Part shown: in pieces, positions 1 to 64,000 of the stretch
How positions within the stretch are numbered: the first letter of the stretch is position 1
Layout: each line of letters opens with the position of its first letter
Source: Bacteriovoracia bacterium
GTDB taxonomy: Bacteria > Bdellovibrionota > Bacteriovoracia > Bacteriovoracales > Bacteriovoracaceae
Assembly (NCBI GenBank): GCA_046570105.1
Contig: JBKHVI010000001.1
Coordinates: 115,013-179,012 of the forward strand
Direction of reading: 5' to 3'
DNA length: 64,000 nt
Translations under genes and position numbers: made by a program
The notes under the pieces: model-generated
The model's database searches: none
Told to the model about the DNA's origin: nothing
Seen by the model: the letters and a program-made list of their open reading frames with translations, nothing else

Positions 1-2
1 CT

Positions 3-677
3 TTGAAGCCAGGTGCAAACATGATGAGCATGAAACACGACATGGCGGGCTCTGCAACTGTGTATGCAGCTTTCCGTGCTGCTGTTTTGATGAAGGCTCC
101 AGTAAAAATCAGCTGCTTACTTGGTATTACTGATAATGCCGTTAACTCACTTGCGACAATGCCTGACTCGATCGTGAAGGCGCGCAATGGTAAGACAGTT
201 GAAATTCTCAATACAGACGCTGAAGGTCGTCTCGTTTTGGGTGACGTGCTTGATTACGCCTGTGATCTTAAGCCTGATGGCATCATCGATGCAGCGACAC
301 TCACGGGCGCATGTCTCGTGGCCCTTGGAAGCCAAGTGACAGCAGCGCTAGGTAACAACCAGAAATGGATTGATACTGTTCTTAAGGCGGCTCAAGACAG
401 TGATGAGTACATGTGGCAATTGCCGATCATTCCTGAGTGGACTGCCGATATGAAATCGAAGATCGCTGATCTCAAAAATATCGGCTCACCGATGAAAGCT
501 GGAACTGCGACAGCGGCGGCTTTTCTCCAAGAGTTCATCAAGAACGATATTCCTTGGTGTCACCTCGATATCGCTGGAACAGCGGATGGCGCAAGTCACC
601 TTCCCTACTGTCCACCACACGGTGCTTCGGGCCTGACTGTCCGCTCACTTGTTCACTTGTTGATGACTACAAAGTAA
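3..677 (+). CDS. pepA: Leucyl aminopeptidase (M17), C-terminal part; 5' end is outside the window
   Basis: MKHDMAG, NTDAEGRL and HLDIAG motifs of M17 peptidases. Confidence 0.93.
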   Translation: MKPGANMMSMKHDMAGSATVYAAFRAAVLMKAPVKISCLLGITDNAVNSLATMPDSIVKARNGKTVEILNTDAEGRLVLGDVLDYACDLKPDGIIDAATLTGACLVALGSQVTAALGNNQKWIDTVLKAAQDSDEYMWQLPIIPEWTADMKSKIADLKNIGSPMKAGTATAAAFLQEFIKNDIPWCHLDIAGTADGASHLPYCPPHGASGLTVRSLVHLLMTTK

Positions 678-1148
678 ATGTCCGATCCTTTTTTCCGAAT
701 TGTTCTGCATGCGCCTGAGATTCCCGGTAATACCGGGAGTATCGGGCGCACTTGCGTTGCACTTAATGCTGAACTCATCCTCATTAAGCCTTATGGTTTT
801 GACATCAGCGAAAAAGCCGTTCGAAGAGCTGGCTTAGATTACTGGAAGCACGTCAAAATCAAAGAGTACGACAATTGGGAACATTTTTTAGCCAGTGAAA
901 AACCACCGCGAGACCAAATCATGTTGTTTGAAAAAGGCGAAGGCAAAGCCTGGCACTCAGCCCCCTACAAAAAAGGATCCTACTTAGTTTTTGGTGGTGA
1001 AACGCGAGGTATCCCCGATCGAATTCTGCAAGACATGCCAGATAACTTTTATAGTTTTCCCCAGTACTCCCCGCACATTCGCTCGTTGAATTTGGCCAAC
1101 ATCGCAACGGCTGCGGCCTACGAATGTTTGCGACAAATTAATCATTAG
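678..1148 (+). CDS. trmL: tRNA (cytidine/uridine34-2'-O)-methyltransferase, SPOUT family
   Basis: PEIPGNTGSIGR, RRAGLDYW, FGGETRG and RSLNLA motifs. Confidence 0.93.
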   Translation: MSDPFFRIVLHAPEIPGNTGSIGRTCVALNAELILIKPYGFDISEKAVRRAGLDYWKHVKIKEYDNWEHFLASEKPPRDQIMLFEKGEGKAWHSAPYKKGSYLVFGGETRGIPDRILQDMPDNFYSFPQYSPHIRSLNLANIATAAAYECLRQINH

Positions 1149-1150
1149 AA

Positions 1151-1180
1151 TTGGAGAAGGAGCGCATCCTCCTTCTCCAA
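1151..1180. terminator. Hairpin between convergent genes, probably a bidirectional terminator
   Basis: TTGGAGAAGGAG...CTCCTTCTCCAA inverted repeat. Confidence 0.7.
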
Positions 1181-1190
1181 AAATATAAAT

Positions 1191-2354
1191 TTACTCTTCT
1201 TCAGCGATGGCAGATCCAGTAACACTGTATTTACATGAAATACTTTCAGTACCATTTACGATATAGGGATCTTGTTCCGTACCTTGCTGGTCATAAGTTG
1301 TCACAAAATCTCTATATGCAGCGGTGTACGTTCCTGACAATTCCCCGTCTTCATAATTTAGCACTAGATCTTGTGATTCACGATAAGTGACGTCAGTTGA
1401 AGAAAGATACCATTCACCAGTCCAAGCCTCAGTAGCGACTCCGGCGGGAAGTTCAATAGACTCTTGGTCAGTAATTCTTAGTGTGTTGCTAGAAATCAAA
1501 CGAGGCAACATATCTAGAGTGCCAGTTCCACAATTTTCATACTGCATGTCGCAGTCTACAAAGGTTCCATCCATATTCAAGGTTGGTCTTGCTGCGATTT
1601 CATCAAACTCTGCGTAATTTGTAAGATCAATAAAGTATGTATCAGCTGAACCTGGCTTAGTAATCTCTCCTGAAGCTGCTATATATTGGTAGCAATAATC
1701 GGTAGAACCTGATGTTAAAGTACCGAATATTTTGATTCGGTTCTCACCTGTTTGTACATTAGCGTTCGTAGCAATTGTATTAAGAACTGTTTTAAGCTCA
1801 TTAGAAAGAGAACTATTTAAAGTGATGAAGCGATTAATATGAGCTTCTGCATCTAACGCTGAAACAACTGTTAATTTATCCAACTTTGTAGGATCTGCTA
1901 TAATTGCATCAAAAGTTTCTGCCGACAGATCATCTGTAAATGAACTTATATCCAAAACTGCATCATCGTCGAGATCAGCCGGATCTCCAGCTTCTGGCAA
2001 CGCAATAGTTAAGAGGATACGCGAGACTTTAACTTTATCAGCTGGAGAAATGTCTAACTCGCTTAGAAATACTTTATCTCCACAAGACGCAGAGCCTATG
2101 GTCAGACCATTGATCAAAAACTCAATTGCTTCACCACGAACGCAGCTAAACTTACCACCGTTTGCTGTCGTATCAGTTGAACCATCCGCATATTTAACTG
2201 TGAGTCCATTCACTGGAGCATCAATAAACTGCGCAGAGATTGAACTAAAAACACTTCCATCACTGCTACCACCACCGCCACTTGAACCACCACCGCCTCC
2301 GCAAGCAACTGCTAACATGAGTGAAGGCAAAACTGCATAATTAAGAAATCTCAT
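1191..2354 (-). CDS. Hypothetical acidic lipoprotein
   Basis: Lipobox LAVAC followed by a Gly/Ser linker; FIDAPVNGL..Y motif common in surface lipoproteins; RBS AAGGAG. Confidence 0.8.
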   Translation of the reverse strand: MRFLNYAVLPSLMLAVACGGGGGSSGGGGSSDGSVFSSISAQFIDAPVNGLTVKYADGSTDTTANGGKFSCVRGEAIEFLINGLTIGSASCGDKVFLSELDISPADKVKVSRILLTIALPEAGDPADLDDDAVLDISSFTDDLSAETFDAIIADPTKLDKLTVVSALDAEAHINRFITLNSSLSNELKTVLNTIATNANVQTGENRIKIFGTLTSGSTDYCYQYIAASGEITKPGSADTYFIDLTNYAEFDEIAARPTLNMDGTFVDCDMQYENCGTGTLDMLPRLISSNTLRITDQESIELPAGVATEAWTGEWYLSSTDVTYRESQDLVLNYEDGELSGTYTAAYRDFVTTYDQQGTEQDPYIVNGTESISCKYSVTGSAIAEEE

Positions 2355-2618
2355 CCATTCTCCTTGGTTTTACTTGCTATAAGTATATGTGAATCCATTT
2401 TAATCTCAAGTTAAGAATTTCATCGATATAGGAAGAGTTTGATTTTTAAACAAATTCAGAGACTTAATTTTTGTGAATTTGAATTTCGAATTTGTTCTGG
2501 CCATAGTTTTAAATTTTCAATCCCTGACTGTTTTAGTTTGAACTTCAAAAAATAGCTTGGATTGCTTCCAATAACGTTTCTTGATGACTTCACTTTTTGT
2601 ATTTCCTAGTATTTTCCG

Positions 2619-3095
2619 ATGAGATTTCTTTGTATTTTATTTTTGATTTTCGCATCAAAAAGTTTCGCCAACATCATCGCTGCCACCGGCGTCTCCGCTG
2701 TCACTGAAGGACGTGTGATTCCGATTCTCTACGTGGGATACGATGCGCCTGATTTTGCGGCCACCATCAGCTCGGTGGGCGTAGCAAACGATGTGTACTA
2801 CCAATCGGCTTATCAGTTAGGAATTTTTCGTCAAACTGATTTAGAGAATTTTTTGTGGGGCAAAACTCGAGCAGGCATGGGCCTCGGTGTCCATTACGCT
2901 GAGAGAGGGCTTGAGCAATACGATAAAACCGAAAAGGTCACTGATTTCTCCATGGGCCCCAGCATTCGCGTGACCTGGGAAGTTCTGCCTTATGTCGTTC
3001 TTGGAGTTGAATCATTCGTTGGGATTGGAAGCGCCGACATCATCATTCTCTCTACTCAGCAAATCAGTACTCTGTTTTTGGGAGTGAGATTTTGA
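2619..3095 (+). CDS. Secreted small beta-barrel-like hypothetical protein
   Basis: Signal peptide, alternating beta pattern, C-terminal GVRF. Confidence 0.65.
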   Translation: MRFLCILFLIFASKSFANIIAATGVSAVTEGRVIPILYVGYDAPDFAATISSVGVANDVYYQSAYQLGIFRQTDLENFLWGKTRAGMGLGVHYAERGLEQYDKTEKVTDFSMGPSIRVTWEVLPYVVLGVESFVGIGSADIIILSTQQISTLFLGVRF

Positions 3096-3475
3096 AAAAA
3101 ATTATCTTCACCATTCTAGTCATCCTATTTTTCACAAAACCTTCATACTCTGCAGTCGATGAGAAGATTGGTCACCTCTACGTCGCTGGGGGACCGGGCC
3201 TCATCAGCCTTGGCAGTTTACGAGTCGGAGTGCGGAGCTGGGAGTTCGGTCTCCTTAATCGAAATGGTATCGGCCTCGCGAAGCTGTTTTACAAAGGCAA
3301 TGTCTACGCAGGTTTTGGTCCAGCCTACGTGAATGGCCTAGGATTTTACGGCGCCATGGGCTTCGAATGGCCCTTCTGGGCGATCTTTTCATTTCGCTCA
3401 GAAATTAATACCGTACAGAGTTTTAATAATTATTCGGAAGGCGGCATCTTGGCCGGCTTCACGATCTATCTCTAG
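3092..3475 (+). CDS. Secreted Gly/aromatic-rich hypothetical protein (small OMP-like)
   Basis: Signal peptide; 4-bp overlap with the upstream gene. Confidence 0.6.
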   Translation: MKKIIFTILVILFFTKPSYSAVDEKIGHLYVAGGPGLISLGSLRVGVRSWEFGLLNRNGIGLAKLFYKGNVYAGFGPAYVNGLGFYGAMGFEWPFWAIFSFRSEINTVQSFNNYSEGGILAGFTIYL

Positions 3476-3481
3476 GAGATT

Positions 3482-4168
3482 TTGATGTATCGAATAATTC
3501 TCATCATTTTCTTTCTTCTTATGATGTCTGGCTTTCGCCTCCTATCTTCAGACAAATGGAACAATAAAGAATCCTCACCTACCCTATGGGTAAAAGTATG
3601 CGACGACATGATTGATGCTGAAATCGATGATAATGATTTATCAACTAATGATGCTCTCTACGGACGTAATCTCGACGTAAGAGCGGTCGTTCAAAGTATT
3701 ATCCGTGATATAAATAAAGTTGATAAATCTTGGATTCGCTTAGCTCTCTACCCAGCTGACCCACAAAACCCTGGAGCTCCTGCAACGGGAGACGACACAT
3801 TCACTATCGCATTAGCAGAGAATCGTACCATTGAGATTTGTGAGAACTCGCCAACAAATCCTTTCCAAGGTGGAGAAGCAAGGCCTGAAGTTGAAGGAAG
3901 TGAGGTCATTGGCTGCAAAATTCAAATGAATCGCAAATCCAGAAAAAAAGCACGCGGTTTTACTGGAACCTTGACCCATGAAATAGGTCATTGTCTGGGT
4001 CTGGATCATCCACAAGAAACTCGTCACGCAATTATGTCTTACTTTCACTCTGAGAAACAGTATCGCTTAATGATTGATGACAAGATGGGATTGATTCATC
4101 TTTACCCAGAAGATGGAATCTCATTAAAAGAAAAACCAAACCTAGGGCTTAAGTGCTCTAAGGACTAG
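3482..4168 (+). CDS. Matrixin/M10-like zinc metalloprotease
   Basis: HEIGHCLGLDH (HExxHxxGxxH) plus Met-turn AIMSY; signal peptide. Confidence 0.88.
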   Translation: MMYRIILIIFFLLMMSGFRLLSSDKWNNKESSPTLWVKVCDDMIDAEIDDNDLSTNDALYGRNLDVRAVVQSIIRDINKVDKSWIRLALYPADPQNPGAPATGDDTFTIALAENRTIEICENSPTNPFQGGEARPEVEGSEVIGCKIQMNRKSRKKARGFTGTLTHEIGHCLGLDHPQETRHAIMSYFHSEKQYRLMIDDKMGLIHLYPEDGISLKEKPNLGLKCSKD

Positions 4169-4172
4169 GGTA

Positions 4173-4835
4173 TTAGGACGCCTCGACTAACTCTACTACT
4201 CCGTCTCGTAAAACTTGAATACGAACTCCTGCGCTCGCAAGTTTTGCGCGAAGATTTGAAAGATGACTATTGAGAGTTTTATCCGACACGTTTATTTCGC
4301 CCCAGATTTTTTGAAAGATAGTGCTCTTGTGGGTTTTATTTTGAGAACATCGCAAAAGGTGCGCCAAAATTTTAAGTTCCTTCAGAGTAACATCAATCAA
4401 TTCATCCCCCGAACGAACTTCCATCATTTGCAAATCGACTAACAAATTACCGAGACGCAATTTCGTTTTTTTGAAATTCTGGATACAGTTCTCAACTCGT
4501 AACTTAAATTCTGCAGGCCCCATAGATTTAGAAACAAATTCGGCCCCCGTCTCCACCATGGCTTCTTTTAGCGTTTCTGGTGACACATCAAAAGAAACAA
4601 AAATGACGGGTACATCTTTGGTATTTTCAGCATTCATTAATTCTTTTGAAACACTGAAACCGCAGGATTCAACTAAATGAATATCAATCAAATAGGCATC
4701 GAGTTTTTTAGATTTACAACAATCTATAAACTCTTCTTTAACCGTATAAGTCTCAAGATTGAAATTTGCACCTAACTTAAAAGCTACGACAGCAAAATTT
4801 GATTCCTGATCATCGAGATATGCAACGTGATACAT
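4173..4835 (-). CDS. OmpR-family response regulator (REC + winged helix)
   Basis: LDD, LIDIHL and SK receiver residues; C-terminal T.KE..IL and HLSNLRAKL winged helix. Confidence 0.88.
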   Translation of the reverse strand: MYHVAYLDDQESNFAVVAFKLGANFNLETYTVKEEFIDCCKSKKLDAYLIDIHLVESCGFSVSKELMNAENTKDVPVIFVSFDVSPETLKEAMVETGAEFVSKSMGPAEFKLRVENCIQNFKKTKLRLGNLLVDLQMMEVRSGDELIDVTLKELKILAHLLRCSQNKTHKSTIFQKIWGEINVSDKTLNSHLSNLRAKLASAGVRIQVLRDGVVELVEAS

Positions 4836-4931
4836 TAAAGAAAATTCCTAATGAAATAAGCTATCTAGGATTTTAACCAAAAATTTTAGGATTTTGAGAC
4901 AAGATTTCTGGGCAGAGACGCCAGGCAGCAA

Positions 4932-5708
4932 TCACTTCTCCCAGAAGAATTGCTCCGTGACCCACAACTTACGCTGCTCCTCAGTAATTATTCGCCCCCA
5001 GCGCATCTTTAGAAGAACTGCCTTGATTCGAGAACGAGCAAAGCGGGTCAATTTCCTTTTCTGAAACGACACATAATAGCGCTTGGGTGACGGCAGCAAC
5101 ATGGCCAAAAACGCAGCCTCTCTTGGATTAAGTGCAGAAGGATGTTTTTTGAAATAGTGATAACTGGCATTTCGAATTCCATAAATTTTTGGACCAAATT
5201 CAACAATGTTAAAATACGTTTCTAAGATTTTTTTCTTAGGAACAGTCTTCTCCATTTTTTGAGTCAAAATCATTTCATGAATTTTTCGAATAATACTTCG
5301 ACTTGAAGAAAGAAAAACATTTTTCACAACTTGTTGAGAAATTGTGCTGGCGCCTCTTACAAGTCGACGTTCCTTCACACTCTCATTAATCGCTTTTTTT
5401 AGTTCGTCGTAATCGACTCCCTGATGGTCGTAGAATCCCCAATCCTCAGATAATATGATGGCCCATTTTCCGTAAGAGGAAATTTGATCTAGCCTTACCC
5501 AGTATGCAGGGGCCTTAGGCCGAAATTCATACTCAACTTTCTCATCAATATTTTTTGGAATGATCACATGAGGCCACTCGCTATTCATGCGAGAAACATC
5601 GTCAGAAAAATACATATAAACAGGCATAACCAAGGCAACAAATAGGAAGAGCCCCAAAGCAATGGGGAGTCTTCTTAACCAAGGTTTTTTACGCTTTTTT
5701 CGTGCCAT
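4932..5708 (-). CDS. mtgA: Monofunctional peptidoglycan transglycosylase (GT51)
   Basis: EDWGFYDHQG, RGASTISQQVVKN, RKIHE and KKILETYFN motifs; no transpeptidase domain. Confidence 0.88.
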   Translation of the reverse strand: MARKKRKKPWLRRLPIALGLFLFVALVMPVYMYFSDDVSRMNSEWPHVIIPKNIDEKVEYEFRPKAPAYWVRLDQISSYGKWAIILSEDWGFYDHQGVDYDELKKAINESVKERRLVRGASTISQQVVKNVFLSSSRSIIRKIHEMILTQKMEKTVPKKKILETYFNIVEFGPKIYGIRNASYHYFKKHPSALNPREAAFLAMLLPSPKRYYVSFQKRKLTRFARSRIKAVLLKMRWGRIITEEQRKLWVTEQFFWEK

Positions 5709-5785
5709 AAGGCCTTAATTTACAACATTTTAGCCACTTAGGGGAGCACTCAAGACAAATATTCGAAATTCCGAAAAGTTAGGCT

Positions 5786-6205
5786 GTGAAACCTTATGTC
5801 GGGCTCCTCTGCGCCCTAATAGCAGGCTGTCATCAAACTCACCCATTGAAGGGGATAAAGGACATTCGTCCCGGCAGCACTTCTTTGCAGGAAGCCTTAT
5901 TAATACTCGAAGATCCAGAGCGGGTGATGAATAACGAAACTCAACCCGGAACACAGATCTTTCATTGGGAAGAGTTCTCTCTACAAATTGACCATAAAAT
6001 TGTTGAAGCGATCTTTCGAAATCCAACGGCCAATGAAACCTCATTTCTCTATTGGCGACATGCTTACCGACAAAACCACACTCAATTAAAAAAAATCAAA
6101 AATACAAGTCATTGGCAATTCACAGTCCCTCAAGCTGGTCTTGCTGTCATCTATGATGAAGAACTTGATCTTGTGACAAAGGTTGTACGTTATGAAGCAC
6201 CCTAA
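5786..6205 (+). CDS. Hypothetical lipoprotein
   Basis: Lipobox LIAGC. Confidence 0.65.
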   Translation: MKPYVGLLCALIAGCHQTHPLKGIKDIRPGSTSLQEALLILEDPERVMNNETQPGTQIFHWEEFSLQIDHKIVEAIFRNPTANETSFLYWRHAYRQNHTQLKKIKNTSHWQFTVPQAGLAVIYDEELDLVTKVVRYEAP

Positions 6206-8555
6206 TCAGTGGCTGAGACTCGCAACCGTTTTATGGAAGTTTAATTGGAGAAAAAATCCAAACTTAAAATTCATAACTTTCTTTGCTGCTGCCATATTGT
6301 TGTTCAGTGCTCTCAAGCATTTTGATCACCCATCTTCCAAAAAAACGTCGTGGCATACCACTTATTGGCAATTACCACATATAGATTCTGCTCGAATGCC
6401 TGCTTCAGGAGAAGAGTGTTCACCAAATACTCCCAAGCTAGATGATCTTCAAAGAGAAAATAAAAAGCTAAATCATCTTAAGAGCCATTCTATAAAAGGT
6501 TTTTGGCTGCATTTTAATTTAGCAAAATTAAGTTTTGCTGAGGCACGCTTTCTTTCATTTTTCCCTGCTGCTCCTCTCCTTCCAGTAGCGCAACAACTCA
6601 AGACTTGCGTCGACATCCCTTGTCTCTTTAATCAGCTATCGCAAGATCAAAGTGGTGAATACGGAGAGCTGGCATGGAACTTCTATCTTAAAACAGGCAT
6701 CGCACTTCAATGGAAAGACGGCGAAAACTCATTTAATAAAAATGAACTGCAACTTCTGTGGCAACTAGCTTCGCAACTACCCACTTCATTCTTGCATCAA
6801 ACAAAATTAAGACAGCTGAGTAAGTCTCCGCTGCGCGAAGGGGTTTGCTTCAATACGCACAACTCTGTGGTCGAATTATCGACTCAGTGTTTAACTCTTG
6901 AATCAACGGCAGTAGAGACAAAGAAGATTATTGTCGCTGGCATGGCCGATGCTCTTTATTCTCAACTAAAAATGCCTGAACAATCTCAGTTCTCTTGGCA
7001 AAAGAATACTTGGAAAGAATTGACTCAAGATCGAAAGGCTTTTGCTCAACAAGTAGCTCAGTATATCGTTCAATTTGAAGCCGCTCCGGAATTGCATTCC
7101 TACTTTAAAGAAACACTTTTTAAACGTGATTGGTCTCTCGCCGGAGAGATGCATCGAATGTTCAAAAAAGATCAGTGGCTTTGGCGAGACATAAAAAATC
7201 GTCATCTTAACGACTGCCTAGATTTACACAAGTCCGCTCTGTTTGAAAAAAAATCACCAAGAGGCATTGCCTCATTATCAGAGCCACATCCAATAGCTGT
7301 TTGCTTGAGAGAAACTGCGCAACAAGATTTTTTAAAAAACAGACGCCAATGGTTAAGCCAAGAGAATCCACGTCACTGTGAGTGGCTAAGTTCTTTGCCT
7401 TCGGGAGCTGTACCAGTCGATGAATACATCCATCATTGGGAAAAATTACTGACGAGAGATATAGATCAACTTGAATGGCGCTTGAGAGCAGAAGGGCCTT
7501 CGTGGCTGGCACAGCATATCAAAAAAGAAGTTGTACTCGCAAAAATGGATCCCACTTGGGTTTATTTTCAATGTCATGCTTCACAAAATCCCAAGGGATG
7601 TTACGAGCAAGGACTCACTAATCTTGTGCGAGAGCAGGAGCGTGGCCCTGCTTCAGAAAAAGAAGAATGGCTTAACGACTATCCATTTGAATCACTCGAA
7701 GAAAGAGTGAACGAGGATGTAGGTATAAAGCGTCAGTGGTTTTTAAGTCACATTGAAGAGGACGCAGAAAAGGCTTGGAGTCATTGTTGGCGGCAAGGGC
7801 CAAATGAGATGGTACTTTTAAAATCATCTCCACAATGGATTAGCTCAGGCGCTGAATATGTCGATGGGAAATTCGCTACTTGCTTGGAAAATGCTTCCGC
7901 AAGACTTGTGAGTCAGATTATTAAAGATAATTCACCCGAGTCGCTATTTTGGCTAAAAGAGCTCAAATCACCACTAAAAGACTGGTGGAAAAAGAAAATT
8001 CAAACCGAAGCAAATAAAGAACGCTCATGGCTTCTGCAGCAATCTGAACTAATTAAATCTAATCTTTCACAAGACTTGCTAAGTCAGTTGAAAGGTCACC
8101 AGAATTTTAGCGTCAACGCTCAATGCTTAAATCGCTTATCTTATCATTATCCTACTCGCATGTACTTCCACGAGCGTCGACAACTCAATCAAAATTTTGG
8201 TGTGCGACTTTGTAAAGAAGTACTCGCAACGGTTTCTATGAAGAAAGCGGTTGGCTCTTATAAAAAAATGCGATGGAACAACTTCGGAAGCGAATTAACC
8301 ACACAGTTGCTTACTCGCTGGGAAGATCGTACGCGACGTTTTTGTTTTGGTCGAATTCCTGCACAAGAGATAAGAGATCTCATCGAGACGGAAAAGATGA
8401 AAGGATGCATGAGAGAGCAATTCGATCTCTCTAGGCCGGAAGCCTCAACAGAAGTCACACAAAAGTTTTCGCTACCAGAGGACAGTCTTGATGAATTCAA
8501 AGACGAAGTCATCACCATAGCTGAAGCCTCACTTTTAGACCAATTACAGAAATGA
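6183..8555 (+). CDS. Large Cys/Trp-rich membrane-anchored hypothetical protein (start may be ATG 6192)
   Basis: 790-aa ORF with an N-terminal TM segment; overlaps both neighbours. Confidence 0.75.
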   Translation: MYVMKHPNQWLRLATVLWKFNWRKNPNLKFITFFAAAILLFSALKHFDHPSSKKTSWHTTYWQLPHIDSARMPASGEECSPNTPKLDDLQRENKKLNHLKSHSIKGFWLHFNLAKLSFAEARFLSFFPAAPLLPVAQQLKTCVDIPCLFNQLSQDQSGEYGELAWNFYLKTGIALQWKDGENSFNKNELQLLWQLASQLPTSFLHQTKLRQLSKSPLREGVCFNTHNSVVELSTQCLTLESTAVETKKIIVAGMADALYSQLKMPEQSQFSWQKNTWKELTQDRKAFAQQVAQYIVQFEAAPELHSYFKETLFKRDWSLAGEMHRMFKKDQWLWRDIKNRHLNDCLDLHKSALFEKKSPRGIASLSEPHPIAVCLRETAQQDFLKNRRQWLSQENPRHCEWLSSLPSGAVPVDEYIHHWEKLLTRDIDQLEWRLRAEGPSWLAQHIKKEVVLAKMDPTWVYFQCHASQNPKGCYEQGLTNLVREQERGPASEKEEWLNDYPFESLEERVNEDVGIKRQWFLSHIEEDAEKAWSHCWRQGPNEMVLLKSSPQWISSGAEYVDGKFATCLENASARLVSQIIKDNSPESLFWLKELKSPLKDWWKKKIQTEANKERSWLLQQSELIKSNLSQDLLSQLKGHQNFSVNAQCLNRLSYHYPTRMYFHERRQLNQNFGVRLCKEVLATVSMKKAVGSYKKMRWNNFGSELTTQLLTRWEDRTRRFCFGRIPAQEIRDLIETEKMKGCMREQFDLSRPEASTEVTQKFSLPEDSLDEFKDEVITIAEASLLDQLQK

Positions 8556-9661
8556 GTGGCTGCACCTATTTTGATAAAAACTTATGCCGCTCATGCTCTG
8601 AAATGGATAAAGATCCAACAGAGTTGCTTACTCAAAAAAATATCCTGCTCCAGAATATTTTCAATATCGAGCCTGAAATTTCATCACAAGGTTCTCTTTG
8701 GGGATTTCGTGACAAAATCAAGCTCAATGTTGGGGGAACACTTGAGGCTCCCCTTATTGGACTTCTTTCAGTTGATCTAAAAAATGTAGCAGAACTTCCT
8801 CTTTGCCCTGTTCAAGCAACAACCTTGAATGAATCAATCGCTCCATTAAAAGATTTCATTACACGCTGGAAACTCACACCTTACGATATCAATTCACGCA
8901 AGGGCGAACTCAAAGGATTAATCCTTAGCTGGTCCCCCACGACAAAACAGAAAATGATTCGCTTTGTATTACGCTCGAAAGAAGCGCTCGATCGAATTCG
9001 ACTCGGACTTTCGGAGTTAGGTGAGTTCAATGTCGTTTCAGTTAACATTCAACCCATTCCTCATGCTCTCCTTGAGGGTGAAGAAGAAATTGTGCTCTCA
9101 ACGGCTCAAACTCTTATTCATCAGAGTGGCGACATTCGTTTATCTTTTTCTCCGCAAAGTTTTATGCAAACTAATTCTGCTGTCGCCACACAACTTTATC
9201 AAACTGCCACAGAATGGCTTTCACCGTGGAAGAACAATCCCGTGCTTGATTTGTTCTGTGGAGCTGGTGGCTTTGCTCTACATCTCGCGAGCAAGGGACA
9301 TCATGTTTTAGGTATTGAAATTAATGCTTCGGCGATCAAAGAGGCTCAACGCATGGCCCATGAACTGAAACTATCAGCGCAATTTAAAGCGGCCGCAGTT
9401 GCAAGAATTGAGCACGAATGGACCACATTTGTTCCTCAAGTTGTCCTCGTGAATCCGCCCCGTCGCGGCTTGGGAGAGGCCCTTGACCTCGTTATGCGCC
9501 AACGGCCGGCCATTCTCCTCTACTCCAGTTGTTCATATGAGAGCCTGGCTGCAGATTTTTCGATATTAAAAACTCATTATGACGCAATTCGCACAAAAAT
9601 CTTCGACATGTTCCCTTTCACTAATCATTTTGAGAGCTTAACCCTGCTGGTCCGACGATAG
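8552..9661 (+). CDS. rlmC: 23S rRNA m5U methyltransferase, RlmC/RumB type
   Basis: N-terminal CxxFxxxxCRSC, SFMQTN, DLFCGAGGF, VNPPRRG, YSSC and DMFP motifs. Confidence 0.85.
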   Translation: MSGCTYFDKNLCRSCSEMDKDPTELLTQKNILLQNIFNIEPEISSQGSLWGFRDKIKLNVGGTLEAPLIGLLSVDLKNVAELPLCPVQATTLNESIAPLKDFITRWKLTPYDINSRKGELKGLILSWSPTTKQKMIRFVLRSKEALDRIRLGLSELGEFNVVSVNIQPIPHALLEGEEEIVLSTAQTLIHQSGDIRLSFSPQSFMQTNSAVATQLYQTATEWLSPWKNNPVLDLFCGAGGFALHLASKGHHVLGIEINASAIKEAQRMAHELKLSAQFKAAAVARIEHEWTTFVPQVVLVNPPRRGLGEALDLVMRQRPAILLYSSCSYESLAADFSILKTHYDAIRTKIFDMFPFTNHFESLTLLVRR

Positions 9662-9686
9662 GGACTACATAGGGGCGCAAATACCA

Positions 9687-9713
9687 TAAATTTTATTTTG
9701 AGTGGTCCGATGA
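9687..9713 (+). promoter_or_regulatory. Putative sigma28 (FliA) promoter
   Basis: TAAA-N15-TCCGATGA upstream of the ORF at 9778. Confidence 0.5.
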
Positions 9714-9777
9714 GATTTATCATTATTGTTTGATATATCAAACAATAGTATCATATCATCAACACAGGAGGGCTTTC

Positions 9778-9966
9778 ATGATGATCCACCATTCAATCCA
9801 ACTTCTCAGAGAACTCCATGAACTCGAAAACGAGATCAAACTTTGGGAGGATCTTACTCGTCGAATGGGTCTTGAGATTGACTCAAGGGCCATTTTGCAC
9901 CTCTTACTCTCCAATAAAATGAAAAATAATCACACGACTTTGACGGACACTAAGATAGTTTCCTAG
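9778..9966 (+). CDS. Small hypothetical protein (62 aa)
   Basis: Strong RBS AGGAGG before ATG 9778. Confidence 0.55.
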   Translation: MMIHHSIQLLRELHELENEIKLWEDLTRRMGLEIDSRAILHLLLSNKMKNNHTTLTDTKIVS

Positions 9967-10001
9967 GATGCCATGTGTATCTATCAATTATGGAGGACTT
10001 C

Positions 10002-10409
10002 ATGAAAGCACTTCTCGCTTCTTTGCTCCTTGTTGCTGTTGCCCTACCGGCCATGGCCCAAGTAGTGATTCGTCGCCCGATTCCAATCCCACCACACTAT
10101 CCATACCCAGGTGACCCTTGGCGTGATCCTTGGCGCCAACCTATGCCACCACAAGACTTCTGCTACGGTGATCGTTTTGATCGCGTTTCCGAACTCACTC
10201 GTGAAGCAGCTATCGTTCGTCTAGACCGCTTTGAAGTAGAAAAAGCTGTTGAGTGCTCACTCACTTCTTCTGGCCTTGATACTGCTTCTGGCAAATGTTA
10301 CGAAGCTAACGGCGACTTGTTCGCTCGCTTGAACATGTCATTTGTTGTGAACTGCAATACACGCAGTGGTTCTTCAAGACTCCGCAAAACAACGATTAAG
10401 TACTACTAG
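10002..10409 (+). CDS. Secreted Pro-rich hypothetical protein
   Basis: RBS GGAGG, signal peptide ending AMA, Pro-rich linker, 4 Cys. Confidence 0.75.
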   Translation: MKALLASLLLVAVALPAMAQVVIRRPIPIPPHYPYPGDPWRDPWRQPMPPQDFCYGDRFDRVSELTREAAIVRLDRFEVEKAVECSLTSSGLDTASGKCYEANGDLFARLNMSFVVNCNTRSGSSRLRKTTIKYY

Positions 10410-10438
10410 TACAAGTCTTAATTGTTGCTCCTTGTTTC

Positions 10439-10467
10439 GGCCAAAAGGTGTCACTCACCTTTTGGCC
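10439..10467. repeat. REP-like hairpin at the 3' end of the RAYT gene
   Basis: GGCCAAAAGGTG-tcact-CACCTTTTGGCC, perfect 12-bp stem. Confidence 0.7.
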
Positions 10468-11077
10468 TTTTTAATGTCTCGAACAGTTTAATTTTCTTTT
10501 TATTAATATCAAACTGCCAACGTCTCAGCCCCTTGCGAATAATCGCTTCACCTTCATTTTCAATTCTCTCATTCAGCCACAGCAACTCGGCTGCCTCTCC
10601 ACCTAACTCCATATTCACTCGACTATGTAATGGAAACGGCACTCGCGAAGTGAGTGTTGAATAAGGATAGAATTCCACTCTTTCAACCATCCGCGCACGT
10701 AATGGATTTTGGTAAATATAGCGATAGACTTGATAATAATAAGCCTGATTCTCAATCAAGCTCCATTTATAGCGTCCTCCCCACAAATGATTTGTTCCAT
10801 CAGCCTTTCTCATAATTTTCACGGCCGTATTTCGCATCAATAGATGCATCACCTGATCTAGATTACATCGCGGCGTTTGAACCAACAGATGGAAGTGATT
10901 ATCCATCAAGACAAATGCATGAATACAAATCCCAAAGCGCTCTTGAACATTTTTAAGTTCATCGACAAAAATTTTCCAAACCTCGTTCATCTCAATCGGA
11001 TAGAACTGCTTGTCATTCGTTCGAGCTGTTACGTGGTAGGTATGAATATCACTGCGAATCAAAGCATTTCTCGGCAT
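10451..11077 (-). mobile_element. REP-associated tyrosine transposase (RAYT / IS200-like Y1 HUH nuclease)
   Basis: MPRxxx..YHVTAR, FVLMDNHFHLL (HUH), LWGGRY and YIYQNP (catalytic Tyr) motifs. Confidence 0.9.
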
Positions 11078-11129
11078 AATTACTCCTTGTAACCCGTTAC
11101 CTCTTGGCGCTTTTTTGCAGCACCAAGCG

Positions 11130-11950
11130 GTGTTAAAATTAAAACGGGAAGGAGTAAGCCTGAGGGATTCCCCCCAGACCTAGGTGCTTGTGACACCAAG
11201 AGGTTCACAGAGAACGTGGAACTGACAAAACATGGAGCGTGAGCATGCCCCTTCCCGCCTCTCTTGTTGCAAAAAGACGGGAAATTTTCCGAACACTAAC
11301 TATTGAATTTTCAACAGGAGTCGTCTCACTGCGTGAGAGATTTTTTCCACTCACATGTCCGTTTTTTACCCGCGACTTGTTGGAGATGGATGAGACTTAC
11401 TTCGAGTGATAAAATTAAAAAAGGGAAGAGGTAAGCCTTGAGAGATTCCTCTCAAGACCCAGGTGTGAGCACACCAAGAGGTTTAAAAAGAACATTGAAC
11501 TGGCAGAGCGGTGAACTTGAGCTACCTCTTCCCGCCTCTCTTGGTGCAAAGAGACGGGAAAATTTCTACGACTCAACTATTCAAAAAAATTCATCCATCA
11601 CTTCACTGCGTGAGAGATTTTTTCCAATCACTTGTCCGATTTTTACCCGCGACTTGTTGGCGATAGATGAGAGTTCAATCAAGTGATAAAATAAAAAGGG
11701 AAGGAGTGGGCCTGAATTATTTAATTCAACCCCAGGGTGCTGTCACACCCAAGGGGTTCACCTGAACTTGGAGCTGGATGAACGTGGAGCGTGGACCTGC
11801 CCCTTCCCGCCTCTCTTGGTGCAAAGAGACGGGAAAATTTCTACGACTCAACTATTCAAAAAAATTCATCCATCACTTCACTGCGTGAGAGATTTTTTCC
11901 ACTCACATGTCCGATTTTTACCCGCGACCTGTTGGAGATTGATGAGAGCT
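11130..11950. repeat. Tandem array of three ~277-bp structured non-coding units (11130-11405, 11406-11682, 11683-~11950)
   Basis: Anchor CTTCCCGCCTCTCTTG at 11251, 11528 and 11803; shared blocks TCACTGCGTGAGAGATTTTTTCC and TTTTACCCGCGAC. Confidence 0.92.
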
Positions 11951-12007
11951 GGAAGAAAATAATTGGCACTAATTCAATAAAGAACTTTCTCGTATCTCAC
12001 ACACATA

Positions 12008-12050
12008 AAAACTAAAAAGCCGAACGTAATTGATGTAACTACGTCCGGCT
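12008..12050 (-). terminator. Minus-strand intrinsic terminator of a putative antisense RNA
   Basis: Minus strand reads AGCCGGACGTAGTT-acatc-AATTACGTTCGGCT-TTTT; the stem closes fully only on the minus strand (G-U pairs). Confidence 0.6.
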
Positions 12051-12095
12051 CTTCTATGACGTCCAATGAAGGACGCCTTTACCAAAAGGAAATTC

Positions 12096-12170
12096 ATGGA
12101 AGAGTTAGCGCGGGTTCTGATCCTCGTTATCTTGACGATACAGCTTGCTGTATTGCTCAAGATAATTTGA
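12096..12170 (+). CDS. 24-aa hydrophobic peptide MEELARVLILVILTIQLAVLLKII; candidate type I toxin
   Basis: RBS AAGGA 5 nt upstream; single TM-like helix; too short for the ORF track. Confidence 0.55.
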   Translation: MEELARVLILVILTIQLAVLLKII

Positions 12171-12268
12171 TCGGATTTAGAGGGAGGGGAAAGCAGCCTC
12201 TCCCTCACCGTTTTAACTTCCAATCCTCAAATTCAGCATAGCTCTATTTGAATAAGCGAATCAAACTT

Positions 12269-12301
12269 AAAAAAAAGGCCCGGGTTAAACCCAGGCCTTT
12301 T
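12269..12301 (-). terminator. Intrinsic terminator of the porin-like gene
   Basis: GGCCTGGGTT..AACCCGGGCC followed by T8 on the minus strand. Confidence 0.8.
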
Positions 12302-12346
12302 CTACCTAAAAGTGTACCTAAAAGTGCATGACACCTTTTGGAAATT

Positions 12347-13582
12347 TTAGAACTTGTAAGTCATAGCGACGCGAGCGAGTAGACGGTTTGAATTCAAGAT
12401 TCCGTTACTTGGTGCTGTGTTATTGGTCGCAGTAGCAGCCGAAGTCATCAGCAATCCGTCGATAGCGAAATCACCAAACTTCAAAGTAGCACCTGAACGG
12501 ACAGATGTTGTATTCGCTTTGGTACGCTTCTTGTCTGGGTTCTGAGCGACAACGTTTGTGTTAACCAATGGCAATAGGTCTTCATCGTAGTCGTTGTCTT
12601 GCTCATTGATTATACTCTGAGAGATTGAACCACGAAGAGTCAGCCATGAAGCAGCGTCCACTTCTAAACCAACTACGACTGGAACAGCGTAATCATCAAT
12701 CGTTGCTTTGCCGTCATCTTTGGTATCAAGCTCACGCTTGTTCAACACATAAGATACTTTATAGAACAAAGTCGCTTTGTCGTTAAGCTTAGTCTCGCGA
12801 CCGTAACCCACGATAAAACGATCAGTTTGCGCATCAGCTTCACCTGTATAAGCAGGAGCTGCAGCTGTCGTTGCAACTTGAGAGACAGAACTCTCTTGTT
12901 CCCAAGCAGCGTGGCGCCAGAAAGCAAATACGCTTGCCTGATTGTCGATACGGTATGTTCCACCTAATTCGTAACCAAGCTTACCCTTGAATTCTTCTTT
13001 ATCCCCTGCACCTGCATCAAGATCGCCCTCGAAAGAGTTGATCAATGAAACGTTAGCAAAAGCTTCAAACTTGCCAGCGATAACACCTAGACGAGCTGAT
13101 AACGTCTGGCTCTCAAGATCTTCGAATGTGCCATCTGTATCATCTTTGTTTTGTGAATAAGTAAGGTTTGCTCCCCACTTAACTGAAGACTCTCCAGCTA
13201 AGAAAAGATCAAGCTGGTTATCTTGATGAATCACTCGGCGGTTTGTGACCAAGTAGCCGCGTGCTTCGTTTACAGAAGCAGATTCGCCACCGAAGTAAGC
13301 ACCAGCGACCATGTTGTTCCAGCCGTAAAGAACACCACCCTCAGCCTGTGGATTATTATTGGCGTCAGCTTTAGTTCCCGCGGCGCCATCACCACCCAAT
13401 TCAAAGATCGCAGTATCTTTGTAATTGTTAGCATGAGCTGAGTTGAGGAAAATATTACGATTATCGTTAATGTACTGTGAGCCACCGATATCTTCGCCTA
13501 AAGCGACGAGACGTGCTTTGGTTGCGAACGCCGGAGTCGCGAGGACTGCCAAGGCTGCTCCAAGAACAAGATGCTTTTTCAT
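12347..13582 (-). CDS. Outer-membrane porin-like protein (Bdellovibrionota major OMP-like), paralog 1
   Basis: Signal peptide, AFA-TKARLVALG N-terminus, C-terminal MTYKF beta-signal. Confidence 0.8.
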   Translation of the reverse strand: MKKHLVLGAALAVLATPAFATKARLVALGEDIGGSQYINDNRNIFLNSAHANNYKDTAIFELGGDGAAGTKADANNNPQAEGGVLYGWNNMVAGAYFGGESASVNEARGYLVTNRRVIHQDNQLDLFLAGESSVKWGANLTYSQNKDDTDGTFEDLESQTLSARLGVIAGKFEAFANVSLINSFEGDLDAGAGDKEEFKGKLGYELGGTYRIDNQASVFAFWRHAAWEQESSVSQVATTAAAPAYTGEADAQTDRFIVGYGRETKLNDKATLFYKVSYVLNKRELDTKDDGKATIDDYAVPVVVGLEVDAASWLTLRGSISQSIINEQDNDYDEDLLPLVNTNVVAQNPDKKRTKANTTSVRSGATLKFGDFAIDGLLMTSAATATNNTAPSNGILNSNRLLARVAMTYKF

Positions 13583-13615
13583 GTTTCACTCCATTTAAGT
13601 GCAGGAAGAGTTTTC

Positions 13616-13649
13616 AAAAAAAAAGGGCCAGCAAGCTGGCCCTTTTTTT
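13616..13649. terminator. Intrinsic terminator between the two porin paralogs
   Basis: A9-GGGCCAGC-AA-GCTGGCCC-T7. Confidence 0.85.
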
Positions 13650-13658
13650 AACTTTCGT

Positions 13659-14798
13659 TTAGAAACGGTAAGTCATTGATACGCGAGTCATCAAGTTAGA
13701 TGAATCGATTTCACCAGCTGTACCGCTTGCAGTGTTACCGATCATACCGTCGACAGCCATATCGCCGAACTTCAAAGAAGCACCAGCAGCTACTACAGTT
13801 GTGTTAGCTTCTGTGTTCTTGTTTGAGTCAGAGTTAGCAACTGCTGCTTTAGTTTCAACTTCGTTGATCAAGATTTCTTGAGAAACTGAACCACGAAGAG
13901 TCAACCAAGAAGCTGCGTCGAACTCAAGACCGATAGTCGCAGACAAATCGCTTTCGTTATTTTCGCCATCTTCTCCAGCATCCTTAACATCGCTAGTTGT
14001 ATTTGTGTATGCAACTTTTGTGAAAAGAACTGCTTTGTCATTCAACTTGTCTTGGCGAGCAACACCCAAAGACATTTCGTTTGATTCAACGTTATTATCG
14101 CCGTCAACTTCAAACTCATTCATTCCGTAATAACCGAAAGCAGTGTAGCCGTTCCAGCTGTAAGAACCACCAATTTCAGTATCACCTTTGCGCTCTACTT
14201 CTACGTCTTGATCTTTATGATCTGTCTTACCTGTGATGCCGTACTTCAAGTAAGCAGCCCATGGGCCCTGGCTAAGACCAACTGCAAGATCCATAACATC
14301 TGTCTTAGCTTCTGTGTTTGTAGCAAGACCAGCACCGCCGTCACCAGCATTGAAGTCATCATTCTTCTGTGATGAGTAAGTCAACTGAACGCCCCACTTG
14401 ATACCAGCGTCGCCGCCGATGAAAAGATCAAGTGCGTTTGTTGCTTGATAAACGAATAGGTCACCAGCATCAACATCACCATCATCGTTAGCGTCTGTTG
14501 CAAAAGAATCAGTACCTTCGTTGTAAGAAAGATTGCGGCCCATGTGTGCGCCCCAAACCAAGTTACCAGCGTTACGGATGAATCCACCTTCGCCGTTTCC
14601 GCCGTCATTTTCTAATTCGTAAGTAACGAAATCTTTTTGGTTATTAACTTCAGACGCGTTAAGGAAGATGTTACGGTTATCTTGGATGTAGAATGAACCG
14701 TTAGTATCTTCACCCAAAGCTGCCAAACGAGCTTTAGATGCGAATGCAGGAGCAGCTAGTACAGCCAATCCAGCGGCGAGAGCGAGTTGCTTTTTCAT
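13659..14798 (-). CDS. Outer-membrane porin-like protein, paralog 2
   Basis: RBS AAGGAG, AFA-SKARLAALG; shares DAASWLTLRGS and LKFGD blocks with paralog 1; C-terminal YRF. Confidence 0.82.
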   Translation of the reverse strand: MKKQLALAAGLAVLAAPAFASKARLAALGEDTNGSFYIQDNRNIFLNASEVNNQKDFVTYELENDGGNGEGGFIRNAGNLVWGAHMGRNLSYNEGTDSFATDANDDGDVDAGDLFVYQATNALDLFIGGDAGIKWGVQLTYSSQKNDDFNAGDGGAGLATNTEAKTDVMDLAVGLSQGPWAAYLKYGITGKTDHKDQDVEVERKGDTEIGGSYSWNGYTAFGYYGMNEFEVDGDNNVESNEMSLGVARQDKLNDKAVLFTKVAYTNTTSDVKDAGEDGENNESDLSATIGLEFDAASWLTLRGSVSQEILINEVETKAAVANSDSNKNTEANTTVVAAGASLKFGDMAVDGMIGNTASGTAGEIDSSNLMTRVSMTYRF

Positions 14799-14949
14799 GA
14801 AATCTCCTTGTTTCAAAATGACGTTGGTCATTCCTAAATTAAGCAAACAAATAACTTTATACGTTAAGTGTGTAAGTGTTCTTTCTTTTTGGCAATACTG
14901 TTTTTGTTGGTTGCATTTTGCATAGGGGCAAACTCATTGGTCCTATCAA

Positions 14950-15549
14950 TTAAAACAACACATCAAACTTCAAAAAATTAATCTTAAGTTCTGTGCCACT
15001 GGTGTAGTACTCATCACGAATACCACCGCCGTAGCGACGGAAAATGAATTCAAACGTTGGTGCGTAAGAAATATTGGCCATCGCGTAATTGCCCATGTCC
15101 CAGCGCTTCCCAGCCTCAGCATTGAAAACGATATTTAAACCGTTCTCATCATTCTGGCCCTGAGCATCGATGGTTTCCCACTCTCCACCAATCAACACAC
15201 CAGCAAACATTGAGTTCTTAATATCCGAAGCATCATGATTAACCACGACACCTGCACTCAATGCATAAACTGAGTTCGTGGTATCTCCACCTTGATCAAG
15301 ATGATTACGCTCAACACGTGCCACACCTTTGAACATCAAATTAGGATACTCATTAATAGTCTGAGCGAAGTTAGCGTTGATCTTAAATTGATTCTGATCA
15401 CGATCTTTTGTATCGCCTTTACCACTGTCTTTTTTGAACATCAGTCCACCTGAGTAACCCAGCTGAAAAGCATCAACAGAAACGATACGATTTTGTGCGC
15501 GAGCGGCTGCGACGCAAAGTAGAGCAGCGAAGAGAACGAGAATCTTCAC
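14950..15549 (-). CDS. Small outer-membrane beta-barrel protein
   Basis: Signal peptide, beta pattern, C-terminal Phe. Confidence 0.7.
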   Translation of the reverse strand: MKILVLFAALLCVAAARAQNRIVSVDAFQLGYSGGLMFKKDSGKGDTKDRDQNQFKINANFAQTINEYPNLMFKGVARVERNHLDQGGDTTNSVYALSAGVVVNHDASDIKNSMFAGVLIGGEWETIDAQGQNDENGLNIVFNAEAGKRWDMGNYAMANISYAPTFEFIFRRYGGGIRDEYYTSGTELKINFLKFDVLF

Positions 15550-15669
15550 GAGTAGTCCTTGGTTGATGGTCTTAAGATAGAGTTTAGGAAGAGGCGCTGA
15601 GCGAAATCAAGCATGACTCTTTGAGTTAGCCTAATCTGATGCATTTACGTCAAGTTTCTGACGCAAAGT

Positions 15670-16779
15670 TTAGCAAAGATCGCCTAGAAATGACGACCAG
15701 TTAAGAACTTCAATCTGTGAGGGTGTTGAGTATTCTTTTTTTCCAATAGCGTGCAACTGAATACAGCGACAATTAGGAAATTTATTTTTGAAGTATTTTA
15801 AGCTTGGTGAAACTTCTGCATCAGACCACTTCACTTCAATAGCAAGGATGGGATTCTTACCGTCCACAATAACAAAATCGACTTCTCTTTGTTCGCGATC
15901 TCGAAAGTACCTTAGCTCCCAATTCAGTCCCTCTGTGTCCTGCTGAAAATGTACCCATTTCAATAAGTGTATCGCCACTAAGTTTTCAAAGCGTAAAGAT
16001 TCCTCAGGCACCAGCGCCCAATCATAGTGATAGTGCTTTTGTTCTTTTTTGACGGCACGAATCTTAGGAGACCCAAAAGGAGATAAACGAACTATCCCGT
16101 AAAGCCTTTCAAGAATATCAACCCATTTGCCGATTGAACGTGGAGTGGCCTGCAGATCTTCCTGGAGTGAATTAATGGAAAGTGGGCTGCCAACTAAATT
16201 AGGAAGATGATGAAGCATCAACTCCATTTTCTGAAGTTCTTGCGTTTGCTCCATGGAGGTCACATCTTCATATATAAGACGTTGGCGATAATCTCTCGTC
16301 CAGCGCCGAGCAAAAGTTTCTGAACCTTTTAAAAATGGTTCTGGAAAACCACCTAGTGTCAGAAGGTCTAAAAAATCTTTCTGAGATTTTAATTTAAGTT
16401 CTGCCACAGAAAGAGGATGCATTCTGAGGTAAAAATAGCGGCCTTGCAGAGAATCTCCACCGAAACGATAAAGGTCTAAGCGAGCACTCCCCGTAACAAG
16501 AATCTTTTTTTGATCTTTATGGAGATCGTAGAAGCCTTTTAAATAATTTCGCCATTGCCGGTATTTGTGAATCTCATCAAATACAATAAAAGATTCACGT
16601 GGATATTCTTTCTTGAGAATACTCTCCCTATCAATAGGAACATCCCAATTCAAATATCTCCCAGTTTTTGGCATAAGCGTACGCGACAGCGTTGTCTTAC
16701 CAACCTGACGAGGCCCTCCAAGGAAGACCATTTTTTCAGCTAGATCTGATTTTATCTGTTTTATTAGGTATCGGTTCAC
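15670..16779 (-). CDS. AAA_14 ATPase with C-terminal DUF4143 (PD-(D/E)xK-like) domain
   Basis: GPRQVGKT, FDEIH, TGS, SLQGR, GGFPE and EVDF...IEVK motifs. Confidence 0.88.
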   Translation of the reverse strand: MNRYLIKQIKSDLAEKMVFLGGPRQVGKTTLSRTLMPKTGRYLNWDVPIDRESILKKEYPRESFIVFDEIHKYRQWRNYLKGFYDLHKDQKKILVTGSARLDLYRFGGDSLQGRYFYLRMHPLSVAELKLKSQKDFLDLLTLGGFPEPFLKGSETFARRWTRDYRQRLIYEDVTSMEQTQELQKMELMLHHLPNLVGSPLSINSLQEDLQATPRSIGKWVDILERLYGIVRLSPFGSPKIRAVKKEQKHYHYDWALVPEESLRFENLVAIHLLKWVHFQQDTEGLNWELRYFRDREQREVDFVIVDGKNPILAIEVKWSDAEVSPSLKYFKNKFPNCRCIQLHAIGKKEYSTPSQIEVLNWSSFLGDLC

Positions 16780-16789
16780 ACCCCCATTA

Positions 16790-16835
16790 TATACAGGTGT
16801 ATAAAAAAGTCACTTCCATTTTATACATGTGTATC
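16790..16835. promoter_or_regulatory. Pair of palindromic operator-like sites
   Basis: TATACA-GG-TGTATA at 16790 and TATACA-TG-TGTATC at 16822. Confidence 0.55.
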
Positions 16836-16859
16836 AAACGGGGGACACCTCTCAAAGTT

Positions 16860-17963
16860 TTAGGTACTTAAAAGAGAGCGTGCTAAGAAACGAGCCTCTG
16901 AAGTAGAGGCTGCAATCTGCCCTATTACATGCAACCTAGGCACTGAAACGAGAAGCGCCTCAGCAAGCTTAGGCTCGGTCGGCCATTCAAGAAAATCTTC
17001 TGAAGCAAGTATGTGTTCTTTACGAATGCTTTTTTCAAAATCATTCAGCACACGCTCAAGTACACGCTTAGCTAATTTAATCTTATCTGCCATGCCTTCA
17101 CTGGTGGGCTCTTCATCTTGTAAAAGAATAAGAGCATTGACTGGATAACACTTACGAGTTTCATCCCAAGATTGAATATCAAGAATGAAGTGTCCCCACT
17201 CGTGAGTCATACTCTGAGGTATAAAGAGCGTGCGAGGCTCAGGATGCATTTCTTTAGTGCACTCCCATGAGAGCGCAATACCGGCCTGACGTTGAATAGA
17301 AGCAAACCACGCACCTGCTTCAGCTGGCAAAGTTTGTCCCTGCTCTGTGGCCTTTAGTATTTGCTTTGCCGGCAATGAAGTCCAAAGCTCAGTACAAGTC
17401 ACTTCACCCAAATCATGGAACAGCATCCACCACTCATCTTGATGAGCGAGGTCAGTCGGAGCTTGTTTCTCTAATTTTTCAAGAACTCGAACACCTTGAT
17501 AGCTTTTAAGAATCTCGTCTAGATTATCCCAATCACTTTTTGAAAACAGTGAGGCGAGTGAAATTTCTTGGCGCTCTGGAAGAAAATAAGACTCTCCCGG
17601 CATGCATTCCATGGGCTTCGCGCGACTACCAAACTTATGCCACTGCCCTTCTTTAGCGAACATTGTTTCGTGTTCGAAGCGGGCACTTTGACAGTTGGGA
17701 AACTTAGCGGCAATCGCTAATGTTTCTTCGTTATTTCTTAGCTGAGAGGTGCCTGCGTGGAATGTTTCAATAAGTGTCTGCTTAGTGAGAAAGCGCGGAG
17801 TGAGAAGGCGCAAAGCCTCAGGGCCATGTGTATTCTTTAACTCAACAAGCTTCAGTACGGCAGCTAGATCATGCCCCAAAATCACATGCGTGATATGCAG
17901 GCGTGTCGCCGTAGATTTAGTGTCGTCTTTTTGTCTTTTGAATGCTTTTAATCCGAAACTCAT
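16860..17963 (-). CDS. Hypothetical protein (possible degenerate FAD/Rossmann-like fold)
   Basis: 367-aa ORF; VILGHDLAA resembles a degenerate dinucleotide-binding start. Confidence 0.65.
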   Translation of the reverse strand: MSFGLKAFKRQKDDTKSTATRLHITHVILGHDLAAVLKLVELKNTHGPEALRLLTPRFLTKQTLIETFHAGTSQLRNNEETLAIAAKFPNCQSARFEHETMFAKEGQWHKFGSRAKPMECMPGESYFLPERQEISLASLFSKSDWDNLDEILKSYQGVRVLEKLEKQAPTDLAHQDEWWMLFHDLGEVTCTELWTSLPAKQILKATEQGQTLPAEAGAWFASIQRQAGIALSWECTKEMHPEPRTLFIPQSMTHEWGHFILDIQSWDETRKCYPVNALILLQDEEPTSEGMADKIKLAKRVLERVLNDFEKSIRKEHILASEDFLEWPTEPKLAEALLVSVPRLHVIGQIAASTSEARFLARSLLST

Positions 17964-18002
17964 GCCTGCGAGTATGTCACAGGCATGATGGATTAGAAAA
18001 GA

Positions 18003-19499
18003 TTACTTAATAGCGAGCTTGTCACCTGGTAGCAATTGACGACGACGCAGATGATTATTGGAACGCACAATGACGTCCATCGACACACCTGTTTTGCGAG
18101 AAATTTCCCACAAAGTGTCACCCTTTTTAACTACATAGAACTTACTAGGCTGGCGAATGCGTGGGCCATTTTCGCTCACACTACTAATAGCACGGTAGTA
18201 AGAACGGCGTGCTTTACGGAAGCGACGTGGAACTTCGTAAAGATCAGCGTACATTCTATCACGCGCACTTTGATCGGCACGGAATGGAAGACGAATCTCA
18301 GTTCCTTTGTCCAGGCGCTTACCAACGGCTTCAGGATTAAGCGCAGTCAGGACTGGCAGCGGAATGCGATGTTGATTAGAAGCTTCTTGGAGTGTGAAAG
18401 GTTTTTTACCTGTCCACGTTTGATACTTCGTGGCAGTCAAAACAGTTTTGTCTTCGAGTGCAGTCCACTTCTCTTTGGTGCCCACTGGAACACGTAGAGT
18501 GTAAGTTTCTACCAACGGTGGAGTTTGCCAACGCAACAACTCTGGGTTGTAGCGATGCAATTCTTCGAATGGAATTCCAATTGTGTTAGCAATTTCCATC
18601 AAGTCGGTATTACCTGGAACATCGAGCTGTTCATAATCAAGTGGGTGATGGAAAGCCAGCTGGTTAAAACCAAAGGCTTCGAGGTTTTTTCCGATAATCG
18701 CAAGCGCCATGATCTTAGGAACGTAATTTTTTGTTTCTGGCTTAAGATAACGACCTTTCGTCAGCTTCCAAAAATCACGAGTCCCATAGCGCTTGATGGC
18801 GCGAGCAATCTTACCTTCACCGGCGTTGTAACCAGCTGTTGCCAGTTCCCATGAACCGAAGAGGTCATGCAAATCTTTTAAGTAACCAGCAGCGGCTACT
18901 GAAGCTTTCAAAGGATCACGACGCTCATCCATCCACCAGTCTTGATTAAGACCGTATTTGCGACCAGTGAAACTCATGAACTGCCAAGGGCCCATGGCAC
19001 TCGCGTGAGACTTAGCAATATTTTGAAAACCTGATTCTGCCATCGCGAGATAAATCAAATCGCGTGGAAGACCGTTGTCATTGAGAATTTTTGATAGGAC
19101 TGGAGCGTAGCGACCACCGCGTTCAGCATAGCGAGCGAACCACTCACGGCCGCGACCAGTGAAGTAGTTAACCCATTTTGCGACAGCTGGGTTCCATGTG
19201 ACAGGAATATCAAAATGGGTGTTTTTGAGATTGAGATGTTCGGCACCTTTGAGTTCATATACTCGCAAAGGTGAAGTGAATGTTCCGTGATGAGAACTTC
19301 CTAGGATGCAGCCTTCGCAAGCAGCTAAATCACGCTCAACCAATTGCTGTTGAACGCGCCCTCCAGGAGTGTAAGTCGCTTCTTCTCCAAAACTCTTCCA
19401 ACCGCTGTCAGCAGTCTTAGTTTGCTTAGGTGATGAGGTGGCGCAAGCACCGACGAGGATCGAGAGCGACAGCAAAGATACGGTGCTAAATTTCATCAT
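18003..19499 (-). CDS. MltD-like lytic transglycosylase lipoprotein with LysM
   Basis: Lipobox VGAC; AMAESG, GPWQFM, AGYNAGEG and ETKNYVPK motifs; C-terminal YVVKKGDTLW LysM. Confidence 0.92.
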   Translation of the reverse strand: MMKFSTVSLLSLSILVGACATSSPKQTKTADSGWKSFGEEATYTPGGRVQQQLVERDLAACEGCILGSSHHGTFTSPLRVYELKGAEHLNLKNTHFDIPVTWNPAVAKWVNYFTGRGREWFARYAERGGRYAPVLSKILNDNGLPRDLIYLAMAESGFQNIAKSHASAMGPWQFMSFTGRKYGLNQDWWMDERRDPLKASVAAAGYLKDLHDLFGSWELATAGYNAGEGKIARAIKRYGTRDFWKLTKGRYLKPETKNYVPKIMALAIIGKNLEAFGFNQLAFHHPLDYEQLDVPGNTDLMEIANTIGIPFEELHRYNPELLRWQTPPLVETYTLRVPVGTKEKWTALEDKTVLTATKYQTWTGKKPFTLQEASNQHRIPLPVLTALNPEAVGKRLDKGTEIRLPFRADQSARDRMYADLYEVPRRFRKARRSYYRAISSVSENGPRIRQPSKFYVVKKGDTLWEISRKTGVSMDVIVRSNNHLRRRQLLPGDKLAIK

Positions 19500-19757
19500 T
19501 TTGGATCATCCTTTCCAACCAAAGATCGTTTTTACTCCAGCCTGGAGCAACAAGCCTAATTCTACCTTAGGCTTGACGGCACATTCTTCAGTAAAGTTTA
19601 GCTCGAACAATAACTCTCATGATGACCGTAAATCCAAAGGTTTGTCGACTCAATATCCTGCACCTCGCCGAACTATTTTTCCCCATCGGGGCACTTGGTG
19701 GTTCGATATCTTCTGACTATTTTTCTCTGGCTTTTCTTTTGTGCTAATCTTTAATGC

Positions 19758-20273
19758 ATGAAATTAAGTTCTCTCATTCTCGTAATTTTTTGTTTTTGCG
19801 CGCATGCCAAGGTTGATCCAAAAAACTACGACTTCAGCACCGATACCCTCGCTGAATTTTTTCCAGGAAAAGAACTAAGTAGTATCGAATCGAAGTATGG
19901 CAAAGCAGACATTATGCGCGAGCGTGGTGAACGAAAAATGCTACGTTTTTGGGTAACACAAATTCGCTACAAATTTCCTGTCATCGTCCAAGTCGAAAAT
20001 GGCAAAGTTCTCGATATGTTCGCCAAACTTCCTTCCTATTTTTTACATGATATTTTTCACCATTCACTGATTAAGCGATGGGGCCAACAAAAAATTTATA
20101 ACCGAGTGGATGAAGAGGCTTATTATCGATGGGAGGATGACGAAAAAATCATGCATTATTCTGCTTCTTGCACGATTACTTGTTTTCCGATTTATTTCAC
20201 TGTCTCTCCCGCCAAAAACAAAGCGCCTGGCGGGTTTATCTCACAGCACGATCAGCTTAACGTGAAGCCTTAG
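19758..20273 (+). CDS. Secreted hypothetical protein
   Basis: Signal peptide (AHA); 171 aa. Confidence 0.7.
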   Translation: MKLSSLILVIFCFCAHAKVDPKNYDFSTDTLAEFFPGKELSSIESKYGKADIMRERGERKMLRFWVTQIRYKFPVIVQVENGKVLDMFAKLPSYFLHDIFHHSLIKRWGQQKIYNRVDEEAYYRWEDDEKIMHYSASCTITCFPIYFTVSPAKNKAPGGFISQHDQLNVKP

Positions 20274-21063
20274 CAAAATACGGATTAGGAATATTGGCCT
20301 TCCGTGCCCAAGCATAGATACCGCCAGCAATCACCAGCATCAAGAAACAAAGAATTTGTCCCATGGTGATGCCGCCAAAATAATAGCCTAGCTGCGAATC
20401 CGGCTCGCGGAAGAATTCTACGATAAAACGGAATGTTCCATATCCAATTAAAAAAACAGTACTCACGATACCGTAATGTTTTTGCTTTTTATGAACAAAA
20501 TACAAAATGATAGCGAGAACAATCCCTTCTAAAATTCCTTCGTACAACTGAGAGGCATGACGTGGATAAGGACCGCCACCTGGAAAAATGATTCCAATCG
20601 GTGAGTCAGTCACTCTTCCATAGAGCTCTCCATTAATGAAGTTCCCCATACGACCAAAGAAAAGACCTGGTCCACCGGCCACCGCCATACAGTCGGCAAT
20701 TTGAAAGAAATGAACTTTATTTTTGCGAGCAAACCAAGCGGTGGCTAAGCACATTCCAAAAACGGCTCCGTGAAACGACAAGCCACCTTTCCAGACATGG
20801 AAGGCTTCCATGAAGTGACCGGAGTAATAATCCCAGTTGTAAATGAAAACGTAGAATGTGCGAGCGCCCAAGAACATGCCGATGATGAGCGCCGTCACGT
20901 ATTTATCAATCGATTCTTTGGGAAGTGGCCAAAAGCCCTTCTTCGCAAGGCGGCCCAAAAGCCAACTGCCTACCGCAAAACCTGCGACGTACATAAGTCC
21001 GTACCAACGTACCTGCAAGGGCCCGAGTTCAAAGAGAACAGGATCAATCCATGAATTTGTCAT
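20257..21063 (-). CDS. lgt: Prolipoprotein diacylglyceryl transferase
   Basis: RWYGLMY, GGLSFHG, GRMGNFINGELYGR, HASQLYE and EFFREPD motifs. Confidence 0.97.
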   Translation of the reverse strand: MTNSWIDPVLFELGPLQVRWYGLMYVAGFAVGSWLLGRLAKKGFWPLPKESIDKYVTALIIGMFLGARTFYVFIYNWDYYSGHFMEAFHVWKGGLSFHGAVFGMCLATAWFARKNKVHFFQIADCMAVAGGPGLFFGRMGNFINGELYGRVTDSPIGIIFPGGGPYPRHASQLYEGILEGIVLAIILYFVHKKQKHYGIVSTVFLIGYGTFRFIVEFFREPDSQLGYYFGGITMGQILCFLMLVIAGGIYAWARKANIPNPYFAKASR

Positions 21064-21084
21064 GAGCTTATGCTAGCGGAGGGA

Positions 21085-21885
21085 TTAAGCGTTCGACAAC
21101 CCAGCAACTGGAGCTGAATGGCCACTCCACTCACCGCGCACCGATGAGCCAAGCTGCAAGGCAGCTCGTTTGATGGTGTATGGCAGACCGATGTGGGTGA
21201 AATAGATATTGGCGGTATTTAAAAAACTAACCAACTCTTCAGGTGGCAACGGACGACCGGCCGGACCCGGCTTATCAGCACGCAAAATTGTAAAGTTCGA
21301 TTCAATAGCAACGACACCCGACGAAGAAAGCATTCGACGCTTCTCGACGTCTACCATTACGACTTCACCAAAAGACTGTGACTGTTTCATCGCTACTAAA
21401 CCATCACTGGTTGAGACGCCCCAAAAGCCGAGAACACCCAGTGGTGCCAGTGCCCATGCGAGTGCACGATTAATCATTACTCGCAGTCCCATCAATTCTT
21501 CTGTCGTATCCAACTGACTGACTAAACCCAATTCCCACATAGTGGTAGCAGGTGAAGAAACCATCATCCCGATGCGGCGGTAGAGATACACTTGAGTCTC
21601 ACCACGATAACTCAAAGACTCATGGCCAAACTTATCCATTGAGTCAGGAAGTAACACTTGCTGAGCCACGCGAGTTGAAGCACGAGAAATAGTCAAAATT
21701 TTTGTGCCAGGACGATTGGCGGGAATTTTTTTATGATCGGCTTCGGCAATTTCCACAAAGCCAAGATCAGTGATGAGTTTATTTAAACGACCTTCGAGCA
21801 TATCGCGACCCACGCGCAAAAACACAGGATACCCGTGCTGTTTTTGCCATTGGAAATAAATTGGTTTCGCGCTTACGGCGGACAT
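21085..21885 (-). CDS. Hypothetical protein
   Basis: 266-aa ORF, RBS GAGGAG; sigma28-like TTAAA-N15-CCGATA upstream. Confidence 0.7.
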   Translation of the reverse strand: MSAVSAKPIYFQWQKQHGYPVFLRVGRDMLEGRLNKLITDLGFVEIAEADHKKIPANRPGTKILTISRASTRVAQQVLLPDSMDKFGHESLSYRGETQVYLYRRIGMMVSSPATTMWELGLVSQLDTTEELMGLRVMINRALAWALAPLGVLGFWGVSTSDGLVAMKQSQSFGEVVMVDVEKRRMLSSSGVVAIESNFTILRADKPGPAGRPLPPEELVSFLNTANIYFTHIGLPYTIKRAALQLGSSVRGEWSGHSAPVAGLSNA

Positions 21886-22014
21886 AGTCTCGCTCCTCTA
21901 AGACTCCTATCGGTAGGCAGATAAAAAGTTTAAGTTTTAGACAGTTACCGGACTAAACTGGCCAAGTTTTAGACACCTCACCTCTGCCAAGCGCCGGTAA
22001 TGACGTTAGGACAT

Positions 22015-22031
22015 TTGGCGCTGAAATTGCT
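22015..22031 (+). promoter_or_regulatory. Putative sigma54 -24/-12 promoter
   Basis: TTGGCGC-TGAAA-TTGCT matches TGGCAC-N5-TTGCW spacing. Confidence 0.55.
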
Positions 22032-22045
22032 CTACTAAGGCTACT

Positions 22046-24964
22046 ATGAGCAAAAATACAGAGACCCAAACGGGTGACTCTCTATTATCGAATGCCAATA
22101 ACGCTTCTTACGAAACGTTCGCTCAGCCTTTAACTGGGCAGCTCTTGCGTGCTCTCGAACTCAACGTGGTTTATCACCAGGGTCACGGCCAATGGCTCAC
22201 AACTGAAATAGCCGGCGAAACTCGTCGAGTGCTGGATATGACGGGTGGTTATGGTGCTAACTTACTCGGACACAAAAATGCGCGTATTGCTCGTATCGCA
22301 CAAGATTATTTAAGTGAAGGTGAACCCAATCTTATTCAAGGATCGAATCGCGCTAAGGCCGGTGAACTCGCACAACGAATAAGCGAAATTCTTTATGCTG
22401 AAACTGGTGAAGGTCCATGGATAACGACTCTTTCTAATTCTGGAACTGAAGCAGTTGAAGCTGCTCTTAAGCATTGCTTACTCGCTTTTGGAAAAAAACA
22501 ACAAGAACGCCTCCAAGATCTACAAAAAGGTCTGAACGAAGTTCATCTCTATGTACAAGAACTTGATGAAAACCAACTAGCTGCACTGACTCAAGATTGG
22601 CGCTACCGCCTGATCAATATGTGCGCTGATATTAAGGCTTCTGATAAACGCAAAGATTGGCTCCTGCACATGGCGCTTCAGACCCACGACATGATGGGCC
22701 TCATAGACCTAGTTCATGAGTTTAACAAACTCCAATTAAGTGAGATCCCTCTCACGGTATCACTTGAACGCGCCTACCATGGTAAAACAATGGGTGCACT
22801 TCATCTGACCCATAATCAGAAATATCGTTATCCGTTTTATGTGTCGGAAGGACAGAATCGCTTTTTGCCTCCCCACGCTGATGACGTACAACTTGAGAAA
22901 TTCTTTACCGACCTAAAATTTGATATTATTGAAATCGGCCTTCATCAAATAGGTCTCTTCTTTGGTAAAACAACTTTCACCCGTGTCGCTGGTTTATTTG
23001 TTGAACCCATTCAAGGTGAAGCGGGTGTCTATCCACTCGATGCAAACTATCTTGCTTTGTTGAAAAAATACTCTCTCAAAGACGGTTTCTCACTGGTGTT
23101 TGATGAGATTCAAGCTGGAATGTATCGCACCGGACTGATGGCTTCAGGTCACCACTGTCATGTCACAGCAGATATCTACTGTTTTTCAAAAACGCTTGGG
23201 GCAGGTGTTGCCAAAATCGGCGCTACGACAATTCATCATAAAAAATACCAAGAAGACTTCGGTCATCTCCACGCATCAACATTTGCCGAAGATGGTTATT
23301 CAGCAGCAGTGGCACTTGAAGCAATAGAAATTATCACTCAATCAGGGCATCTCACACGCGGTATGAGCGCTGGGGATAAAATCAAGAAAGGTCTAGAGAC
23401 TCTCCAAGATAAGTATCCACATCTGATCGCAGGTGTTCGAGGCAGAGGCCTCATGTTGGCATTCGAACTAAGTCCCAACTTGAGCAAGATTTGTTTTGAA
23501 TTTAATGTATTTAATGAAGCTGGCATGCTGGGATATCTCATTGCTTCAGCTATGCTTCATCGTGAAAATATTCGCATGACTCCTTCATTGTCTAATGGAG
23601 CGACACTTCGAGTTCAACCCAGTTTGTTTATCACTGACGAAGAAATTCTCTATTTCTTGATCGGCCTTGAGAAAATATTAATGCGTCTGGATGACGGCGA
23701 TTTCCGCTATTTCTTTCAACATTTATATCCCGACACCCCATTGGCCGATATCAAGGCCCAAGGTCTCACAACAGAATTCACACCCTCGGATAAACCCTTA
23801 GCGGTTTTCTTATGTCACTTAATTGATGCAGATCACGTGAAACGAGTTACTCCTGCATTCATACCTGTTAAAGATGCCACCTTAGAATCACGCTTGGGAC
23901 TTATGAAGCGTGCGATGGAATTTGGTATTTACCACGCCCAACCCCTTAAAGGTGCGGACGGCAGCGAGATCAATATTATCCTCATGGGTATTCCAACAAC
24001 CTCGCAGGAACTTAAGAAAAGTTTTACCGGTAAACAGCGCTCTGAGGTTATTGCCAAGGTTCAAAGAGCAGTCGATTTGGCAGCTGAACTGGGTGCTAAT
24101 ACTGTAGGCCTGGGTCAGTTTACTTCAATTGTATCAGGGAATGGTCTCTACCTTGATTCACATGGTATGAATCTCACCACCGGAAATTCATTTACTATCG
24201 AGCTGGCAATTCAAGCTGCACTCCGAGAAGCGCAAAACAAAAAAATAGATATCTCATCTTCTTCTGTAGGATTAGTAGGAGCAGCCGGAAATATCATTTC
24301 AGTTGCAGCCATGATTATGGCAGACAAGGCTTCACGATTAGTCTTGATACACCATTCTCCAATCGAGAAGAGCCCTAAACTTTTAGGAGTTGTTCGCTCG
24401 ATACTTAAAGAATCACTCGATTCCAGAGAGAACTCTGTATTTAACCAACTATTGAATGATCGATTAAGTATTGATGTTCTGAATTCGGACAAAGCCCTAA
24501 TAGGATGGCTCAATTCTGGTAATCAACACGATCTCATCCAGATTACCGACGATGTTACCGCTTTAAGTTCTTGTGAGATTATTATCACCGGTGCGAGTAG
24601 CGGTACCGGTTTCCTTGAACCTCAGCATTTTACCAAAAACGCGGTCGTAGTAGATGTCGCCGTTCCAGCGAATATCAAACCAGATGTTCTCGCTCGACTC
24701 AAAACTGAGCGACCAGATGTGACTTATTGTTTAGGTGGAGTGGCCAAACTTCCACACCTACAATCCATCGTCACACCGTTATTCCCACTCGATACCAATG
24801 AAAGCTTTGCTTGTATGGCAGAGACGTTTGCAATGGGTTTCCTCGGTAAGAAAAATTTAAAGCACATTGGTAATCTGACCAAAACCATGGTTAACCATAC
24901 AGCTCAATTCACTATGGATGCTGGCTTTACTCTAGGTTCTACAAAAACGAAGAGCTCTCTCTAA
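22046..24964 (+). CDS. Class III PLP aminotransferase fused to an acyl-ACP/thioester reductase (TamH-like architecture)
   Basis: N-terminal: NSGTEAVEAALK, AYHGKT, EPIQGEAG, FDEIQ, SK(PLP). C-terminal: GLGQFTSI, TTGN, VGAAGNI, DVAVP, FACMAE (acyl-ACP reductase-like). Confidence 0.85.
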   Translation: MSKNTETQTGDSLLSNANNASYETFAQPLTGQLLRALELNVVYHQGHGQWLTTEIAGETRRVLDMTGGYGANLLGHKNARIARIAQDYLSEGEPNLIQGSNRAKAGELAQRISEILYAETGEGPWITTLSNSGTEAVEAALKHCLLAFGKKQQERLQDLQKGLNEVHLYVQELDENQLAALTQDWRYRLINMCADIKASDKRKDWLLHMALQTHDMMGLIDLVHEFNKLQLSEIPLTVSLERAYHGKTMGALHLTHNQKYRYPFYVSEGQNRFLPPHADDVQLEKFFTDLKFDIIEIGLHQIGLFFGKTTFTRVAGLFVEPIQGEAGVYPLDANYLALLKKYSLKDGFSLVFDEIQAGMYRTGLMASGHHCHVTADIYCFSKTLGAGVAKIGATTIHHKKYQEDFGHLHASTFAEDGYSAAVALEAIEIITQSGHLTRGMSAGDKIKKGLETLQDKYPHLIAGVRGRGLMLAFELSPNLSKICFEFNVFNEAGMLGYLIASAMLHRENIRMTPSLSNGATLRVQPSLFITDEEILYFLIGLEKILMRLDDGDFRYFFQHLYPDTPLADIKAQGLTTEFTPSDKPLAVFLCHLIDADHVKRVTPAFIPVKDATLESRLGLMKRAMEFGIYHAQPLKGADGSEINIILMGIPTTSQELKKSFTGKQRSEVIAKVQRAVDLAAELGANTVGLGQFTSIVSGNGLYLDSHGMNLTTGNSFTIELAIQAALREAQNKKIDISSSSVGLVGAAGNIISVAAMIMADKASRLVLIHHSPIEKSPKLLGVVRSILKESLDSRENSVFNQLLNDRLSIDVLNSDKALIGWLNSGNQHDLIQITDDVTALSSCEIIITGASSGTGFLEPQHFTKNAVVVDVAVPANIKPDVLARLKTERPDVTYCLGGVAKLPHLQSIVTPLFPLDTNESFACMAETFAMGFLGKKNLKHIGNLTKTMVNHTAQFTMDAGFTLGSTKTKSSL

Positions 24965-26064
24965 ATTTCTTTTGAAAAGAGCGCGTAGCTCGAAATCATT
25001 TCTTTTTGGTCTTCACGATAACTTTTGAGTGCAGGACTATCTTCAGCGGTATAGCAGATATAAAGATGCGGCAGACTGATTGCTACAGGAATCGTCATCT
25101 TTTTAGCCACCAAACTTTGTATCCCTTTAAATTCTTGGCCATCCGGGGCCGGCAGACGACCCACATACATAATCAGCAAACGACTAAAATTTAATTTAAT
25201 TCGTAAGAAGACCCAAAGATTTAAAAGCGTCTTAGGAATTTTATTCATCCATCTCTGACGCTGCAGAAGAAGCGGTAAAGGATCCATGAAATTCACACAA
25301 AAAGCGACAGGCTTGCCATCATGTTCGATTATAAAAGCAAAAAGCGGACTAATAATGTAACGAAAGCCGGCATAAATTTTTTTGAAAGTCTCAAGCGGCA
25401 TCGGCTCATATTCCGGCATATCTTTAAACGTTTCTTGAAACAAACCATGAATGATCGTCATTTCATCTTCAAATCGTGACATGTCGATGCCACGTATATG
25501 CAAGCGATGTTCTGGTTTTTTTGCCGTACGAATCTCACCATACTGTTTTTTGCTTTTAAAAAATCTAATACGAAAAGTATCCCAGCGCTTAAGCGGCTTC
25601 ATTCCGACTTTTTCAAAAAAATCTAAATAATAACTATGCTGTTGAGGTTCGCTATAAAATGGACGAGCCTTGCCCCATGTTTTCCATCTATAACTCACAA
25701 AAAAGTGAAGATTAATTGGCCCCTTAATTCGCGTAGCCCCCAGCTCTCGCGCTGAACTTTCAACTTTCTCCCATAGTTTATAAAATACATTTTCATCGTT
25801 ATCACTTTCGATGAAACCAACTTTCGCGGTTTGTGGATTGAGGTTTGAAACGGCGACAAGCGCTCTTGCCACAATTTCACCCGATTCATAAATTGAAATT
25901 GCACGCCACTGATCCAGTGGAAAACTTTTTGAGTCTTCAAACAAATCTTGAAAGTTCGTGATGTCCTCATGAGGGACAGAATCTTTCGAATAGAGTTGGT
26001 TTTGCAGTTTTACCCATTCTAAAAAAAATGATTTATCCCAACTCGATATAATCTTAATTTCCAT
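24961..26064 (-). CDS. GNAT-like (YghO-type) hypothetical protein
   Basis: VAR..VGFIES..GATRIKGP..YLDFFEKVG pattern typical of this GNAT-like family. Confidence 0.6.
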   Translation of the reverse strand: MEIKIISSWDKSFFLEWVKLQNQLYSKDSVPHEDITNFQDLFEDSKSFPLDQWRAISIYESGEIVARALVAVSNLNPQTAKVGFIESDNDENVFYKLWEKVESSARELGATRIKGPINLHFFVSYRWKTWGKARPFYSEPQQHSYYLDFFEKVGMKPLKRWDTFRIRFFKSKKQYGEIRTAKKPEHRLHIRGIDMSRFEDEMTIIHGLFQETFKDMPEYEPMPLETFKKIYAGFRYIISPLFAFIIEHDGKPVAFCVNFMDPLPLLLQRQRWMNKIPKTLLNLWVFLRIKLNFSRLLIMYVGRLPAPDGQEFKGIQSLVAKKMTIPVAISLPHLYICYTAEDSPALKSYREDQKEMISSYALFSKEI

Positions 26065-27385
26065 CGGTCAGCTTCCTCATGACAACCACAACATTGCTAG
26101 TGGGCCGTAATGTGATTCCAGCTTCCACTGTTTGCTCAACTTCATTCTCAATCGACCAACGAAAGTTGGCCGAGAGGTGAGACAATATAAGTTTCGCCTC
26201 AACTTGAGCAAAAATTTTCCCTATACACATACGAGGTCCAAGCCCAAAGGGGAAATAGGAACCTGGCAGAACTTTTTCTTTAAGAGGTGGCAGAAATCTT
26301 TCTGGATAAAATTTCAATGAATCGTGCCAGAAATCCGGTGATCGCTGGGCAAAAAACGGCATTAAAAAAACGATATCCTTCTTTTTAAGCTCCAAGCCAT
26401 TTATCTTGATCGCCTTACTGGCCTGTCTCATAAAAGCCCAGACTGGGGGCCACAAACGCATTGCCTCTTCAGTGACTGCTAAATGCATATTGAGCTTATT
26501 AAAATTTGCCTCAATGAGTTGATCATTTTGCCAAAAGCTTTTGGACTCATCTTTAAGCACGTCTAGATATTTAGAATTCTGAGCTAGCAGTATCATCGTC
26601 CAGGCCATGGTATTGGTAATCGTTTCGTGGCCGGCCATCAAAATAGTTATAACTTCGTCTCGGATCTGTTGATCGCTCATCTGGTTGCCGTCTTCATCAC
26701 GCGTATCAACTAGGATTTGTAACAGATCATTTGATTGTTGGCGCCCGGAACGGCGATCTATCAAAAGACGCTTGATCAAATTATCAAATCTATCTCTTGC
26801 AGCATAAAACTCTTGGTGACTTGCCAGCGGCATCCACATGGGAGCTGAAACAACTGAGCGCACTCTCTTAATCAAAAAGTGCATCATATACTCAACATCT
26901 TTTAAGAATGTGGGTGCTTCTTGTGAAAGATCGAGCGCAAAAAGTGTGCGGGCAATAATTTTAAGCGTCAGTGCATTCATCTCAGCGTGAGCATTTATCT
27001 TTTGCCCATCGGCCCAGACGCAATGTTGCTCAATAATTTCTTGAATTGATGGAACTAAATTCATCATATGTTTAATGCCAAACACAGGACGCATTAAACG
27101 ATTTTGCTTCTTCCACAAATCACCTTCACTGGTAATGAGCCCTTCACCCAATAGAAGTTTCAGCTTTTGAAAAGTACGACCTTTAGCAAAAGATTCGGAA
27201 TTTTCCTGTAATACACCTAGGATATCGTCGGGATGAGACAAGAGATAGGCACGTTGATGGAGCATCCTCAGTTTTACTCTATGGCCAAACTCATGGTGGC
27301 ATTTATTTACAAAGGCCCAAGGATCACGAGCATACTCGCGCAAACTTCCCATTGGGCCTGATGCTTTTGGGCCTTTAATTTCCAC
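26054..27385 (-). CDS. Cytochrome P450 (likely GTG start at 27385)
   Basis: AGHET I-helix, EAMR (ExxR), PERF, FGLGPRMCIG heme motif. Confidence 0.96.
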   Translation of the reverse strand: MEIKGPKASGPMGSLREYARDPWAFVNKCHHEFGHRVKLRMLHQRAYLLSHPDDILGVLQENSESFAKGRTFQKLKLLLGEGLITSEGDLWKKQNRLMRPVFGIKHMMNLVPSIQEIIEQHCVWADGQKINAHAEMNALTLKIIARTLFALDLSQEAPTFLKDVEYMMHFLIKRVRSVVSAPMWMPLASHQEFYAARDRFDNLIKRLLIDRRSGRQQSNDLLQILVDTRDEDGNQMSDQQIRDEVITILMAGHETITNTMAWTMILLAQNSKYLDVLKDESKSFWQNDQLIEANFNKLNMHLAVTEEAMRLWPPVWAFMRQASKAIKINGLELKKKDIVFLMPFFAQRSPDFWHDSLKFYPERFLPPLKEKVLPGSYFPFGLGPRMCIGKIFAQVEAKLILSHLSANFRWSIENEVEQTVEAGITLRPTSNVVVVMRKLTDGN

Positions 27386-29894
27386 TGATCTCCACCTTTC
27401 CCTCATCAGCATTGAGGATAATATGGGGAATTCCTCTCAATTGATTAACGGCACCTCTAATTCCTACAACAGTAGGTATTCCTAACTCTCGGCCAATTAT
27501 GGCGGTGTGACTTAACAATGATCCCTTCTCAGAAATGAGGCCTCTGCATTGGGACATAATATAGACCCAAGCTGGGTCGGTGTGACGAGTGACAAGAATG
27601 CAATTGGAGAGATCTTCAATCTCAAGGGCTTCTTCTGGTGAATCTAAAACCAGTGGTCGGCCCTCAACTTTTCCTGGGGCTGCTGTTTGGCCAATTAACA
27701 AACCTTCAGACGGAGTGAGTTCAACCGATTTAAAGGGTGTCTCACCCACTGCAGTAACTAAGAATTCTGGAAATGGCCCTTGAGCCTCTTGCCAGCTTTT
27801 ATTTTTTTCAAGCAAGTCTGCTAATTCGGAATTGGTAATTTTCCCTTCCGCAAATCTTTGGTACTCTTCGAGAGAAATGTTGAAATAGTCTCGCCACTTA
27901 AAAATCTGAAACGAAGGATAATCTTTGCGTAACTGTTCAGCTGCGTGGGCCAGCATTTCACGAATCACATTATAGAACTGACCACGCAACAAACGCGTTT
28001 TTTCACGCCAGAAGATCGCTCGCTTCGTCACACTCCAACTTATCTTCCAAGCAAACTGCTTCGGGAGAGAGAAACTTTTCACATCAAACTGTGTTTTTGC
28101 TGGTTGCTTAAGGCCGGCGCTCATAATTCTTCGACGCATGAAACGCAGCAGGCGATAAAAATCTTTAGGAGATTGCCTTAAAGTAGGACTCTCTAATTTC
28201 AACTCTTCGAATGAACGTTCTCCGTACTGCTGAAGGAAACCTGCTAGCAATGCGGCTTCTTTCTTCCAGCCTTTCTGCTCTAGCTCGTTCCAGATGGGAT
28301 GATAGACATCTCCCCACTCAGGGGCGGTTGAAACTGAAGCTTCAAGATGCGGCCAAAAATCTTCGGGGATTTGAGACATGACTTTTTCTAGAAGGGCGAG
28401 TGGCTTCAACGATTCTACTTCATCACCAGTTTTCAGCATTGGCGCGAGAACATCTTCACCAAGTCCTTTGGTTTTTAGCAACGCAGCTAAAGCCTTTACT
28501 CCAATCATCAAAACCACATCGTTGATAATGGTTAAGCCAAACCCCAAGGGCCGGGTCAGAGTTTGGTGCAAGAGTCGCAAGGTTTCTTCTGAGGTTGAAG
28601 AGCCCATCAACCGATCATGGAGAATCTTCTTCTGAGCTTCTAAGCTTTCAGCGAAACGATCTAAAACGCGTTGATGAGTGCAAATAAAGGCGAACAGTTT
28701 GAAAGCAGCTTTAAGTTGTTCGAAAATATTTGGAGGATTGAGGATCATGGGAACATCCATGCCATCTCTTTTTCCCCCAATCATCCGGTGCCAATTTTCA
28801 ATATTCTTCTCACCGCCAGGTAGGGCAGCAATGACTGCATAATAATGTTCAAGATCGTAATAAAGATGATGGTTCACTTGCCCAATCAAGGACTGATAGT
28901 GAGGCATTAGTTTTTTCAAACGATCACTTGATGCACCCAAGATGATCGCCGACTCGGCAAAAACATTGCGATAAGCAATTTGCACAAAACTAGTGGTTAA
29001 TGGAGAAGTTACACCTGGGTACGACTCCGCAAGATTGGTATCTGTATATGATTTTAGCGGCGAGAATTCCTGAGTGATAGGTCGAACCTGTAAGAGATAG
29101 AGCATTTCTCCTTCAAAGGCGAACTCGATATCAACGGGATGCCGTAAACGCTTTTCAATTCTTAAAACTTCATGAACAATTTTCTGACGCTCTTCCAGTG
29201 TTAAACTTGCACTGGCCTGTAAATGAGCTTCCACTGGAAATCCTGATGTGCCTGAACCATCTGGGCTTGAACCCAATCGAGTTGTTTTAATGCTTAACCG
29301 CTCATCCAACATTTCATTAAGACGCGAATATCTCCAATGATCTGTTTCAACCAGCCCCGAAACAACTCCCTCGCCCACTCCCCAAGAAGCATCAATTACG
29401 ATATCGGCCGTGGGAATTATAGGTGAGCGCGAGAATGCGACTCCAGCTGCAATTGGGTCAAGCATCTTTTGGACAACAACGGCCATATGTAATTCATCAG
29501 TAATTCCCTTCTCGCGGCAATATACTTTAACTCGGTCAGAGTTAAGTGCTACATATGCAGCTTGAATTTTTTCTTTGAGATCTTTTGTTGTCACATAAAG
29601 ATACGTTTCAAATAAACCAGCAAAGCTCGCTGACTGACCATCCTCTCCTGTAACTGATGAGCGAACGGCGACCCAGCGGGCATCCCATTTTTTTACTTCT
29701 TTCTCTATGGCCTGCCAGCACTCTTCTGGAAACTGACCTTGTGAGTTTGTCCATTGTGAAACAGCAGTTGGGATCACCAGAAAAGGTGGAACGTTAGCAC
29801 CCAACTCAACTAGTTTTAAGAGTTGAGCACCTTTACCTCCGACGAGTGACTTTTCCGCGCGCGTTGGTGGAATTATCGGGAGTAGAGAGCTCAT
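27375..29894 (-). CDS. PEP-utilising dikinase-fold enzyme (ATP-grasp + central domain + C-terminal phosphohistidine domain; RPH/PigC-like), copy A
   Basis: GGKG, AVRSS..ED..SFAG, GEGVVSG, DIEFA, LQVRPIT, TDPAW and SHTAIIGRELGIP motifs; ATG 29894 overlaps the UbiA stop. Confidence 0.88.
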   Translation of the reverse strand: MSSLLPIIPPTRAEKSLVGGKGAQLLKLVELGANVPPFLVIPTAVSQWTNSQGQFPEECWQAIEKEVKKWDARWVAVRSSVTGEDGQSASFAGLFETYLYVTTKDLKEKIQAAYVALNSDRVKVYCREKGITDELHMAVVVQKMLDPIAAGVAFSRSPIIPTADIVIDASWGVGEGVVSGLVETDHWRYSRLNEMLDERLSIKTTRLGSSPDGSGTSGFPVEAHLQASASLTLEERQKIVHEVLRIEKRLRHPVDIEFAFEGEMLYLLQVRPITQEFSPLKSYTDTNLAESYPGVTSPLTTSFVQIAYRNVFAESAIILGASSDRLKKLMPHYQSLIGQVNHHLYYDLEHYYAVIAALPGGEKNIENWHRMIGGKRDGMDVPMILNPPNIFEQLKAAFKLFAFICTHQRVLDRFAESLEAQKKILHDRLMGSSTSEETLRLLHQTLTRPLGFGLTIINDVVLMIGVKALAALLKTKGLGEDVLAPMLKTGDEVESLKPLALLEKVMSQIPEDFWPHLEASVSTAPEWGDVYHPIWNELEQKGWKKEAALLAGFLQQYGERSFEELKLESPTLRQSPKDFYRLLRFMRRRIMSAGLKQPAKTQFDVKSFSLPKQFAWKISWSVTKRAIFWREKTRLLRGQFYNVIREMLAHAAEQLRKDYPSFQIFKWRDYFNISLEEYQRFAEGKITNSELADLLEKNKSWQEAQGPFPEFLVTAVGETPFKSVELTPSEGLLIGQTAAPGKVEGRPLVLDSPEEALEIEDLSNCILVTRHTDPAWVYIMSQCRGLISEKGSLLSHTAIIGRELGIPTVVGIRGAVNQLRGIPHIILNADEGKVEISGN

Positions 29895-30772
29895 CCCCAC
29901 CAGCCTGCCGTGATGAGAAAAAGTACCGTCCAGAGAATTTGATTTTCGGCCCAGAACTTTAAAGGCTTTTTTGTTTTGATTGTTCGCCAATAATTAAACA
30001 CCGGCAGCATGAGTCCTAAGAATCCTAAAGCATAGATGATATTCCAAAGCAAATGGCAGCCCATGGCTTGAATCAAATAACTACCCGTGGCAAGTACGAT
30101 CAGCTGAATGACTAAGGCCGCCAGGCTTGCTGGACGTGGGCCCCAGATTTTTGAATATGTGGTATAAGTGTTTTCTTCTTTAGGCATACGAATTTTTCGA
30201 CAGAGTTCCCAATTCGTCATCATCAATACCAGAGGGAGAATTGTATATATTTGCCATTGCTCAACGGCATATGAGGTTGTCTGATTAACTGTTAACAAAT
30301 ACATGAAATGAAAAATAACGATTGGATGATGAGTCACTAAAGCTAAAGGGAGTGACGCCTTCATCTGCTCTTCTCTGAAAAACCACTTGAGCATCAAGAA
30401 TGAATAAAGCAATGACCCCATCGCCATATACAGAACTTCTTCGGACCAAACTGAAACTGCTAAGGTGATAAAAACACAGAACCACCCTAAAACGAGTAGG
30501 TCTTTTTTGAGCACGCGTCCCGATGGTACTGGACGTTTCGGATAATTAATTTTGTCGTCTTCAAAATCTTTAAACTCATCTTTTACACGCAATAGAAGTG
30601 AGAAGAAGCATAAGGCAACACATCCTAACAGCGTGTGCCACTGAAAAGGATGATAAGGTGAGCCGCCTAATCTCCATGCGACAGTGAGCACCATAAATCC
30701 AAGCGAAAATGTGCCAAACCAACTCGACAGAGGATACATTTCACGCAAATAAATAAATATCCGCTTCAGCAT
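29891..30772 (-). CDS. UbiA-superfamily prenyltransferase-like membrane protein
   Basis: Asp-rich RVKDEFKDFEDDKINYPKRPVPSG motif; multiple TM helices. Confidence 0.8.
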   Translation of the reverse strand: MLKRIFIYLREMYPLSSWFGTFSLGFMVLTVAWRLGGSPYHPFQWHTLLGCVALCFFSLLLRVKDEFKDFEDDKINYPKRPVPSGRVLKKDLLVLGWFCVFITLAVSVWSEEVLYMAMGSLLYSFLMLKWFFREEQMKASLPLALVTHHPIVIFHFMYLLTVNQTTSYAVEQWQIYTILPLVLMMTNWELCRKIRMPKEENTYTTYSKIWGPRPASLAALVIQLIVLATGSYLIQAMGCHLLWNIIYALGFLGLMLPVFNYWRTIKTKKPLKFWAENQILWTVLFLITAGWWG

Positions 30773-30778
30773 AAGTTC

Positions 30779-31327
30779 CTACAATGGGTTCTTTCTTAAA
30801 CCCAAGCTCCATAGCAAAACATTGATTAGTAAATGAATACCTGTACCGAGTAGAAATAGTGTCACCCATAAGGTGAAATTCCCCACTCCGCACAGCGCGT
30901 AGATCAAAACGCAACCTATGACTGAGTCGGCCTGATCAATCAGTGAGAATACCCACGGAGAACGCTCGGACATCTCACCAGGCTTAACACCCATTCTTCT
31001 TTTGATAAATGAATTAGGAAGCTCAGGTATCACGTAGCCAAAACCTAAGAGTATTCCTAATCCCCAGACGGAATGAGTTCCAAAAAGTGAAGACTGCCAA
31101 TCTTTAGCCAAGAGAAATGAAAGCCACAATCCCACAACGGTCAAGAGCGGCATAACTACAACGCCACGCCATGTTTTATTCAGGCCAAACCAAGTTTCAT
31201 GCAGAGGGATTTTCAAGTAAGATAAAGCATCCAGTTTCACAATGATCATGTGAACGATCCCCGCTAAAACAAGCGGAAGGGTCATGATGAGCGCATTCTG
31301 CCAAAAGAGTGCATCTGAAATGGACAT
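30779..31327 (-). CDS. CDP-archaeol synthase (CarS)-like CTP transferase
   Basis: FGLNKTWRG, ELPNSFIKRRMG and DQAD motifs; about 5 TM segments. Confidence 0.78.
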   Translation of the reverse strand: MSISDALFWQNALIMTLPLVLAGIVHMIIVKLDALSYLKIPLHETWFGLNKTWRGVVVMPLLTVVGLWLSFLLAKDWQSSLFGTHSVWGLGILLGFGYVIPELPNSFIKRRMGVKPGEMSERSPWVFSLIDQADSVIGCVLIYALCGVGNFTLWVTLFLLGTGIHLLINVLLWSLGLRKNPL

Positions 31328-31346
31328 GGTTCTATTATATGTGGAA

Positions 31347-32591
31347 GTGAGCAAAGTGAACGGAGAAAACCGCTATTTGGCTAAACTTGCTGTGAAGAAC
31401 ATCAACCGCAATCGCGGAAGAAGTTTTTTCATCGGACTTTCTGTCGCCATGTCGGTAGTTATGGCCGTATGGATTCTGGCTTTCTTTGACGGTCTTAATC
31501 ATCAAATTGAAAATGCGGTAGTTAAAGGGAACGTCGGACACTGGCAACTTCAAGAAAAAAATTACGGCCTCACGACTGACCCCACAACTCCTGTTCCATG
31601 GGATATTCAATCACTCGATGGCTTCGATAAAAAAATAATTCAAGCTCAATCTCCAGAACTCGTGCTCGATGGGTACATCTCTGGCACCGAGGGCAATGCT
31701 GCTCTTCAAGTCGTGGGAGTCGACTTCAAACTTCATCAAGAGATGTTCAAGCTTGCAGACCACATAACTTCTGGTCATTGGCCTGTTCAAACTGAGCGTG
31801 GAATTGTTATCGGTCAAGAAGTAGCAGAGCAATTTCAATACGCCGTAGGTGACTCAATTGTTATCAATTTTCAAGATACCAAAGGTGAACTTCGTAGCGA
31901 ACTTTTGCCCGTTCTTGGCATTTATAATCACAACGGCCGCAGCTTTGAGCGTAAATACGCTTATGTCAGTGGCGATGTCGTCGAAGAGTTTCTATTTGGT
32001 TCTGCTGATCCAAAGTTTCTCATCCATCGTGTCGTTCTGATTACAAATGAATTAGCTCAGAGTGAGACAACAGTCGCTGCTGCGGCTAAAAAAACCGACC
32101 TCACCTATAGTTCTTGGAAACAGATCAACCCAGAAATGGGAGTTGTTCTTGATTTCCACGAAGGCCTGATACGTTTCTTTTTTGTTATCATTGCCATTAC
32201 TGTCACTGTAACCATTCTTACTCCTGTCAGCATGCTATGGCATGAACGACTGAGTGAAATTCGTATGATGTCCATTATTGGAGTTCCTAAGAAAAAAATC
32301 TGGCGTCTCGGGATGTTTGAAGCAGTGCTAATGACTTTTCTGGCTGCCACTACAGCTGCTTTTTTTATTCTTGTTATTGTGGGTTTGCACACCAAAACAG
32401 GTATTGATTTTCGTGATATCTCCAACGGTCAAATCATGGAGCGTGCCGGCATCCAATTGCCACGTACAGTATTTCCTCGACTGTTACCCAAGCAGCTACT
32501 CGTCACGTATGGTTTTGTCATTTTGATCATCACGACCAGTTATGCTTTCGCAATTCGTGGCGTGCTTAAAAAAGCGGAGAACATCGCATGA
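31347..32591 (+). CDS. ABC transporter permease (LolC/E, MacB/FtsX family)
   Basis: LAVKNINRNRGRS start, large periplasmic domain, ERLSEIRMMSIIG motif; exact start uncertain. Confidence 0.85.
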   Translation: MSKVNGENRYLAKLAVKNINRNRGRSFFIGLSVAMSVVMAVWILAFFDGLNHQIENAVVKGNVGHWQLQEKNYGLTTDPTTPVPWDIQSLDGFDKKIIQAQSPELVLDGYISGTEGNAALQVVGVDFKLHQEMFKLADHITSGHWPVQTERGIVIGQEVAEQFQYAVGDSIVINFQDTKGELRSELLPVLGIYNHNGRSFERKYAYVSGDVVEEFLFGSADPKFLIHRVVLITNELAQSETTVAAAAKKTDLTYSSWKQINPEMGVVLDFHEGLIRFFFVIIAITVTVTILTPVSMLWHERLSEIRMMSIIGVPKKKIWRLGMFEAVLMTFLAATTAAFFILVIVGLHTKTGIDFRDISNGQIMERAGIQLPRTVFPRLLPKQLLVTYGFVILIITTSYAFAIRGVLKKAENIA

Positions 32592-33796
32592 GCCGCTGGT
32601 TATTTCTGATCAAATTCTCATGGCGCAATCTCGGCAGACAACCTTTGCGCACACTCATCATGGCACTGGGCCTTTGTTTTGGCACAGGCTATATTATTTT
32701 TGCCCTTAACTTCTCCGCCTCAGGCTCCAAAGAAATCGTCAACGATTTCCTCGCGCAATATACCGGTGATCATCAACTGGTCGCTCCTGGCTATTACCCA
32801 GATAATGACAAAAAGAAATTTGATCCACAAAAAACACTTCTTGAATCAAATTTTGAGAATTTTGATCGTACTCGCTACACTCAGCGAATAACTTTGCCAG
32901 TTTTCCTCTCTACTCCTAAAAAAACCCAAGGCACTCTACTTACAGGCCTTGTGCCTTCGCAAGAATTGCGTCTTTCAAATGTCACAAAAGCTCTCTCGCA
33001 AGGCCGCTTCTTAAGTGACGAAGGTCGTAATGAATTGCTGCTTGGAGAAAAGCTGGCTCGCAAGATTGGAGTGACTTTGGGCGGAGAAGTCGCCGGTATC
33101 TCACAAGGCCTTGATGGTTCAACCGCAGTAGATTTATTTACCGTCGTTGGGTTGATGAATTTTGGTGGCGGTGACATGGAGGAGTATGTAGCCTTCACCT
33201 CACTGGCGAGCACGCAAGAGTTTGGTGTCTTTCCGCAAGGTGGATTTCATCAATGGGTGAGTTTTGGCACTTTTGAGTCAAAAGTTCCAAAAGCACCCGA
33301 GGGCACTGAGCTTGTTCCGTGGGATGTAATCCTGCCTGAAATTAACGGTTCGATTCGTTTCATCGATATTTTCACTTGGATCGTGGCCGTCATCATTGTG
33401 GTAGTGATTAGTCTTGGAATGGGTAACACCTTGATGATTACCTTTCTCGAACGGCAGAAAGAGTTTTACTCTCTGAACGTCATCGGCGCACGCTCTTCTT
33501 GGATTGCCGTTTCACTTGCTTTTGAAGTCCTCTTCTTAGGCATTATTGGCATTGGTACTGGGGTGATCTTAGGATTCTTAGTCACGACCCTTTTCCACTA
33601 CTACCCTATTAGCCTTAAACTCTTTACCGGTGGCAAAGCGATTATGATGGGTGGAATGGCCATCATTCCCAAGATTCGACTATCTCACTATTCTCATTAT
33701 TACTGGCAAGCACCACTCCTGGTGTTTAGCTTTTTGTCTTTGAGCCTCATCCTGCCGATTCATAGGATTATTCAAAGGAGCCGTCGTGCTGATTGA
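32588..33796 (+). CDS. ABC transporter permease (LolC/E, MacB/FtsX family)
   Basis: SWRNLGRQPLRT and NTLMITFLERQKEF..IGA motifs. Confidence 0.87.
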   Translation: MSRWLFLIKFSWRNLGRQPLRTLIMALGLCFGTGYIIFALNFSASGSKEIVNDFLAQYTGDHQLVAPGYYPDNDKKKFDPQKTLLESNFENFDRTRYTQRITLPVFLSTPKKTQGTLLTGLVPSQELRLSNVTKALSQGRFLSDEGRNELLLGEKLARKIGVTLGGEVAGISQGLDGSTAVDLFTVVGLMNFGGGDMEEYVAFTSLASTQEFGVFPQGGFHQWVSFGTFESKVPKAPEGTELVPWDVILPEINGSIRFIDIFTWIVAVIIVVVISLGMGNTLMITFLERQKEFYSLNVIGARSSWIAVSLAFEVLFLGIIGIGTGVILGFLVTTLFHYYPISLKLFTGGKAIMMGGMAIIPKIRLSHYSHYYWQAPLLVFSFLSLSLILPIHRIIQRSRRAD

Positions 33797-34466
33797 AATG
33801 CAAAACCTCACTAAAACCTATGGTGAAGGCGATCAACTGGTTCATGCCACTCGAGGCGTGAATTTAGAAATCGTCGAAGGTGATTTTATCGCGGTGGTAG
33901 GCCCATCTGGCTCAGGTAAAACGACTCTTCTGAACTTGCTCGCAGGCCTTATTGGACCCACCTCCGGAACAATTAAACACCGTAACAAAGAAATTCAGAC
34001 TCTCTCTCTCGAAGAGAGAACAGCGCATCGTCTCGCCAACATGGGATTTGTTTTCCAAGACTACCAACTGCTTCCAGTTCTAACCGCGAGAGAAAATGTT
34101 GAACTACCTTTACAGATGCGTGGCGAGCCTCAAAATGAAATAAATCAAAAAACCAAATGGGCCCTTGAGCAAGTCGGTCTTGGCACCATGATGAATCGCT
34201 ATCCCAAGCAGCTCTCCGGTGGACAACAGCAGCGTGTCGCGATTGCTCGTGCCGTTGCCGGAAAACCATCACTTATCCTCGCCGATGAACCTACCGCCAA
34301 CCTTGATTCAAAAACCGCCCAAGATATCATTGATTTGTTTAAACGACTCAATCATGAATATAAACTGACATTTGTCTTCTCTACCCATGATCCTCGTCTG
34401 ATTGATCAGGTAAAGCGTGTGATAAGAATTAAAGATGGTCAGACTCAAGAAGGAAAAGAGCTATGA
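33786..34466 (+). CDS. ABC transporter ATP-binding protein (LolD-like)
   Basis: [26 protein letters not shown] and STHD motifs. Confidence 0.93.
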
Positions 34467-35200
34467 AATTGAAAAAAGAAATTTTCTTTTGTGTCGCTGT
34501 TGGCGGTGCTCCGGTTAAGACAGCTGATCAGTGGCTTAAATACATGGAAGACCAAATGCGCGGAGATCAATCCAAAGCAGAACTCACCATGTTGATCAAA
34601 ACACCCAGCTGGGAGCGCCAGCTTGAAATTCGCTCCGACGTCAAAGGTAAAGACGAGGCATTGACCTTCATTGATGCTCCGGCAAAAGAAAAAGGCACCG
34701 GCACACTTCGTTTGGGCAACAACATGTGGAACTACTTTCCAAAACTCAAACGCAAAGTCACTGTCTCACCTTCCATGTTACTCGCTAACTGGATGGGTTC
34801 AGACTTTACGAACGATGACCTTCTAAAAGCCTCGAGCATGTATGAAGACTACTCTCATACCTTCACTCCCGACCAAACTGTCGATGGTAAGACTTACAAA
34901 GTAATCAATAATCTTGCGAAGTCCGATGCCAAAGTAATCTGGCCTCGCATTGAAACGCTCGCCGACAAAAAAGATTGTCTCCCTCGTTTTCATCGTTATT
35001 ACGATAAAAAAGGCGAACTTATTCGCACATTGGCACTTTCAGAAATAGCTACTTTTGATGGCCATAAAGTTCCCAAGCGTTGGGTGATGACACCCCATAA
35101 GAAAGAAGGCCAACAAACTGAGATGATTTATAAGAAGCTCCAGTTTAAAGTCGACTTCAAATCAAGCCACTTTTCATTGCAAAACTTAACAGGCAACTAG
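34463..35200 (+). CDS. Outer-membrane lipoprotein-sorting (LolA-like) protein
   Basis: PAKEKGTGTL..MWNYFP..WMGSDFTNDD signature; follows lolCDE-like genes. Confidence 0.82.
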   Translation: MKLKKEIFFCVAVGGAPVKTADQWLKYMEDQMRGDQSKAELTMLIKTPSWERQLEIRSDVKGKDEALTFIDAPAKEKGTGTLRLGNNMWNYFPKLKRKVTVSPSMLLANWMGSDFTNDDLLKASSMYEDYSHTFTPDQTVDGKTYKVINNLAKSDAKVIWPRIETLADKKDCLPRFHRYYDKKGELIRTLALSEIATFDGHKVPKRWVMTPHKKEGQQTEMIYKKLQFKVDFKSSHFSLQNLTGN

Positions 35201-36412
35201 ATGTTCAAGCTGCTTATTTTATTTCTTCTGCCGATCTCCGCTTTCGCACTTCCTAAGTACGAGAAAGGTGATTTTAGCTTAGAAGTCTCTGGCAACGTTG
35301 AAGGACAAGCTCGCAAACTCTGGAATCCCACTTCAGCGAAACGTTTTCCCCTGCTGCAAGATTGGAAAGAGTCTGAATATCAAATGGGGATGGCGAACCT
35401 CAACATCAGAGCGGAATTTAAAGAGTCTCGTATTGAAGCTAATTGGTTTGGCCGAGTCGCCAACTCACCTCTCTACGGCGATGGTTTTGAAGCTCCTAAG
35501 CTGATCACATTTCCAAGAAAACTCGTAGCGCGAGATGTATTTCGCTTAGATTACTCACGCCAAGATGGTGACCAGCAAATCGATTCAGTACTTAACAAGT
35601 TTTACTACGAACTTGATGGTGAAGACTCGCGTTTTGCCTTTGGTCGTCTTTTCATCAACTACGGCGCCGGCGAAGTCTTTAATCCTGTTAATCCCTTCAA
35701 TCAACCATTGGGCCTGGCGGCGCAAAGTAATATCGCTCAAGGTAATGATGGAATGAAGGCGAGCTTCTATCCCAGCGATCGTCTCAATCTCAATTTCTAT
35801 CTCTTAGGTAATAAACGCCAAGAAGATTACGAAAATCAAATCACACGAACATTATGGCTTCATGGTGATTACCGCATGGGCGATAGTCTTCAATTTGATT
35901 TTGTAATGGGTGAAGATCAGAAGAGAAACAAGATTGGTGGTCAAGTCAGCTATATCCTGGGCGAAGCCATGATCTTTGCACAGCTGCTTGAATCCTCTGC
36001 TTTTATCGATGGTAAATCGAGCCAGCAGATTAGCGATATTCTTCTTGGCTACGATCATCAATTCACCGCCGCGTGGCACTTTCGCCTTGAACTCGGTCAT
36101 CAAGAGCGCGATCAAGTTTTACTCGAGGCTGACCCAGCGGCTCTAGGCGATCGTCTACTTCCTTACGAATACTTCATCGCCATCGCCCAAACCTATGAAG
36201 TCCATCCGCTGGTCAAAACCTCTGCGACTTTCATCCACGACTTCAAAACTCGCTATGTCTATGGTCTGGGCCGTGTCACCTGGTCTGTCTTTAACGATAT
36301 CGAATGGGATTTCTTCGCCAATGTGCCGATTTATTGGATCGAAGATGAATCTAATCTCGTACAAAAGATTTTTCCGACTGAAGTGGGAACGAGTCTGAGA
36401 GTCTTTTTCTAA
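35201..36412 (+). CDS. Outer-membrane beta-barrel partner of the Lol-like exporter
   Basis: Signal peptide, FGR..INYG...FNPVNPF motif, C-terminal VFF. Confidence 0.72.
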   Translation: MFKLLILFLLPISAFALPKYEKGDFSLEVSGNVEGQARKLWNPTSAKRFPLLQDWKESEYQMGMANLNIRAEFKESRIEANWFGRVANSPLYGDGFEAPKLITFPRKLVARDVFRLDYSRQDGDQQIDSVLNKFYYELDGEDSRFAFGRLFINYGAGEVFNPVNPFNQPLGLAAQSNIAQGNDGMKASFYPSDRLNLNFYLLGNKRQEDYENQITRTLWLHGDYRMGDSLQFDFVMGEDQKRNKIGGQVSYILGEAMIFAQLLESSAFIDGKSSQQISDILLGYDHQFTAAWHFRLELGHQERDQVLLEADPAALGDRLLPYEYFIAIAQTYEVHPLVKTSATFIHDFKTRYVYGLGRVTWSVFNDIEWDFFANVPIYWIEDESNLVQKIFPTEVGTSLRVFF

Positions 36413-36419
36413 AAAAATC

Positions 36420-36749
36420 TTAGATATAGACCGCGATCTGTTGAGCCTCATCGTCTTCAATCACAAGACTAATCTTCACTTTCATGCCCATAGCTTTTGC
36501 ATATTTAGCGAGTGTTGAAATTTTCATATCTTTACGACTTTCAATTTTCGAGACCTCAGGCTGAGTAAGCCCCTTAAGTTCAGTCTGATTCAACCCAATA
36601 AACTCTCTTGCCATCTTTAGACGAAGTTCGCTCGCTCTGATTTGGCCTTTTTTAACCGCACGTTTGAAAGATTTGTCACCCATCGTTTTTTTGGCATGTG
36701 AAAAAAAATCGGGATTATATTTGCTAGCTTTTTTCTTCATAGTTCTCAT
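36420..36749 (-). CDS. XRE/HigA-like HTH antitoxin
   Basis: LKMAREFIGLNQ..TQPEVSKIE..DMKISTL..YAKAMG; lies downstream of the toxin. Confidence 0.82.
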   Translation of the reverse strand: MRTMKKKASKYNPDFFSHAKKTMGDKSFKRAVKKGQIRASELRLKMAREFIGLNQTELKGLTQPEVSKIESRKDMKISTLAKYAKAMGMKVKISLVIEDDEAQQIAVYI

Positions 36750-36753
36750 CCTG

Positions 36754-37107
36754 TTAAGTTTTCGATCTATTTCCCAGGTAGCGTAAATAAATCTTCTCAC
36801 TCTGCTCAATCATCGTTTTGTAGAATTTCTTATCTCCACTGCTTGATTTATTCCCACCGATAAGAAGTACTCCATTTCGATTTGGATCAAATACATAAAA
36901 AATTCGTATAACCCTTTCTCTGCTATTGAATCGTAACTCTTTTAAATTAGAAATTACGCTGGCCCTAAGTGTATCTGCATAAGGTCTTCTGAGTTCAGGC
37001 CCTAGTTCTCTTAAAAGTTCCACATGCTCTAATATATCTTCCTGAAGCCGTTTATCTGATCCGTCAAACCAGTCTTGGAACTCTGGAGTTTGCACAATAT
37101 TCCACAC
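36754..37107 (-). CDS. RelE/HigB (Gp49-like) type II toxin; start ATG 37113 or GTG 37107
   Basis: WNIVQTPEFQDWF, GPELRRPYADTL..S..NLKELR and RIFYVFDP..LLIGGNK motifs. Confidence 0.88.
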   Translation of the reverse strand: MWNIVQTPEFQDWFDGSDKRLQEDILEHVELLRELGPELRRPYADTLRASVISNLKELRFNSRERVIRIFYVFDPNRNGVLLIGGNKSSSGDKKFYKTMIEQSEKIYLRYLGNRSKT

Positions 37108-37113
37108 TCTCAT
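36754..37113 (-). CRISPR. not CRISPR - see CDS call below
   Basis: No CRISPR repeat here; disregard this entry, the region is the toxin CDS listed next. Confidence 0.
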
Positions 37114-37147
37114 TATACCCCCAAAAGCATATGCATTCAAATGCATA
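37112..37147 (-). promoter_or_regulatory. Sigma70 promoter with overlapping palindromic operator of the TA operon
   Basis: Minus-strand TTGAAT (37140-37135)-N17-TATAAT (37117-37112); palindrome TATGCAT-tcaa-ATGCATA at 37130-37147. Confidence 0.7.
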
Positions 37148-37301
37148 CCAGAAACGGTCGCAAGCTGTGATAATGTCGTTAGTGAACGTCATAACCCACC
37201 ACTTTTGAGCTTTTACGCTGGCATGCGGGAAGAAGCTCATTTTATTGGCAGAAAATGTGATTTTTTTCGATTAGGAAACTAATCTTTAGAAGTATTCATA
37301 C

Positions 37302-39563
37302 TTATTTCAAAATCTCCACCACACCCGTTCTACCATCGACACGCACGCGCATGCCCGTCTTAAGTTTCTTGGTGGCACCCGTGAGATTTAGCACGGCTGG
37401 AATGCCGTATTCGCGGCCAATAACAGCCGCATGAGATAATACCCCACCCACCTCAGTGATAATCGCTGAAGCGCGTGCCATGGTGGGTGTCCAGCCAGGG
37501 TCAGTGAATTTTGTGACGAGAACTTCACCGCTCATAAGAAGGTTCGCCTCTGATAAATCCAAAACGACCCGTACCACTGCCTCGACCTCACCACTTGAGC
37601 AACCAATGCCTTGTAGCCCTGAGGTATCTTTTGAAATCGTCAGTGCACCACCGAACTCGTTCGGTGCTTCAAAGTTGCGATAGCCTTTCAAAAGCAAATC
37701 TCTTTTGCGCCATTCTTTTTTATTGGGGATATCTTGGCTCACAAATTCATCGAACTTTAAAAGATGAATCTCGCCCGCCTTTAGGCCCAAGCGTCTCTCA
37801 CCTTCAAGCAGCATTTTCCTGACCAGGTAATACGCTCTTGTGGAGTACGCCCGCATGCTCTCTCTTTGCGTTAGGTAATTACGCGCACGTAGTAACTGTC
37901 GCTTCACTTGATTTTTCTCAAACAGATTCCAGCTCCAGCGAGTCTGAAGTGAGCGATCTAGCCGTTCCCATTCATCCTGCCAATTTTCATTTGAATGATG
38001 TTGAGCCGGTTTGACGTCTTTAAGCATTTCCAGAACACGAACTGGATTTTCACCCCAGCGTGGCACGGTTAAATCAAGTTCCACGTCGCCATGATGATAA
38101 TGCCGCTCGAGAAATTGATTCAGGCTTTCTTGAAAGCTCGCTTTGCCTTCATGCTTCTTGAGATTTTCCAGATCACTCAGAATATCCATGTGACTCATCT
38201 TATCTAGATTTGAGAGCAGTTTGAGAAGGTCACAACCCGGATTAAGCTTTGTGATCTTATTTTTAAGATCGGTTTGAAAATTGGAATTGTTATAAATTGT
38301 GCGAAAGTAACTCGTTTCAGTACGAAATTGATACGCATCGACCTCGCGAACTAATTGCCAAAAATCGCGGTCATTGAGTTCCTGACAACTCTCAACTCTT
38401 GGTCTCAGCCTTTGATCTTGTCCTTCAAACCAAGCTGGAAATTTTTCCAACATGCGTTCACAGTTTTGGTATTCAAATGTCACTGCTGCTAGCGCGTTTA
38501 ATGCAACTAAGACGGATTGCGGAGTGATCCCCGTTTTCTCTGGGCCCTTTGCCCCGTAGTCTTTGGTAATACCTAGACCCTGATCAAAAACTTTTTCATC
38601 GTAACCAGGAATGCGCTTCAAAGCTTCTTTAACCACTCCTGCATTCCAAAATCCTCTTCCATAGAGATGATACATCCATTGATAAGCATCCCCTGAGCGC
38701 AGGAGCGAGATGTCTTCAAAATAGCGGCCCATAGAAGATTGCAGTGCACGTTGATAGAGTGAGTACATCATCGGGGGACAAACACGTGCTGATATGCCGC
38801 CATCTTTTAAATCAGCATTGGTGAGTTCCGGCACATCTCTGCGCCAGGCCACATGGGTAACAGGACGAGCTTGCAGAATCCAAATCTTGCCGGCGGGATC
38901 AATCGCCCATTCGATATCTTGCGGATGACCGTAGTGAGTTTGAATTTCCAGTGCAAGCCGAGTGAGAACTTTTAATTCATTATCAGAGAGCCCGGTCTTT
39001 TCATCATTAATCTCCGCCGATACAACTACTTCTTCACTCCAATCATAGCGATAGCGCGAAGGAGTTACATGTCCTGACACCAATCTCTCTCCAAGACCGG
39101 CACAGACTTCGATATAAAAAATTTCTTCCTGTCCCAAGACGGGATCAATCGTGAACAGCACCCCCGCTCTTTCGGCTGGCACCATTTTCTGCACCATCAC
39201 GCGCATGCTCTTTTCTAACTCGTCTTTCGAGATAGTCTGTCCGTGAGTTTGAAGATAGTCACGCACACGCTCAGATTGACTGGAGTTAAAACACTCTTCA
39301 ATGGCATTTTTGAGTTGCGCCTCATCCTGGATTCGCAAGATCGATTCGTACATACCAGCAAAGCTGGCATCTCCCAGATCCTCAATGGTGCCCGACGAGC
39401 GAGCGGCGACGGGATATCCCCCGATTTTGGCGACCTCTTGGGCTAAGTCACGAGCCTCGCCCCTCGAAGGAACAATAAAAAAGGGCGGAACGGGCATATG
39501 TATCGCCTCGAGCTCCCTTAAGCGCCCTGCCTTACTACCCGCATCATGAAAAACTGATACCAT
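37302..39563 (-). CDS. PEP-utilising dikinase-fold enzyme (RPH/PigC-like), copy B
   Basis: GSKA, AARSS..ED..SFAG, GLGERLVSG, QDIEWA, LQARPVT, TDPGW and SHAAVIGREYGIP motifs. Confidence 0.88.
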   Translation of the reverse strand: MVSVFHDAGSKAGRLRELEAIHMPVPPFFIVPSRGEARDLAQEVAKIGGYPVAARSSGTIEDLGDASFAGMYESILRIQDEAQLKNAIEECFNSSQSERVRDYLQTHGQTISKDELEKSMRVMVQKMVPAERAGVLFTIDPVLGQEEIFYIEVCAGLGERLVSGHVTPSRYRYDWSEEVVVSAEINDEKTGLSDNELKVLTRLALEIQTHYGHPQDIEWAIDPAGKIWILQARPVTHVAWRRDVPELTNADLKDGGISARVCPPMMYSLYQRALQSSMGRYFEDISLLRSGDAYQWMYHLYGRGFWNAGVVKEALKRIPGYDEKVFDQGLGITKDYGAKGPEKTGITPQSVLVALNALAAVTFEYQNCERMLEKFPAWFEGQDQRLRPRVESCQELNDRDFWQLVREVDAYQFRTETSYFRTIYNNSNFQTDLKNKITKLNPGCDLLKLLSNLDKMSHMDILSDLENLKKHEGKASFQESLNQFLERHYHHGDVELDLTVPRWGENPVRVLEMLKDVKPAQHHSNENWQDEWERLDRSLQTRWSWNLFEKNQVKRQLLRARNYLTQRESMRAYSTRAYYLVRKMLLEGERRLGLKAGEIHLLKFDEFVSQDIPNKKEWRKRDLLLKGYRNFEAPNEFGGALTISKDTSGLQGIGCSSGEVEAVVRVVLDLSEANLLMSGEVLVTKFTDPGWTPTMARASAIITEVGGVLSHAAVIGREYGIPAVLNLTGATKKLKTGMRVRVDGRTGVVEILK

Positions 39564-39619
39564 TCTTTGATATTATCACGGGCCCCCTCTGTGCGCCGTG
39601 CGACAAGTGTTTCATTTTT

Positions 39620-39648
39620 TTGACAACTGACTAGAGTGGCCTTATAAA
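39620..39648 (+). promoter_or_regulatory. Sigma70 promoter of rplU-rpmA
   Basis: TTGACA-N17-TATAAA. Confidence 0.75.
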
Positions 39649-39722
39649 GTTCCACTAACTCATCTAGGGCGAAAAGCAGGGAACTCCCTCCCCGGCAGAT
39701 GGTTATTCTTTAAGGAGCTCTC

Positions 39723-40088
39723 ATGTACAGTGTCGTGGAAATCAAAGGCCACCAATACAAGGTGTCTCCCGGCGATCTTATCGATGTTGAAAAACTCGAT
39801 CTAGAAGAAGGGAAAACAGTAGAATTCGATCAAGTCCTCTTGATCGGTGGCGAGAAGACAATTGTTGGTTTGCCAACAGTTGCTGGCGCGAAAGTAACAG
39901 CTACGGTTGTTAAGCAAGGCCGCACTCGTAAAATTTTCGTTCTCAAGCGCGCACCTGGTTCATACCGTCGTAAAAACGGTCACCGCCAGTGTTTCACCGG
40001 CCTCGTGATCACAGAGATCAATGACGGCAAAGGTGGAAGTGCAAAAATCGATGCTGGCCACCAAAACGCCAAGCGTCTCAAGAAGTAA
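39723..40088 (+). CDS. rplU: 50S ribosomal protein L21
   Basis: MYSVVEIKGHQYKV..GHRQ. Confidence 0.96.
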   Translation: MYSVVEIKGHQYKVSPGDLIDVEKLDLEEGKTVEFDQVLLIGGEKTIVGLPTVAGAKVTATVVKQGRTRKIFVLKRAPGSYRRKNGHRQCFTGLVITEINDGKGGSAKIDAGHQNAKRLKK

Positions 40089-40111
40089 TTAAAGAATTAG
40101 GAGATTAGACC

Positions 40112-40366
40112 ATGGCACACAAGAAATCGGGTGGTTCGACCAGTAACGGCCGTGACTCAAACCCAAAATATCGTGGTGTAAAAAAGTTCGGTGGCGAAGT
40201 TGTTGAAACTGGCATGATTGTTATCCGCCAGAAAGGCACTAAGATTCACCCTGGCAAAAACGTACGTATGGGCCGTGACTTCACGATCTATGCTATGTGC
40301 CCAGGTAAAGTGAAATTCGCTTGGTTCACTAAGGACCAGAAGATCGTTTCAATCATCCCAGCATAA
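40112..40366 (+). CDS. rpmA: 50S ribosomal protein L27
   Basis: [16 protein letters not shown]. Confidence 0.98.
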
Positions 40367-40392
40367 TTTTCGGGATTATTTGAGTTATTTTC

Positions 40393-40425
40393 AAGGGAGC
40401 TTGGCGACAAGCTCCCTTTTTTTTT
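40393..40425 (+). terminator. Intrinsic terminator between rpmA and obgE
   Basis: AAGGGAGCTTG-gcga-CAAGCTCCCTT followed by a T run. Confidence 0.85.
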
Positions 40426-40439
40426 GTACAAAGCGCATC

Positions 40440-41444
40440 ATGAGATTCATCGACGAAGTAGAAATTATTATCCGCTCAGGCGACGGTGGTGCTGGCTGTG
40501 TAGGCTGGCGCCGTGAAAAATTCGTTCCTCGCGGGGGACCTGACGGCGGCAACGGCGGCCGTGGGGCTCACGTTATTTTCGTCGGGGATGAAAATTTCAA
40601 TACCCTCATGCACTTTCGCGGACAAAAAGTTTTCCGTGGTGATGACGGAGTTAAAGGCGCTGGCTCAGGTATGAACGGTGCCGCTGGTGAAGATCTCATC
40701 CTTCGCGTACCAGTCGGAACTCTCCTCTATCACCAAGAAACGGGTGAGTTGATCTGTGACATCTCAGAACACGGCCAGACTTATACGGCTTCAGAGGGTG
40801 GCCGCGGAGGACTCGGCAACGCATTCTTTCAGACTTCGACCAACCGCTCGCCACACTACGCTCAGAAAGGTGAACCGGGAGTAGAAATTCCTATTCGCTT
40901 GGAGCTGAAGCTCTTAGCTGATATCGCGCTCATCGGTCTACCAAATGCCGGCAAGAGCACGATGATTTCAACGATTCGTAATTCACGTCCTAAGATTGCA
41001 GATTATCCCTTCACTACTCTCGAGCCAAACCTAGGCGTAGTTTCAGTGGATAACGACAAGACTTTGGTGGTGGCTGATATTCCCGGATTGATCGAAGGGG
41101 CCTCTGAAGGCAAAGGTCTAGGTATCGCTTTCTTAAAGCATATCGAGCGCACCTCGGCCCTTGTTCACTTAATCGATTGTTCGATGTTTATTGAAGAATA
41201 CGAAGTGATGGAAGCCTACTCCACCATTCGTGATGAGCTCGGAAAATACGATGAAAGCCTGTTAAATAAACGTGAAATCGTCTGTTTAACTAAGATTGAT
41301 GCCATGACTGAAGACGAGATTGAAAAATTCCGCTCATTTATGGAAGAAAATCTTGATCGCCGCGTACTACCGGTATCTTCGATCTCAGGGCGTAACATTG
41401 ACCTCTTAAAGCGCCTGATGCTAAAGACCAAAGAAGAAGTTTAA
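40440..41444 (+). CDS. obgE: GTPase ObgE/CgtA
   Basis: MRFIDE, GGPDGGNGGRG, GLPNAGKST, YPFTT, DIPG and TKID motifs. Confidence 0.97.
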   Translation: MRFIDEVEIIIRSGDGGAGCVGWRREKFVPRGGPDGGNGGRGAHVIFVGDENFNTLMHFRGQKVFRGDDGVKGAGSGMNGAAGEDLILRVPVGTLLYHQETGELICDISEHGQTYTASEGGRGGLGNAFFQTSTNRSPHYAQKGEPGVEIPIRLELKLLADIALIGLPNAGKSTMISTIRNSRPKIADYPFTTLEPNLGVVSVDNDKTLVVADIPGLIEGASEGKGLGIAFLKHIERTSALVHLIDCSMFIEEYEVMEAYSTIRDELGKYDESLLNKREIVCLTKIDAMTEDEIEKFRSFMEENLDRRVLPVSSISGRNIDLLKRLMLKTKEEV

Positions 41445-41456
41445 GAAAGGACACCC

Positions 41457-41918
41457 GTGGCTAACGAATTTTTGAAGAATGAAATCCAGAATATCCTTAA
41501 TGATAAGCGCTGGGCTTTTCCATTGAATCACGCCATGGCGGCCACTTATGTGCTGGCCCACTACAAAGGTGAGAATCTTAAAGTTTTCGATATGCAGAAT
41601 GGCTCAGCGATGTGTGACTACAACATTGTCGCGACAGCACAAAACCCGATGCAAGCACGCGCGATGGCCGACGAAATTGGCCGTCAGTTCCGCGAAATGG
41701 GTACCGAAATTATTTCTTTCGAAGGTTATGGTTCAGCTGATTGGATCTTGCTAGATACTGGTGACGTGATCACTCACATCTTCCAAGAAAATACCCGCTC
41801 GGCCTATGACCTCGACCATGTCTTCGGCGATCGCCCACACGTTAAAATTCCTGACGAATTCTACTTCGCAGGCGCCGCCGCTCCAAAAGCTGAAGAGACC
41901 CTCAAAGGGTTCTTCTAA
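41457..41918 (+). CDS. rsfS: Ribosome silencing factor RsfS (Iojap)
   Basis: KGENL..DY.IVAT..WILLDTGDVITHIF..R..YDL. Confidence 0.9.
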   Translation: MANEFLKNEIQNILNDKRWAFPLNHAMAATYVLAHYKGENLKVFDMQNGSAMCDYNIVATAQNPMQARAMADEIGRQFREMGTEIISFEGYGSADWILLDTGDVITHIFQENTRSAYDLDHVFGDRPHVKIPDEFYFAGAAAPKAEETLKGFF

Positions 41919-41920
41919 GC

Positions 41921-42370
41921 TTGAAGGCCTTTCATCTTATCTGTGTCGGCAAACTCAAAGACGCCTCCCTTGAGGCGATCGAGAACGACTACTTTAAGCG
42001 CCTGAACAATCCTCCTCTCCAAATTCATGAACTCAAGGCCTCAGCTGAAAATAAAGAAGCTGAGGGCGAAGTCATTCTCAAAAAGCTCAAAGACTTGGGT
42101 GATACCCATCGAGTCGCCATGACTGAATGGGGCAAACGTTATACTTCAGTGGATTTTGCAAAGTGGACAGAGAAGCTACTCGAGCGGCCGGCCAAGACGG
42201 TATTCATTATCGCCGGCGCGGAAGGCTTCTCCGACGCAGTGCTGAGTTCATGCCAGGAACGATTATCGCTCTCGGAGCTGACATTTCCTCATAAACTAGC
42301 GAGAATTCTACTCGTGGAGCAGCTCTACCGCGCTCAAACGTTGCGTACAGGGCATCCCTACCACAACTAG
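41921..42370 (+). CDS. rlmH: 23S rRNA m3Psi1915 methyltransferase
   Basis: VGKLK, LSELTFPHKLAR, EQLYRA and GHPYH motifs. Confidence 0.95.
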   Translation: MKAFHLICVGKLKDASLEAIENDYFKRLNNPPLQIHELKASAENKEAEGEVILKKLKDLGDTHRVAMTEWGKRYTSVDFAKWTEKLLERPAKTVFIIAGAEGFSDAVLSSCQERLSLSELTFPHKLARILLVEQLYRAQTLRTGHPYHN

Positions 42371-42379
42371 GGGATCGTT

Positions 42380-43912
42380 ATGTCTTCCATTCAATCTTTA
42401 AGTAAGCGTGCACTCCTTTGCATCTTTGATGGCTTCGGTCTGCAATCGGCCGATTTAAAAAACGCCATTCTTCACGCCAAGAAACCTACTTTCGATCATG
42501 TCTTCGCGACTTATCCGATGACCACTATTCAGGCCGGCGGTGAGCCGGTGGGTCTTCCCAAAGGCGTGGCGGGAAATTCTGAAGTCGGTCATTTGAATTT
42601 GGGTGCAGGTCGCCCTGTTCGTCAGGACTTAGTGCGAATCAACGAAGCGATTACGCTGAACACCTTTAAAGACATGCCTCGCTGGAAAGAGCTGATTGAG
42701 TTTGCTCGCAAAACTAAACGTCTGCATCTCTTGGGTCTTTTGTCAGATGGTGGTGTGCACTCACACATTGAGCATCTGAAACATATTCTTTCGCTTTTAA
42801 AAAACGAAGGCATTCAAGTTTATCTACATGCCTTTATGGATGGACGAGACACCGGCAAAGATAAAGGCGTGAATTATCTCGCCGATATCTTGGCTTTTGG
42901 CGGATGTAAATTTGCCTCCATGCAAGGCCGCTCGATTGGCATGGATCGTGACCGTCGTTGGGAAAAGATTCAAGCAGCGATGGATATGATGATCGGAGAT
43001 AAGATCACTACAACTGATCCTCTAACTTATCTTAAGAGTGAATACGCCAAAGGTCTCTTTGATGAATTCATTACGCCTGCGCTCTTTGATAAAGACGGCG
43101 CCATTAAAACTGGCGACGCTGTCTTCTTTTTTAACTTCCGTCCAGATCGGGCTCGTCAGATCTCTCTCGCTTTTAACGAGAAAGGCTTTAAAGAATTTCC
43201 AATTAAAGTGAAACCCGGCATGTGGCTTTGCATGAGCCCTTATGTACAAGACGAGATTCCTGATTTACCGATTCTCTTTGATAAAGAAAAAATCCAAGGA
43301 ACTCTCGCCCACTACATTTCCACCTTAGGCTTAAAGCAATTTAAAATTGCTGAAACCGAGAAGTATGCTCACGTGACTTACTTCTTCAACGGTGGTGAAA
43401 CCCAAGCTTTCCCTGGTGAAGAGCGTCTCTTGATTCCTTCTCCGCGCGAAGTGGCGACCTACGATCTAAAACCACAAATGAGTGCACCGGAAGTTTGTGA
43501 CAATCTCGTCGCGAAACTGGCGGATCATTCTATCTCCCTTTATGTGGTGAACTTCGCTAATTGCGATATGGTTGGCCACACCGGCAATTATGAAGCGGCA
43601 GTGAAAGCTGTCGAAACAGTCGATCAGTGTCTCGCTCGTTTAGTGGATGCTTGTGCGAAAGAAGATGTCACCCTCTTGGTGACGGCTGATCATGGTAATG
43701 CCGATCAGATGATTTATCCGGATGGCTCGGTTCATACTTCTCACTCTGATGCGGAAGTCCCCTTTGTCATCATTCATCCCAAACTTAAAAATGTTAAAAT
43801 CGCATCACGAGTGGCCTCTGATTTGGCGCTCAAGGATGTGGCCCCCACCATTCTCAAAGTGATGGGGATTGATAAACCTAAAGACTTCTCTGGTGAGGCG
43901 GTGTTTCCATGA
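42380..43912 (+). CDS. gpmI: 2,3-bisphosphoglycerate-independent phosphoglycerate mutase
   Basis: GNSEVGH, SDGGVHSH, AETEKYAHVT, DMVGHTG and TADHGN motifs. Confidence 0.97.
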   Translation: MSSIQSLSKRALLCIFDGFGLQSADLKNAILHAKKPTFDHVFATYPMTTIQAGGEPVGLPKGVAGNSEVGHLNLGAGRPVRQDLVRINEAITLNTFKDMPRWKELIEFARKTKRLHLLGLLSDGGVHSHIEHLKHILSLLKNEGIQVYLHAFMDGRDTGKDKGVNYLADILAFGGCKFASMQGRSIGMDRDRRWEKIQAAMDMMIGDKITTTDPLTYLKSEYAKGLFDEFITPALFDKDGAIKTGDAVFFFNFRPDRARQISLAFNEKGFKEFPIKVKPGMWLCMSPYVQDEIPDLPILFDKEKIQGTLAHYISTLGLKQFKIAETEKYAHVTYFFNGGETQAFPGEERLLIPSPREVATYDLKPQMSAPEVCDNLVAKLADHSISLYVVNFANCDMVGHTGNYEAAVKAVETVDQCLARLVDACAKEDVTLLVTADHGNADQMIYPDGSVHTSHSDAEVPFVIIHPKLKNVKIASRVASDLALKDVAPTILKVMGIDKPKDFSGEAVFP

Positions 43913-44874
43913 AAATAGCTCTTTTATGCTCTGGCGGCGACGCTCCTGGAATGAACTGTGCCATCCGTGCCGTCGTCAGAACGGCGATTTTTCACGGCCA
44001 TAAAGTCTTAGGGATCAAACGCGGCTACGCAGGCCTTTTGCGTGGTGAATTCCAAGATATGAGTCTCTCTTCTGTTGGTAATATCATTCAGCGTGGTGGA
44101 ACAGTCCTACAAACTTCACGCTGTCCAGAATGGATGAAGCCGGAATATCGCGCTAAAGGTGCTGAGATTTTGCGCGCGCAAGGAGTCGATGGTCTCATCG
44201 TTATTGGTGGTGATGGATCTTTTAACGGTGCGAACGCACTCTCCAGCGAACACGGTTTTCCGATTATCGGTATTCCCGGAACAATTGATAACGACATCAG
44301 CGGCACTGAGTACACCATCGGGTTTGACACCGCCGTGCAAACCGCGATTGAAGCCATTGACCGCATTCGTGATACCGCTCACTCGCACGCGAGAACATTT
44401 CTCGTCGAAGTCATGGGCCGAAACTCCGCCGCCATCGCCCTTAAAGTGGGTGTGTGTACTGGTGCTGAGAACGTCCTACTCCCTCACGATCAAATTCCTT
44501 TGCAAAAAATCGTCGACGATATCCAGCGCGGAGTCGCTCGTGGCAAAGACTCATCAATCATCGTCGTAGCCGAGGGTCCTGTTTCTGGCCGCTCTTATGA
44601 AATACAAAAAGAACTTAAAGCGAAGCATCAACTCGACGCTCACGTTTGTATCTTGGGCCATATTCAGCGCGGTGGCTCACCAACATCCAACGATCGCTTT
44701 ATTGCCTCACAAATGGGTTCTCTCGCGGTAGAAGCTATCATTGCAGGCAAAACTGGTAAAGTGACTGTCGTGCAAAAAGGCGTGGTCACACTTGAAGAAC
44801 TCTCCAAGTGCACCCTCAAAAACGACGTCGGCTTCACTGAATTTAAAGAGCTGGCAGAGAAACTTTCGATTTAG
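43909..44874 (+). CDS. pfkA: ATP-dependent 6-phosphofructokinase
   Basis: SGGDAPGMN, IGGDGS, PGTIDND, EVMGR and GHIQRGG motifs. Confidence 0.97.
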   Translation: MKIALLCSGGDAPGMNCAIRAVVRTAIFHGHKVLGIKRGYAGLLRGEFQDMSLSSVGNIIQRGGTVLQTSRCPEWMKPEYRAKGAEILRAQGVDGLIVIGGDGSFNGANALSSEHGFPIIGIPGTIDNDISGTEYTIGFDTAVQTAIEAIDRIRDTAHSHARTFLVEVMGRNSAAIALKVGVCTGAENVLLPHDQIPLQKIVDDIQRGVARGKDSSIIVVAEGPVSGRSYEIQKELKAKHQLDAHVCILGHIQRGGSPTSNDRFIASQMGSLAVEAIIAGKTGKVTVVQKGVVTLEELSKCTLKNDVGFTEFKELAEKLSI

Positions 44875-44878
44875 AAAA

Positions 44879-45277
44879 TTACGCAAGTAAGGGACTTGAG
44901 GATTTTTTAGTTCTCAAATCTGTCTCAAGAGCAGCCGCTTTCTTGCTAGCTTCATTGAAAATCGTATTCAGGTGAATATTGGCACCTTGTCGTATTAACG
45001 ATTCAACCATACCCAAAAGTCTTTCAATCGAAAAAAAATCAAGCTGATATGAACAAATCTTACTTATCTCAGATTTATTAACTTCAATAGCAGCTCCAAT
45101 CTCGGATTGAGTAAGCCCACTCTTTTTTTTATACTTAACAATTTCTGAGCAGAGCATATATTTCATAATATTTGCAGAAGATTTCAACCCCGGGATATGA
45201 ACTGGCTTAATCTCTCCAGATTCAACTTTTTTATTAATCTCTTTTTCTTCTTTTGAAAGATAATTTCTTTTTTTCAT
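44879..45277 (-). CDS. XRE-family HTH protein (HigA-like, no adjacent toxin)
   Basis: GLTQSEIGAAIEVNKSEISKI..FSIERL; AT-rich. Confidence 0.75.
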   Translation of the reverse strand: MKKRNYLSKEEKEINKKVESGEIKPVHIPGLKSSANIMKYMLCSEIVKYKKKSGLTQSEIGAAIEVNKSEISKICSYQLDFFSIERLLGMVESLIRQGANIHLNTIFNEASKKAAALETDLRTKKSSSPLLA

Positions 45278-45304
45278 ATAATCCTATTTCAATGAAGTAT
45301 AGCA

Positions 45305-45326
45305 CGGTTGAGTAATTACTCAACCG
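45305..45326. promoter_or_regulatory. Perfect 22-bp palindrome over the HTH gene promoter
   Basis: CGGTTGAGTAATTACTCAACCG; minus-strand TTGAGT-N16-TATACT overlaps it. Confidence 0.65.
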
Positions 45327-45354
45327 CGTTAACTCATCCCTAAATATGGAACTT

Positions 45355-45846
45355 TTAAGAAAATCGTAAATCCGGAATATGCCCCAAGAGCTCTTTCGGA
45401 TCGATACAAGGTACTTCGATGCCTTCGGGTGGATGACCTAAGAGTAGCCATTTTGAATCACGAGTGATCTGCGAAAGATTTCGATCGACCTTGCCGAACA
45501 CATCACCAGACGGCGTGATATTTCCCACCACCATACAGTTATCCAAGCGGCCCATACGAATATGGCCCGCCAGATACCAGTACAGCATCAAGACCGGTAG
45601 ATCGAGCCAGCGAAGCACTGCTGGATCAGTGTCCAGGTCATATTCACTACTGATGACATAACGATTCAAAGGGATCTGTAGCTGTCGAGATCGCGTGAGA
45701 AAAATGATCTTCTCTTTAAGTGTTTTGCCATATTTTCCCAGACCATTAATCTCAAGGCCTGGAACGGATTTACTGGCGTAACCAAAAAGTGTGACAGGTG
45801 TGGGCGAGCGAGTTGAAAAAGCATAAGACTGAATTTGTGTTTCCAT
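45355..45846 (-). CDS. Hypothetical protein resembling the isolated N-terminal (ChlI/Lon-like) domain of ComM/YifB
   Basis: PGLEINGLG..KEKI..LDLPV..GNITPSG pattern; RBS GGAGG before ATG 45846. Confidence 0.45.
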   Translation of the reverse strand: METQIQSYAFSTRSPTPVTLFGYASKSVPGLEINGLGKYGKTLKEKIIFLTRSRQLQIPLNRYVISSEYDLDTDPAVLRWLDLPVLMLYWYLAGHIRMGRLDNCMVVGNITPSGDVFGKVDRNLSQITRDSKWLLLGHPPEGIEVPCIDPKELLGHIPDLRFS

Positions 45847-45967
45847 AGTTCCTCCAAGTCCAAGACTTGCGAGCACCATGCCAACACTCAAAATCATAAA
45901 GCATCGGAAAAACTAAACCTGGAAATGGCAGAGAGGAAAAAAACGGACAGCATGTGGGGAATTTTTT

Positions 45968-46495
45968 CTAGTGGCAGCGATTCGGTTGGAGTACTAAAAC
46001 TTCTGCATTCACGAGATCAACGACAACCGCATAGCTTGCAGGCCCGAGTGAATTTTCATGCTCACCCACGAAGAAGAGGAAATCACCGCGGAAAGTTCCC
46101 AAGATCGCCTTGAATGAGCCCACACGACGAGCATCTTCACGCGAGAGTTCACGAACATTTGCTGAGAACGCACTTTCCACAAAACTTTCCATCCCTGGAA
46201 CTGTTTTGAGATCTACCAACTTTGCTCTTACTCCACTTGCAGGTGCATTCACACCAGTGTTCGTGAAATAGACCGCCTGGCGAACAGTGTTTTCCCACTT
46301 TTCGTTCAAGCGTCGCGCAGCTATTTGCAGAAATCCGCGCGATCCGCATTCGTTGTATAAATGATCTAACCCCTTGTGGATTTCCGCCGCTCTCATTAAA
46401 CGCTCTTCCGCTAATCCGTTCACGCCCACAAAACTGGCCGCGTAGGCATTCTGCCAAAGGACTAAAGTTAGAATGAGTAATAAGAAAGGTTTCAT
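45968..46495 (-). CDS. Secreted hypothetical protein
   Basis: Signal peptide MKPFLLL..AYA. Confidence 0.65.
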   Translation of the reverse strand: MKPFLLLILTLVLWQNAYAASFVGVNGLAEERLMRAAEIHKGLDHLYNECGSRGFLQIAARRLNEKWENTVRQAVYFTNTGVNAPASGVRAKLVDLKTVPGMESFVESAFSANVRELSREDARRVGSFKAILGTFRGDFLFFVGEHENSLGPASYAVVVDLVNAEVLVLQPNRCH

Positions 46496-46568
46496 CGACC
46501 CGGAATATAGGCCAGATGAAACCTTTGAAGAATAGTAAGAATCAGAGTGCTGCAATCTAAAAATTAGA

Positions 46569-47828
46569 TCAACCTGGCCACATACCTCTCAAACGCATCG
46601 CTGCCTGAAGACGATCTAAAGAAGCGATGAATGCGGCCTGCTTCATATTGCAGTTGTACTTCTTTTGCGTCTGCATGACGCGATCGAAGGCCTGCTTCAT
46701 GACATCGTGGAGTTTTTTGTTAACTGTCTCGAGATCCCAGAAGAAGCTGGCGATACCTTGCACCCACTCGAAGTAGGAAACAATCACACCACCCGAGTTA
46801 CAAAGAATATCCGGGATAATGAAAACACCTTTGTCGGTGAGATACTCTACTGCTTCTTTAGTCATCGGTCCGTTGGCACCTTCAGCAATCATGCGCGCTT
46901 TAATCGTGTGCATATTCTTATTAGTAATCACGCCATCAATCGCTGCTGGAGCAAGAATATCTACATCGAGAGCGAAGAGCTCATCATTGGTAATAGAATC
47001 GGCTTCAGGATATCCCTGAAGATTGCGATTCTTTTTAATATAATCAACGACTGAAGGGATATTGAGTCCTTTCTTGTCATACACACCACCGGTGTAATCA
47101 GAGACGGCCACAATCTTCGCCCCTTGGTGATAGAGATCTTGAGCAGCAGGAATACCCACTTTACCAAAACCATGAATCGCCACTGTCGTTTCAGAGGTAA
47201 TTTTTTTACCTAGATGGTCGTAAGCAAAATTCACACAGTAAGCGAGACCCTTACCAGTCGCCTCAGAGCGACCAAGTGATCCACTTACTGCAATAGGCTT
47301 ACCTGTCACAACACCAGGAATGGCATAACCGTGCATCTGTGAGTAAGTATCCATCATCCACGCCATCGTCTGGCCGTCAGTGCCGATATCAGGAGCAGGA
47401 ATATCTTTTTCAGGGCCGATAATCATCGAGATCTCAGTCGTATAACGACGAGTCATCGCCTGCAATTCAGCACGAGACAAATCGTTCGGATCAACTTTAA
47501 TTCCACCCTTCGCTCCACCGAGTGGTAAACCGACTAGTGAGTTTTTAAAAGTCATGAGCATAGCGAGTGCCGCTGTTTCTGAAAGATCGGTATGAGGGTG
47601 AAAGCGCACACCACCTTTACCTGGGCCCAAAGTCATATTGTGCTGAACACGATAGCCTTCAAATACCTTCACCGTTCCGTCATCAAGACGAACCGGAACA
47701 GAAACCTGCAAAGCACGCTTTGGATATTTCATACGCTCGAGTACGTTTGGATCCATATTCATGATCCCTCCCGCACTTTCAAGCTGCGAAAAAGAATCTT
47801 TAAAAAACGGATTGTCGAATAGACTCAT
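46569..47828 (-). CDS. gdhA: Glu/Leu/Phe/Val dehydrogenase, most likely glutamate dehydrogenase
   Basis: GPGKGGVRF, GGAKGG, DIPAPD, VTGKP, GFGKVG, EGANGP and SYFEWVQ motifs. Confidence 0.93.
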   Translation of the reverse strand: MSLFDNPFFKDSFSQLESAGGIMNMDPNVLERMKYPKRALQVSVPVRLDDGTVKVFEGYRVQHNMTLGPGKGGVRFHPHTDLSETAALAMLMTFKNSLVGLPLGGAKGGIKVDPNDLSRAELQAMTRRYTTEISMIIGPEKDIPAPDIGTDGQTMAWMMDTYSQMHGYAIPGVVTGKPIAVSGSLGRSEATGKGLAYCVNFAYDHLGKKITSETTVAIHGFGKVGIPAAQDLYHQGAKIVAVSDYTGGVYDKKGLNIPSVVDYIKKNRNLQGYPEADSITNDELFALDVDILAPAAIDGVITNKNMHTIKARMIAEGANGPMTKEAVEYLTDKGVFIIPDILCNSGGVIVSYFEWVQGIASFFWDLETVNKKLHDVMKQAFDRVMQTQKKYNCNMKQAAFIASLDRLQAAMRLRGMWPG

Positions 47829-47909
47829 GGCCACTCCTAAAAATGTAAGTGGCGGCATGATAAACCATGCGCTCGGAGTCAGGCCAGAGAGTCGCAGCGC
47901 AGCACTGAT

Positions 47910-48803
47910 TTAAAACTCTGTCCCGTAGATAAGCTGGAAGCGGGTATCTTCTGAAAAAGCCGAATCGGTCAGTGCACGATTCTTTACTGGCTTTCTCGTA
48001 TTGATAATTCGAGCTCTAAGACCTGGATAACCTAGGTTTTGGTCAATTGACGCAAGTGAGCGTCCATCATGTACGAAGTAGTTACCTTGGATTCGTGTAC
48101 CAGTCTGATCAAAAGTTTTCTGCACGTTCATTTCGGCTTCACCGTTAATACCCACCCAAGCGCGAGCATCAATCGGGCCTGATATACGAACAATCAGCAT
48201 ACCCTGCTCAGGGCGAGGCTGGATGTTGAAGCGAAATTTCTTAGTTTTTGCGACCTGTTTTTCGCGCAAAGATTTCGGTAGAGCAATACCCGTTCGAGTT
48301 TTATTGGTGGTGGCCTTGAAAGCCGCTTCCATCTCATCAATCGAGTCAAGCTCATCACTCGCCGTCCAGCCGTTGAGGATATCTTGGCCTTCCTCTTTGA
48401 ATGGGTCTTCGCCTTTCTTCTTCAAATAACGGAAGTAGCTTCGTTCGATAAGTTTAAATTTCTCTTCGTTGGTAGGAACGAAATAAAGGCTCCCCACCGA
48501 CTGAGTATCAAGGCCATATTGCTGGGCCATCAATTCGTTTTCTTGCCAAATTTTGATCTGGCGTTGAACGTTACTGTTTTTGCTAAATTGAGGGTCATTC
48601 AAAAAGTGCTTATCATAAAAGCCCATTTCCGCATCAACCGGCACCACGATGACGTCGTCATTGGGGACATAACTCGCAGGTTTACGGCCTGCCATTTGTG
48701 GCTTTTGTTCCTGGGCGATCGATACTGATCCGAACATCAGGACACAGGCACATAAGTGTCGAATGTTTAGACGTATACCGTTGGATGTCGAAAACTTACT
48801 CAT
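47910..48803 (-). CDS. Secreted hypothetical protein (possible OM protein)
   Basis: Signal-like N-terminus, RKPAS motif typical of Bdellovibrionota exported proteins, C-terminal Phe. Confidence 0.7.
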   Translation of the reverse strand: MSKFSTSNGIRLNIRHLCACVLMFGSVSIAQEQKPQMAGRKPASYVPNDDVIVVPVDAEMGFYDKHFLNDPQFSKNSNVQRQIKIWQENELMAQQYGLDTQSVGSLYFVPTNEEKFKLIERSYFRYLKKKGEDPFKEEGQDILNGWTASDELDSIDEMEAAFKATTNKTRTGIALPKSLREKQVAKTKKFRFNIQPRPEQGMLIVRISGPIDARAWVGINGEAEMNVQKTFDQTGTRIQGNYFVHDGRSLASIDQNLGYPGLRARIINTRKPVKNRALTDSAFSEDTRFQLIYGTEF

Positions 48804-48883
48804 AATCCCCTCTTTATCCCTAGTCTAAACCCTTGATTTTACATCCTGTATTCGGGGGTTTAATGACTTATACCTAGAGATAG

Positions 48884-48900
48884 AGCAAGGGGTGTGCCAA
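48884..48900 (-). promoter_or_regulatory. Sigma54 -24/-12 promoter
   Basis: Minus-strand TTGGCAC-ACCCC-TTGCT, exact consensus. Confidence 0.75.
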
Positions 48901-48924
48901 GAGAGGTTTTACGTAGAAGCAAAT

Positions 48925-48949
48925 AAAAAGGCCCCTCGAAAGGGGCCCT
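48925..48949 (-). terminator. Terminator of parAB
   Basis: GGCCCCT-ttcg-AGGGGCC followed by a T run on the minus strand. Confidence 0.75.
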
Positions 48950-48974
48950 ATATCTTCCATCCGTGGAAGCTGCA

Positions 48975-49817
48975 TTACTGCAGAGTCGTTTCCTTGATCA
49001 ATTGTTTCATCATAGCGCGAGCTTTTGCCTGGAACTTTGGATCTTTCAACTGTGACTTCATTTCTTTCATCAAGTGATCCATGGCATTGGGCGATTTTTT
49101 CTGTTTGGCGTAGTTATGCAGAGAGAGCTGACGCTTTAACTGAATACGCTTGGTGACTTCGCCTGAGAGAACTTTAGAGCGAAGATCGTCTTTCATCTGA
49201 CCTTTCGGAAGTTCGTCCCACTCGAGTAGCACGTACTTTTCAGTATTGAACTTCTTAGCGGCTTCTTTCATGTCTTTTGGCATTTTGGCGATCTGCAAAC
49301 AGCGGTGAACTTCTGATTTTGAAATTCCCAAAGAAGCCGTGATCTTGCGTTCTGATGCGCCCGTCAATTTCTGGTAACCAAAAATTGAGTCCGCTTGGTC
49401 GATATAGTGCAGATCTTCGCGCGCTTGGTTTTCTGAGAACTGAATGGCCATCAATTCTTCAGGTGATTTGTCTTCGAGGATGAAACAGGGAGCGTTTTCC
49501 ATGTTGATCAAACTCATGGCGCGGAAACGGCGCTCACCACAAATCAAAACAAACTTATTACCTTCACGGTGAATGACCAAAGGTTGGATCAAACCGTTTT
49601 CTTTAATGTTGTCGGCCAACTCGCGCAGGCTGTCGTCATTGAACTTGGTACGAACCTGATCACGAACGACAATATCACTCAAAGAGATATGGTCGAGCTG
49701 AGCACCACGGAGCAATTTTTGGTCATGGAGACGTAAAACTTTTTCGTCAACATTTGCGGTGTTGTCGAAAACTTTGCGATCTTTTTTCCCTAAACGGGCG
49801 GCAAATTCCTTGGCCAT
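48975..49817 (-). CDS. ParB/Spo0J-family protein
   Basis: QVRTKF..LADNIKENGLIQP, CGERRFRA and SENQAREDL motifs, plus HTH. Confidence 0.9.
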   Translation of the reverse strand: MAKEFAARLGKKDRKVFDNTANVDEKVLRLHDQKLLRGAQLDHISLSDIVVRDQVRTKFNDDSLRELADNIKENGLIQPLVIHREGNKFVLICGERRFRAMSLINMENAPCFILEDKSPEELMAIQFSENQAREDLHYIDQADSIFGYQKLTGASERKITASLGISKSEVHRCLQIAKMPKDMKEAAKKFNTEKYVLLEWDELPKGQMKDDLRSKVLSGEVTKRIQLKRQLSLHNYAKQKKSPNAMDHLMKEMKSQLKDPKFQAKARAMMKQLIKETTLQ

Positions 49818-49852
49818 GTGTCTCTTCTCCTGCCTTCGATGGCGTAAAGTTT

Positions 49853-50629
49853 TTAGTTAAGACCCAACGAACTCCAAAGCGCCTCGTAATCCTGGCGGCC
49901 CTTAGAATTCGCACCAAATTTGAATACCGGCTTTTTCAAAGCCACTGATTCTTGCATCTCAACCAAGTTACGAATAACCGGAGTGACACTGAAGCTCTGA
50001 CCCAATTCTTCCAAACGCTGACGCTCGATTTTTCTGCGAGGATTCACCATGCTTGGAACAATCGCGAACTCGAGAGATGGATTTTCCGATTCTTTGATGA
50101 TCTCAAAAGTATCCATCAATTCTTCCAAACCATCGATTGAGTAGTCTTGTGCCTGAGTTGGAATCAAAATTTTATCAGAAGCTACCAAGCTCATAATCAA
50201 TTCATCACCGAGCATTGGAGGAGTGTCGATGACAACGTAATCAAATTGTCCTTCGACTTCTTTCAAACGAAGCTTCAGGAGGCGCTCTTTGCGGCCGGCA
50301 TTACGACGAACTTCTGCTTCTGAAAGAATCAAAAGTTTTGCCAAGTTTGCCATGTGCCGAGAAGCAGGAATGAGTTTAATGTTTTTGGTGTAAGGCTCAT
50401 CACCTTCAACTGGCAGCATGATCTCTTCAGCTTTGACGTCGCCGATGAGCCACTCAGGAATAAGCGTACGTTGAATATTAATTCCCAATGTAGAACTCAA
50501 GTTTGCCTGTGAGTCGAGATCAATGACTAAAACCTTGTTTCCAAGATTGGCCAAATGACAAACAAGCTGGAAGCTACACATGGTTTTACCCACGCCGCCT
50601 TTGTTGTTACCTACCGTGATAACTTTCAT
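49853..50629 (-). CDS. ParA/Soj-family ATPase
   Basis: NNKGGVGKT, IDLDSQAN and IDTPP motifs. Confidence 0.93.
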   Translation of the reverse strand: MKVITVGNNKGGVGKTMCSFQLVCHLANLGNKVLVIDLDSQANLSSTLGINIQRTLIPEWLIGDVKAEEIMLPVEGDEPYTKNIKLIPASRHMANLAKLLILSEAEVRRNAGRKERLLKLRLKEVEGQFDYVVIDTPPMLGDELIMSLVASDKILIPTQAQDYSIDGLEELMDTFEIIKESENPSLEFAIVPSMVNPRRKIERQRLEELGQSFSVTPVIRNLVEMQESVALKKPVFKFGANSKGRQDYEALWSSLGLN

Positions 50630-50823
50630 AGCCAGTCCTCCCGACAACAGCTTGGTGATTCTTATGCTTTAAGTCTAAGGGCCATTTTCTCGCTTCGTCA
50701 AAGGCCAACTCAATAAAAATGCTCAGTTTATGCGGTCAGGCCAGCCAGGTGCAGCATACGGCCGCGCGTTATGTCTATCTCGAGGTTTCTAGCTTGTGTC
50801 AGAAATGCTAGAAATGCCCCACT

Positions 50824-51939
50824 ATGATGAACATCTACGACTCCCTTGAACCACAAGGTCACATCTCACCTGTTTTGGAATCTGAACTGAGTGATCAACA
50901 AGTTTTAAAAGAGCTTACGGCCCTGCGCCAAGAACTTGGGCCTCGCGTTGTGGTTTTGGGTCACCACTACCAACAAGACGACGTGATTTCTTTTGCTGAT
51001 ATCACCGGTGACTCACTGGAGCTTGCTCGTCACGCCGCTAAACTGAGTGACGAGACCGAATACATTGTGTTCTGTGGTGTGCACTTCATGGCGGAAACCG
51101 CTGACATGCTCACGGCCGGAAAAAAGAAAGTTATTCTTCCCGATTTGCGCGCCGGATGTTCCATGGCCGATATGGCCAATCGTCAAGACATCGATCGCGC
51201 TTGGGAATTTTTAACTAAACATTCAAGCGGTAAGATCACTCCCATCACTTACATCAACTGTGCTGCCTCACTTAAATCTTTTGTCGGTGAAAATGGCGGA
51301 GCGATTTGTACTTCATCGAATGCCGAAAAAATTATCACCTGGGGTCTATCGCAAGGGGAAAAACTTTTATTCTTCCCTGACCAACACTTAGGCCGCAACA
51401 CCTGTTTTAAATTAGGCATCCCGCTGAGTGAGATGGTGGTCTACGACCCACGCCGCGAAAATGGCGGGCTGACTGCAGAACAAGTGAAAAATGCCAAAGT
51501 CATTTTGTGGTACGGCTACTGTTCAGTTCACCAGGGATTTACCCGCGAACATATTCAGATGTGGCGTAAGAAAGATCCGGAGCGCACTTTGATTGTTCAT
51601 CCGGAATGCTCATTTGATGTGGTTCAAGGAGCTGATCTTGCTGGTTCGACCAGTTTTATCATCAATCATATTCAAGCTGCCCCAAAAGGCGCGAAGTTTG
51701 CTGTCGGAACAGAGATTAATTTAGTGAATCGCCTGGCGCAGAGATTTCCTGACAAAGATATTCAATCACTCTCACCCTATCAATGTCTGTGCACAACGAT
51801 GTATCGTATACGTCCACGCTGGATGCTTGAGAGTTTCCGCGCCATTAAAAAAAATGAGCCGGTCAACGTTATTCGCGTAGATGAAGAAACTCGCAAGTGG
51901 AGCCTGGTGGCCCTTGAAAGAATGCTGGAGATCGTATGA
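50824..51939 (+). CDS. nadA: Quinolinate synthase
   Basis: GHHYQ, GDSL.LA, FCGVHFMAE, GCSMADM, YINC, PDQHLG and HPEC motifs. Confidence 0.96.
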   Translation: MMNIYDSLEPQGHISPVLESELSDQQVLKELTALRQELGPRVVVLGHHYQQDDVISFADITGDSLELARHAAKLSDETEYIVFCGVHFMAETADMLTAGKKKVILPDLRAGCSMADMANRQDIDRAWEFLTKHSSGKITPITYINCAASLKSFVGENGGAICTSSNAEKIITWGLSQGEKLLFFPDQHLGRNTCFKLGIPLSEMVVYDPRRENGGLTAEQVKNAKVILWYGYCSVHQGFTREHIQMWRKKDPERTLIVHPECSFDVVQGADLAGSTSFIINHIQAAPKGAKFAVGTEINLVNRLAQRFPDKDIQSLSPYQCLCTTMYRIRPRWMLESFRAIKKNEPVNVIRVDEETRKWSLVALERMLEIV

Positions 51940-53072
51940 TTTATGCTGATGCCAATGGATCACTGCCGCTTTTACCTGAAGTAAAAGAATATCTCGCTAC
52001 ACGCATTCCTGCTCCTCTCTATGCCAATCCTAATGCCATACATTCATTAGGAACAAAAATTAAGATGGGTATGGAAAAGAGCCGCAAAATTGCAGCGGAT
52101 GTTTTGGGAGCAAACTTTAATCAAGTCATTTGGACTTCGGGTGCTTCTGAATCTCTTTCAACAGTTTTTCATCACATCTTGCTGCCAAAGAAAAATAAGA
52201 ACGTCATTTACTGCTCACCCATTGAACATGCCGCTGTTCTCGCAGCGATGGATTACTATCGCGCGACTTGGGATTACGAAGTGCGCTTCATGCCAGTTGA
52301 TCTCGACGGTATGATTGATTTTGCTTGGCTCTCTTCGCAGAATCACGACAACACCGCCATGATCGTTTGTATGGCCGCTAATAACGAAACCGGCGTGATT
52401 CAACCATGGCCACAAATCCGTGACCTCGCCAAAAAGTGCGTGACACCTTTTGTCTGTGATACCACGCAGATTATTGGGCGACTGCCCTTTCATTTTGAAG
52501 AGTCGGGTCTCGATTGGGCGATGGCCTCTGGCCACAAACTCGGCGCTCTTCCCGGAACAGGTTTTTTACTCGCGCGTGATCCAGGAGCGTTGAAGCCCAT
52601 CATCTTTGGCGGTGGACAAGAAAACGGACTGCGCGGAGGTACACAGAATTATCTCGGCGTAGAAACTCTCGCCGTCGCGATGCAAACCTTTGCTAAAAAA
52701 TTAGCCACTCTCGAGCAGCACAATGTGTGGCGAGAAGAACTTGAAAGCTCTCTTCCTAAAGAAGCCGTCATCATTGGAAAAAAATATCCGCGCCTTCCTT
52801 GCACCACTTTGGTGGGATTTCCTGGTGTCCACGGTCAAGGTGTACAAATTGAATTAGAGTCACAAGATATCTTTGTCACGACATCGAGTGCGTGCAGCGA
52901 CAATGAACCGGCCACCAGTAAAGTTTTGCGTGCCATGAAAGTTGATGATGTATTGGGGCGTTCAGTGGTTCGTTTAAGCTTGGCCCTCACCGCGACTCAT
53001 ACTGATTACCAGAATCTCACACAAGCATTACTCTCCGCTTATCAAAAACTAACGCGTATCAAGGCATATTAA
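51936..53072 (+). CDS. Cysteine desulfurase (NifS/IscS-like)
   Basis: IEH, ANNETG, SGHKLG (PLP Lys), GLRGGT and SACS motifs. Confidence 0.92.
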   Translation: MIYADANGSLPLLPEVKEYLATRIPAPLYANPNAIHSLGTKIKMGMEKSRKIAADVLGANFNQVIWTSGASESLSTVFHHILLPKKNKNVIYCSPIEHAAVLAAMDYYRATWDYEVRFMPVDLDGMIDFAWLSSQNHDNTAMIVCMAANNETGVIQPWPQIRDLAKKCVTPFVCDTTQIIGRLPFHFEESGLDWAMASGHKLGALPGTGFLLARDPGALKPIIFGGGQENGLRGGTQNYLGVETLAVAMQTFAKKLATLEQHNVWREELESSLPKEAVIIGKKYPRLPCTTLVGFPGVHGQGVQIELESQDIFVTTSSACSDNEPATSKVLRAMKVDDVLGRSVVRLSLALTATHTDYQNLTQALLSAYQKLTRIKAY

Positions 53073-54778
53073 TGAATTGGATAGTCGCACTCTTGTTGTT
53101 GAGTTCCTGCACTCTGTTCAAAAAGAACAATGAGAAAGCCCATGGTCACTCACAACTCTACAGTGATCCTGAAACCGATAACGCTGTTTCAATATCATCA
53201 AACGAGAAACGCTTAGTGATTGTGGCGACTCATGATCTGAAAGGTCGGCTCGAGGCCCACCAAGTGAAAGTTGAAGACGTTCACTCTCCGGAAAAAACGC
53301 TGATCTCTGTCGGTGGTCTCGAAGTTTTTGCGCGCTATTTAGAAATCTTGCGGGAAACCTATCCATCTGAAGTCGTGTTAGTAGATTCAGGAAACTCTAT
53401 TGCTGGTTCATTCTTAGCGCGCGAGTCGCGCGGCAATGCCATTTTTGCCACTTATGAACAGATGAAATACGATGCCGTTTCATTAGCAGCTCCTGATCTT
53501 TCAGCTGGCCCCAAACTCAAAACATCAGCTCCCGCCAACAAATGGCTTCCCGAAATCATCAAGCGCTACGAAACACCACTGGTGACCAGTAACTTGATTG
53601 ATCTTAAAACCACACGCCCAGTCGAATGGGGAAAAAGCACTCCGCAACTTTTAAAAGAAATTAACGGCGTTAAAGTTGGTTTTGTTTCGCTCTTCCCGGA
53701 TGATCTGCCTAAAAAACTCGGCGCTGGTGTGTTGAATGGTTTGTATATTGAGCCTGCCATTCAAGCCCTGTTAAAACAAACACGGGCCCTTCGTCTTAAA
53801 GGTGCCAACGTCATCATCATGACCATGTATGGTGGACTTAAATGTGGCCATGAGCGAGCACTCAAAAAAAATATTCCGGTCAGCAAAGTCAATTTCGATC
53901 CTAAAGATCCTTCCGCTTGTGATCTCGATAGTCCACTTGGCAAATTCCTGCAAGAAATCCCACCAGGAAGTGTGGATGTGGTGATTACTGGCGGAGCAAC
54001 GAACAAAGTCGCAAACTTTGTGAATGGTATTCCGGTTATTCAGGCGTTTAATGACGGTAACTCTTTTGCCCGCGTGGATTTAGTGTGGCACACACGTGAC
54101 AACGCTATTGTGACGGAGAAGACTCTCATCCATCAGCCGACACGTTTATGTCATCGCTTCTTTAAGAAAACCGAAGACTGCTACACTGAAGACACTTCAG
54201 TCGATCATCGTGAACAGATTCCGGCACGCTACTTAAATCAATTAATCTTTCCAGAACCAGCGACCGCCCAATGGATGAATACTTGGCGCGACATCTTGGC
54301 ACAAAACATGGGGCCGATTCTATTTAATGAAAAAAACTTTGAGCCTACCCAAGAGTTGGCCGAAGCTATCCTGAATTCAACAGCTGCTGATGTGTCATTA
54401 GTTGGTGGAAAATCTTGGTCGCTGCGTTTTCCAGCAGGGAGAATCGGCTGGCGAGAAATTTTCAAACAGAAAAGTGCGCGTGAAAATATTCAACTCATCC
54501 AACTCTCCGGTAGTGAACTGAATCAGATCAAAGAAGCCCTGACTGACAAGCACTGGTGGGCCTATCCAGGAAATTGGGACGATTTGATATTAGAATCAGA
54601 AGTGACACTCGCGGTGAATGCTCAATTGTGGAATCGCATTGTGACGCTGACACAACTTAGCAAAGAAGTTGAATTAGCCGATTTCATCGTGGCAGATACT
54701 ATCGTGACCTGGCAGCAAGACAGCGTAAGCGCTCGAGCTAGCGGCAGATCGCCTGCTCTCCCACACACTCAACCTTAA
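53072..54778 (+). CDS. 5'-nucleotidase/metallophosphoesterase-fold lipoprotein with degenerate metal ligands
   Basis: Lipobox LSSC; THDLKG, VDSGN, SLAAPD (in place of GNHE) and TGGAT (in place of GHxH). Confidence 0.7.
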   Translation: MNWIVALLLLSSCTLFKKNNEKAHGHSQLYSDPETDNAVSISSNEKRLVIVATHDLKGRLEAHQVKVEDVHSPEKTLISVGGLEVFARYLEILRETYPSEVVLVDSGNSIAGSFLARESRGNAIFATYEQMKYDAVSLAAPDLSAGPKLKTSAPANKWLPEIIKRYETPLVTSNLIDLKTTRPVEWGKSTPQLLKEINGVKVGFVSLFPDDLPKKLGAGVLNGLYIEPAIQALLKQTRALRLKGANVIIMTMYGGLKCGHERALKKNIPVSKVNFDPKDPSACDLDSPLGKFLQEIPPGSVDVVITGGATNKVANFVNGIPVIQAFNDGNSFARVDLVWHTRDNAIVTEKTLIHQPTRLCHRFFKKTEDCYTEDTSVDHREQIPARYLNQLIFPEPATAQWMNTWRDILAQNMGPILFNEKNFEPTQELAEAILNSTAADVSLVGGKSWSLRFPAGRIGWREIFKQKSARENIQLIQLSGSELNQIKEALTDKHWWAYPGNWDDLILESEVTLAVNAQLWNRIVTLTQLSKEVELADFIVADTIVTWQQDSVSARASGRSPALPHTQP

Positions 54779-55559
54779 GTCCCGGCAAACAATAAACATG
54801 GGAGTTATCCCCACGACACGTGAAGGTTTGGCGCAAGCGCTGCCAAGTTACTCCACGCTCACAGGCCGGCTGATTCTTTTCTCCACAACGATCAATACCA
54901 CAGTAATAATTCGTCTCCTCGCCCGCTTTGACTCGATAAACTCCAAAGCGACAACGCAAACAGCTGCCATCTTTATAACTGCATGGACTTTGCGGATACT
55001 CATCTTCAATCTTACCCAACAGCTCATCGCCATACTTAATGTCGATAGAAGTATCAGGTGAAAAGAAAAAGACGCCAGGGACTTTGCGCTTCTCCACTGA
55101 TGAATCAAAGAGCTTATTTTCGGAAGACTTAACGGTATTCAGAAACTCTGTTTTCCAGGTATGAACGCGACCTGTTTTATCCGTTAACCAAAATTGCGCC
55201 GTATTTGGTTGCAACACAAATTGAATCGCGCGCAGATTCTGTTCATCGATCCAGCCATCCTTTTCCCACTTATCATCGCAACTCTCCGTCGGACGAACGG
55301 TAATCACTTTTAAAACACCATCTTCTTTATTAGGTATAAAGACCCAGACACAATCTTTCGCCAAACCGTCAATCGCCCGCCCCGCTCTCATAACTGAAAA
55401 TAAGAGCTGCCAAGTTCCTGCGGGCTGCTTTAATACATCTCCCGACTGATAACCGGTATGCTGATCTTGCACACTCATAACAGTGCGCCACTCTTTGCTC
55501 CACTTTTCAACTGAAGCAAATGCGAATAAAGGAATTAGCAGCAAAATAATAAACTTCAT
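54738..55559 (-). CDS. Secreted hypothetical protein with Cys-rich C-terminus
   Basis: Signal peptide; about 11 Cys in the last ~85 aa. Confidence 0.7.
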   Translation of the reverse strand: MKFIILLLIPLFAFASVEKWSKEWRTVMSVQDQHTGYQSGDVLKQPAGTWQLLFSVMRAGRAIDGLAKDCVWVFIPNKEDGVLKVITVRPTESCDDKWEKDGWIDEQNLRAIQFVLQPNTAQFWLTDKTGRVHTWKTEFLNTVKSSENKLFDSSVEKRKVPGVFFFSPDTSIDIKYGDELLGKIEDEYPQSPCSYKDGSCLRCRFGVYRVKAGEETNYYCGIDRCGEKNQPACERGVTWQRLRQTFTCRGDNSHVYCLPGLKVECVGEQAICR

Positions 55560-56773
55560 GGAAAAACCTCGCGATAGCAACGAAACGCTGCCGCTTCACG
55601 ATCTTTCAGTCGAATACCTAGCTGATGAGTCGAATCAGTGGCACTCAAATAGCGATGAGAACCTTTGATCACAAGGCTTGGCTCAACGGTATTTCGTAAA
55701 CGCTCAGGTTCACCACCTAAGACATGAAAAATACCCATCCAGGAGACATTATCACTATGATACGGACGATAAGGTGCCACTCCATTACATTCTTTAATGT
55801 AAGCGAGTCCACAATCTACGGCAGTGGGTTTCCAATCACGATCACGCAAAGCTTTCTCGAAAAAAGTTCCCCGACGATCACGAGTCCATGGAAGCCAGGG
55901 TTTTACAATAAATTCAGGAAGCGGACGATTAATATCAGGTGGAGTCATACTGGCCGCATCCCACAGATGCGCTTCCATCCGACGAGCTCCTCGCCAAGCG
56001 CAGAAGACTTCTTGCTCTTTAATCGAGAGATCAAGCGCTGGTAAGGCGAGAAGTTCCGGTTTGATTTTTTTCTTCTGCCACAAACCGACATCTGCATGGG
56101 TGACGAGAAACTTATCAATAAAAATTTTGCGACCCAAATTATCCCACACCATCTCAAGCGGACGCGTGTCGCGCTCAGGACGAGGTCCATAGGAATAAAT
56201 ACGTTCAGGCAGATAAGTATCGCGACAGGTGTCTTCTAGAATCACTGGCCAGTGACCGACACCTTCGACTTCGATATCCACTAGAACACCGGCATTAGGA
56301 ATTCCAGTAACACCTAAATCTGAGCGGGTGACCCAGCGAGTGTAGCGCTCACCCTCGCCCAGCCAAGCTTCGGCCGGAAAAGATTTTTTCAGACGAATTT
56401 TATATTGTTTGTTTCCGAGTTCGACACTCAATGATTCGGGAACACCGGCTTCGCCGCGCGCCCAGCATTCCAAGTAGCGTGGTTGGCAGCGCAAGAAGGC
56501 CGGTGCGACATTTTCTGAAAATGGAAAATCTCCGCATGCCCACGAGCTTTTTTGGAATTTTCCCTCGCGATCACCCTCTTGCCAGCGCTCCAAAATTTGC
56601 GGCAAACCTGAGAGAACCACTTCCGTCAAAACATCACTTTCTTCACTCTCCATTTGGGGTGAAGAAGTGCGCTGCCAAAACCATACGGTCAAAATGGCCA
56701 GCACCATGCCCACTACGAGGCTTGTGATGATTTTTGGTATACTAGGAGGGAGGGATGGGCCCTTATTTGTCAC
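55556..56773 (-). CDS. Membrane-anchored protein with a divergent FGE-sulfatase-like domain
   Basis: FIDKFLVT, FCAWRGARRMEAHLWD, GIFHVLG and FRCYRE echo FGE-like motifs. Confidence 0.55.
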   Translation of the reverse strand: MTNKGPSLPPSIPKIITSLVVGMVLAILTVWFWQRTSSPQMESEESDVLTEVVLSGLPQILERWQEGDREGKFQKSSWACGDFPFSENVAPAFLRCQPRYLECWARGEAGVPESLSVELGNKQYKIRLKKSFPAEAWLGEGERYTRWVTRSDLGVTGIPNAGVLVDIEVEGVGHWPVILEDTCRDTYLPERIYSYGPRPERDTRPLEMVWDNLGRKIFIDKFLVTHADVGLWQKKKIKPELLALPALDLSIKEQEVFCAWRGARRMEAHLWDAASMTPPDINRPLPEFIVKPWLPWTRDRRGTFFEKALRDRDWKPTAVDCGLAYIKECNGVAPYRPYHSDNVSWMGIFHVLGGEPERLRNTVEPSLVIKGSHRYLSATDSTHQLGIRLKDREAAAFRCYREVFP

Positions 56774-56786
56774 GGGAACAGGCTAT

Positions 56787-58985
56787 ATGAAGTGGGTAGA
56801 AGAAGTAAACAAAGAGCATGGGCGTACAACTTGGACGAGATCTTTTGATGAGTACATGAAGATCTTTGAAAAAGAACCCGCGCGTGAAGTGCGCTCCTCC
56901 AACCTTTACCTCAAAGACATGTTCGATTACTTCGGACGCTCGCCACAAGGAGGATTCAACCTCTTCACTCGCGAACATCCTGACGCACCACCTGTTCATG
57001 GCCAAACCTACGTGCAACAACGCATCTACCTCGCGTTACAAAACTTCATTGAAGAAGGCTTTAACAATAAATTCCTTCTGCTCGTCGGCCCCAACGGTTC
57101 GTCTAAATCAAGTTTGATTAAAAAAATCATGCTCGCCACCGAAGATTACGCCAACACCGATCATGGTTCACTTTGGACTTTCAGTTGGATCTTCCCGATC
57201 GATACGTTCGTTAAAGGAAGTCTCGGTCTCTCCAGTGCGCCGGGTGACAAGCATCTTACTTCCTATGCGTATCTGGAAGACAAAGATATCAGTGCCATTC
57301 TTACAAGTGAGCTGAAAGATCATCCAATGCTCCTCATCCCACAAAAGGCCCGTCACACGCTCATCACCAGTGCGCTTAAAGGTGATCCCGAACGTCTGAA
57401 AGCGGTACAAAAAACATATTTGTGGAATGGTGACCTTTCTCAGCGCAATCGCATGATATTTGATGCTCTTTTGAAAAACCACAAAGGTAATTACGAAGAA
57501 GTTTTCAAGTACATCCGCGTAGAGCGCTTCTTCATTAATCGCCGCTACTCGTCGGGTGCTACCACGATTGAACCGCAACTCCACGTCGACGCAAACATGC
57601 AGCAGATCACCATGGATCGCCGTCTGGCTTCATTGCCGCCATCGCTACAATCCTTGAATCTATTCAGCATGAACGGCGAAGTGGTGCACGCTAACCGCGG
57701 TATTCTCGAATTCTCCGATCTCTTGAAACGCCCACTGGATACTTTCAAATATCTCTTGATGACGATGGAATCAAAAACCATCAACATCGGCGGTATCCTG
57801 ACTGAACTCGATATCTTCTTCATCGGAAGCTCAAACGAGATTCACTTCTCTGCCTTCAAGCAGCACCCAGACTTCAACAGCTTCAAGGGCCGCTTCACTT
57901 TTGTCCGTGTGCCTTATTTGATGAGCTACGCTGACGAAGCGAAAATTTATCACGAACAAGTTTCTAACGTCGCCAACAAGGGCCGCTTCGAACCTCATGC
58001 GCTCGAGACCATCTGTCTTTGGGCGGTAATGAGTCGCATGCGTGCACCTTCTTCACGCAACTACTTTGACGAAAAACTCGGCCGCATCGCTGAAGACCTT
58101 GATCCGATCGAAAAAGCACTCGTCTATGCTCATGGAGAAACTCCTGAGCATCTCGATAGTGAATCTCGTCAAATCCTCAAGATGCATGTGGAAGAGATCG
58201 CGCGCGAGTACGACAACGACGGCATGTACGAAGGGAAATTTGGTATTTCTCCTCGTGAGGTGAAAAGTCTCATTTATGAAATCGCGGATCAAAACTCCTG
58301 CGTGACCTTTGTCGAAGTCCTCGAATCACTCAAAATTCTTGCTGAGAAAAAACAAGACTACGACTTCTTGAATATCACTCCACAAGGTGACTACCATCAT
58401 CCACGCCAACACATCGATCTGATCGAAGAGTACCAATTGCAACTCTTAGACCAAGAGGTGCGAGAATCCTTAGGTCTTGTTGATGAGCGCAGCTACGAAG
58501 ACTATATGGCAAAGTATATTCTTCAAATCAACGCTCTCATTAAAGGCGAGAAAGTTAAAAACCACGTGACTGGAAAATTTGAAGTTCCAGACAATTACTT
58601 CGTCAAAGAATTTGAAACCAACGTCGGTCTCTCGGAAGGTCCTGAGCGCTTCCGCTCAAACCTCATTGCCCGTCTAGGTGCCTACTCACTCGACAACCCA
58701 GGCCGCGCTATCGTTTACAGCGATGTCTTCGATGATATTGTGCGCCAGTTGCAAGAGAGCTTCAGAAAAGAGCAGGCCAAGCAGATCACGCGTGTCGGCA
58801 AGGGGCTGGTGCTTTATCTCGATGAGAAGAAAATGGGCCGTGAATCGACCTCACTCACAACAGAGAATCGTCAACTTATCCGCAATATCCTCGATGGGAT
58901 GGGGAAAAAGTATGGCTATTCCACTGATGGGGCGATAACCCTTCTTCAACATCTCTTAAAGAAGCGCTATGATTCGGCGGCATGA
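56787..58985 (+). CDS. prkA: PrkA/YeaG-family AAA serine protein kinase
   Basis: LLVGPNGSSKS, ANRGILEFSDLLKRP and GISPRE motifs. Confidence 0.85.
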   Translation: MKWVEEVNKEHGRTTWTRSFDEYMKIFEKEPAREVRSSNLYLKDMFDYFGRSPQGGFNLFTREHPDAPPVHGQTYVQQRIYLALQNFIEEGFNNKFLLLVGPNGSSKSSLIKKIMLATEDYANTDHGSLWTFSWIFPIDTFVKGSLGLSSAPGDKHLTSYAYLEDKDISAILTSELKDHPMLLIPQKARHTLITSALKGDPERLKAVQKTYLWNGDLSQRNRMIFDALLKNHKGNYEEVFKYIRVERFFINRRYSSGATTIEPQLHVDANMQQITMDRRLASLPPSLQSLNLFSMNGEVVHANRGILEFSDLLKRPLDTFKYLLMTMESKTINIGGILTELDIFFIGSSNEIHFSAFKQHPDFNSFKGRFTFVRVPYLMSYADEAKIYHEQVSNVANKGRFEPHALETICLWAVMSRMRAPSSRNYFDEKLGRIAEDLDPIEKALVYAHGETPEHLDSESRQILKMHVEEIAREYDNDGMYEGKFGISPREVKSLIYEIADQNSCVTFVEVLESLKILAEKKQDYDFLNITPQGDYHHPRQHIDLIEEYQLQLLDQEVRESLGLVDERSYEDYMAKYILQINALIKGEKVKNHVTGKFEVPDNYFVKEFETNVGLSEGPERFRSNLIARLGAYSLDNPGRAIVYSDVFDDIVRQLQESFRKEQAKQITRVGKGLVLYLDEKKMGRESTSLTTENRQLIRNILDGMGKKYGYSTDGAITLLQHLLKKRYDSAA

Positions 58986-60061
58986 ACCCCGAAATCAAGA
59001 AGAGCTTTCGCGCTGACAAATACGTTGTCGAATACCCCGTTCCACCAGGGGATCATGGCTTGCGTCTTGATGTCTTTGTTCATCAATACATGCCCACGCT
59101 CTCGCGCGAATTCATCAAAAAGAAAATTGAGCAAGGTGATGTCACCATCTCGGGACGCAAACCACCGCATAAATCCTCTACCAAGGTTCATGCCGGCGAA
59201 ATCGTCACCAGCATCACTTACAACACGCCCGCACTTGAAGACGAAGAATGGCACGGCAAACCTCACGACCTCACTGAAGAGCCCGTGGTGGTCTTTGAAG
59301 ACGATAAAATCATCGCCTGTCACAAACCCGCTTTCATGACCACTCACCCCGCTGGCCGCCACCTCTTCTACGTCGCCACCACTTACTTTGCGACTATTCA
59401 CGATAAAGTCATCCACTCCATCCATCGCTTGGATCGAGAAACCAGTGGACTGCTCCTTTTAGGCAAAGATCCTGCGGCTGCCAAACTCATTAGTGAACAT
59501 TTCGAAAACGATCGCATCCGCAAATGCTACTTCTTCATCGCTCACAAAAACCCGAACCACACTCCCATGCCCTTCATAGCAAGAGAGCGCTTGGGTGAAC
59601 GGCCAGGCATGCCTCGTGGGATGCATATGTGCCATCCAGAAACCTCGACAGAGGGAAAAGAAGCTGAAACGGGTTACGAGCTGCTCTTAGAAAAAGACAA
59701 CTACGTCCTCGCTCTCGCCTTTCCGAAGACTGGTCGCCAACATCAAATCCGCTTGCACGCAGCCTTTCATGGCTACCCGCTCTTGGGCGACAAGATGTAT
59801 AACGGTGACCCCACCATCTTCATGCGCTTTAAAGACAAAATCGCTACTCCAGAAGACCACGATAAAATGCAGATCTCGCGCCAAGCACTCCATGCACTAG
59901 CACTCAAAGTTCCCTATCCAGATGAAACGAAACTAACACTCTATCGAGCGCCGTTGGGTGAAGACTTAAAAGTGTGGATGAAAGATAAACTCCAGCTCGA
60001 TCCAAAACAAATCGAAGAGCTTATCGAAGATCGTTTAAAAAACTGGAAAACAGAAAACTAA
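58982..60061 (+). CDS. RluA/RluD-family pseudouridine synthase with S4 domain
   Basis: RLDVF..SR (S4), KP, HRLDRETSG, TGRQHQIR and LHA motifs. Confidence 0.93.
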   Translation: MNPEIKKSFRADKYVVEYPVPPGDHGLRLDVFVHQYMPTLSREFIKKKIEQGDVTISGRKPPHKSSTKVHAGEIVTSITYNTPALEDEEWHGKPHDLTEEPVVVFEDDKIIACHKPAFMTTHPAGRHLFYVATTYFATIHDKVIHSIHRLDRETSGLLLLGKDPAAAKLISEHFENDRIRKCYFFIAHKNPNHTPMPFIARERLGERPGMPRGMHMCHPETSTEGKEAETGYELLLEKDNYVLALAFPKTGRQHQIRLHAAFHGYPLLGDKMYNGDPTIFMRFKDKIATPEDHDKMQISRQALHALALKVPYPDETKLTLYRAPLGEDLKVWMKDKLQLDPKQIEELIEDRLKNWKTEN

Positions 60062-60804
60062 TTAAGAGCGTTGAGCTTCTTAAGATAGTTCATCACACCC
60101 AAGGGCCCATCATTCTCTTTGCCTTCCAAAATTATCGAAGGCTTGAATTCGAGGCGCGACAGACAGTGACGGATATTAGCGACACCAACACTATTTTTGA
60201 AATGCTGAAACATACTCTGGTCATTAGGCGCATCTCCGAAAAACACCGCTTCCGATTCATGCACATCCGGGCGAATCTTTTCTAAAAACGCACGCACACC
60301 ATTATATTTTGAAATATCGCCACACCAGAAATTAATATGCACATTCGATTTCGAGTAGTTCACCTTGCGCGTCTTAAAAAACTGCAGCACCTGATTGATC
60401 TCTTCATCCTGCATAAATTCAAACTCAATCGCACGATCCGTCTTTCGCCCAAACGAATCCACCGACAACGGACATTTCGGAAACACCCGCTGCAACTCCT
60501 CCGTGACACTCTCAAGCGCCTGCACTTCGCTCTGATCGATCAGCACATGCTCATCCATGTCATTCTTCTTATTGCGTGTGACGATCACTCCACCGCCTTC
60601 CATAATGACGGCGTTGAGCTGCGGGAAGTGCGTGAGGAGAAAATGGCCCCATGAAAGCGAGCGTCCCGAGACCACCACCAGCTCTTGGCCGTGTTGGTGC
60701 AAATGATCGACGATATCGAAAAAAGTGCGCGTCAGTTGACGATTCTCGAGGGTGAGCGTGCCGTCAAAGTCCGAAAAAGCGATCTTCATTGTCATAAATT
60801 GCAT
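60058..60804 (-). CDS. HAD-superfamily IIB hydrolase
   Basis: DFDGTL, SGR, SK and GDAPND motifs. Confidence 0.9.
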   Translation of the reverse strand: MQFMTMKIAFSDFDGTLTLENRQLTRTFFDIVDHLHQHGQELVVVSGRSLSWGHFLLTHFPQLNAVIMEGGGVIVTRNKKNDMDEHVLIDQSEVQALESVTEELQRVFPKCPLSVDSFGRKTDRAIEFEFMQDEEINQVLQFFKTRKVNYSKSNVHINFWCGDISKYNGVRAFLEKIRPDVHESEAVFFGDAPNDQSMFQHFKNSVGVANIRHCLSRLEFKPSIILEGKENDGPLGVMNYLKKLNALN

Positions 60805-60909
60805 CCCAAGGGTTAGATTCTATTATCCGGGGGCCTGGCATCAGGGTCAATCAAACAGGTTTTTCTTGACCAAACGCGCCGCACCACGCTAAAAATAACA
60901 CCTTATTGT

Positions 60910-60986
60910 GGTGGTCGTAGTTCAGTTGGTAGAGCGCCAGATTGTGATTCTGGTTGTCGCGGGTTCGAGCCCCGTCGATCACCCCA
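60910..60986 (+). tRNA. tRNA-His (GUG) with encoded G-1 and CCA
   Basis: Acceptor GTGGTCG/CGATCAC, anticodon arm CCAGA-TTGTGAT-TCTGG, GGTTCGAG T-loop, C discriminator. Confidence 0.97.
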
Positions 60987-60999
60987 CTTTTATGTTTCT

Positions 61000-61034
61000 A
61001 AAAAAGCCCAGTTTAAAAAGCTGGGCTTTTTTTT
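61000..61034 (+). terminator. Terminator after tRNA-His
   Basis: AAAAAAGCCCAG..CTGGGCTTTTTTTT. Confidence 0.85.
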
Positions 61035-61254
61035 AACAACATTAACCAGTTAATTTAACAACAGAGTCTTCACGGTCGCAGTCTTAAATCTTTCGTGAAA
61101 TTTCATGAAATGTCGTCGGTTTGCTACTTCTTGCTACACGTTTTGCTATTTTTTTCAGAGACAAATTTGAACCACAAAGCCTCGTCCTTGCTACTTCTCA
61201 CTAGTGAGCGGACTGACGGGATGAGGCTTTTACAAATTTGTAGGAGAAAAATTT

Positions 61255-61407
61255 ATGAACAACTTAATCAAGATTGCTGTGGCATTAGCCTTTATCGCTG
61301 CAAGCACAGGGCAGCTACCAAAGATCATTAAGGAAGTGAGGATTGCTCAACTGAAGCTTTTAAAGGAATTTCAGGCGAGTAAGTGGCCCAAGGCGTGGGT
61401 TCCCTAG
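61255..61407 (+). CDS. 50-aa peptide MNNLIKIAVALAFIAASTGQLPKIIKEVRIAQLKLLKEFQASKWPKAWVP
   Basis: RBS AGGAG 8 nt upstream; hydrophobic N-terminus and amphipathic basic helix; not in the ORF track. Confidence 0.65.
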   Translation: MNNLIKIAVALAFIAASTGQLPKIIKEVRIAQLKLLKEFQASKWPKAWVP

Positions 61408-63446
61408 GCTGCTGTAAGCCTTTTCAAGTTTTCTAGGATATATTCTTCTGGATTAACAGACGTTTCTTCCTGATCTCTGAACTCTCGTACAATTCTATTG
61501 AGGGCAAAGCGATTCATAAAACCCAGATCACATAATACAGTAAAATCATCTTTTGAAATTCCAGTCATAATTTCAAAGAATTGTGGCTCTTTGGTTTGGA
61601 TAATGTCATCAATGCGATATTCAGGCTCATAAGTCATGTAAATAAAATCTGCCATACATATTGCAAGACGTTTAATCTGAGTCGCGTACCATTTCTTTCT
61701 TGTTTGGCGTTCCTTGTCCTTATCTTTTTCAATAGCATCTTCAATGATCTTTTCTTTTTCATCTTGGGTAAGATTTGGATCGCCTTTCACTTTTTCTAAC
61801 TCACTTGCATCTCGACCAATTTGAACAAAATCTTCTATCGTCGCAGAAAATTCTCCTGTGCGATACCCTTTTACTTTTTCAAGAATGTCTAAGATATGCG
61901 GATGTTCTTCCAAAAGTTTAAGTTTCCCAAAGTTTACAAGCACATTTGACGTTATTCTCCGGGCGAGAGCAATCCTTGAACCTTCGTGATTCAGAACTTC
62001 GAAAATATCTTTTGCTGATGTTGATTCACTGACCAGACTGCCCTCATAGAAACGCTTAATATCAAGGGTTTCACATAGGCCAGTTGTGACAATCTCAAGA
62101 TTGTCTTTATTCACGTCAACTTTCTGCTCGAAACTTTCTTGCTGTGAAATTTGGTCGGCAATATTACTCGCACAATCATAAGTCATTTGAAGACAGCGTG
62201 TGATGGCAAAATCAAATACCCAAGCCGTCGGCTTCATTACAGCTTTTGTCTTTTCATCTACCCATGCGGATTGAACTCGAAAGATCGCCTGGTAATAAGA
62301 TTCAGCAGATTGAACATCATTTAAAATCAGAATACTGTCCCATTCTCTAATAGTTACGCCTGTCAGGAAACGACCACAGGTAAAGGTAATTGTTCCAAGT
62401 TTTTTAGGGTTTTCACTGGCCTCTGCAATTTCTTTTTGAACCTTTGATTTATCTCTCGCTAAAATAGATTCATCATTATCACCTTTTGATTTATCGCTCC
62501 CAGAGGCATTGATAAGCGTGTAATTTGAAAAATAAGGGTGATTACTTAGTTTTTCAATAAGAGCGGAAATAGAATCAACCCGACTCATCCACCAAACGGT
62601 GTGCCTCTTAGCAGGACAGCCCAGTTTAGAGGCCAATTTCCCATATACGCTAATGGAACGGGCATCATGATCTGATTTTGTTAGACCATCAATGAAGTGA
62701 TCAACAGCATCTTCATAAATAAAACGGCCTTCTTCATTCGTTTCAAAGAGGCGATTAAGAGAGAAATCAATATCATCTGTTTTGAATGTATCTCTCTGTT
62801 CTGCTATATCCTCATCAGTAATATCAATCGTAGATACATTCAGATCAGGCATTAAACGATATACTTTTTCTCCATCACCATTTGGATAAGCCTCTATCTC
62901 TTCTTTTTTATTTTTTTGTTCATCAAGATAACTATAGGTGTAAACCTGTTGAGATGAAAAATCATCTTGTTCAATCAAACGAAATGGAGTTCCTGAAAGA
63001 TCAAGACGGTGAGTAAACTTAATTTTGTCTAAGATGTTTTTTGCTCTCTCCGTTCGACTACCATAGTGAACTTCATCAAAAATTACTAAATCCCAGCCTA
63101 TTTCAAGGATTTTATGAAGACGATCTTTCGTATTCCCATCTTCATCAATATCTAAATCCTGTAGAGATACGCATAAAACGATTGGCCCGCTCGTAATAGG
63201 AAAATCACCATTATTTGTTAGGCATGGGTCAGAAAAACGGTCAGATTTCTGTTTAGCTCTTATACCCATCCAACCATCAAAATCTACCTGCTCATTAACC
63301 GTATCAATCCATTCAGTAATAACATCAGGCTTATAAGTTACAATAAGCGTATTTCTAGAATTGATATTCTTGGCAAGGTGAATACTAGTAAAACACTTAC
63401 CAAATCTCATTTTAGCATTTATGAGAAATCTGTCTGGATGAGTCGC
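61404..63446 (-). pseudogene. SF2 (ResIII-like) helicase/restriction subunit, 5'-truncated by IS256
   Basis: Frame is open up to the IS junction (ATHPDRFLINAKMRFGKC, Walker A); DEVH, LSGTP and YYQAIFRVQ motifs; no RBS or N-terminal domain. Confidence 0.78.
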
Positions 63447-64000
63447 GGTGGTGTAAGAAATCTTGTGTAAATTGAGCTTTTGGCCAAAGGATCGGGTCTC
63501 TGTTTAGAATTGAATTACTACAGACAATTTTAAAAGGAAAACCCAATGCTTCAGCTTAGTGTGAATTTACCAGAACTGCGCGACATGGCCAAGAAAATTC
63601 CTCAGATGGGGACGGCCGGATTGATGGAGATGATGAAGCTCGACATCAAATCCCAGGCGGTCGACTTCATCAATGGCCTGATGGAATGTGAATTTGAATT
63701 ATTTCTCGGTCGCGACAAGTATGAACGAATTTCTGGAGTCGAAATTTCGGAGCGACACTTAAGGAACGGCCACTACCAAAGAACTTTCGCTGTAAAAGGT
63801 CTTGGACGACTCAACATGAAGGTTCCGCGCGATCGTCATGGAAAGTACCAGACAAAAGTATTAGACGCTTATAAACGCAATGAGGCCTCAGTCGAAGAAG
63901 ACGTCGCAATTCTTTATCTCATGGGACAAAGCACTCGAAGCATAAGTTTAATCTCAGAGCGATTGCTTGGAACAAAAATCAGCGCGAGTAAAGTCAGTGA
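63447..64000 (+). mobile_element. IS256-family element, left end; continues beyond the window
   Basis: IR-like GGTGGTGTAAGAAATCTTGTGTAAA followed by a transposase ORF. Confidence 0.88.
63546..64000 (+). CDS. IS256-family (Mutator) transposase, N-terminal part
   Basis: Own translation: MLQLSVN..LGRDKYER..RNGHYQR..GRLNMKVPRDRHG..LYLMGQSTR. Confidence 0.92.
   Translation, partial: MLQLSVNLPELRDMAKKIPQMGTAGLMEMMKLDIKSQAVDFINGLMECEFELFLGRDKYERISGVEISERHLRNGHYQRTFAVKGLGRLNMKVPRDRHGKYQTKVLDAYKRNEASVEEDVAILYLMGQSTRSISLISERLLGTKISASKVS

Follow-up and report, generated by a model that had tools for sequence, protein, structure and literature searches.

A conserved family of structured-RNA cassettes tied to one clade of RAYT nucleases

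Beside a RAYT gene in the window (the whole stretch of 64,000 nucleotides of Bacteriovoracia bacterium DNA that was analysed) stands an array of three tandem repeat units, which belong to a real, conserved and uncatalogued family of structured-RNA cassettes tied to one RAYT clade. Judged from their sequence, the units look like small RNA genes arranged head-to-tail, each with its own promoter, presumably transcribed from the plus strand to serve one of the putative functions weighed below, and the family would constitute a new class of structured-RNA cassette. Rfam families did not match the units, even at E<=10, nor any of seven homologous loci; literature searches showed no description of this RNA, although the supplements of large RNA-motif surveys may contain an unnamed entry. 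What keeps single-copy, vertically inherited RAYTs in their genomes? The link between a RAYT clade and RNA arrays bears on this question. The features of the locus, in window coordinates, are as follows.

10439..10467, no strand: REP/TIR-like perfect palindrome with 12-bp arms and a 5-nt loop (repeat family of the genome; overlaps the stop codon of RAYT)
10451..11077, minus: RAYT-like Y1 HUH nuclease gene, 208 aa (profile matches, motifs, fold match)
11098..11107, plus: unit 1, degenerate right palindrome half, 26 nt before the -10 box (sequence; fixed offset across the clade)
11131..11139, plus: unit 1, putative extended -10-type box TG-n-TAAAAT (column conservation; usual consensus)
11146..11256, plus: RNA 1, about 111 nt, with closing stem P1, hairpins H1 and H2, and a loop with five A-R-C triplets (folding, covariation)
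11268..11283, minus: unit 1, putative sigma54-like -24/-12 remnant on the RAYT strand, the -12-like TTGCA kept, the GG lost in this lineage (usual consensus)
11284..11373, minus: unit 1 spacer, unstructured (folding), with presumed IHF-like site and A/T-tract motifs
11374..11383, plus: unit 2, degenerate palindrome half-site, 26 nt before the -10 box (sequence)
11407..11415, plus: unit 2, extended -10-type box (sequence, column conservation)
11423..11533, plus: RNA 2 (folding, covariation, comparison)
11545..11560, minus: unit 2, sigma54-like remnant, overlapping an 'invariant hairpin' proposed earlier (motif inspection)
11561..11650, minus: unit 2 spacer, unstructured (folding, comparison)
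11651..11660, plus: unit 3, degenerate palindrome half-site (sequence, comparison)
11684..11692, plus: unit 3, extended -10-type box (sequence, column conservation)
11698..11808, plus: RNA 3 (folding, covariation, comparison)
11820..11835, minus: unit 3, sigma54-like remnant (motif inspection)
11836..11925, minus: unit 3 spacer, unstructured (folding, comparison)
11926..11935, plus: fourth half-site, with neither -10 box nor RNA after it (sequence)
12317..12341, no strand: degenerate palindrome copy at the 3' end of a convergent popA-like gene (repeat search)

The nuclease is a RAYT/TnpA-REP protein (Y1 class 2), as the first-pass annotation had recognized, and is nearer to TnpA-REP than to IS200 TnpA. 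Its open reading frame (10451-11077, minus strand) preserves both the HUH motif (H61-F-H63) and the YxxxNP tyrosine motif; it scores 39 bits with Y1_Tnp and 77.2 bits with NF047646, just below the cut-off of 80, as against 24.6 bits with the IS200 profile NF033573 (cut-off 55), and the top fold match of its predicted model is 4er8, the E. coli TnpA-REP. A helical extension is predicted at the C-terminus; as to the traits of subclass 2.1/TIRYT, no HTH family match and no GGGGWSAS motif were seen. The named relatives of the protein are Bacteriovoracaceae, Peredibacter included; a PADLOC defence scan matched none of three proteins, and comparison with the RAYT of genome G007 gives a dN/dS of 0.03. 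In two other genomes (G002 and G010) the RAYT reads R-F-H instead of H-F-H, the first HUH histidine being gone, and arrays still adjoin it. This HUH-defective RAYT is under purifying selection (dN/dS 0.06), which suggests that it is kept for a binding role.

A short palindrome overlaps the RAYT stop codon (10439-10467). It occurs in seven exact copies in the genome and in 31 matches at no more than two mismatches, some of them within ORFs, and other loci of the RAYT clade also carry flanking copies; the 5' tetranucleotide GTAG/GGAG of REPs was not found in the flanks of the copies. The repeat array had originally been drawn from position 10439, and a real repeat does start there, though it belongs to this short palindrome family and not to the array.

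The three units follow one another at start-to-start spacings of 277 and 275, so that the original description of three tandem units of about 277 bp holds; their phase, with a start placed about 50 bp from the RAYT start, was off, since the units start at the half-sites 11098, 11374 and 11651, and 69 nt separate the RAYT ATG from the start of the folded part. Each unit reads as a palindrome remnant, a probable -10 box 26 nt on, a predicted folded RNA of about 111 nt facing away from RAYT, and an unfolded spacer of about 130-140 nt; the array apparently terminates at a cassette junction, the fourth half-site (11926-11935). The right half of the palindrome is full at some loci and degenerate in the window. 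Across the clade loci, TAnnnT peaks 26 nt after palindrome halves, with 43 counts as compared with at most 9 at any other offset, and all three window units hold this spacing. The box, which we take to be the sigma70 extended -10 pattern, sits 6-7 nt upstream of the first G in P1. Its hexamer has T, A and T in 53, 53 and 52 of 53 rows, and its extended positions have G in 41 and T in 30, an agreement that is partly by construction because the -10 columns belong to the covariance model; the box is also plain in the unaligned text of stand-alone copies, and it is near-perfect in those of two other genera. A stock promoter scan that requires a -35 box reported no promoter at the units.

The folded segment of about 111 nt beats its shuffles in the window units on either strand (z of -1.6 to -3.4 on plus, -2.5 to -2.8 on minus), and so it does over 36 units (mean z of -3.1 on plus and -3.4 on minus, with 21 of the 36 better on minus). 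The constant half, or spacer, of the window units gives only -0.2 to -0.7, and because this part does not fold, the unit is not the single multi-branched structure that had been envisaged. The contrast between the two halves, by comparison, was well described from the start: the last part is near-identical in units 2 and 3 (135 of 140 nt match), and the first part has diverged (70 of 112 nt) with its pairing kept, as covariation in 54 matches attests. In the alignment of these matches, which was fitted to the tested structure and contains near-duplicates, 94.1% of 932 cells are paired and 16 of the 18 modelled pairs change on both sides; sliding the structure leaves 42-64% paired, and no shuffle attains the real score. 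RNAalifold run on a MAFFT alignment recovered H1 only, because of register shifts in that alignment. Both hairpins (1 and 2) and the enclosing stem occur as first quoted, save for one A-C mismatch in hairpin 1 of unit 1. A competing hairpin once thought invariant is interrupted by a mismatch in unit 1, and tail hairpins that reach -8 kcal/mol or lower are limited to 16 of 54 units, which rules it out as a conserved 3' switch.

Which strand carries the RNA? Since the -10 box is the constant feature, the promoter evidence favours plus as the probable strand of the RNA. The H1 extension, with 41 A-C and no G-U cells on plus, taken alone favours minus. However, the plus strand of most lineages has a self-consistent alternative fold, with an extended P1 and a G-U-rich P3 helix, whereas other lineages are predicted to adopt a form of four helices in which the H1 extension pairs perfectly; on our interpretation of these models, the mismatches would mark a swap between two alternative folds in which G-rich and C-rich segments exchange partners. 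The uncontested pairs are mixed, with G-U in 14 cells and A-C in 21. Wobble pairs and folding do not fix the strand, and both strands may be transcribed.

The second half of the unit, the 'constant part' of the first-pass annotation, is a promoter-like region of the RAYT strand. That strand carries a TGGC-N7-TT(T/C)CA-type box, 193-220 nt upstream of the ATG at 11 of the 19 loci that bear a unit and, at 15 of 34 related loci with no adjacent unit, 26-73 nt upstream; opposite-strand controls gave 3 of 19 and 1 of 34, and the pattern was written post hoc. Genome-wide, the variant showed no upstream enrichment (3 sense against 3 antisense; the canonical form 18 against 11 of 2687 ORFs). The box presumably resembles a sigma54 -24/-12 element, preceded upstream by what we take to be an IHF-like site and a T-tract, and the motifs of the unit 1 spacer are common to RAYT upstream regions that have no RNA. 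The expected +1 of the sigma54-like box falls at the far end of P1, and rpoN is present. If the second half of the unit is indeed the RAYT promoter region on the minus strand, the RAYT leader would be the complement of the RNA.

It is conceivable, then, that the arrangement serves control in cis: a sigma54-type promoter on the minus strand would read through the element into RAYT, and the convergent sigma70 RNA would pair or interfere with that transcript, much as art200 acts on IS200 tnpA or Asr9 on ISPpu9; in a variant of this idea, the fold could belong to the RAYT leader. The distribution of the sigma54-like box relative to its controls, the position of its +1, the presence of rpoN and the equally good folding of the minus strand all agree with such a scheme. 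Yet the box pattern is post hoc and lacks genome-wide enrichment, the GG is lost in the lineage of the window while the RNA is retained, the ribosome-binding site of RAYT lies outside the RNA, stand-alone copies occur with no RAYT to control, and exact complementarity requires neither a fixed spacing of A-R-C triplets nor multiple copies. Such antisense control is, on balance, unlikely, though its chances are far from negligible.

The nearest geometries are those of IS200 and ISPpu9, neither of which, in the parts of their descriptions consulted, is a tandem, self-promoted, palindrome-bounded cassette. IS200 has a structured 5' RNA of 111-125 nt (5'tnpA) and the antisense art200 (PMC12594629), and it shares with our locus a Y1 HUH gene, overlapping sense and antisense 5' transcripts (here predicted), an RNA of about 111-125 nt and an essentially immobile existence (PMC12594629). 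Unlike in IS200, the element here is a separate cassette outside the ORF, arranged in tandem with its own predicted promoter, bearing fixed-spacing A-R-C triplets and also found away from the nuclease, which itself is of the RAYT/TIRYT class. In ISPpu9, an upstream small RNA is antisense to the long structured 5' leader of the transposase (Asr9/Ssr9; PMC8450116), an arrangement similar to ours and likewise tied to REP sequences; by contrast, ISPpu9 is mobile and multi-copy with a single upstream RNA, and arrays or stand-alone copies do not figure in the portion of its description consulted (PMC8450116).

How closely does the element follow the nuclease? Covariance models built on 14 units (R1) and 36 units (R2) place it in 22 genomes of one family: 5 of 11 in the genus of the window, 15 of 51 in genus g36, and one each in two further genera (G042 and G151), with one to five copies per genome, mostly at a single locus. 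It adjoins one RAYT clade in 20 of the 22. It is divergent from RAYT, its -10 box usually about 45-70 nt from the ATG; sometimes an inserted gene lies between the two, at a distance of 650-950 nt. Of 55 loci with close relatives of the RAYT of the window, 17 have it (four of the 55 are outside the clade, and many are on short contigs), as do 13 of 28 in a second set of RAYT-clade loci. It is absent at 61 other RAYT loci, namely 60 of at least 79 RAYT matches plus the second RAYT of the genome of the window; 46 of these were searched again with R2 and were negative. In g36 the element occurs in 15 of 29 genomes with a clade RAYT and in none of 22 without, a count that includes G045, whose RAYT is frameshifted, and that is a tally and not a test, as these genomes are kin and not complete. 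A quick tree of 70 proteins, from which one short row and near-duplicate loci were excluded, unites all 27 RAYTs that adjoin the RNA in one clade of 56 rows (SH-aLRT 95), where they are scattered among rows that have no RNA; this suggests an old association with losses. Stand-alone copies without RAYT occur at G000:C55, G007:C111 (three in tandem), G042:C56 and G151:C232 (two); the fourth copy in the genome of the window lies on contig C55 between convergent genes. Scans of 40 and of 127 genomes from other families yielded none, under filters so strict that only 19-29 candidates are scored in each genome and weak homologues may be missed, and neither viral contigs (a protein scan and two patterns) nor phage and plasmid sequences (blastn) matched.

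The suggestion of a RAYT-associated structured-RNA array is thus supported by the covariation, the single RAYT clade and the g36 counts; co-occurrence with RAYT in relatives, proposed as a check, is linked to that one clade, yet stand-alone copies exist. The companion suggestion, a 277-bp substrate of RAYT, fares badly in view of the units' own -10 boxes, their unstructured half, the stand-alone copies, the HUH-defective neighbours and the short palindrome that flanks the gene. A broader version of it holds that the element is DNA, a non-autonomous single-stranded substrate or a MITE- or REPIN-like unit that RAYT moves and whose fold is recognized in ssDNA. Palindrome halves at the junctions and array lengths that vary from one to three at orthologous sites would suit this idea, as would the GGTG/CACC stem of H2, which resembles the palindrome core, and the G-T pairs on the RAYT strand, which are compatible with ssDNA too. 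It is nevertheless quite improbable, given one to five copies per genome at mostly one locus, unit ends without terminal inverted repeats, an invariant -10 box pointing into the fold, an H2 that does not follow the local palindrome sequence, and arrays that persist beside an HUH-defective RAYT. The single half-site per 270-300 bp unit and the low copy number speak against a REPIN or BIME proper; P1 arms set inside the unit, some 48 nt from the junction, and the clustering of the copies speak against a MITE. REPtrons with BIMEs and TIRtrons do share with the locus a Y1 nuclease and short inverted-repeat flanks, of which further copies lie around the genome and in tandem clusters, and subclass 2.1/TIRYT genes are described as TIR-flanked and without canonical REPs (PMC8266576, PMC6006769, PMC3733652). 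Here, by contrast, the palindrome lacks GTAG, and the tandem unit of 270-330 bp carries a predicted promoter and RNA gene in place of a short linker; the parts of those descriptions consulted contain no such RNA (PMC8266576, PMC6006769, PMC3733652).

The loop of the RNA contains five A-R-C triplets at spacings of 7, 9, 7 and 6. The triplet is conserved at four sites in 50, 50, 46 and 51 of 53 rows, and the fifth site reads ARCTG in 35 of 53. The segment shows no consistent pairing (mean unpaired probability 0.54, with variable folds), and it is non-coding, as in-frame stops and 1-nt deletions in some of the 53 rows show, which rules out a small peptide. Sponge sRNAs such as CsrB/RsmZ, CrcZ and GlmY, and the RNAs bound by HutP and TRAP, likewise display repeated single-stranded motifs on a folded scaffold and have their own promoters and paralogues. 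The element differs from them in presenting A-R-C and not GGA or AAN, in having no Rfam match and no Hfq, and in its link to a nuclease gene. CsrA is present and GGA is not conserved; a CsrB/Rsm sponge is ruled out, since at the window positions where GG would arise, G occurs in only 20-38 of 51.

The explanation that we tentatively prefer, while holding it to be somewhat short of an even chance, is that self-promoted small-RNA cassettes display A-R-C motifs to a multimeric protein, and that the arrays grow through RAYT activity or recombination at the palindromes. The housekeeping sigma factor would make an RNA of about 110 nt from the plus strand, and this RNA would present its repeated single-stranded triplets to an RNA-binding protein as decoy or scaffold, acting like CsrB or CrcZ without being one. 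Nicking and strand transfer by RAYT at palindromes, unequal recombination, or both, would duplicate and shuffle the cassettes; nicking and strand transfer or recombination at palindromes have been proposed for BIMEs as well. The H2 loop and the loop windows (the 4-nt stretches between triplets) might give each copy an identity of its own. The partner could be RAYT itself. Hfq and TROVE were not found in any of five genomes, which rules out Hfq and Ro60 as partners and, with Ro60/TROVE in none of the five, Y RNA as the identity of the element. A general host regulator would be expected to have a broader distribution than 5 of 11 genomes in one genus and 15 of 51 in another.

A sponge alone does not explain the divergence of neighbouring copies. 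In 7 of 25 array pairs, picked for a spacer divergence of no more than 25% (a choice that favours the contrast, the spacers of some other pairs differing equally), the spacer differs by 11% and the A-R-C positions by 13%, while the H2 loop differs by 43% and the windows by 43, 54 and 32%. At locus L223 the scaffold from P1 to the H2 stem shows no difference and the spacer 2 in 70, and the loops differ. Orthologous RNAs, on the other hand, match over 104 of 112 and 103 of 113 nt, windows included, although 52% and 68% of the synonymous RAYT sites are different. Two of the windows are biased to R-K-K-G. The H2 loop is often complementary to window 2, with parallel changes in several arrays; a generic test of this pseudoknot gives p of about 0.04-0.05 on plus and 0.02 on minus, and a post hoc anchored test p=0.006 (14 of 28 Watson-Crick). 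We regard a putative pseudoknot of 3-4 bp between them as a lead only.

Could the variable positions be guides? Y1 enzymes are described as picking their cut sites via a tetranucleotide guide in DNA (PMC8266576), and RAYT might instead bind the RNA scaffold as a cofactor, with the H2 loop and the 4-nt windows picking cleavage or insertion sites in place of the DNA tetranucleotide. The confinement of all 27 RAYT-adjacent loci to one clade of the quick tree (SH-aLRT 95), the tetranucleotide size of Y1 guides (PMC8266576), the purifying selection on the HUH-defective RAYT, and the greater divergence of loops and windows (32-54%, H2 43%) than of spacer (11%) in the seven selected pairs, with the same trend at L223, would fit. 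Against this, about half of the clade RAYTs have no RNA (13 of 28 have it), though some carry other structured elements; the bias of the windows resembles a degenerate repeat; in cis, window 2 is partly paired to the H2 loop; pair selection favours low spacer divergence; and no targets were found in the own genome, where, besides paralogues, the loop gave only matches of 13-19 nt at E>=0.38, the 4-nt windows being too short for a sequence search. Such a guide role is improbable, and we give a similarly slim chance to the fuller proposal in which the RAYT clade and its RNAs form a ribonucleoprotein, the loop windows choose ssDNA sites, and the RAYT clade builds palindrome-delimited, integron-like arrays of RNA cassettes. 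If this were true, RAYT would be an HUH nuclease programmed by RNA, and its domesticated form would have a concrete function in the host. The tie of one RAYT clade to arrays bounded by its own palindromes, with a catalytically defective RAYT kept under selection beside its array, makes RNA binding, steering or silencing, and array building testable; if the windows do not steer cleavage, there would still be a new class of RNA, with a presumed repeat-binding partner, in predatory bacteria without Hfq.

The H2 loop also invites comparison with anticodon loops: 22 of 38 distinct loops fit N-U-[U/G]-N-N-R, a pattern set after looking at the loops, whereas shuffles average 3.5 with a maximum of 11. 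Perhaps, then, the RNAs are cloverleaf-like tRNA mimics whose H2 loop absorbs tRNA-cutting toxins or tRNA-binding factors during predation, each array carrying several 'anticodons'. The triplet does differ among the copies of an array and a four-helix form is predicted in some lineages; but 20 of the 38 loops have 6 nt on a nearly invariant 4-bp stem, there is neither T-loop nor CCA end, ARAGORN finds nothing, the pattern is post hoc, and a U-turn loop docking in cis would explain it equally well. Decoys of this kind are very improbable. The missing T-loop and CCA end, the loop size and the negative ARAGORN result also speak against a genuine tRNA or tmRNA, whose cloverleaf has a 7-nt anticodon loop.

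At RAYTs of the clade that have no such RNA, the same slot, with its half-site, -10 box and stem-closed fold, is filled by other elements, here called types B, C and D and folded singly; they suggest that a cassette of palindrome, promoter and RNA may be the general unit. Type B occurs at L222, L230 and L225, with weak R2 scores of 15-20 bits for two of them, and type D at L185 and L239. Type C occurs at L192/L244 and L242, and L192 has four copies about 320 nt apart, with a full palindrome at each junction.

Two RAYT orthologues, L005:797-1438(-) in genome G010 and L006:830-1438(-) in genome G002, have neither the initial histidine of the HUH motif nor the conserved Asn of the tyrosine motif. 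Given that neither gene is truncated, that purifying selection acts on them (dN/dS 0.06), and that the RNA arrays beside them are intact, their sequences suggest that these proteins likely serve a non-catalytic role. A separate kind of lesion is seen in genome G045, whose clade RAYT (L023:844-1456(-)) carries a frameshift within a G-run; judging by sequence, the adjoining RNA and promoter appear intact.

The slot occupied by the type A RNA at clade RAYTs can be filled by other elements, which were folded singly, and RNA copies also occur on their own:

Cassettes of other types and stand-alone RNA copies (L, loci analysed)
L192:1-1700, minus strand; also L244 and L242: type C cassettes, ~120-nt stem-closed element distinct from type A
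5' of RAYT in L222/L099, L230/L101 and L225: type B cassettes, ~90 nt folding into four helices, with the loop short
5' of RAYT in L185 and L239: type D cassettes, with half-site, -10 box and long hairpin fold
L217:1-126 and 1441-1600 (genome G151) and L024:1501-1655 (genome G042): stand-alone copies, in which the P1 stem is long

Type C cassettes stand in tandem, each junction bearing a full palindrome and a -10 box, and type B cassettes have the same promoter chassis as type A and weakly resemble the model built for that type. An element at L005:1804-1925(+) in G010, flanked by two type A RNAs, is possibly related to type C. Among the stand-alone copies listed, two flank what we take to be a membrane-protein gene, and one lies 5' of a presumed deoC-like gene, divergent from a presumed permease-like gene; the copy on contig C55 of the window's own genome comes after a class II ribonucleotide reductase-like gene.

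Protein genes also occur close to the RNA or to palindromes at RAYT loci. In L183, L186, L189, L191, L220 and L224 a ~164-aa gene, presumably resembling an ORF6N-type phage regulator, intervenes between RNA and RAYT and ends 1-2 nt 5' of the RAYT start. Small ORFs with a CxxC...EHI-type motif, which we assume to be HNH nuclease-like, directly follow a palindrome near RAYT in L110, L214, L222, L225 and L230, and are possibly protein cassettes within the same arrays.

The second RAYT-like gene of the window's genome (L002:2458-3111(-), contig C8; 40% identical) falls outside the clade, and the RNA element is absent there. Canonical sigma54-like boxes lie 27-30 nt 5' of the ATG of other Bdellovibrionota RAYTs (L066, L071, L080, L082, L215), hinting that sigma54 control of RAYT expression may be more widespread.

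Clusters of the palindrome family in the window's genome (six on contig C54; three inside 420 bp on C121) include many members that abut gene ends. Within the window, a perfect 24-bp palindrome at 9724-9747, 5' of a short ORF near 9780, is a candidate repressor site. Two further genes of the window are similar in appearance:

A porin-like gene and its neighbour
12347-13582, minus strand: PopA-family porin-like gene (NF053618 match)
13659-14846, minus strand: second, similar-looking neighbouring gene

Follow-up and report, generated by a model that had tools for sequence, protein, structure and literature searches.

The window analysed here is a stretch of 64,000 nucleotides, one strand, from a Bacteriovoracia bacterium (GCA_046570105.1, JBKHVI010000001.1:115013-179012). 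The genome it belongs to is of the Bacteriovoracaceae type. ORF calling together with Pfam and NCBIfam scans placed a cluster of about 17.5 kb at positions 22046-39563. Every gene listed for this region in a first-pass annotation was found within these limits, with its start moved from 22015 to 22046, where the first ORF begins. The cluster opens on the plus strand with a TamH-like two-domain enzyme (22046..24964; 972 aa). The minus strand then carries, in ascending coordinates, a predicted tandem-GNAT acyltransferase (24961..26064; 367 aa), a cytochrome P450 (26054..27412; 452 aa), dikinase A (27375..29894, the longest ORF reaching 29990), a membrane transferase of a distinct clade of the UbiA superfamily (29891..30772; 293 aa) and a CarS-like protein, predicted to be a CTP-dependent membrane enzyme (30779..31327, the longest ORF reaching 31354). 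These minus-strand genes had been described as a tightly coupled operon, and they are indeed packed, with overlapping stops and starts: the CarS-like and UbiA-like genes are 6 nt apart, and the P450 and GNAT genes overlap by 11 nt. The UbiA-like gene is translationally coupled to dikinase A, its stop overlapping the dikinase ATG as ATGA.

Divergently from the CarS-like gene, the plus strand carries an export operon made of two MacB/LolC-E-type permeases (31284..32591, with start candidates from 31320 to 31356, and 32588..33796), an ABC ATPase of the LolD/MacB/DevA type (33786..34466), a predicted periplasmic LolA-like carrier (34463..35200; 245 aa) and a predicted porin-like outer-membrane beta-barrel (35201..36412; 403 aa), with successive overlaps of 4, 11, 4 and 0 nt. 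The cluster ends with dikinase B on the minus strand (37302..39563; 753 aa). Between the barrel gene and dikinase B lies a minus-strand toxin-antitoxin pair (36420-37146), composed of an antitoxin-like gene with weak HTH matches (36420-36809) and a Gp49/HigB-like toxin gene (36754-37146; PF05973, 3e-19). Since the pair is found in only one of 39 related loci (L002) besides the window, we regard it as an insertion outside the pathway.

The aminotransferase-reductase fusion proposed earlier is present as a single 972-aa protein. Its N-terminal part is a PLP-dependent omega-transaminase (Aminotran_3, E 7e-58), whose best solved relatives are CrmG (5dds) and PigE (4ppm). When scanned alone, the C-terminal 412 aa matched the PigE N-terminal domain (E 1.6e-22) and the acyl-ACP reductase model TIGR04058 (AcACP_reductase; E 1.9e-7), and by these matches this part is a predicted acyl-ACP-reductase-type thioester reductase. 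K382, G745/G748 of the GxxGxxG motif and C923 are invariant in 18 orthologues. In the available part of its description, Pseudoalteromonas tunicata TamH (PtTamH), an enzyme of the tam cluster, consists of an omega-transaminase followed by an AAR-type thioester reductase, with a PLP lysine, GxxGxxG and a catalytic cysteine (PMC9594044). Compared with that description, the protein at the locus has the same features: a class-III transaminase with its PLP lysine and an AAR-like domain with GxxGxxG and a cysteine.

The 367-aa protein had no Pfam or NCBIfam match. Its predicted structure (pLDDT 86.4) matched tandem-GNAT structures in Foldseek searches (E 8e-13 to 1e-9, the best being 7q3a at E 8e-13), with 5kf1, a glucosamine N-acetyltransferase, MshD, Eis and FemX among the matches, and its Atlas neighbours were N-acetyltransferase clusters (score 0.96). 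In agreement with the first-pass annotation, which had called it GNAT-like, the model thus identifies a predicted tandem-GNAT acyltransferase with two GNAT folds in one chain. The P450 (PF00067, E 2.5e-71) contains the heme motif FGLGPRMCIG and is closest among solved structures to CYP170A1 (3dbg, E 7e-49), followed by CYP97A3, CYP51 and BM3.

Both dikinases consist of an ATP-grasp domain (PPDK_N), a central domain and a swivelling phospho-histidine domain, without the PEP/pyruvate TIM barrel. Dikinase A (PPDK_N 2e-52; PEP-utilizers 7e-20) keeps its swivel histidine in the segment LLSHTAIIGRE; its best NCBIfam match is NF004881 (399 bits against a cut-off of 883) and its best solved relative is the Listeria rifampin phosphotransferase (5hv2/5fbs). 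Dikinase B (PPDK_N 5e-50; PEP-utilizers 1.6e-24) keeps the histidine in VLSHAAVIGRE, and a quick maximum-likelihood tree of 32 rows placed it in a clade separate from the A-type dikinases (SH-aLRT 100). The PigC and RedH models scored 226 and 187 bits for dikinase A, and 249 and 250 bits for dikinase B, against cut-offs of 1300 and 1350. For the rifampin phosphotransferase (RPH) model NF041857, which has a cut-off of 999, the scores were 199 and 253 bits.

The UbiA-like protein exceeds the superfamily threshold (PF01040, 40.8 bits against a gathering cut-off of 34.2) and scored 139 bits with PRK13592 (cut-off 443). The best solved relative of its profile is the DGGGP synthase 6m31, in a weak match (E 2e-5) that covers only the region of the first Asp-rich motif. 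It missed the DGGGPS equivalogs NF009521 (23.8 against 296 bits) and NF009522 (21.4 against 353). Members of the UbiA superfamily carry a first Asp-rich motif of the form (N/D)DxxDxxxD and a second of the form DxxxD. Here, the first motif, D65-E-F-K-D69-x-x-x-D73, is invariant in 13 sequences from five phyla, and the residues invariant across phyla further include R62, P78, R80, G85, E189, R192 and K193. The second motif is absent from this protein; the corresponding block reads E189-x-x-R192-K193 (ExxRK) and has no Asp pair, so the donor may not be a prenyl diphosphate at all. The profile of this clade retrieved 1184 representatives of 50%-identity clusters at E<=1e-30. The CarS-like protein matched PF01864 (40.9 bits against a cut-off of 22) and reached 54.5 bits with the equivalog NF003114 (cut-off 148); the only solved relative of its profile is the CDP-archaeol synthase 5guf (E 2.6e-6). 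Its invariant residues are K51, R54, E102, N105, S106, K109, R110, D131, D134 and H165.

In the export operon, permeases 1 and 2 both carry MacB_PCD (1.9e-10 and 1.2e-8) and FtsX (4.4e-6 and 6.3e-8) domains, and scored 58 and 50 bits with the lolCE equivalog TIGR02212 (cut-off 362). The ATPase (ABC_tran, 3.5e-37) stayed below the LolD equivalog TIGR02211 (223 bits; cut-off 307.75). The carrier matched PF17131 (LolA_like, 160.5 bits, E 4.6e-47) and had no match to the LolA family PF03548 in the Pfam scan; its solved relatives, 9tp6 (2e-20), 3bk5, 4z48 and 3buu, are all of uncharacterised function, and its N-terminus bears a short signal-like segment in which Cys10 is invariant. For the 403-aa protein, which matched nothing in Pfam or NCBIfam, the predicted structure is all-beta (pLDDT 78.4) and retrieved porin-type barrels (OmpU, OccK/OprD and a chitoporin, E about 1e-11); the protein has a signal peptide and a C-terminal Phe. 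The earlier guess of an outer-membrane barrel is thereby borne out at the level of the model, and we consider the protein a predicted porin-like outer-membrane barrel. Complex prediction for the barrel with the LolA-like carrier gave 0.57 (runs 0.55-0.60), compared with 0.01 for the best control, with at least 90% of contacts agreeing between runs and partner pLDDT of 81-82. Of 157 solved complexes, 116 reach the mark used, as do 2 of 215 mismatches, and the band at 0.60 or under holds only 18 of those 157 complexes together with both passing mismatches, so this predicted pairing is weakly supported. Judging by family resemblance, transport would be directed towards the outer membrane.

The co-occurrence of these genes in other genomes had been proposed as a decisive check on the cluster. 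All 11 cluster genes were found together in 16 of 39 related loci of the Bdellovibrionota type, so the cluster withstands this check; most of the remaining loci are cut contigs. For 19 loci the 10-kb flanks are complete. Counted gene by gene, the UbiA-like gene is present in all 19, dikinase A, the CarS-like gene and the GNAT gene in 18 each, every exporter gene in 16, the TamH-like gene and dikinase B in 15 each, and the P450 in 13. We regard the P450 as an accessory tailoring oxygenase. The TamH-like gene is missing from four loci (L004, L007, L016 and L018) in which its position is covered; as it and the P450 (absent from 6 of 19) can both be lacking, amine formation and hydroxylation are not obligatory at the locus. 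The block is flanked by lgt and a conserved 266-aa gene in 13 of the 19 full-flank loci, with rplU-obg on the other side, and is a vertically kept chromosomal block between lgt and rplU-obg in Bacteriovoracaceae. Because these flanking housekeeping genes are also syntenic, gene order within the family is weak evidence on its own.

The same genes also recur in rearranged form. One locus (L036) has the UbiA-like gene, dikinase A and both permeases in one operon. Dikinase B shares an operon with the CarS-like gene in three loci, in the order dikinase B, CarS-like, UbiA-like in L033, whereas in L027 and L029 the TamH-like and UbiA-like pair adjoins an operon of psd, dikinase B and the CarS-like gene, followed by MMPL and fatty-acid desaturase genes. 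In L027, L028 and L032, the TamH-like gene immediately precedes the UbiA-like gene, and Halobacteriovorax-type loci have an MMPL transporter beside the same enzymes instead of the ABC system. Outside Bdellovibrionota, the ExxRK clade of UbiA-like proteins occurs beside the same dikinase subtype in Actinomycetota, Sericytochromatia, Clostridia and Peribacteria, with the dikinase directly downstream in 11 of 12 distant loci. All three distant dikinases that were scanned had the NF004881 subfamily as best match, as does dikinase A. This pair persists in phyla and loci without any TamH-like gene. Its neighbours include a CarS-like gene and a CDP-alcohol phosphatidyltransferase in Actinomycetota, BtaA-like DUF3419, GNAT and AMP-binding genes in Clostridia, and GNAT and AMP-binding genes in Sericytochromatia. 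Relatives of the window's GNAT adjoin the UbiA-like gene in L044 (BLASTP 1e-4), L051 (hhalign E 2e-12) and L050 (hhalign E 2e-15).

Domain fusions join the same activities. Among the best 150 of the 1184 UbiA-clade representatives, three are fusions of AMP-binding and UbiA-like domains and one of UbiA-like and PPDK_N. Among 23 longer CarS-like relatives, seven carry CDP-OH_P_transf, eight a PlsC-type acyltransferase beside the CarS-like domain (a ninth has the acyltransferase annotation alone), two AMP-binding, one an acyl-reductase domain, and one a UbiA-like domain of the same clade (hhalign E 4.5e-27). The gene grouping is more than chance, given its rearranged recurrence in Bdellovibrionota and the UbiA-like/dikinase pair in 11 of 12 distant loci, and the locus core is a module spanning several phyla. 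As the locus is vertically kept and its core spans phyla, the term envelope-lipid pathway appears to suit it better than that of a sporadic natural-product cluster. The lipid reading of the first-pass annotation is strengthened by the psd, MMPL, desaturase, CDP-alcohol transferase and BtaA-like genes near relatives, and by the domain fusions.

We put it at even chances that the genes specify the synthesis of a phosphate-bearing, CDP-activated membrane lipid, other than an ordinary diacylglycerol phospholipid, together with a dedicated machine moving it from the inner to the outer membrane; for the product class, the best reading is a phospholipid-type ether or amino lipid. All steps are proposed from homology and gene context. 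Starting from acyl-ACP or acyl-CoA, the TamH-like enzyme would reduce the fatty acyl thioester to an aldehyde, which it would transaminate to a long-chain primary amine; the tandem GNAT may N-acylate an amine on the growing lipid, and the P450, where present, could hydroxylate a chain. An RPH-type dikinase would phosphorylate a hydroxyl of the lipid or backbone with ATP via a phospho-histidine. The UbiA-like enzyme would then transfer a prenyl or other alkyl chain onto the phosphorylated intermediate, in a step resembling that of archaeal DGGGP synthase, and the CarS-like enzyme would convert the lipid phosphate into a CDP-lipid ready for its head group, with dikinase B acting at or near this step. 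Finally, the LolCDE-like transporter would take the completed lipid out of the inner membrane, the LolA-like protein would ferry it through the periplasm and the porin-like barrel would accept it at the outer membrane. The catalytic residues of both dikinases and of the TamH-like, CarS-like, UbiA-like and P450 proteins are kept. As all specific NCBIfam equivalogs were missed by wide margins, the substrates are assigned by analogy only.

A tambjamine-like logic without pyrroles is a rather unlikely alternative. The dikinases would act like PigC and TamQ and condense the fatty amine with an aldehyde or ketone, possibly a terpenoid that the UbiA-like enzyme makes and the P450 oxidises, giving a secreted enamine or imine lipid, perhaps for predation. 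The joint presence of TamH-like and PigC-like proteins, which was the premise of the first-pass annotation, mirrors that of TamH and TamQ in the tam cluster, and the dikinases match PigC and RedH (187-250 bits) about as well as RPH (199-253 bits). The closest solved relative of the P450, CYP170A1, is a sesquiterpene oxidase, and the TamH-like gene directly precedes the UbiA-like gene in the three loci mentioned above. However, this scheme has no role for the CarS-like protein or its fusions to CDP-alcohol transferases and PlsC-type acyltransferases, the UbiA-like/dikinase pair is kept where there is no TamH-like gene, 6 of the 19 full-flank loci lack the P450, and the PigC and RedH scores fall far below their cut-offs.

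No pair is tighter than the UbiA-like and dikinase genes (the ATGA overlap, adjacency in 11 of 12 distant loci and one fused protein), which speaks for a scheme of prenol activation and transfer. Here, the CarS-like protein would be a CTP-dependent prenol or fatty-alcohol kinase of the dolichol- or phytol-kinase type, the dikinase would add a second phosphate, and the UbiA-like enzyme would transfer the product, an alkyl or prenyl diphosphate, to an acceptor, for instance the fatty amine in its free or N-acylated form, in parallel with plant VTE5, VTE6 and VTE2. Two CarS-like relatives are named 'dolichol kinase' by one source, and the scans of the window, which covered 63 of its 91 listed ORFs of at least 90 aa, selected to avoid those overlapping a longer ORF, revealed no prenyl-diphosphate synthase. 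We consider this scheme unlikely, because the CDP-alcohol phosphatidyltransferases fused to 7 of the 23 longer CarS-like relatives, or encoded beside the module in Actinomycetota, need a CDP-activated intermediate rather than a kinase product. For the CarS-like profile, a CDP-archaeol synthase is the only solved relative, and dikinases of the RPH type are not known to make diphosphate esters.

That there is no common pathway, the Lol-like genes serving ordinary lipoprotein sorting near lgt and the enzymes being unrelated and held by chromosome order, would agree with an ATPase closest to LolD and with the synteny of the whole region that follows from its flanks, but is improbable given the permease pair directly after dikinase A on the same strand in L036, in an order unlike the window's, the exchange of the ABC system for MMPL beside the same enzymes in Halobacteriovorax-type loci, the low lolCE scores, the PF17131 rather than canonical LolA carrier, and the recurrence of the enzyme core across phyla and in fusions.

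Beyond the membrane-lipid pathway at this locus, we tentatively suggest a broader possibility, which we hold with clearly less confidence: the core of ExxRK UbiA-like enzyme, RPH-type dikinase and CarS-like enzyme in several phyla may be a previously unrecognised pathway for a new class of bacterial polar lipids, in which a kinase-primed non-acylglycerol backbone is alkylated or prenylated and then CDP-activated, as a bacterial counterpart of the archaeal DGGGPS-to-CarS steps, to which the predatory Bacteriovoracaceae would have added an enzyme for fatty amines and a Lol-like path of their own that places the lipid in the outer membrane. If true, a widespread enzyme trio makes an undescribed lipid class and a dikinase is used in lipid synthesis, which is unusual. 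The pairing of UbiA- and CarS-family enzymes as in archaea would bear on how distinct bacterial and archaeal lipid pathways are, Bacteriovoracaceae would possess a second Lol-like route to the outer membrane, dedicated to its own substrate, and a way into the envelope chemistry of bacteria that hunt other bacteria would open up. The question is directly testable, since at least one carrier, Peredibacter sp. HCB2-198 (L009), is a cultured strain with a complete genome.

Literature searches brought up no description of this locus and no matching characterised pathway, a match that had been named as grounds for abandoning the proposal. Several known systems nevertheless share parts with it. As in the archaeal DGGGPS-to-CarS pathway, UbiA- and CarS-family membrane enzymes are adjacent, their nearest solved relatives are 6m31 and, as the only one, 5guf, and relatives are found with the two domains fused, or fused or adjacent to a CDP-alcohol phosphatidyltransferase. 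In contrast to that pathway, the corresponding equivalogs are missed, ExxRK replaces the second Asp-rich motif, and the dikinase is an obligatory partner here, whereas the archaeal pathway has none. The window scans (the same 63 of 91 ORFs) revealed no GGGP synthase, G1P or glycerol-phosphate dehydrogenase, isoprenoid-diphosphate synthase or CDP-alcohol transferase. In the available part of their report, Villanueva et al. state that CarS was not found in the bacteria to which they ascribe archaeal-type lipid genes (PMC7852524).

The TamH domain order and key residues are shared with the tambjamine YP1 tail pathway of Pseudoalteromonas tunicata (TamA, TamH and TamQ), as far as the available description of TamH goes, and proteins of dikinase architecture accompany the TamH-like enzyme as TamQ and PigC do in tambjamine and prodigiosin clusters. 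In contrast, its partners here are the UbiA-like, CarS-like and GNAT proteins and the Lol-like exporter, and neither pyrrole (MBC) genes nor a TamA-like adenylation-ACP protein were seen in those scans. Two statements of the first-pass annotation hold: that there are no MBC genes, as Pfam found no adenylation, ketosynthase, carrier-protein or proline-oxidising acyl-CoA dehydrogenase domain in the 63 ORFs, and that the pathway is not a prodiginine or tambjamine one, the PigC, RedH and PigE models scoring 187-263 bits against cut-offs of 850-1350. With the RPH family, both dikinases share the ATP-grasp, central domain and swivel histidine without a TIM barrel; unlike RPH, their genes lie in a lipid operon and not in a resistance context, and dikinase A falls in an uncharacterised NF004881-like group that travels with the UbiA-like gene.

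Like LolCDE-LolA-LolB, the export operon combines two FtsX/MacB-type permeases, an ATPase and a LolA-fold periplasmic protein. It differs in that the lolCE and LolD equivalogs are not reached, the carrier belongs to PF17131 and not to LolA, there is no LolB, the operon ends in a predicted 16-18-strand porin-like barrel that is not of the Omp85 type, and it is divergently coupled to lipid enzymes. In the available part of the report on Borrelia BBJ23-29, a MacB-like ABC transporter, a LolA-like protein and an outer-membrane barrel are described, and the authors propose, from computational prediction, that a non-polar ligand is moved to the outer membrane (PMC13078400). As far as that description goes, the export operon in the window contains the same trio of parts.

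We rate the 12 pathway genes at 22046–39563, among which one toxin–antitoxin pair has been inserted, as a lipid biosynthesis set with a dedicated exporter, and there is a real chance that their core module is a new lipid pathway. The gene for a TamH-like aminotransferase-reductase (972 aa; 22046–24964, plus strand) is convergent with a minus-strand operon of five genes, which encode a CarS-like protein, a UbiA-like protein, dikinase A (27375–29894), a P450 and a 367-aa protein. Junctions in this operon range from a 6-nt spacer down to overlaps, and the UbiA-like stop overlaps the dikinase A start as ATGA. Divergent from the CarS-like gene is a plus-strand operon (31284–36412) for two MacB_PCD/FtsX permeases, an ABC ATPase, a LolA-like carrier (PF17131) and a 403-aa protein, with overlaps of 0–11 nt across its five genes. 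Dikinase B (37302–39563, minus strand) is convergent with this exporter operon and divergent from rplU. The CarS-like start is the ATG at 31327 on the minus strand, and the start candidates of permease 1 lie from 31320 to 31356 on the plus strand (within 31284–31356); the two starts are thus head to head within ~30 nt or overlapping, so that the divergent operons must share a very short control region. Scans of 21000–40500 for promoter-like sites (18 versus 30.1 expected from shuffles) and terminator-like sites (26 versus 18.4) were uninformative.

The toxin–antitoxin pair (36420–37146, minus strand) comprises a Gp49/HigB-like toxin gene (PF05973, E = 3e-19) plus a short gene resembling an HTH antitoxin, and separates the barrel gene from dikinase B. 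Among 39 related loci it is shared only with L002, which marks it as a recent insertion. The cluster is bounded on one side by a conserved gene for a 266-aa protein without an assigned family (21085–21885, minus strand), upstream of lgt (20257–21063, minus strand), and on the other by rplU-obg. Of the 19 loci with full flanks, 13 have the 266-aa gene and lgt beside the cluster; atlas look-up scores for the 266-aa protein were all below 0.9 and gave no lead. A gap of ~290 nt (40088–40418) separates rplU from the obg ORF as listed; it would fit a small gene, and rpmA usually occupies this position. Since a strong terminator-like hairpin (40393–40418) overlaps the TTG start given for obg, the true start is probably further downstream. 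Elsewhere, the window carries an IS200-type Y1 transposase gene (10451–11077), a Mutator-family transposase gene truncated by the window end (63546–63998) and large ORFs of 790, 411, 395, 568, 280 and 405 aa without a Pfam match at E ≤ 1e-4 (6183–8555, 12347–14846 and 53072–56773), the last of these regions being followed by a PrkA-type kinase gene (56667–58985).

Of 2270 candidates, 155 proved to be relatives of the UbiA-like protein at E ≤ 0.001; their organism names, where given, are all Bacteriovoracaceae, Bacteriovoracia, Bdellovibrionales or Peredibacter. A locus survey with one genome per species gave 295 pattern matches, 52 of which encode a relative, in 51 loci (39 Bdellovibrionota-type and 12 distant), and 18 window proteins were compared with all 51 by tblastn. 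The gene set on which the first-pass annotation had based its proposal does co-occur in other genomes: the 11 cluster genes other than the P450 are complete in 16 of the 39 related loci, 13 of which have the P450 too, and the remaining Bdellovibrionota-type loci are mostly short contigs. Within the 19 loci with full 10-kb flanks, the UbiA-like gene is present in 19, dikinase A, CarS-like and GNAT genes in 18 each, each of the five exporter genes in 16, TamH-like and dikinase B genes in 15 each, the P450 in 13 and the toxin–antitoxin pair in none. As the entire neighbourhood is syntenic, gene order within the family is weak evidence alone, and rearranged variants are stronger evidence of linkage. 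One locus (L036) has UbiA-like, dikinase A, permease 1 and permease 2 genes on one strand with a 1-nt junction, and another (L033) has dikinase B, CarS-like and UbiA-like genes in series. In a Halobacteriovorax-type variant (L027, 7177–14157; L029, 1006–7981), TamH-like and UbiA-like genes stand beside an overlapping operon of psd (phosphatidylserine decarboxylase), dikinase B and CarS-like genes; then come an MMPL transporter and a fatty-acid desaturase, which replace the Lol-like exporter. This content comes from a Pfam run for L027 and from matching ORF sizes for L029. A desaturase also adjoins the UbiA-like gene in L034 and L035.

Outside Bdellovibrionota-type loci, the UbiA-like gene is immediately followed by a dikinase gene in 11 of the 12 distant loci, and in the remaining one (L050) the contig ends 1.3 kb past the UbiA-like gene. 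The dikinases of L039, L049 and L051 all had NF004881 as top NCBIfam match (465–694 bits, with 399 for dikinase A of the window). A quick maximum-likelihood tree of 32 dikinases, with SH-aLRT support only, no bootstrap and no outgroup, split A-type sequences, including those from other phyla, from B-type sequences (SH-aLRT 100).

The neighbours of the UbiA-like/dikinase pair vary by phylum and are all lipid-related. In freshwater Actinomycetota (Micrococcales, Rhodoluna; L039, 9327–15530, L041 and L043), the order is a 216-aa protein, UbiA-like, dikinase, CDP-alcohol phosphatidyltransferase, two small proteins and CarS-like, the last on the opposite strand. All three loci have the CarS-like gene, and the CDP-alcohol phosphatidyltransferase was confirmed by Pfam in L039 and L041. 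This arrangement resembles a condensed version of the core pathway. The 216-aa neighbour was ruled out as a counterpart of the tandem GNAT, the proteins being unrelated. In Clostridia (L049, 5479–13400; L051, 4832–13209), a protein of DUF3419, the family that includes the betaine-lipid enzyme BtaA, is encoded upstream of the pair; both loci also have an AMP-binding enzyme, and L051 a GNAT related to that of the window (hhalign E = 2.3e-12). A GNAT relative (BLASTP 1e-4) and an AMP-binding enzyme accompany the pair in Sericytochromatia (L044), and the Pseudobdellovibrionaceae contig L050 encodes another relative of the window GNAT (hhalign E = 1.9e-15). Apparent UbiA-dikinase fusions in Sericytochromatia (ORFs of 1076–1184 aa, L044–L046) were rejected as a reading-frame artefact, because the UbiA match is in another frame than the long ORF and Pfam finds no UbiA domain there.

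Domain fusions link the same enzymes. No longer (fused) relatives of the UbiA-like profile were found in a 90%-clustered collection, which by the tool's own account is weak evidence; they did emerge from an exhaustive search of cluster representatives. Eight of the best 150 UbiA-clade representatives were domain-scanned, seven picked as longer than the usual 290–330 aa or, in one case, as top match, and the eighth (P0134, 310 aa) within the usual range. Three of the eight are AMP-binding/UbiA-like fusions (820–855 aa) and one is a UbiA-like/PPDK_N fusion (475 aa, probably cut). The CarS-like profile search gave 23 longer proteins, with domains re-scanned in seven: CarS-like is joined to a PlsC-type acyltransferase in 8, to a CDP-alcohol phosphatidyltransferase in 6, and in one each to AMP-binding plus CDP-alcohol transferase, to AMP-binding, to a fatty-acyl-reductase-type NAD_binding_4 domain and to a UbiA-like domain; one has a PlsC-type acyltransferase annotation only, and four are CarS-like only. 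The UbiA part of the CarS-like/UbiA-like fusion belongs to the same clade as the window's (hhalign 99.7%, E = 4.5e-27). Six of these combinations are represented by the natural fusion proteins P0199, P0216, P0241, P0195, P0295, P0286, P0290 and P0293 of public collections: AMP-binding/UbiA-like, UbiA-like/PPDK_N, CarS-like/UbiA-like, AMP-binding/CDP-alcohol transferase/CarS-like, AMP-binding/CarS-like and CarS-like/acyl-reductase.

Searched against 1.84 billion cluster representatives, the UbiA-like profile had 2866 relatives at E ≤ 1e-3, 2100 at E ≤ 1e-10 and 1184 at E ≤ 1e-30. Thirteen sequences from five phyla share invariant R62, D65-E-F-K-D69, D73, P78, R80, G85, F131, F132, E189, R192, K193 and G211. 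The clade keeps the first Asp-rich motif of the UbiA superfamily, and ExxRK occupies the place where the second Asp-rich motif is expected. The best solved relative of the Bdellovibrionota profile (A1) is DGGGP synthase (E = 2e-5, first-motif region only), followed by chlorophyll synthase; the CarS-like profile has CDP-archaeol synthase (E = 2.6e-6) as its sole solved relative. Dikinases A and B share the architecture of rifampin phosphotransferase, with the swivel histidine retained in each.

The TamH-like protein has a class-III aminotransferase domain (Pfam, E = 7e-58); among solved structures it is closest to the aldehyde-aminating enzymes CrmG and PigE. A separate scan of the C-terminal 412 residues matched the PigE N-terminal domain (E = 1.6e-22) and cyanobacterial acyl-ACP reductase (E = 1.9e-7). 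Across 18 aligned orthologues, K382 (the PLP lysine), G745 and G748 (of GxxGxxG) and the C-terminal cysteine C923 are invariant; transaminase, reductase, lysine, GxxGxxG and cysteine are all features of PtTamH, which converts C12-ACP to dodecylamine (PMC9594044). The gene is missing from L004, L007, L016 and L018 although its position is covered, which counts against an obligatory amine step. Family scans of the 367-aa protein (Pfam, NCBIfam) gave no match, and sequence comparison with solved structures nothing below E = 0.5. A fold search with its model (pLDDT 86.4) matched the tandem-GNAT N-acyltransferase MAB_4324 (E = 8e-13), and further glucosamine N-acetyltransferase, MshD, Eis and FemX, so that the predicted fold bears out the earlier GNAT-like label. 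The nearest solved relatives of the P450 act on terpenoids and fatty acids.

Scores of the exporter permeases and ATPase fall well short of the LolCDE equivalog cut-offs, and the carrier belongs to PF17131, not LolA; the solved proteins related to this carrier come from structural genomics and have no known function. The 403-aa protein carries a signal peptide and ends in Phe, and its all-beta model (pLDDT 78.4) matches 16–18-strand porins at E ~1e-11, in agreement with the outer-membrane barrel proposed by the first-pass annotation. A complex prediction weakly supports a pairing of the barrel (18–403) with the LolA-like carrier (22–245): it scored 0.57 (runs 0.55, 0.57 and 0.60) versus 0.01 for the best control. 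By the tool's calibration, passes in this range (up to 0.60), which held 18 of 157 solved complexes and both mismatches that passed (2 of 215), are wrong in the majority of cases if the pairing was not likely beforehand. At least 90% of contacts agree between runs and partner pLDDT is 81–82. A comparable set of ABC, LolA-like and barrel genes on Borrelia plasmids is likewise a computational prediction (PMC13078400).

Fusions and neighbours together place the CarS-like protein between a PlsC-type or UbiA-like enzyme, which would add a chain to a backbone already phosphorylated, and a CDP-alcohol transferase; they tie the UbiA-like enzyme both to the dikinase and, on its other side, to the CarS-like protein. 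Judged from sequence, the CarS-like place in the pathway would be that of a lipid-phosphate cytidylyltransferase, and the simplest chain would run from dikinase to UbiA-like to CarS-like enzyme: the dikinase would phosphorylate a hydroxyl, the UbiA-like enzyme would alkylate or prenylate the phosphorylated intermediate, and the CarS-like enzyme would make a CDP-lipid. In Bacteriovoracaceae, the TamH-like, tandem-GNAT and P450 enzymes may provide and modify a chain that bears an amine and is N-acylated and hydroxylated. Scans covering 63 of the 91 listed ORFs of the window revealed neither an isoprenoid-diphosphate synthase nor a CDP-alcohol transferase.

Full-text searches of openly accessible literature returned no account of this set of genes, nor of a lipid module that pairs a UbiA-like enzyme with a dikinase; matches to 'UbiA' plus 'dikinase' were unrelated genome surveys. 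Villanueva et al. found no CarS among the bacteria to which they attribute archaeal-type lipid genes (PMC7852524). At equivalog level, the window genes missed the models for prodiginine/tambjamine clusters, upholding the earlier view that this is neither pathway, and likewise those for the archaeal ether-lipid pathway, for the rifampin-resistance gene (dikinases) and for canonical Lol. The cluster borrows one recognisable part from each of these four systems.
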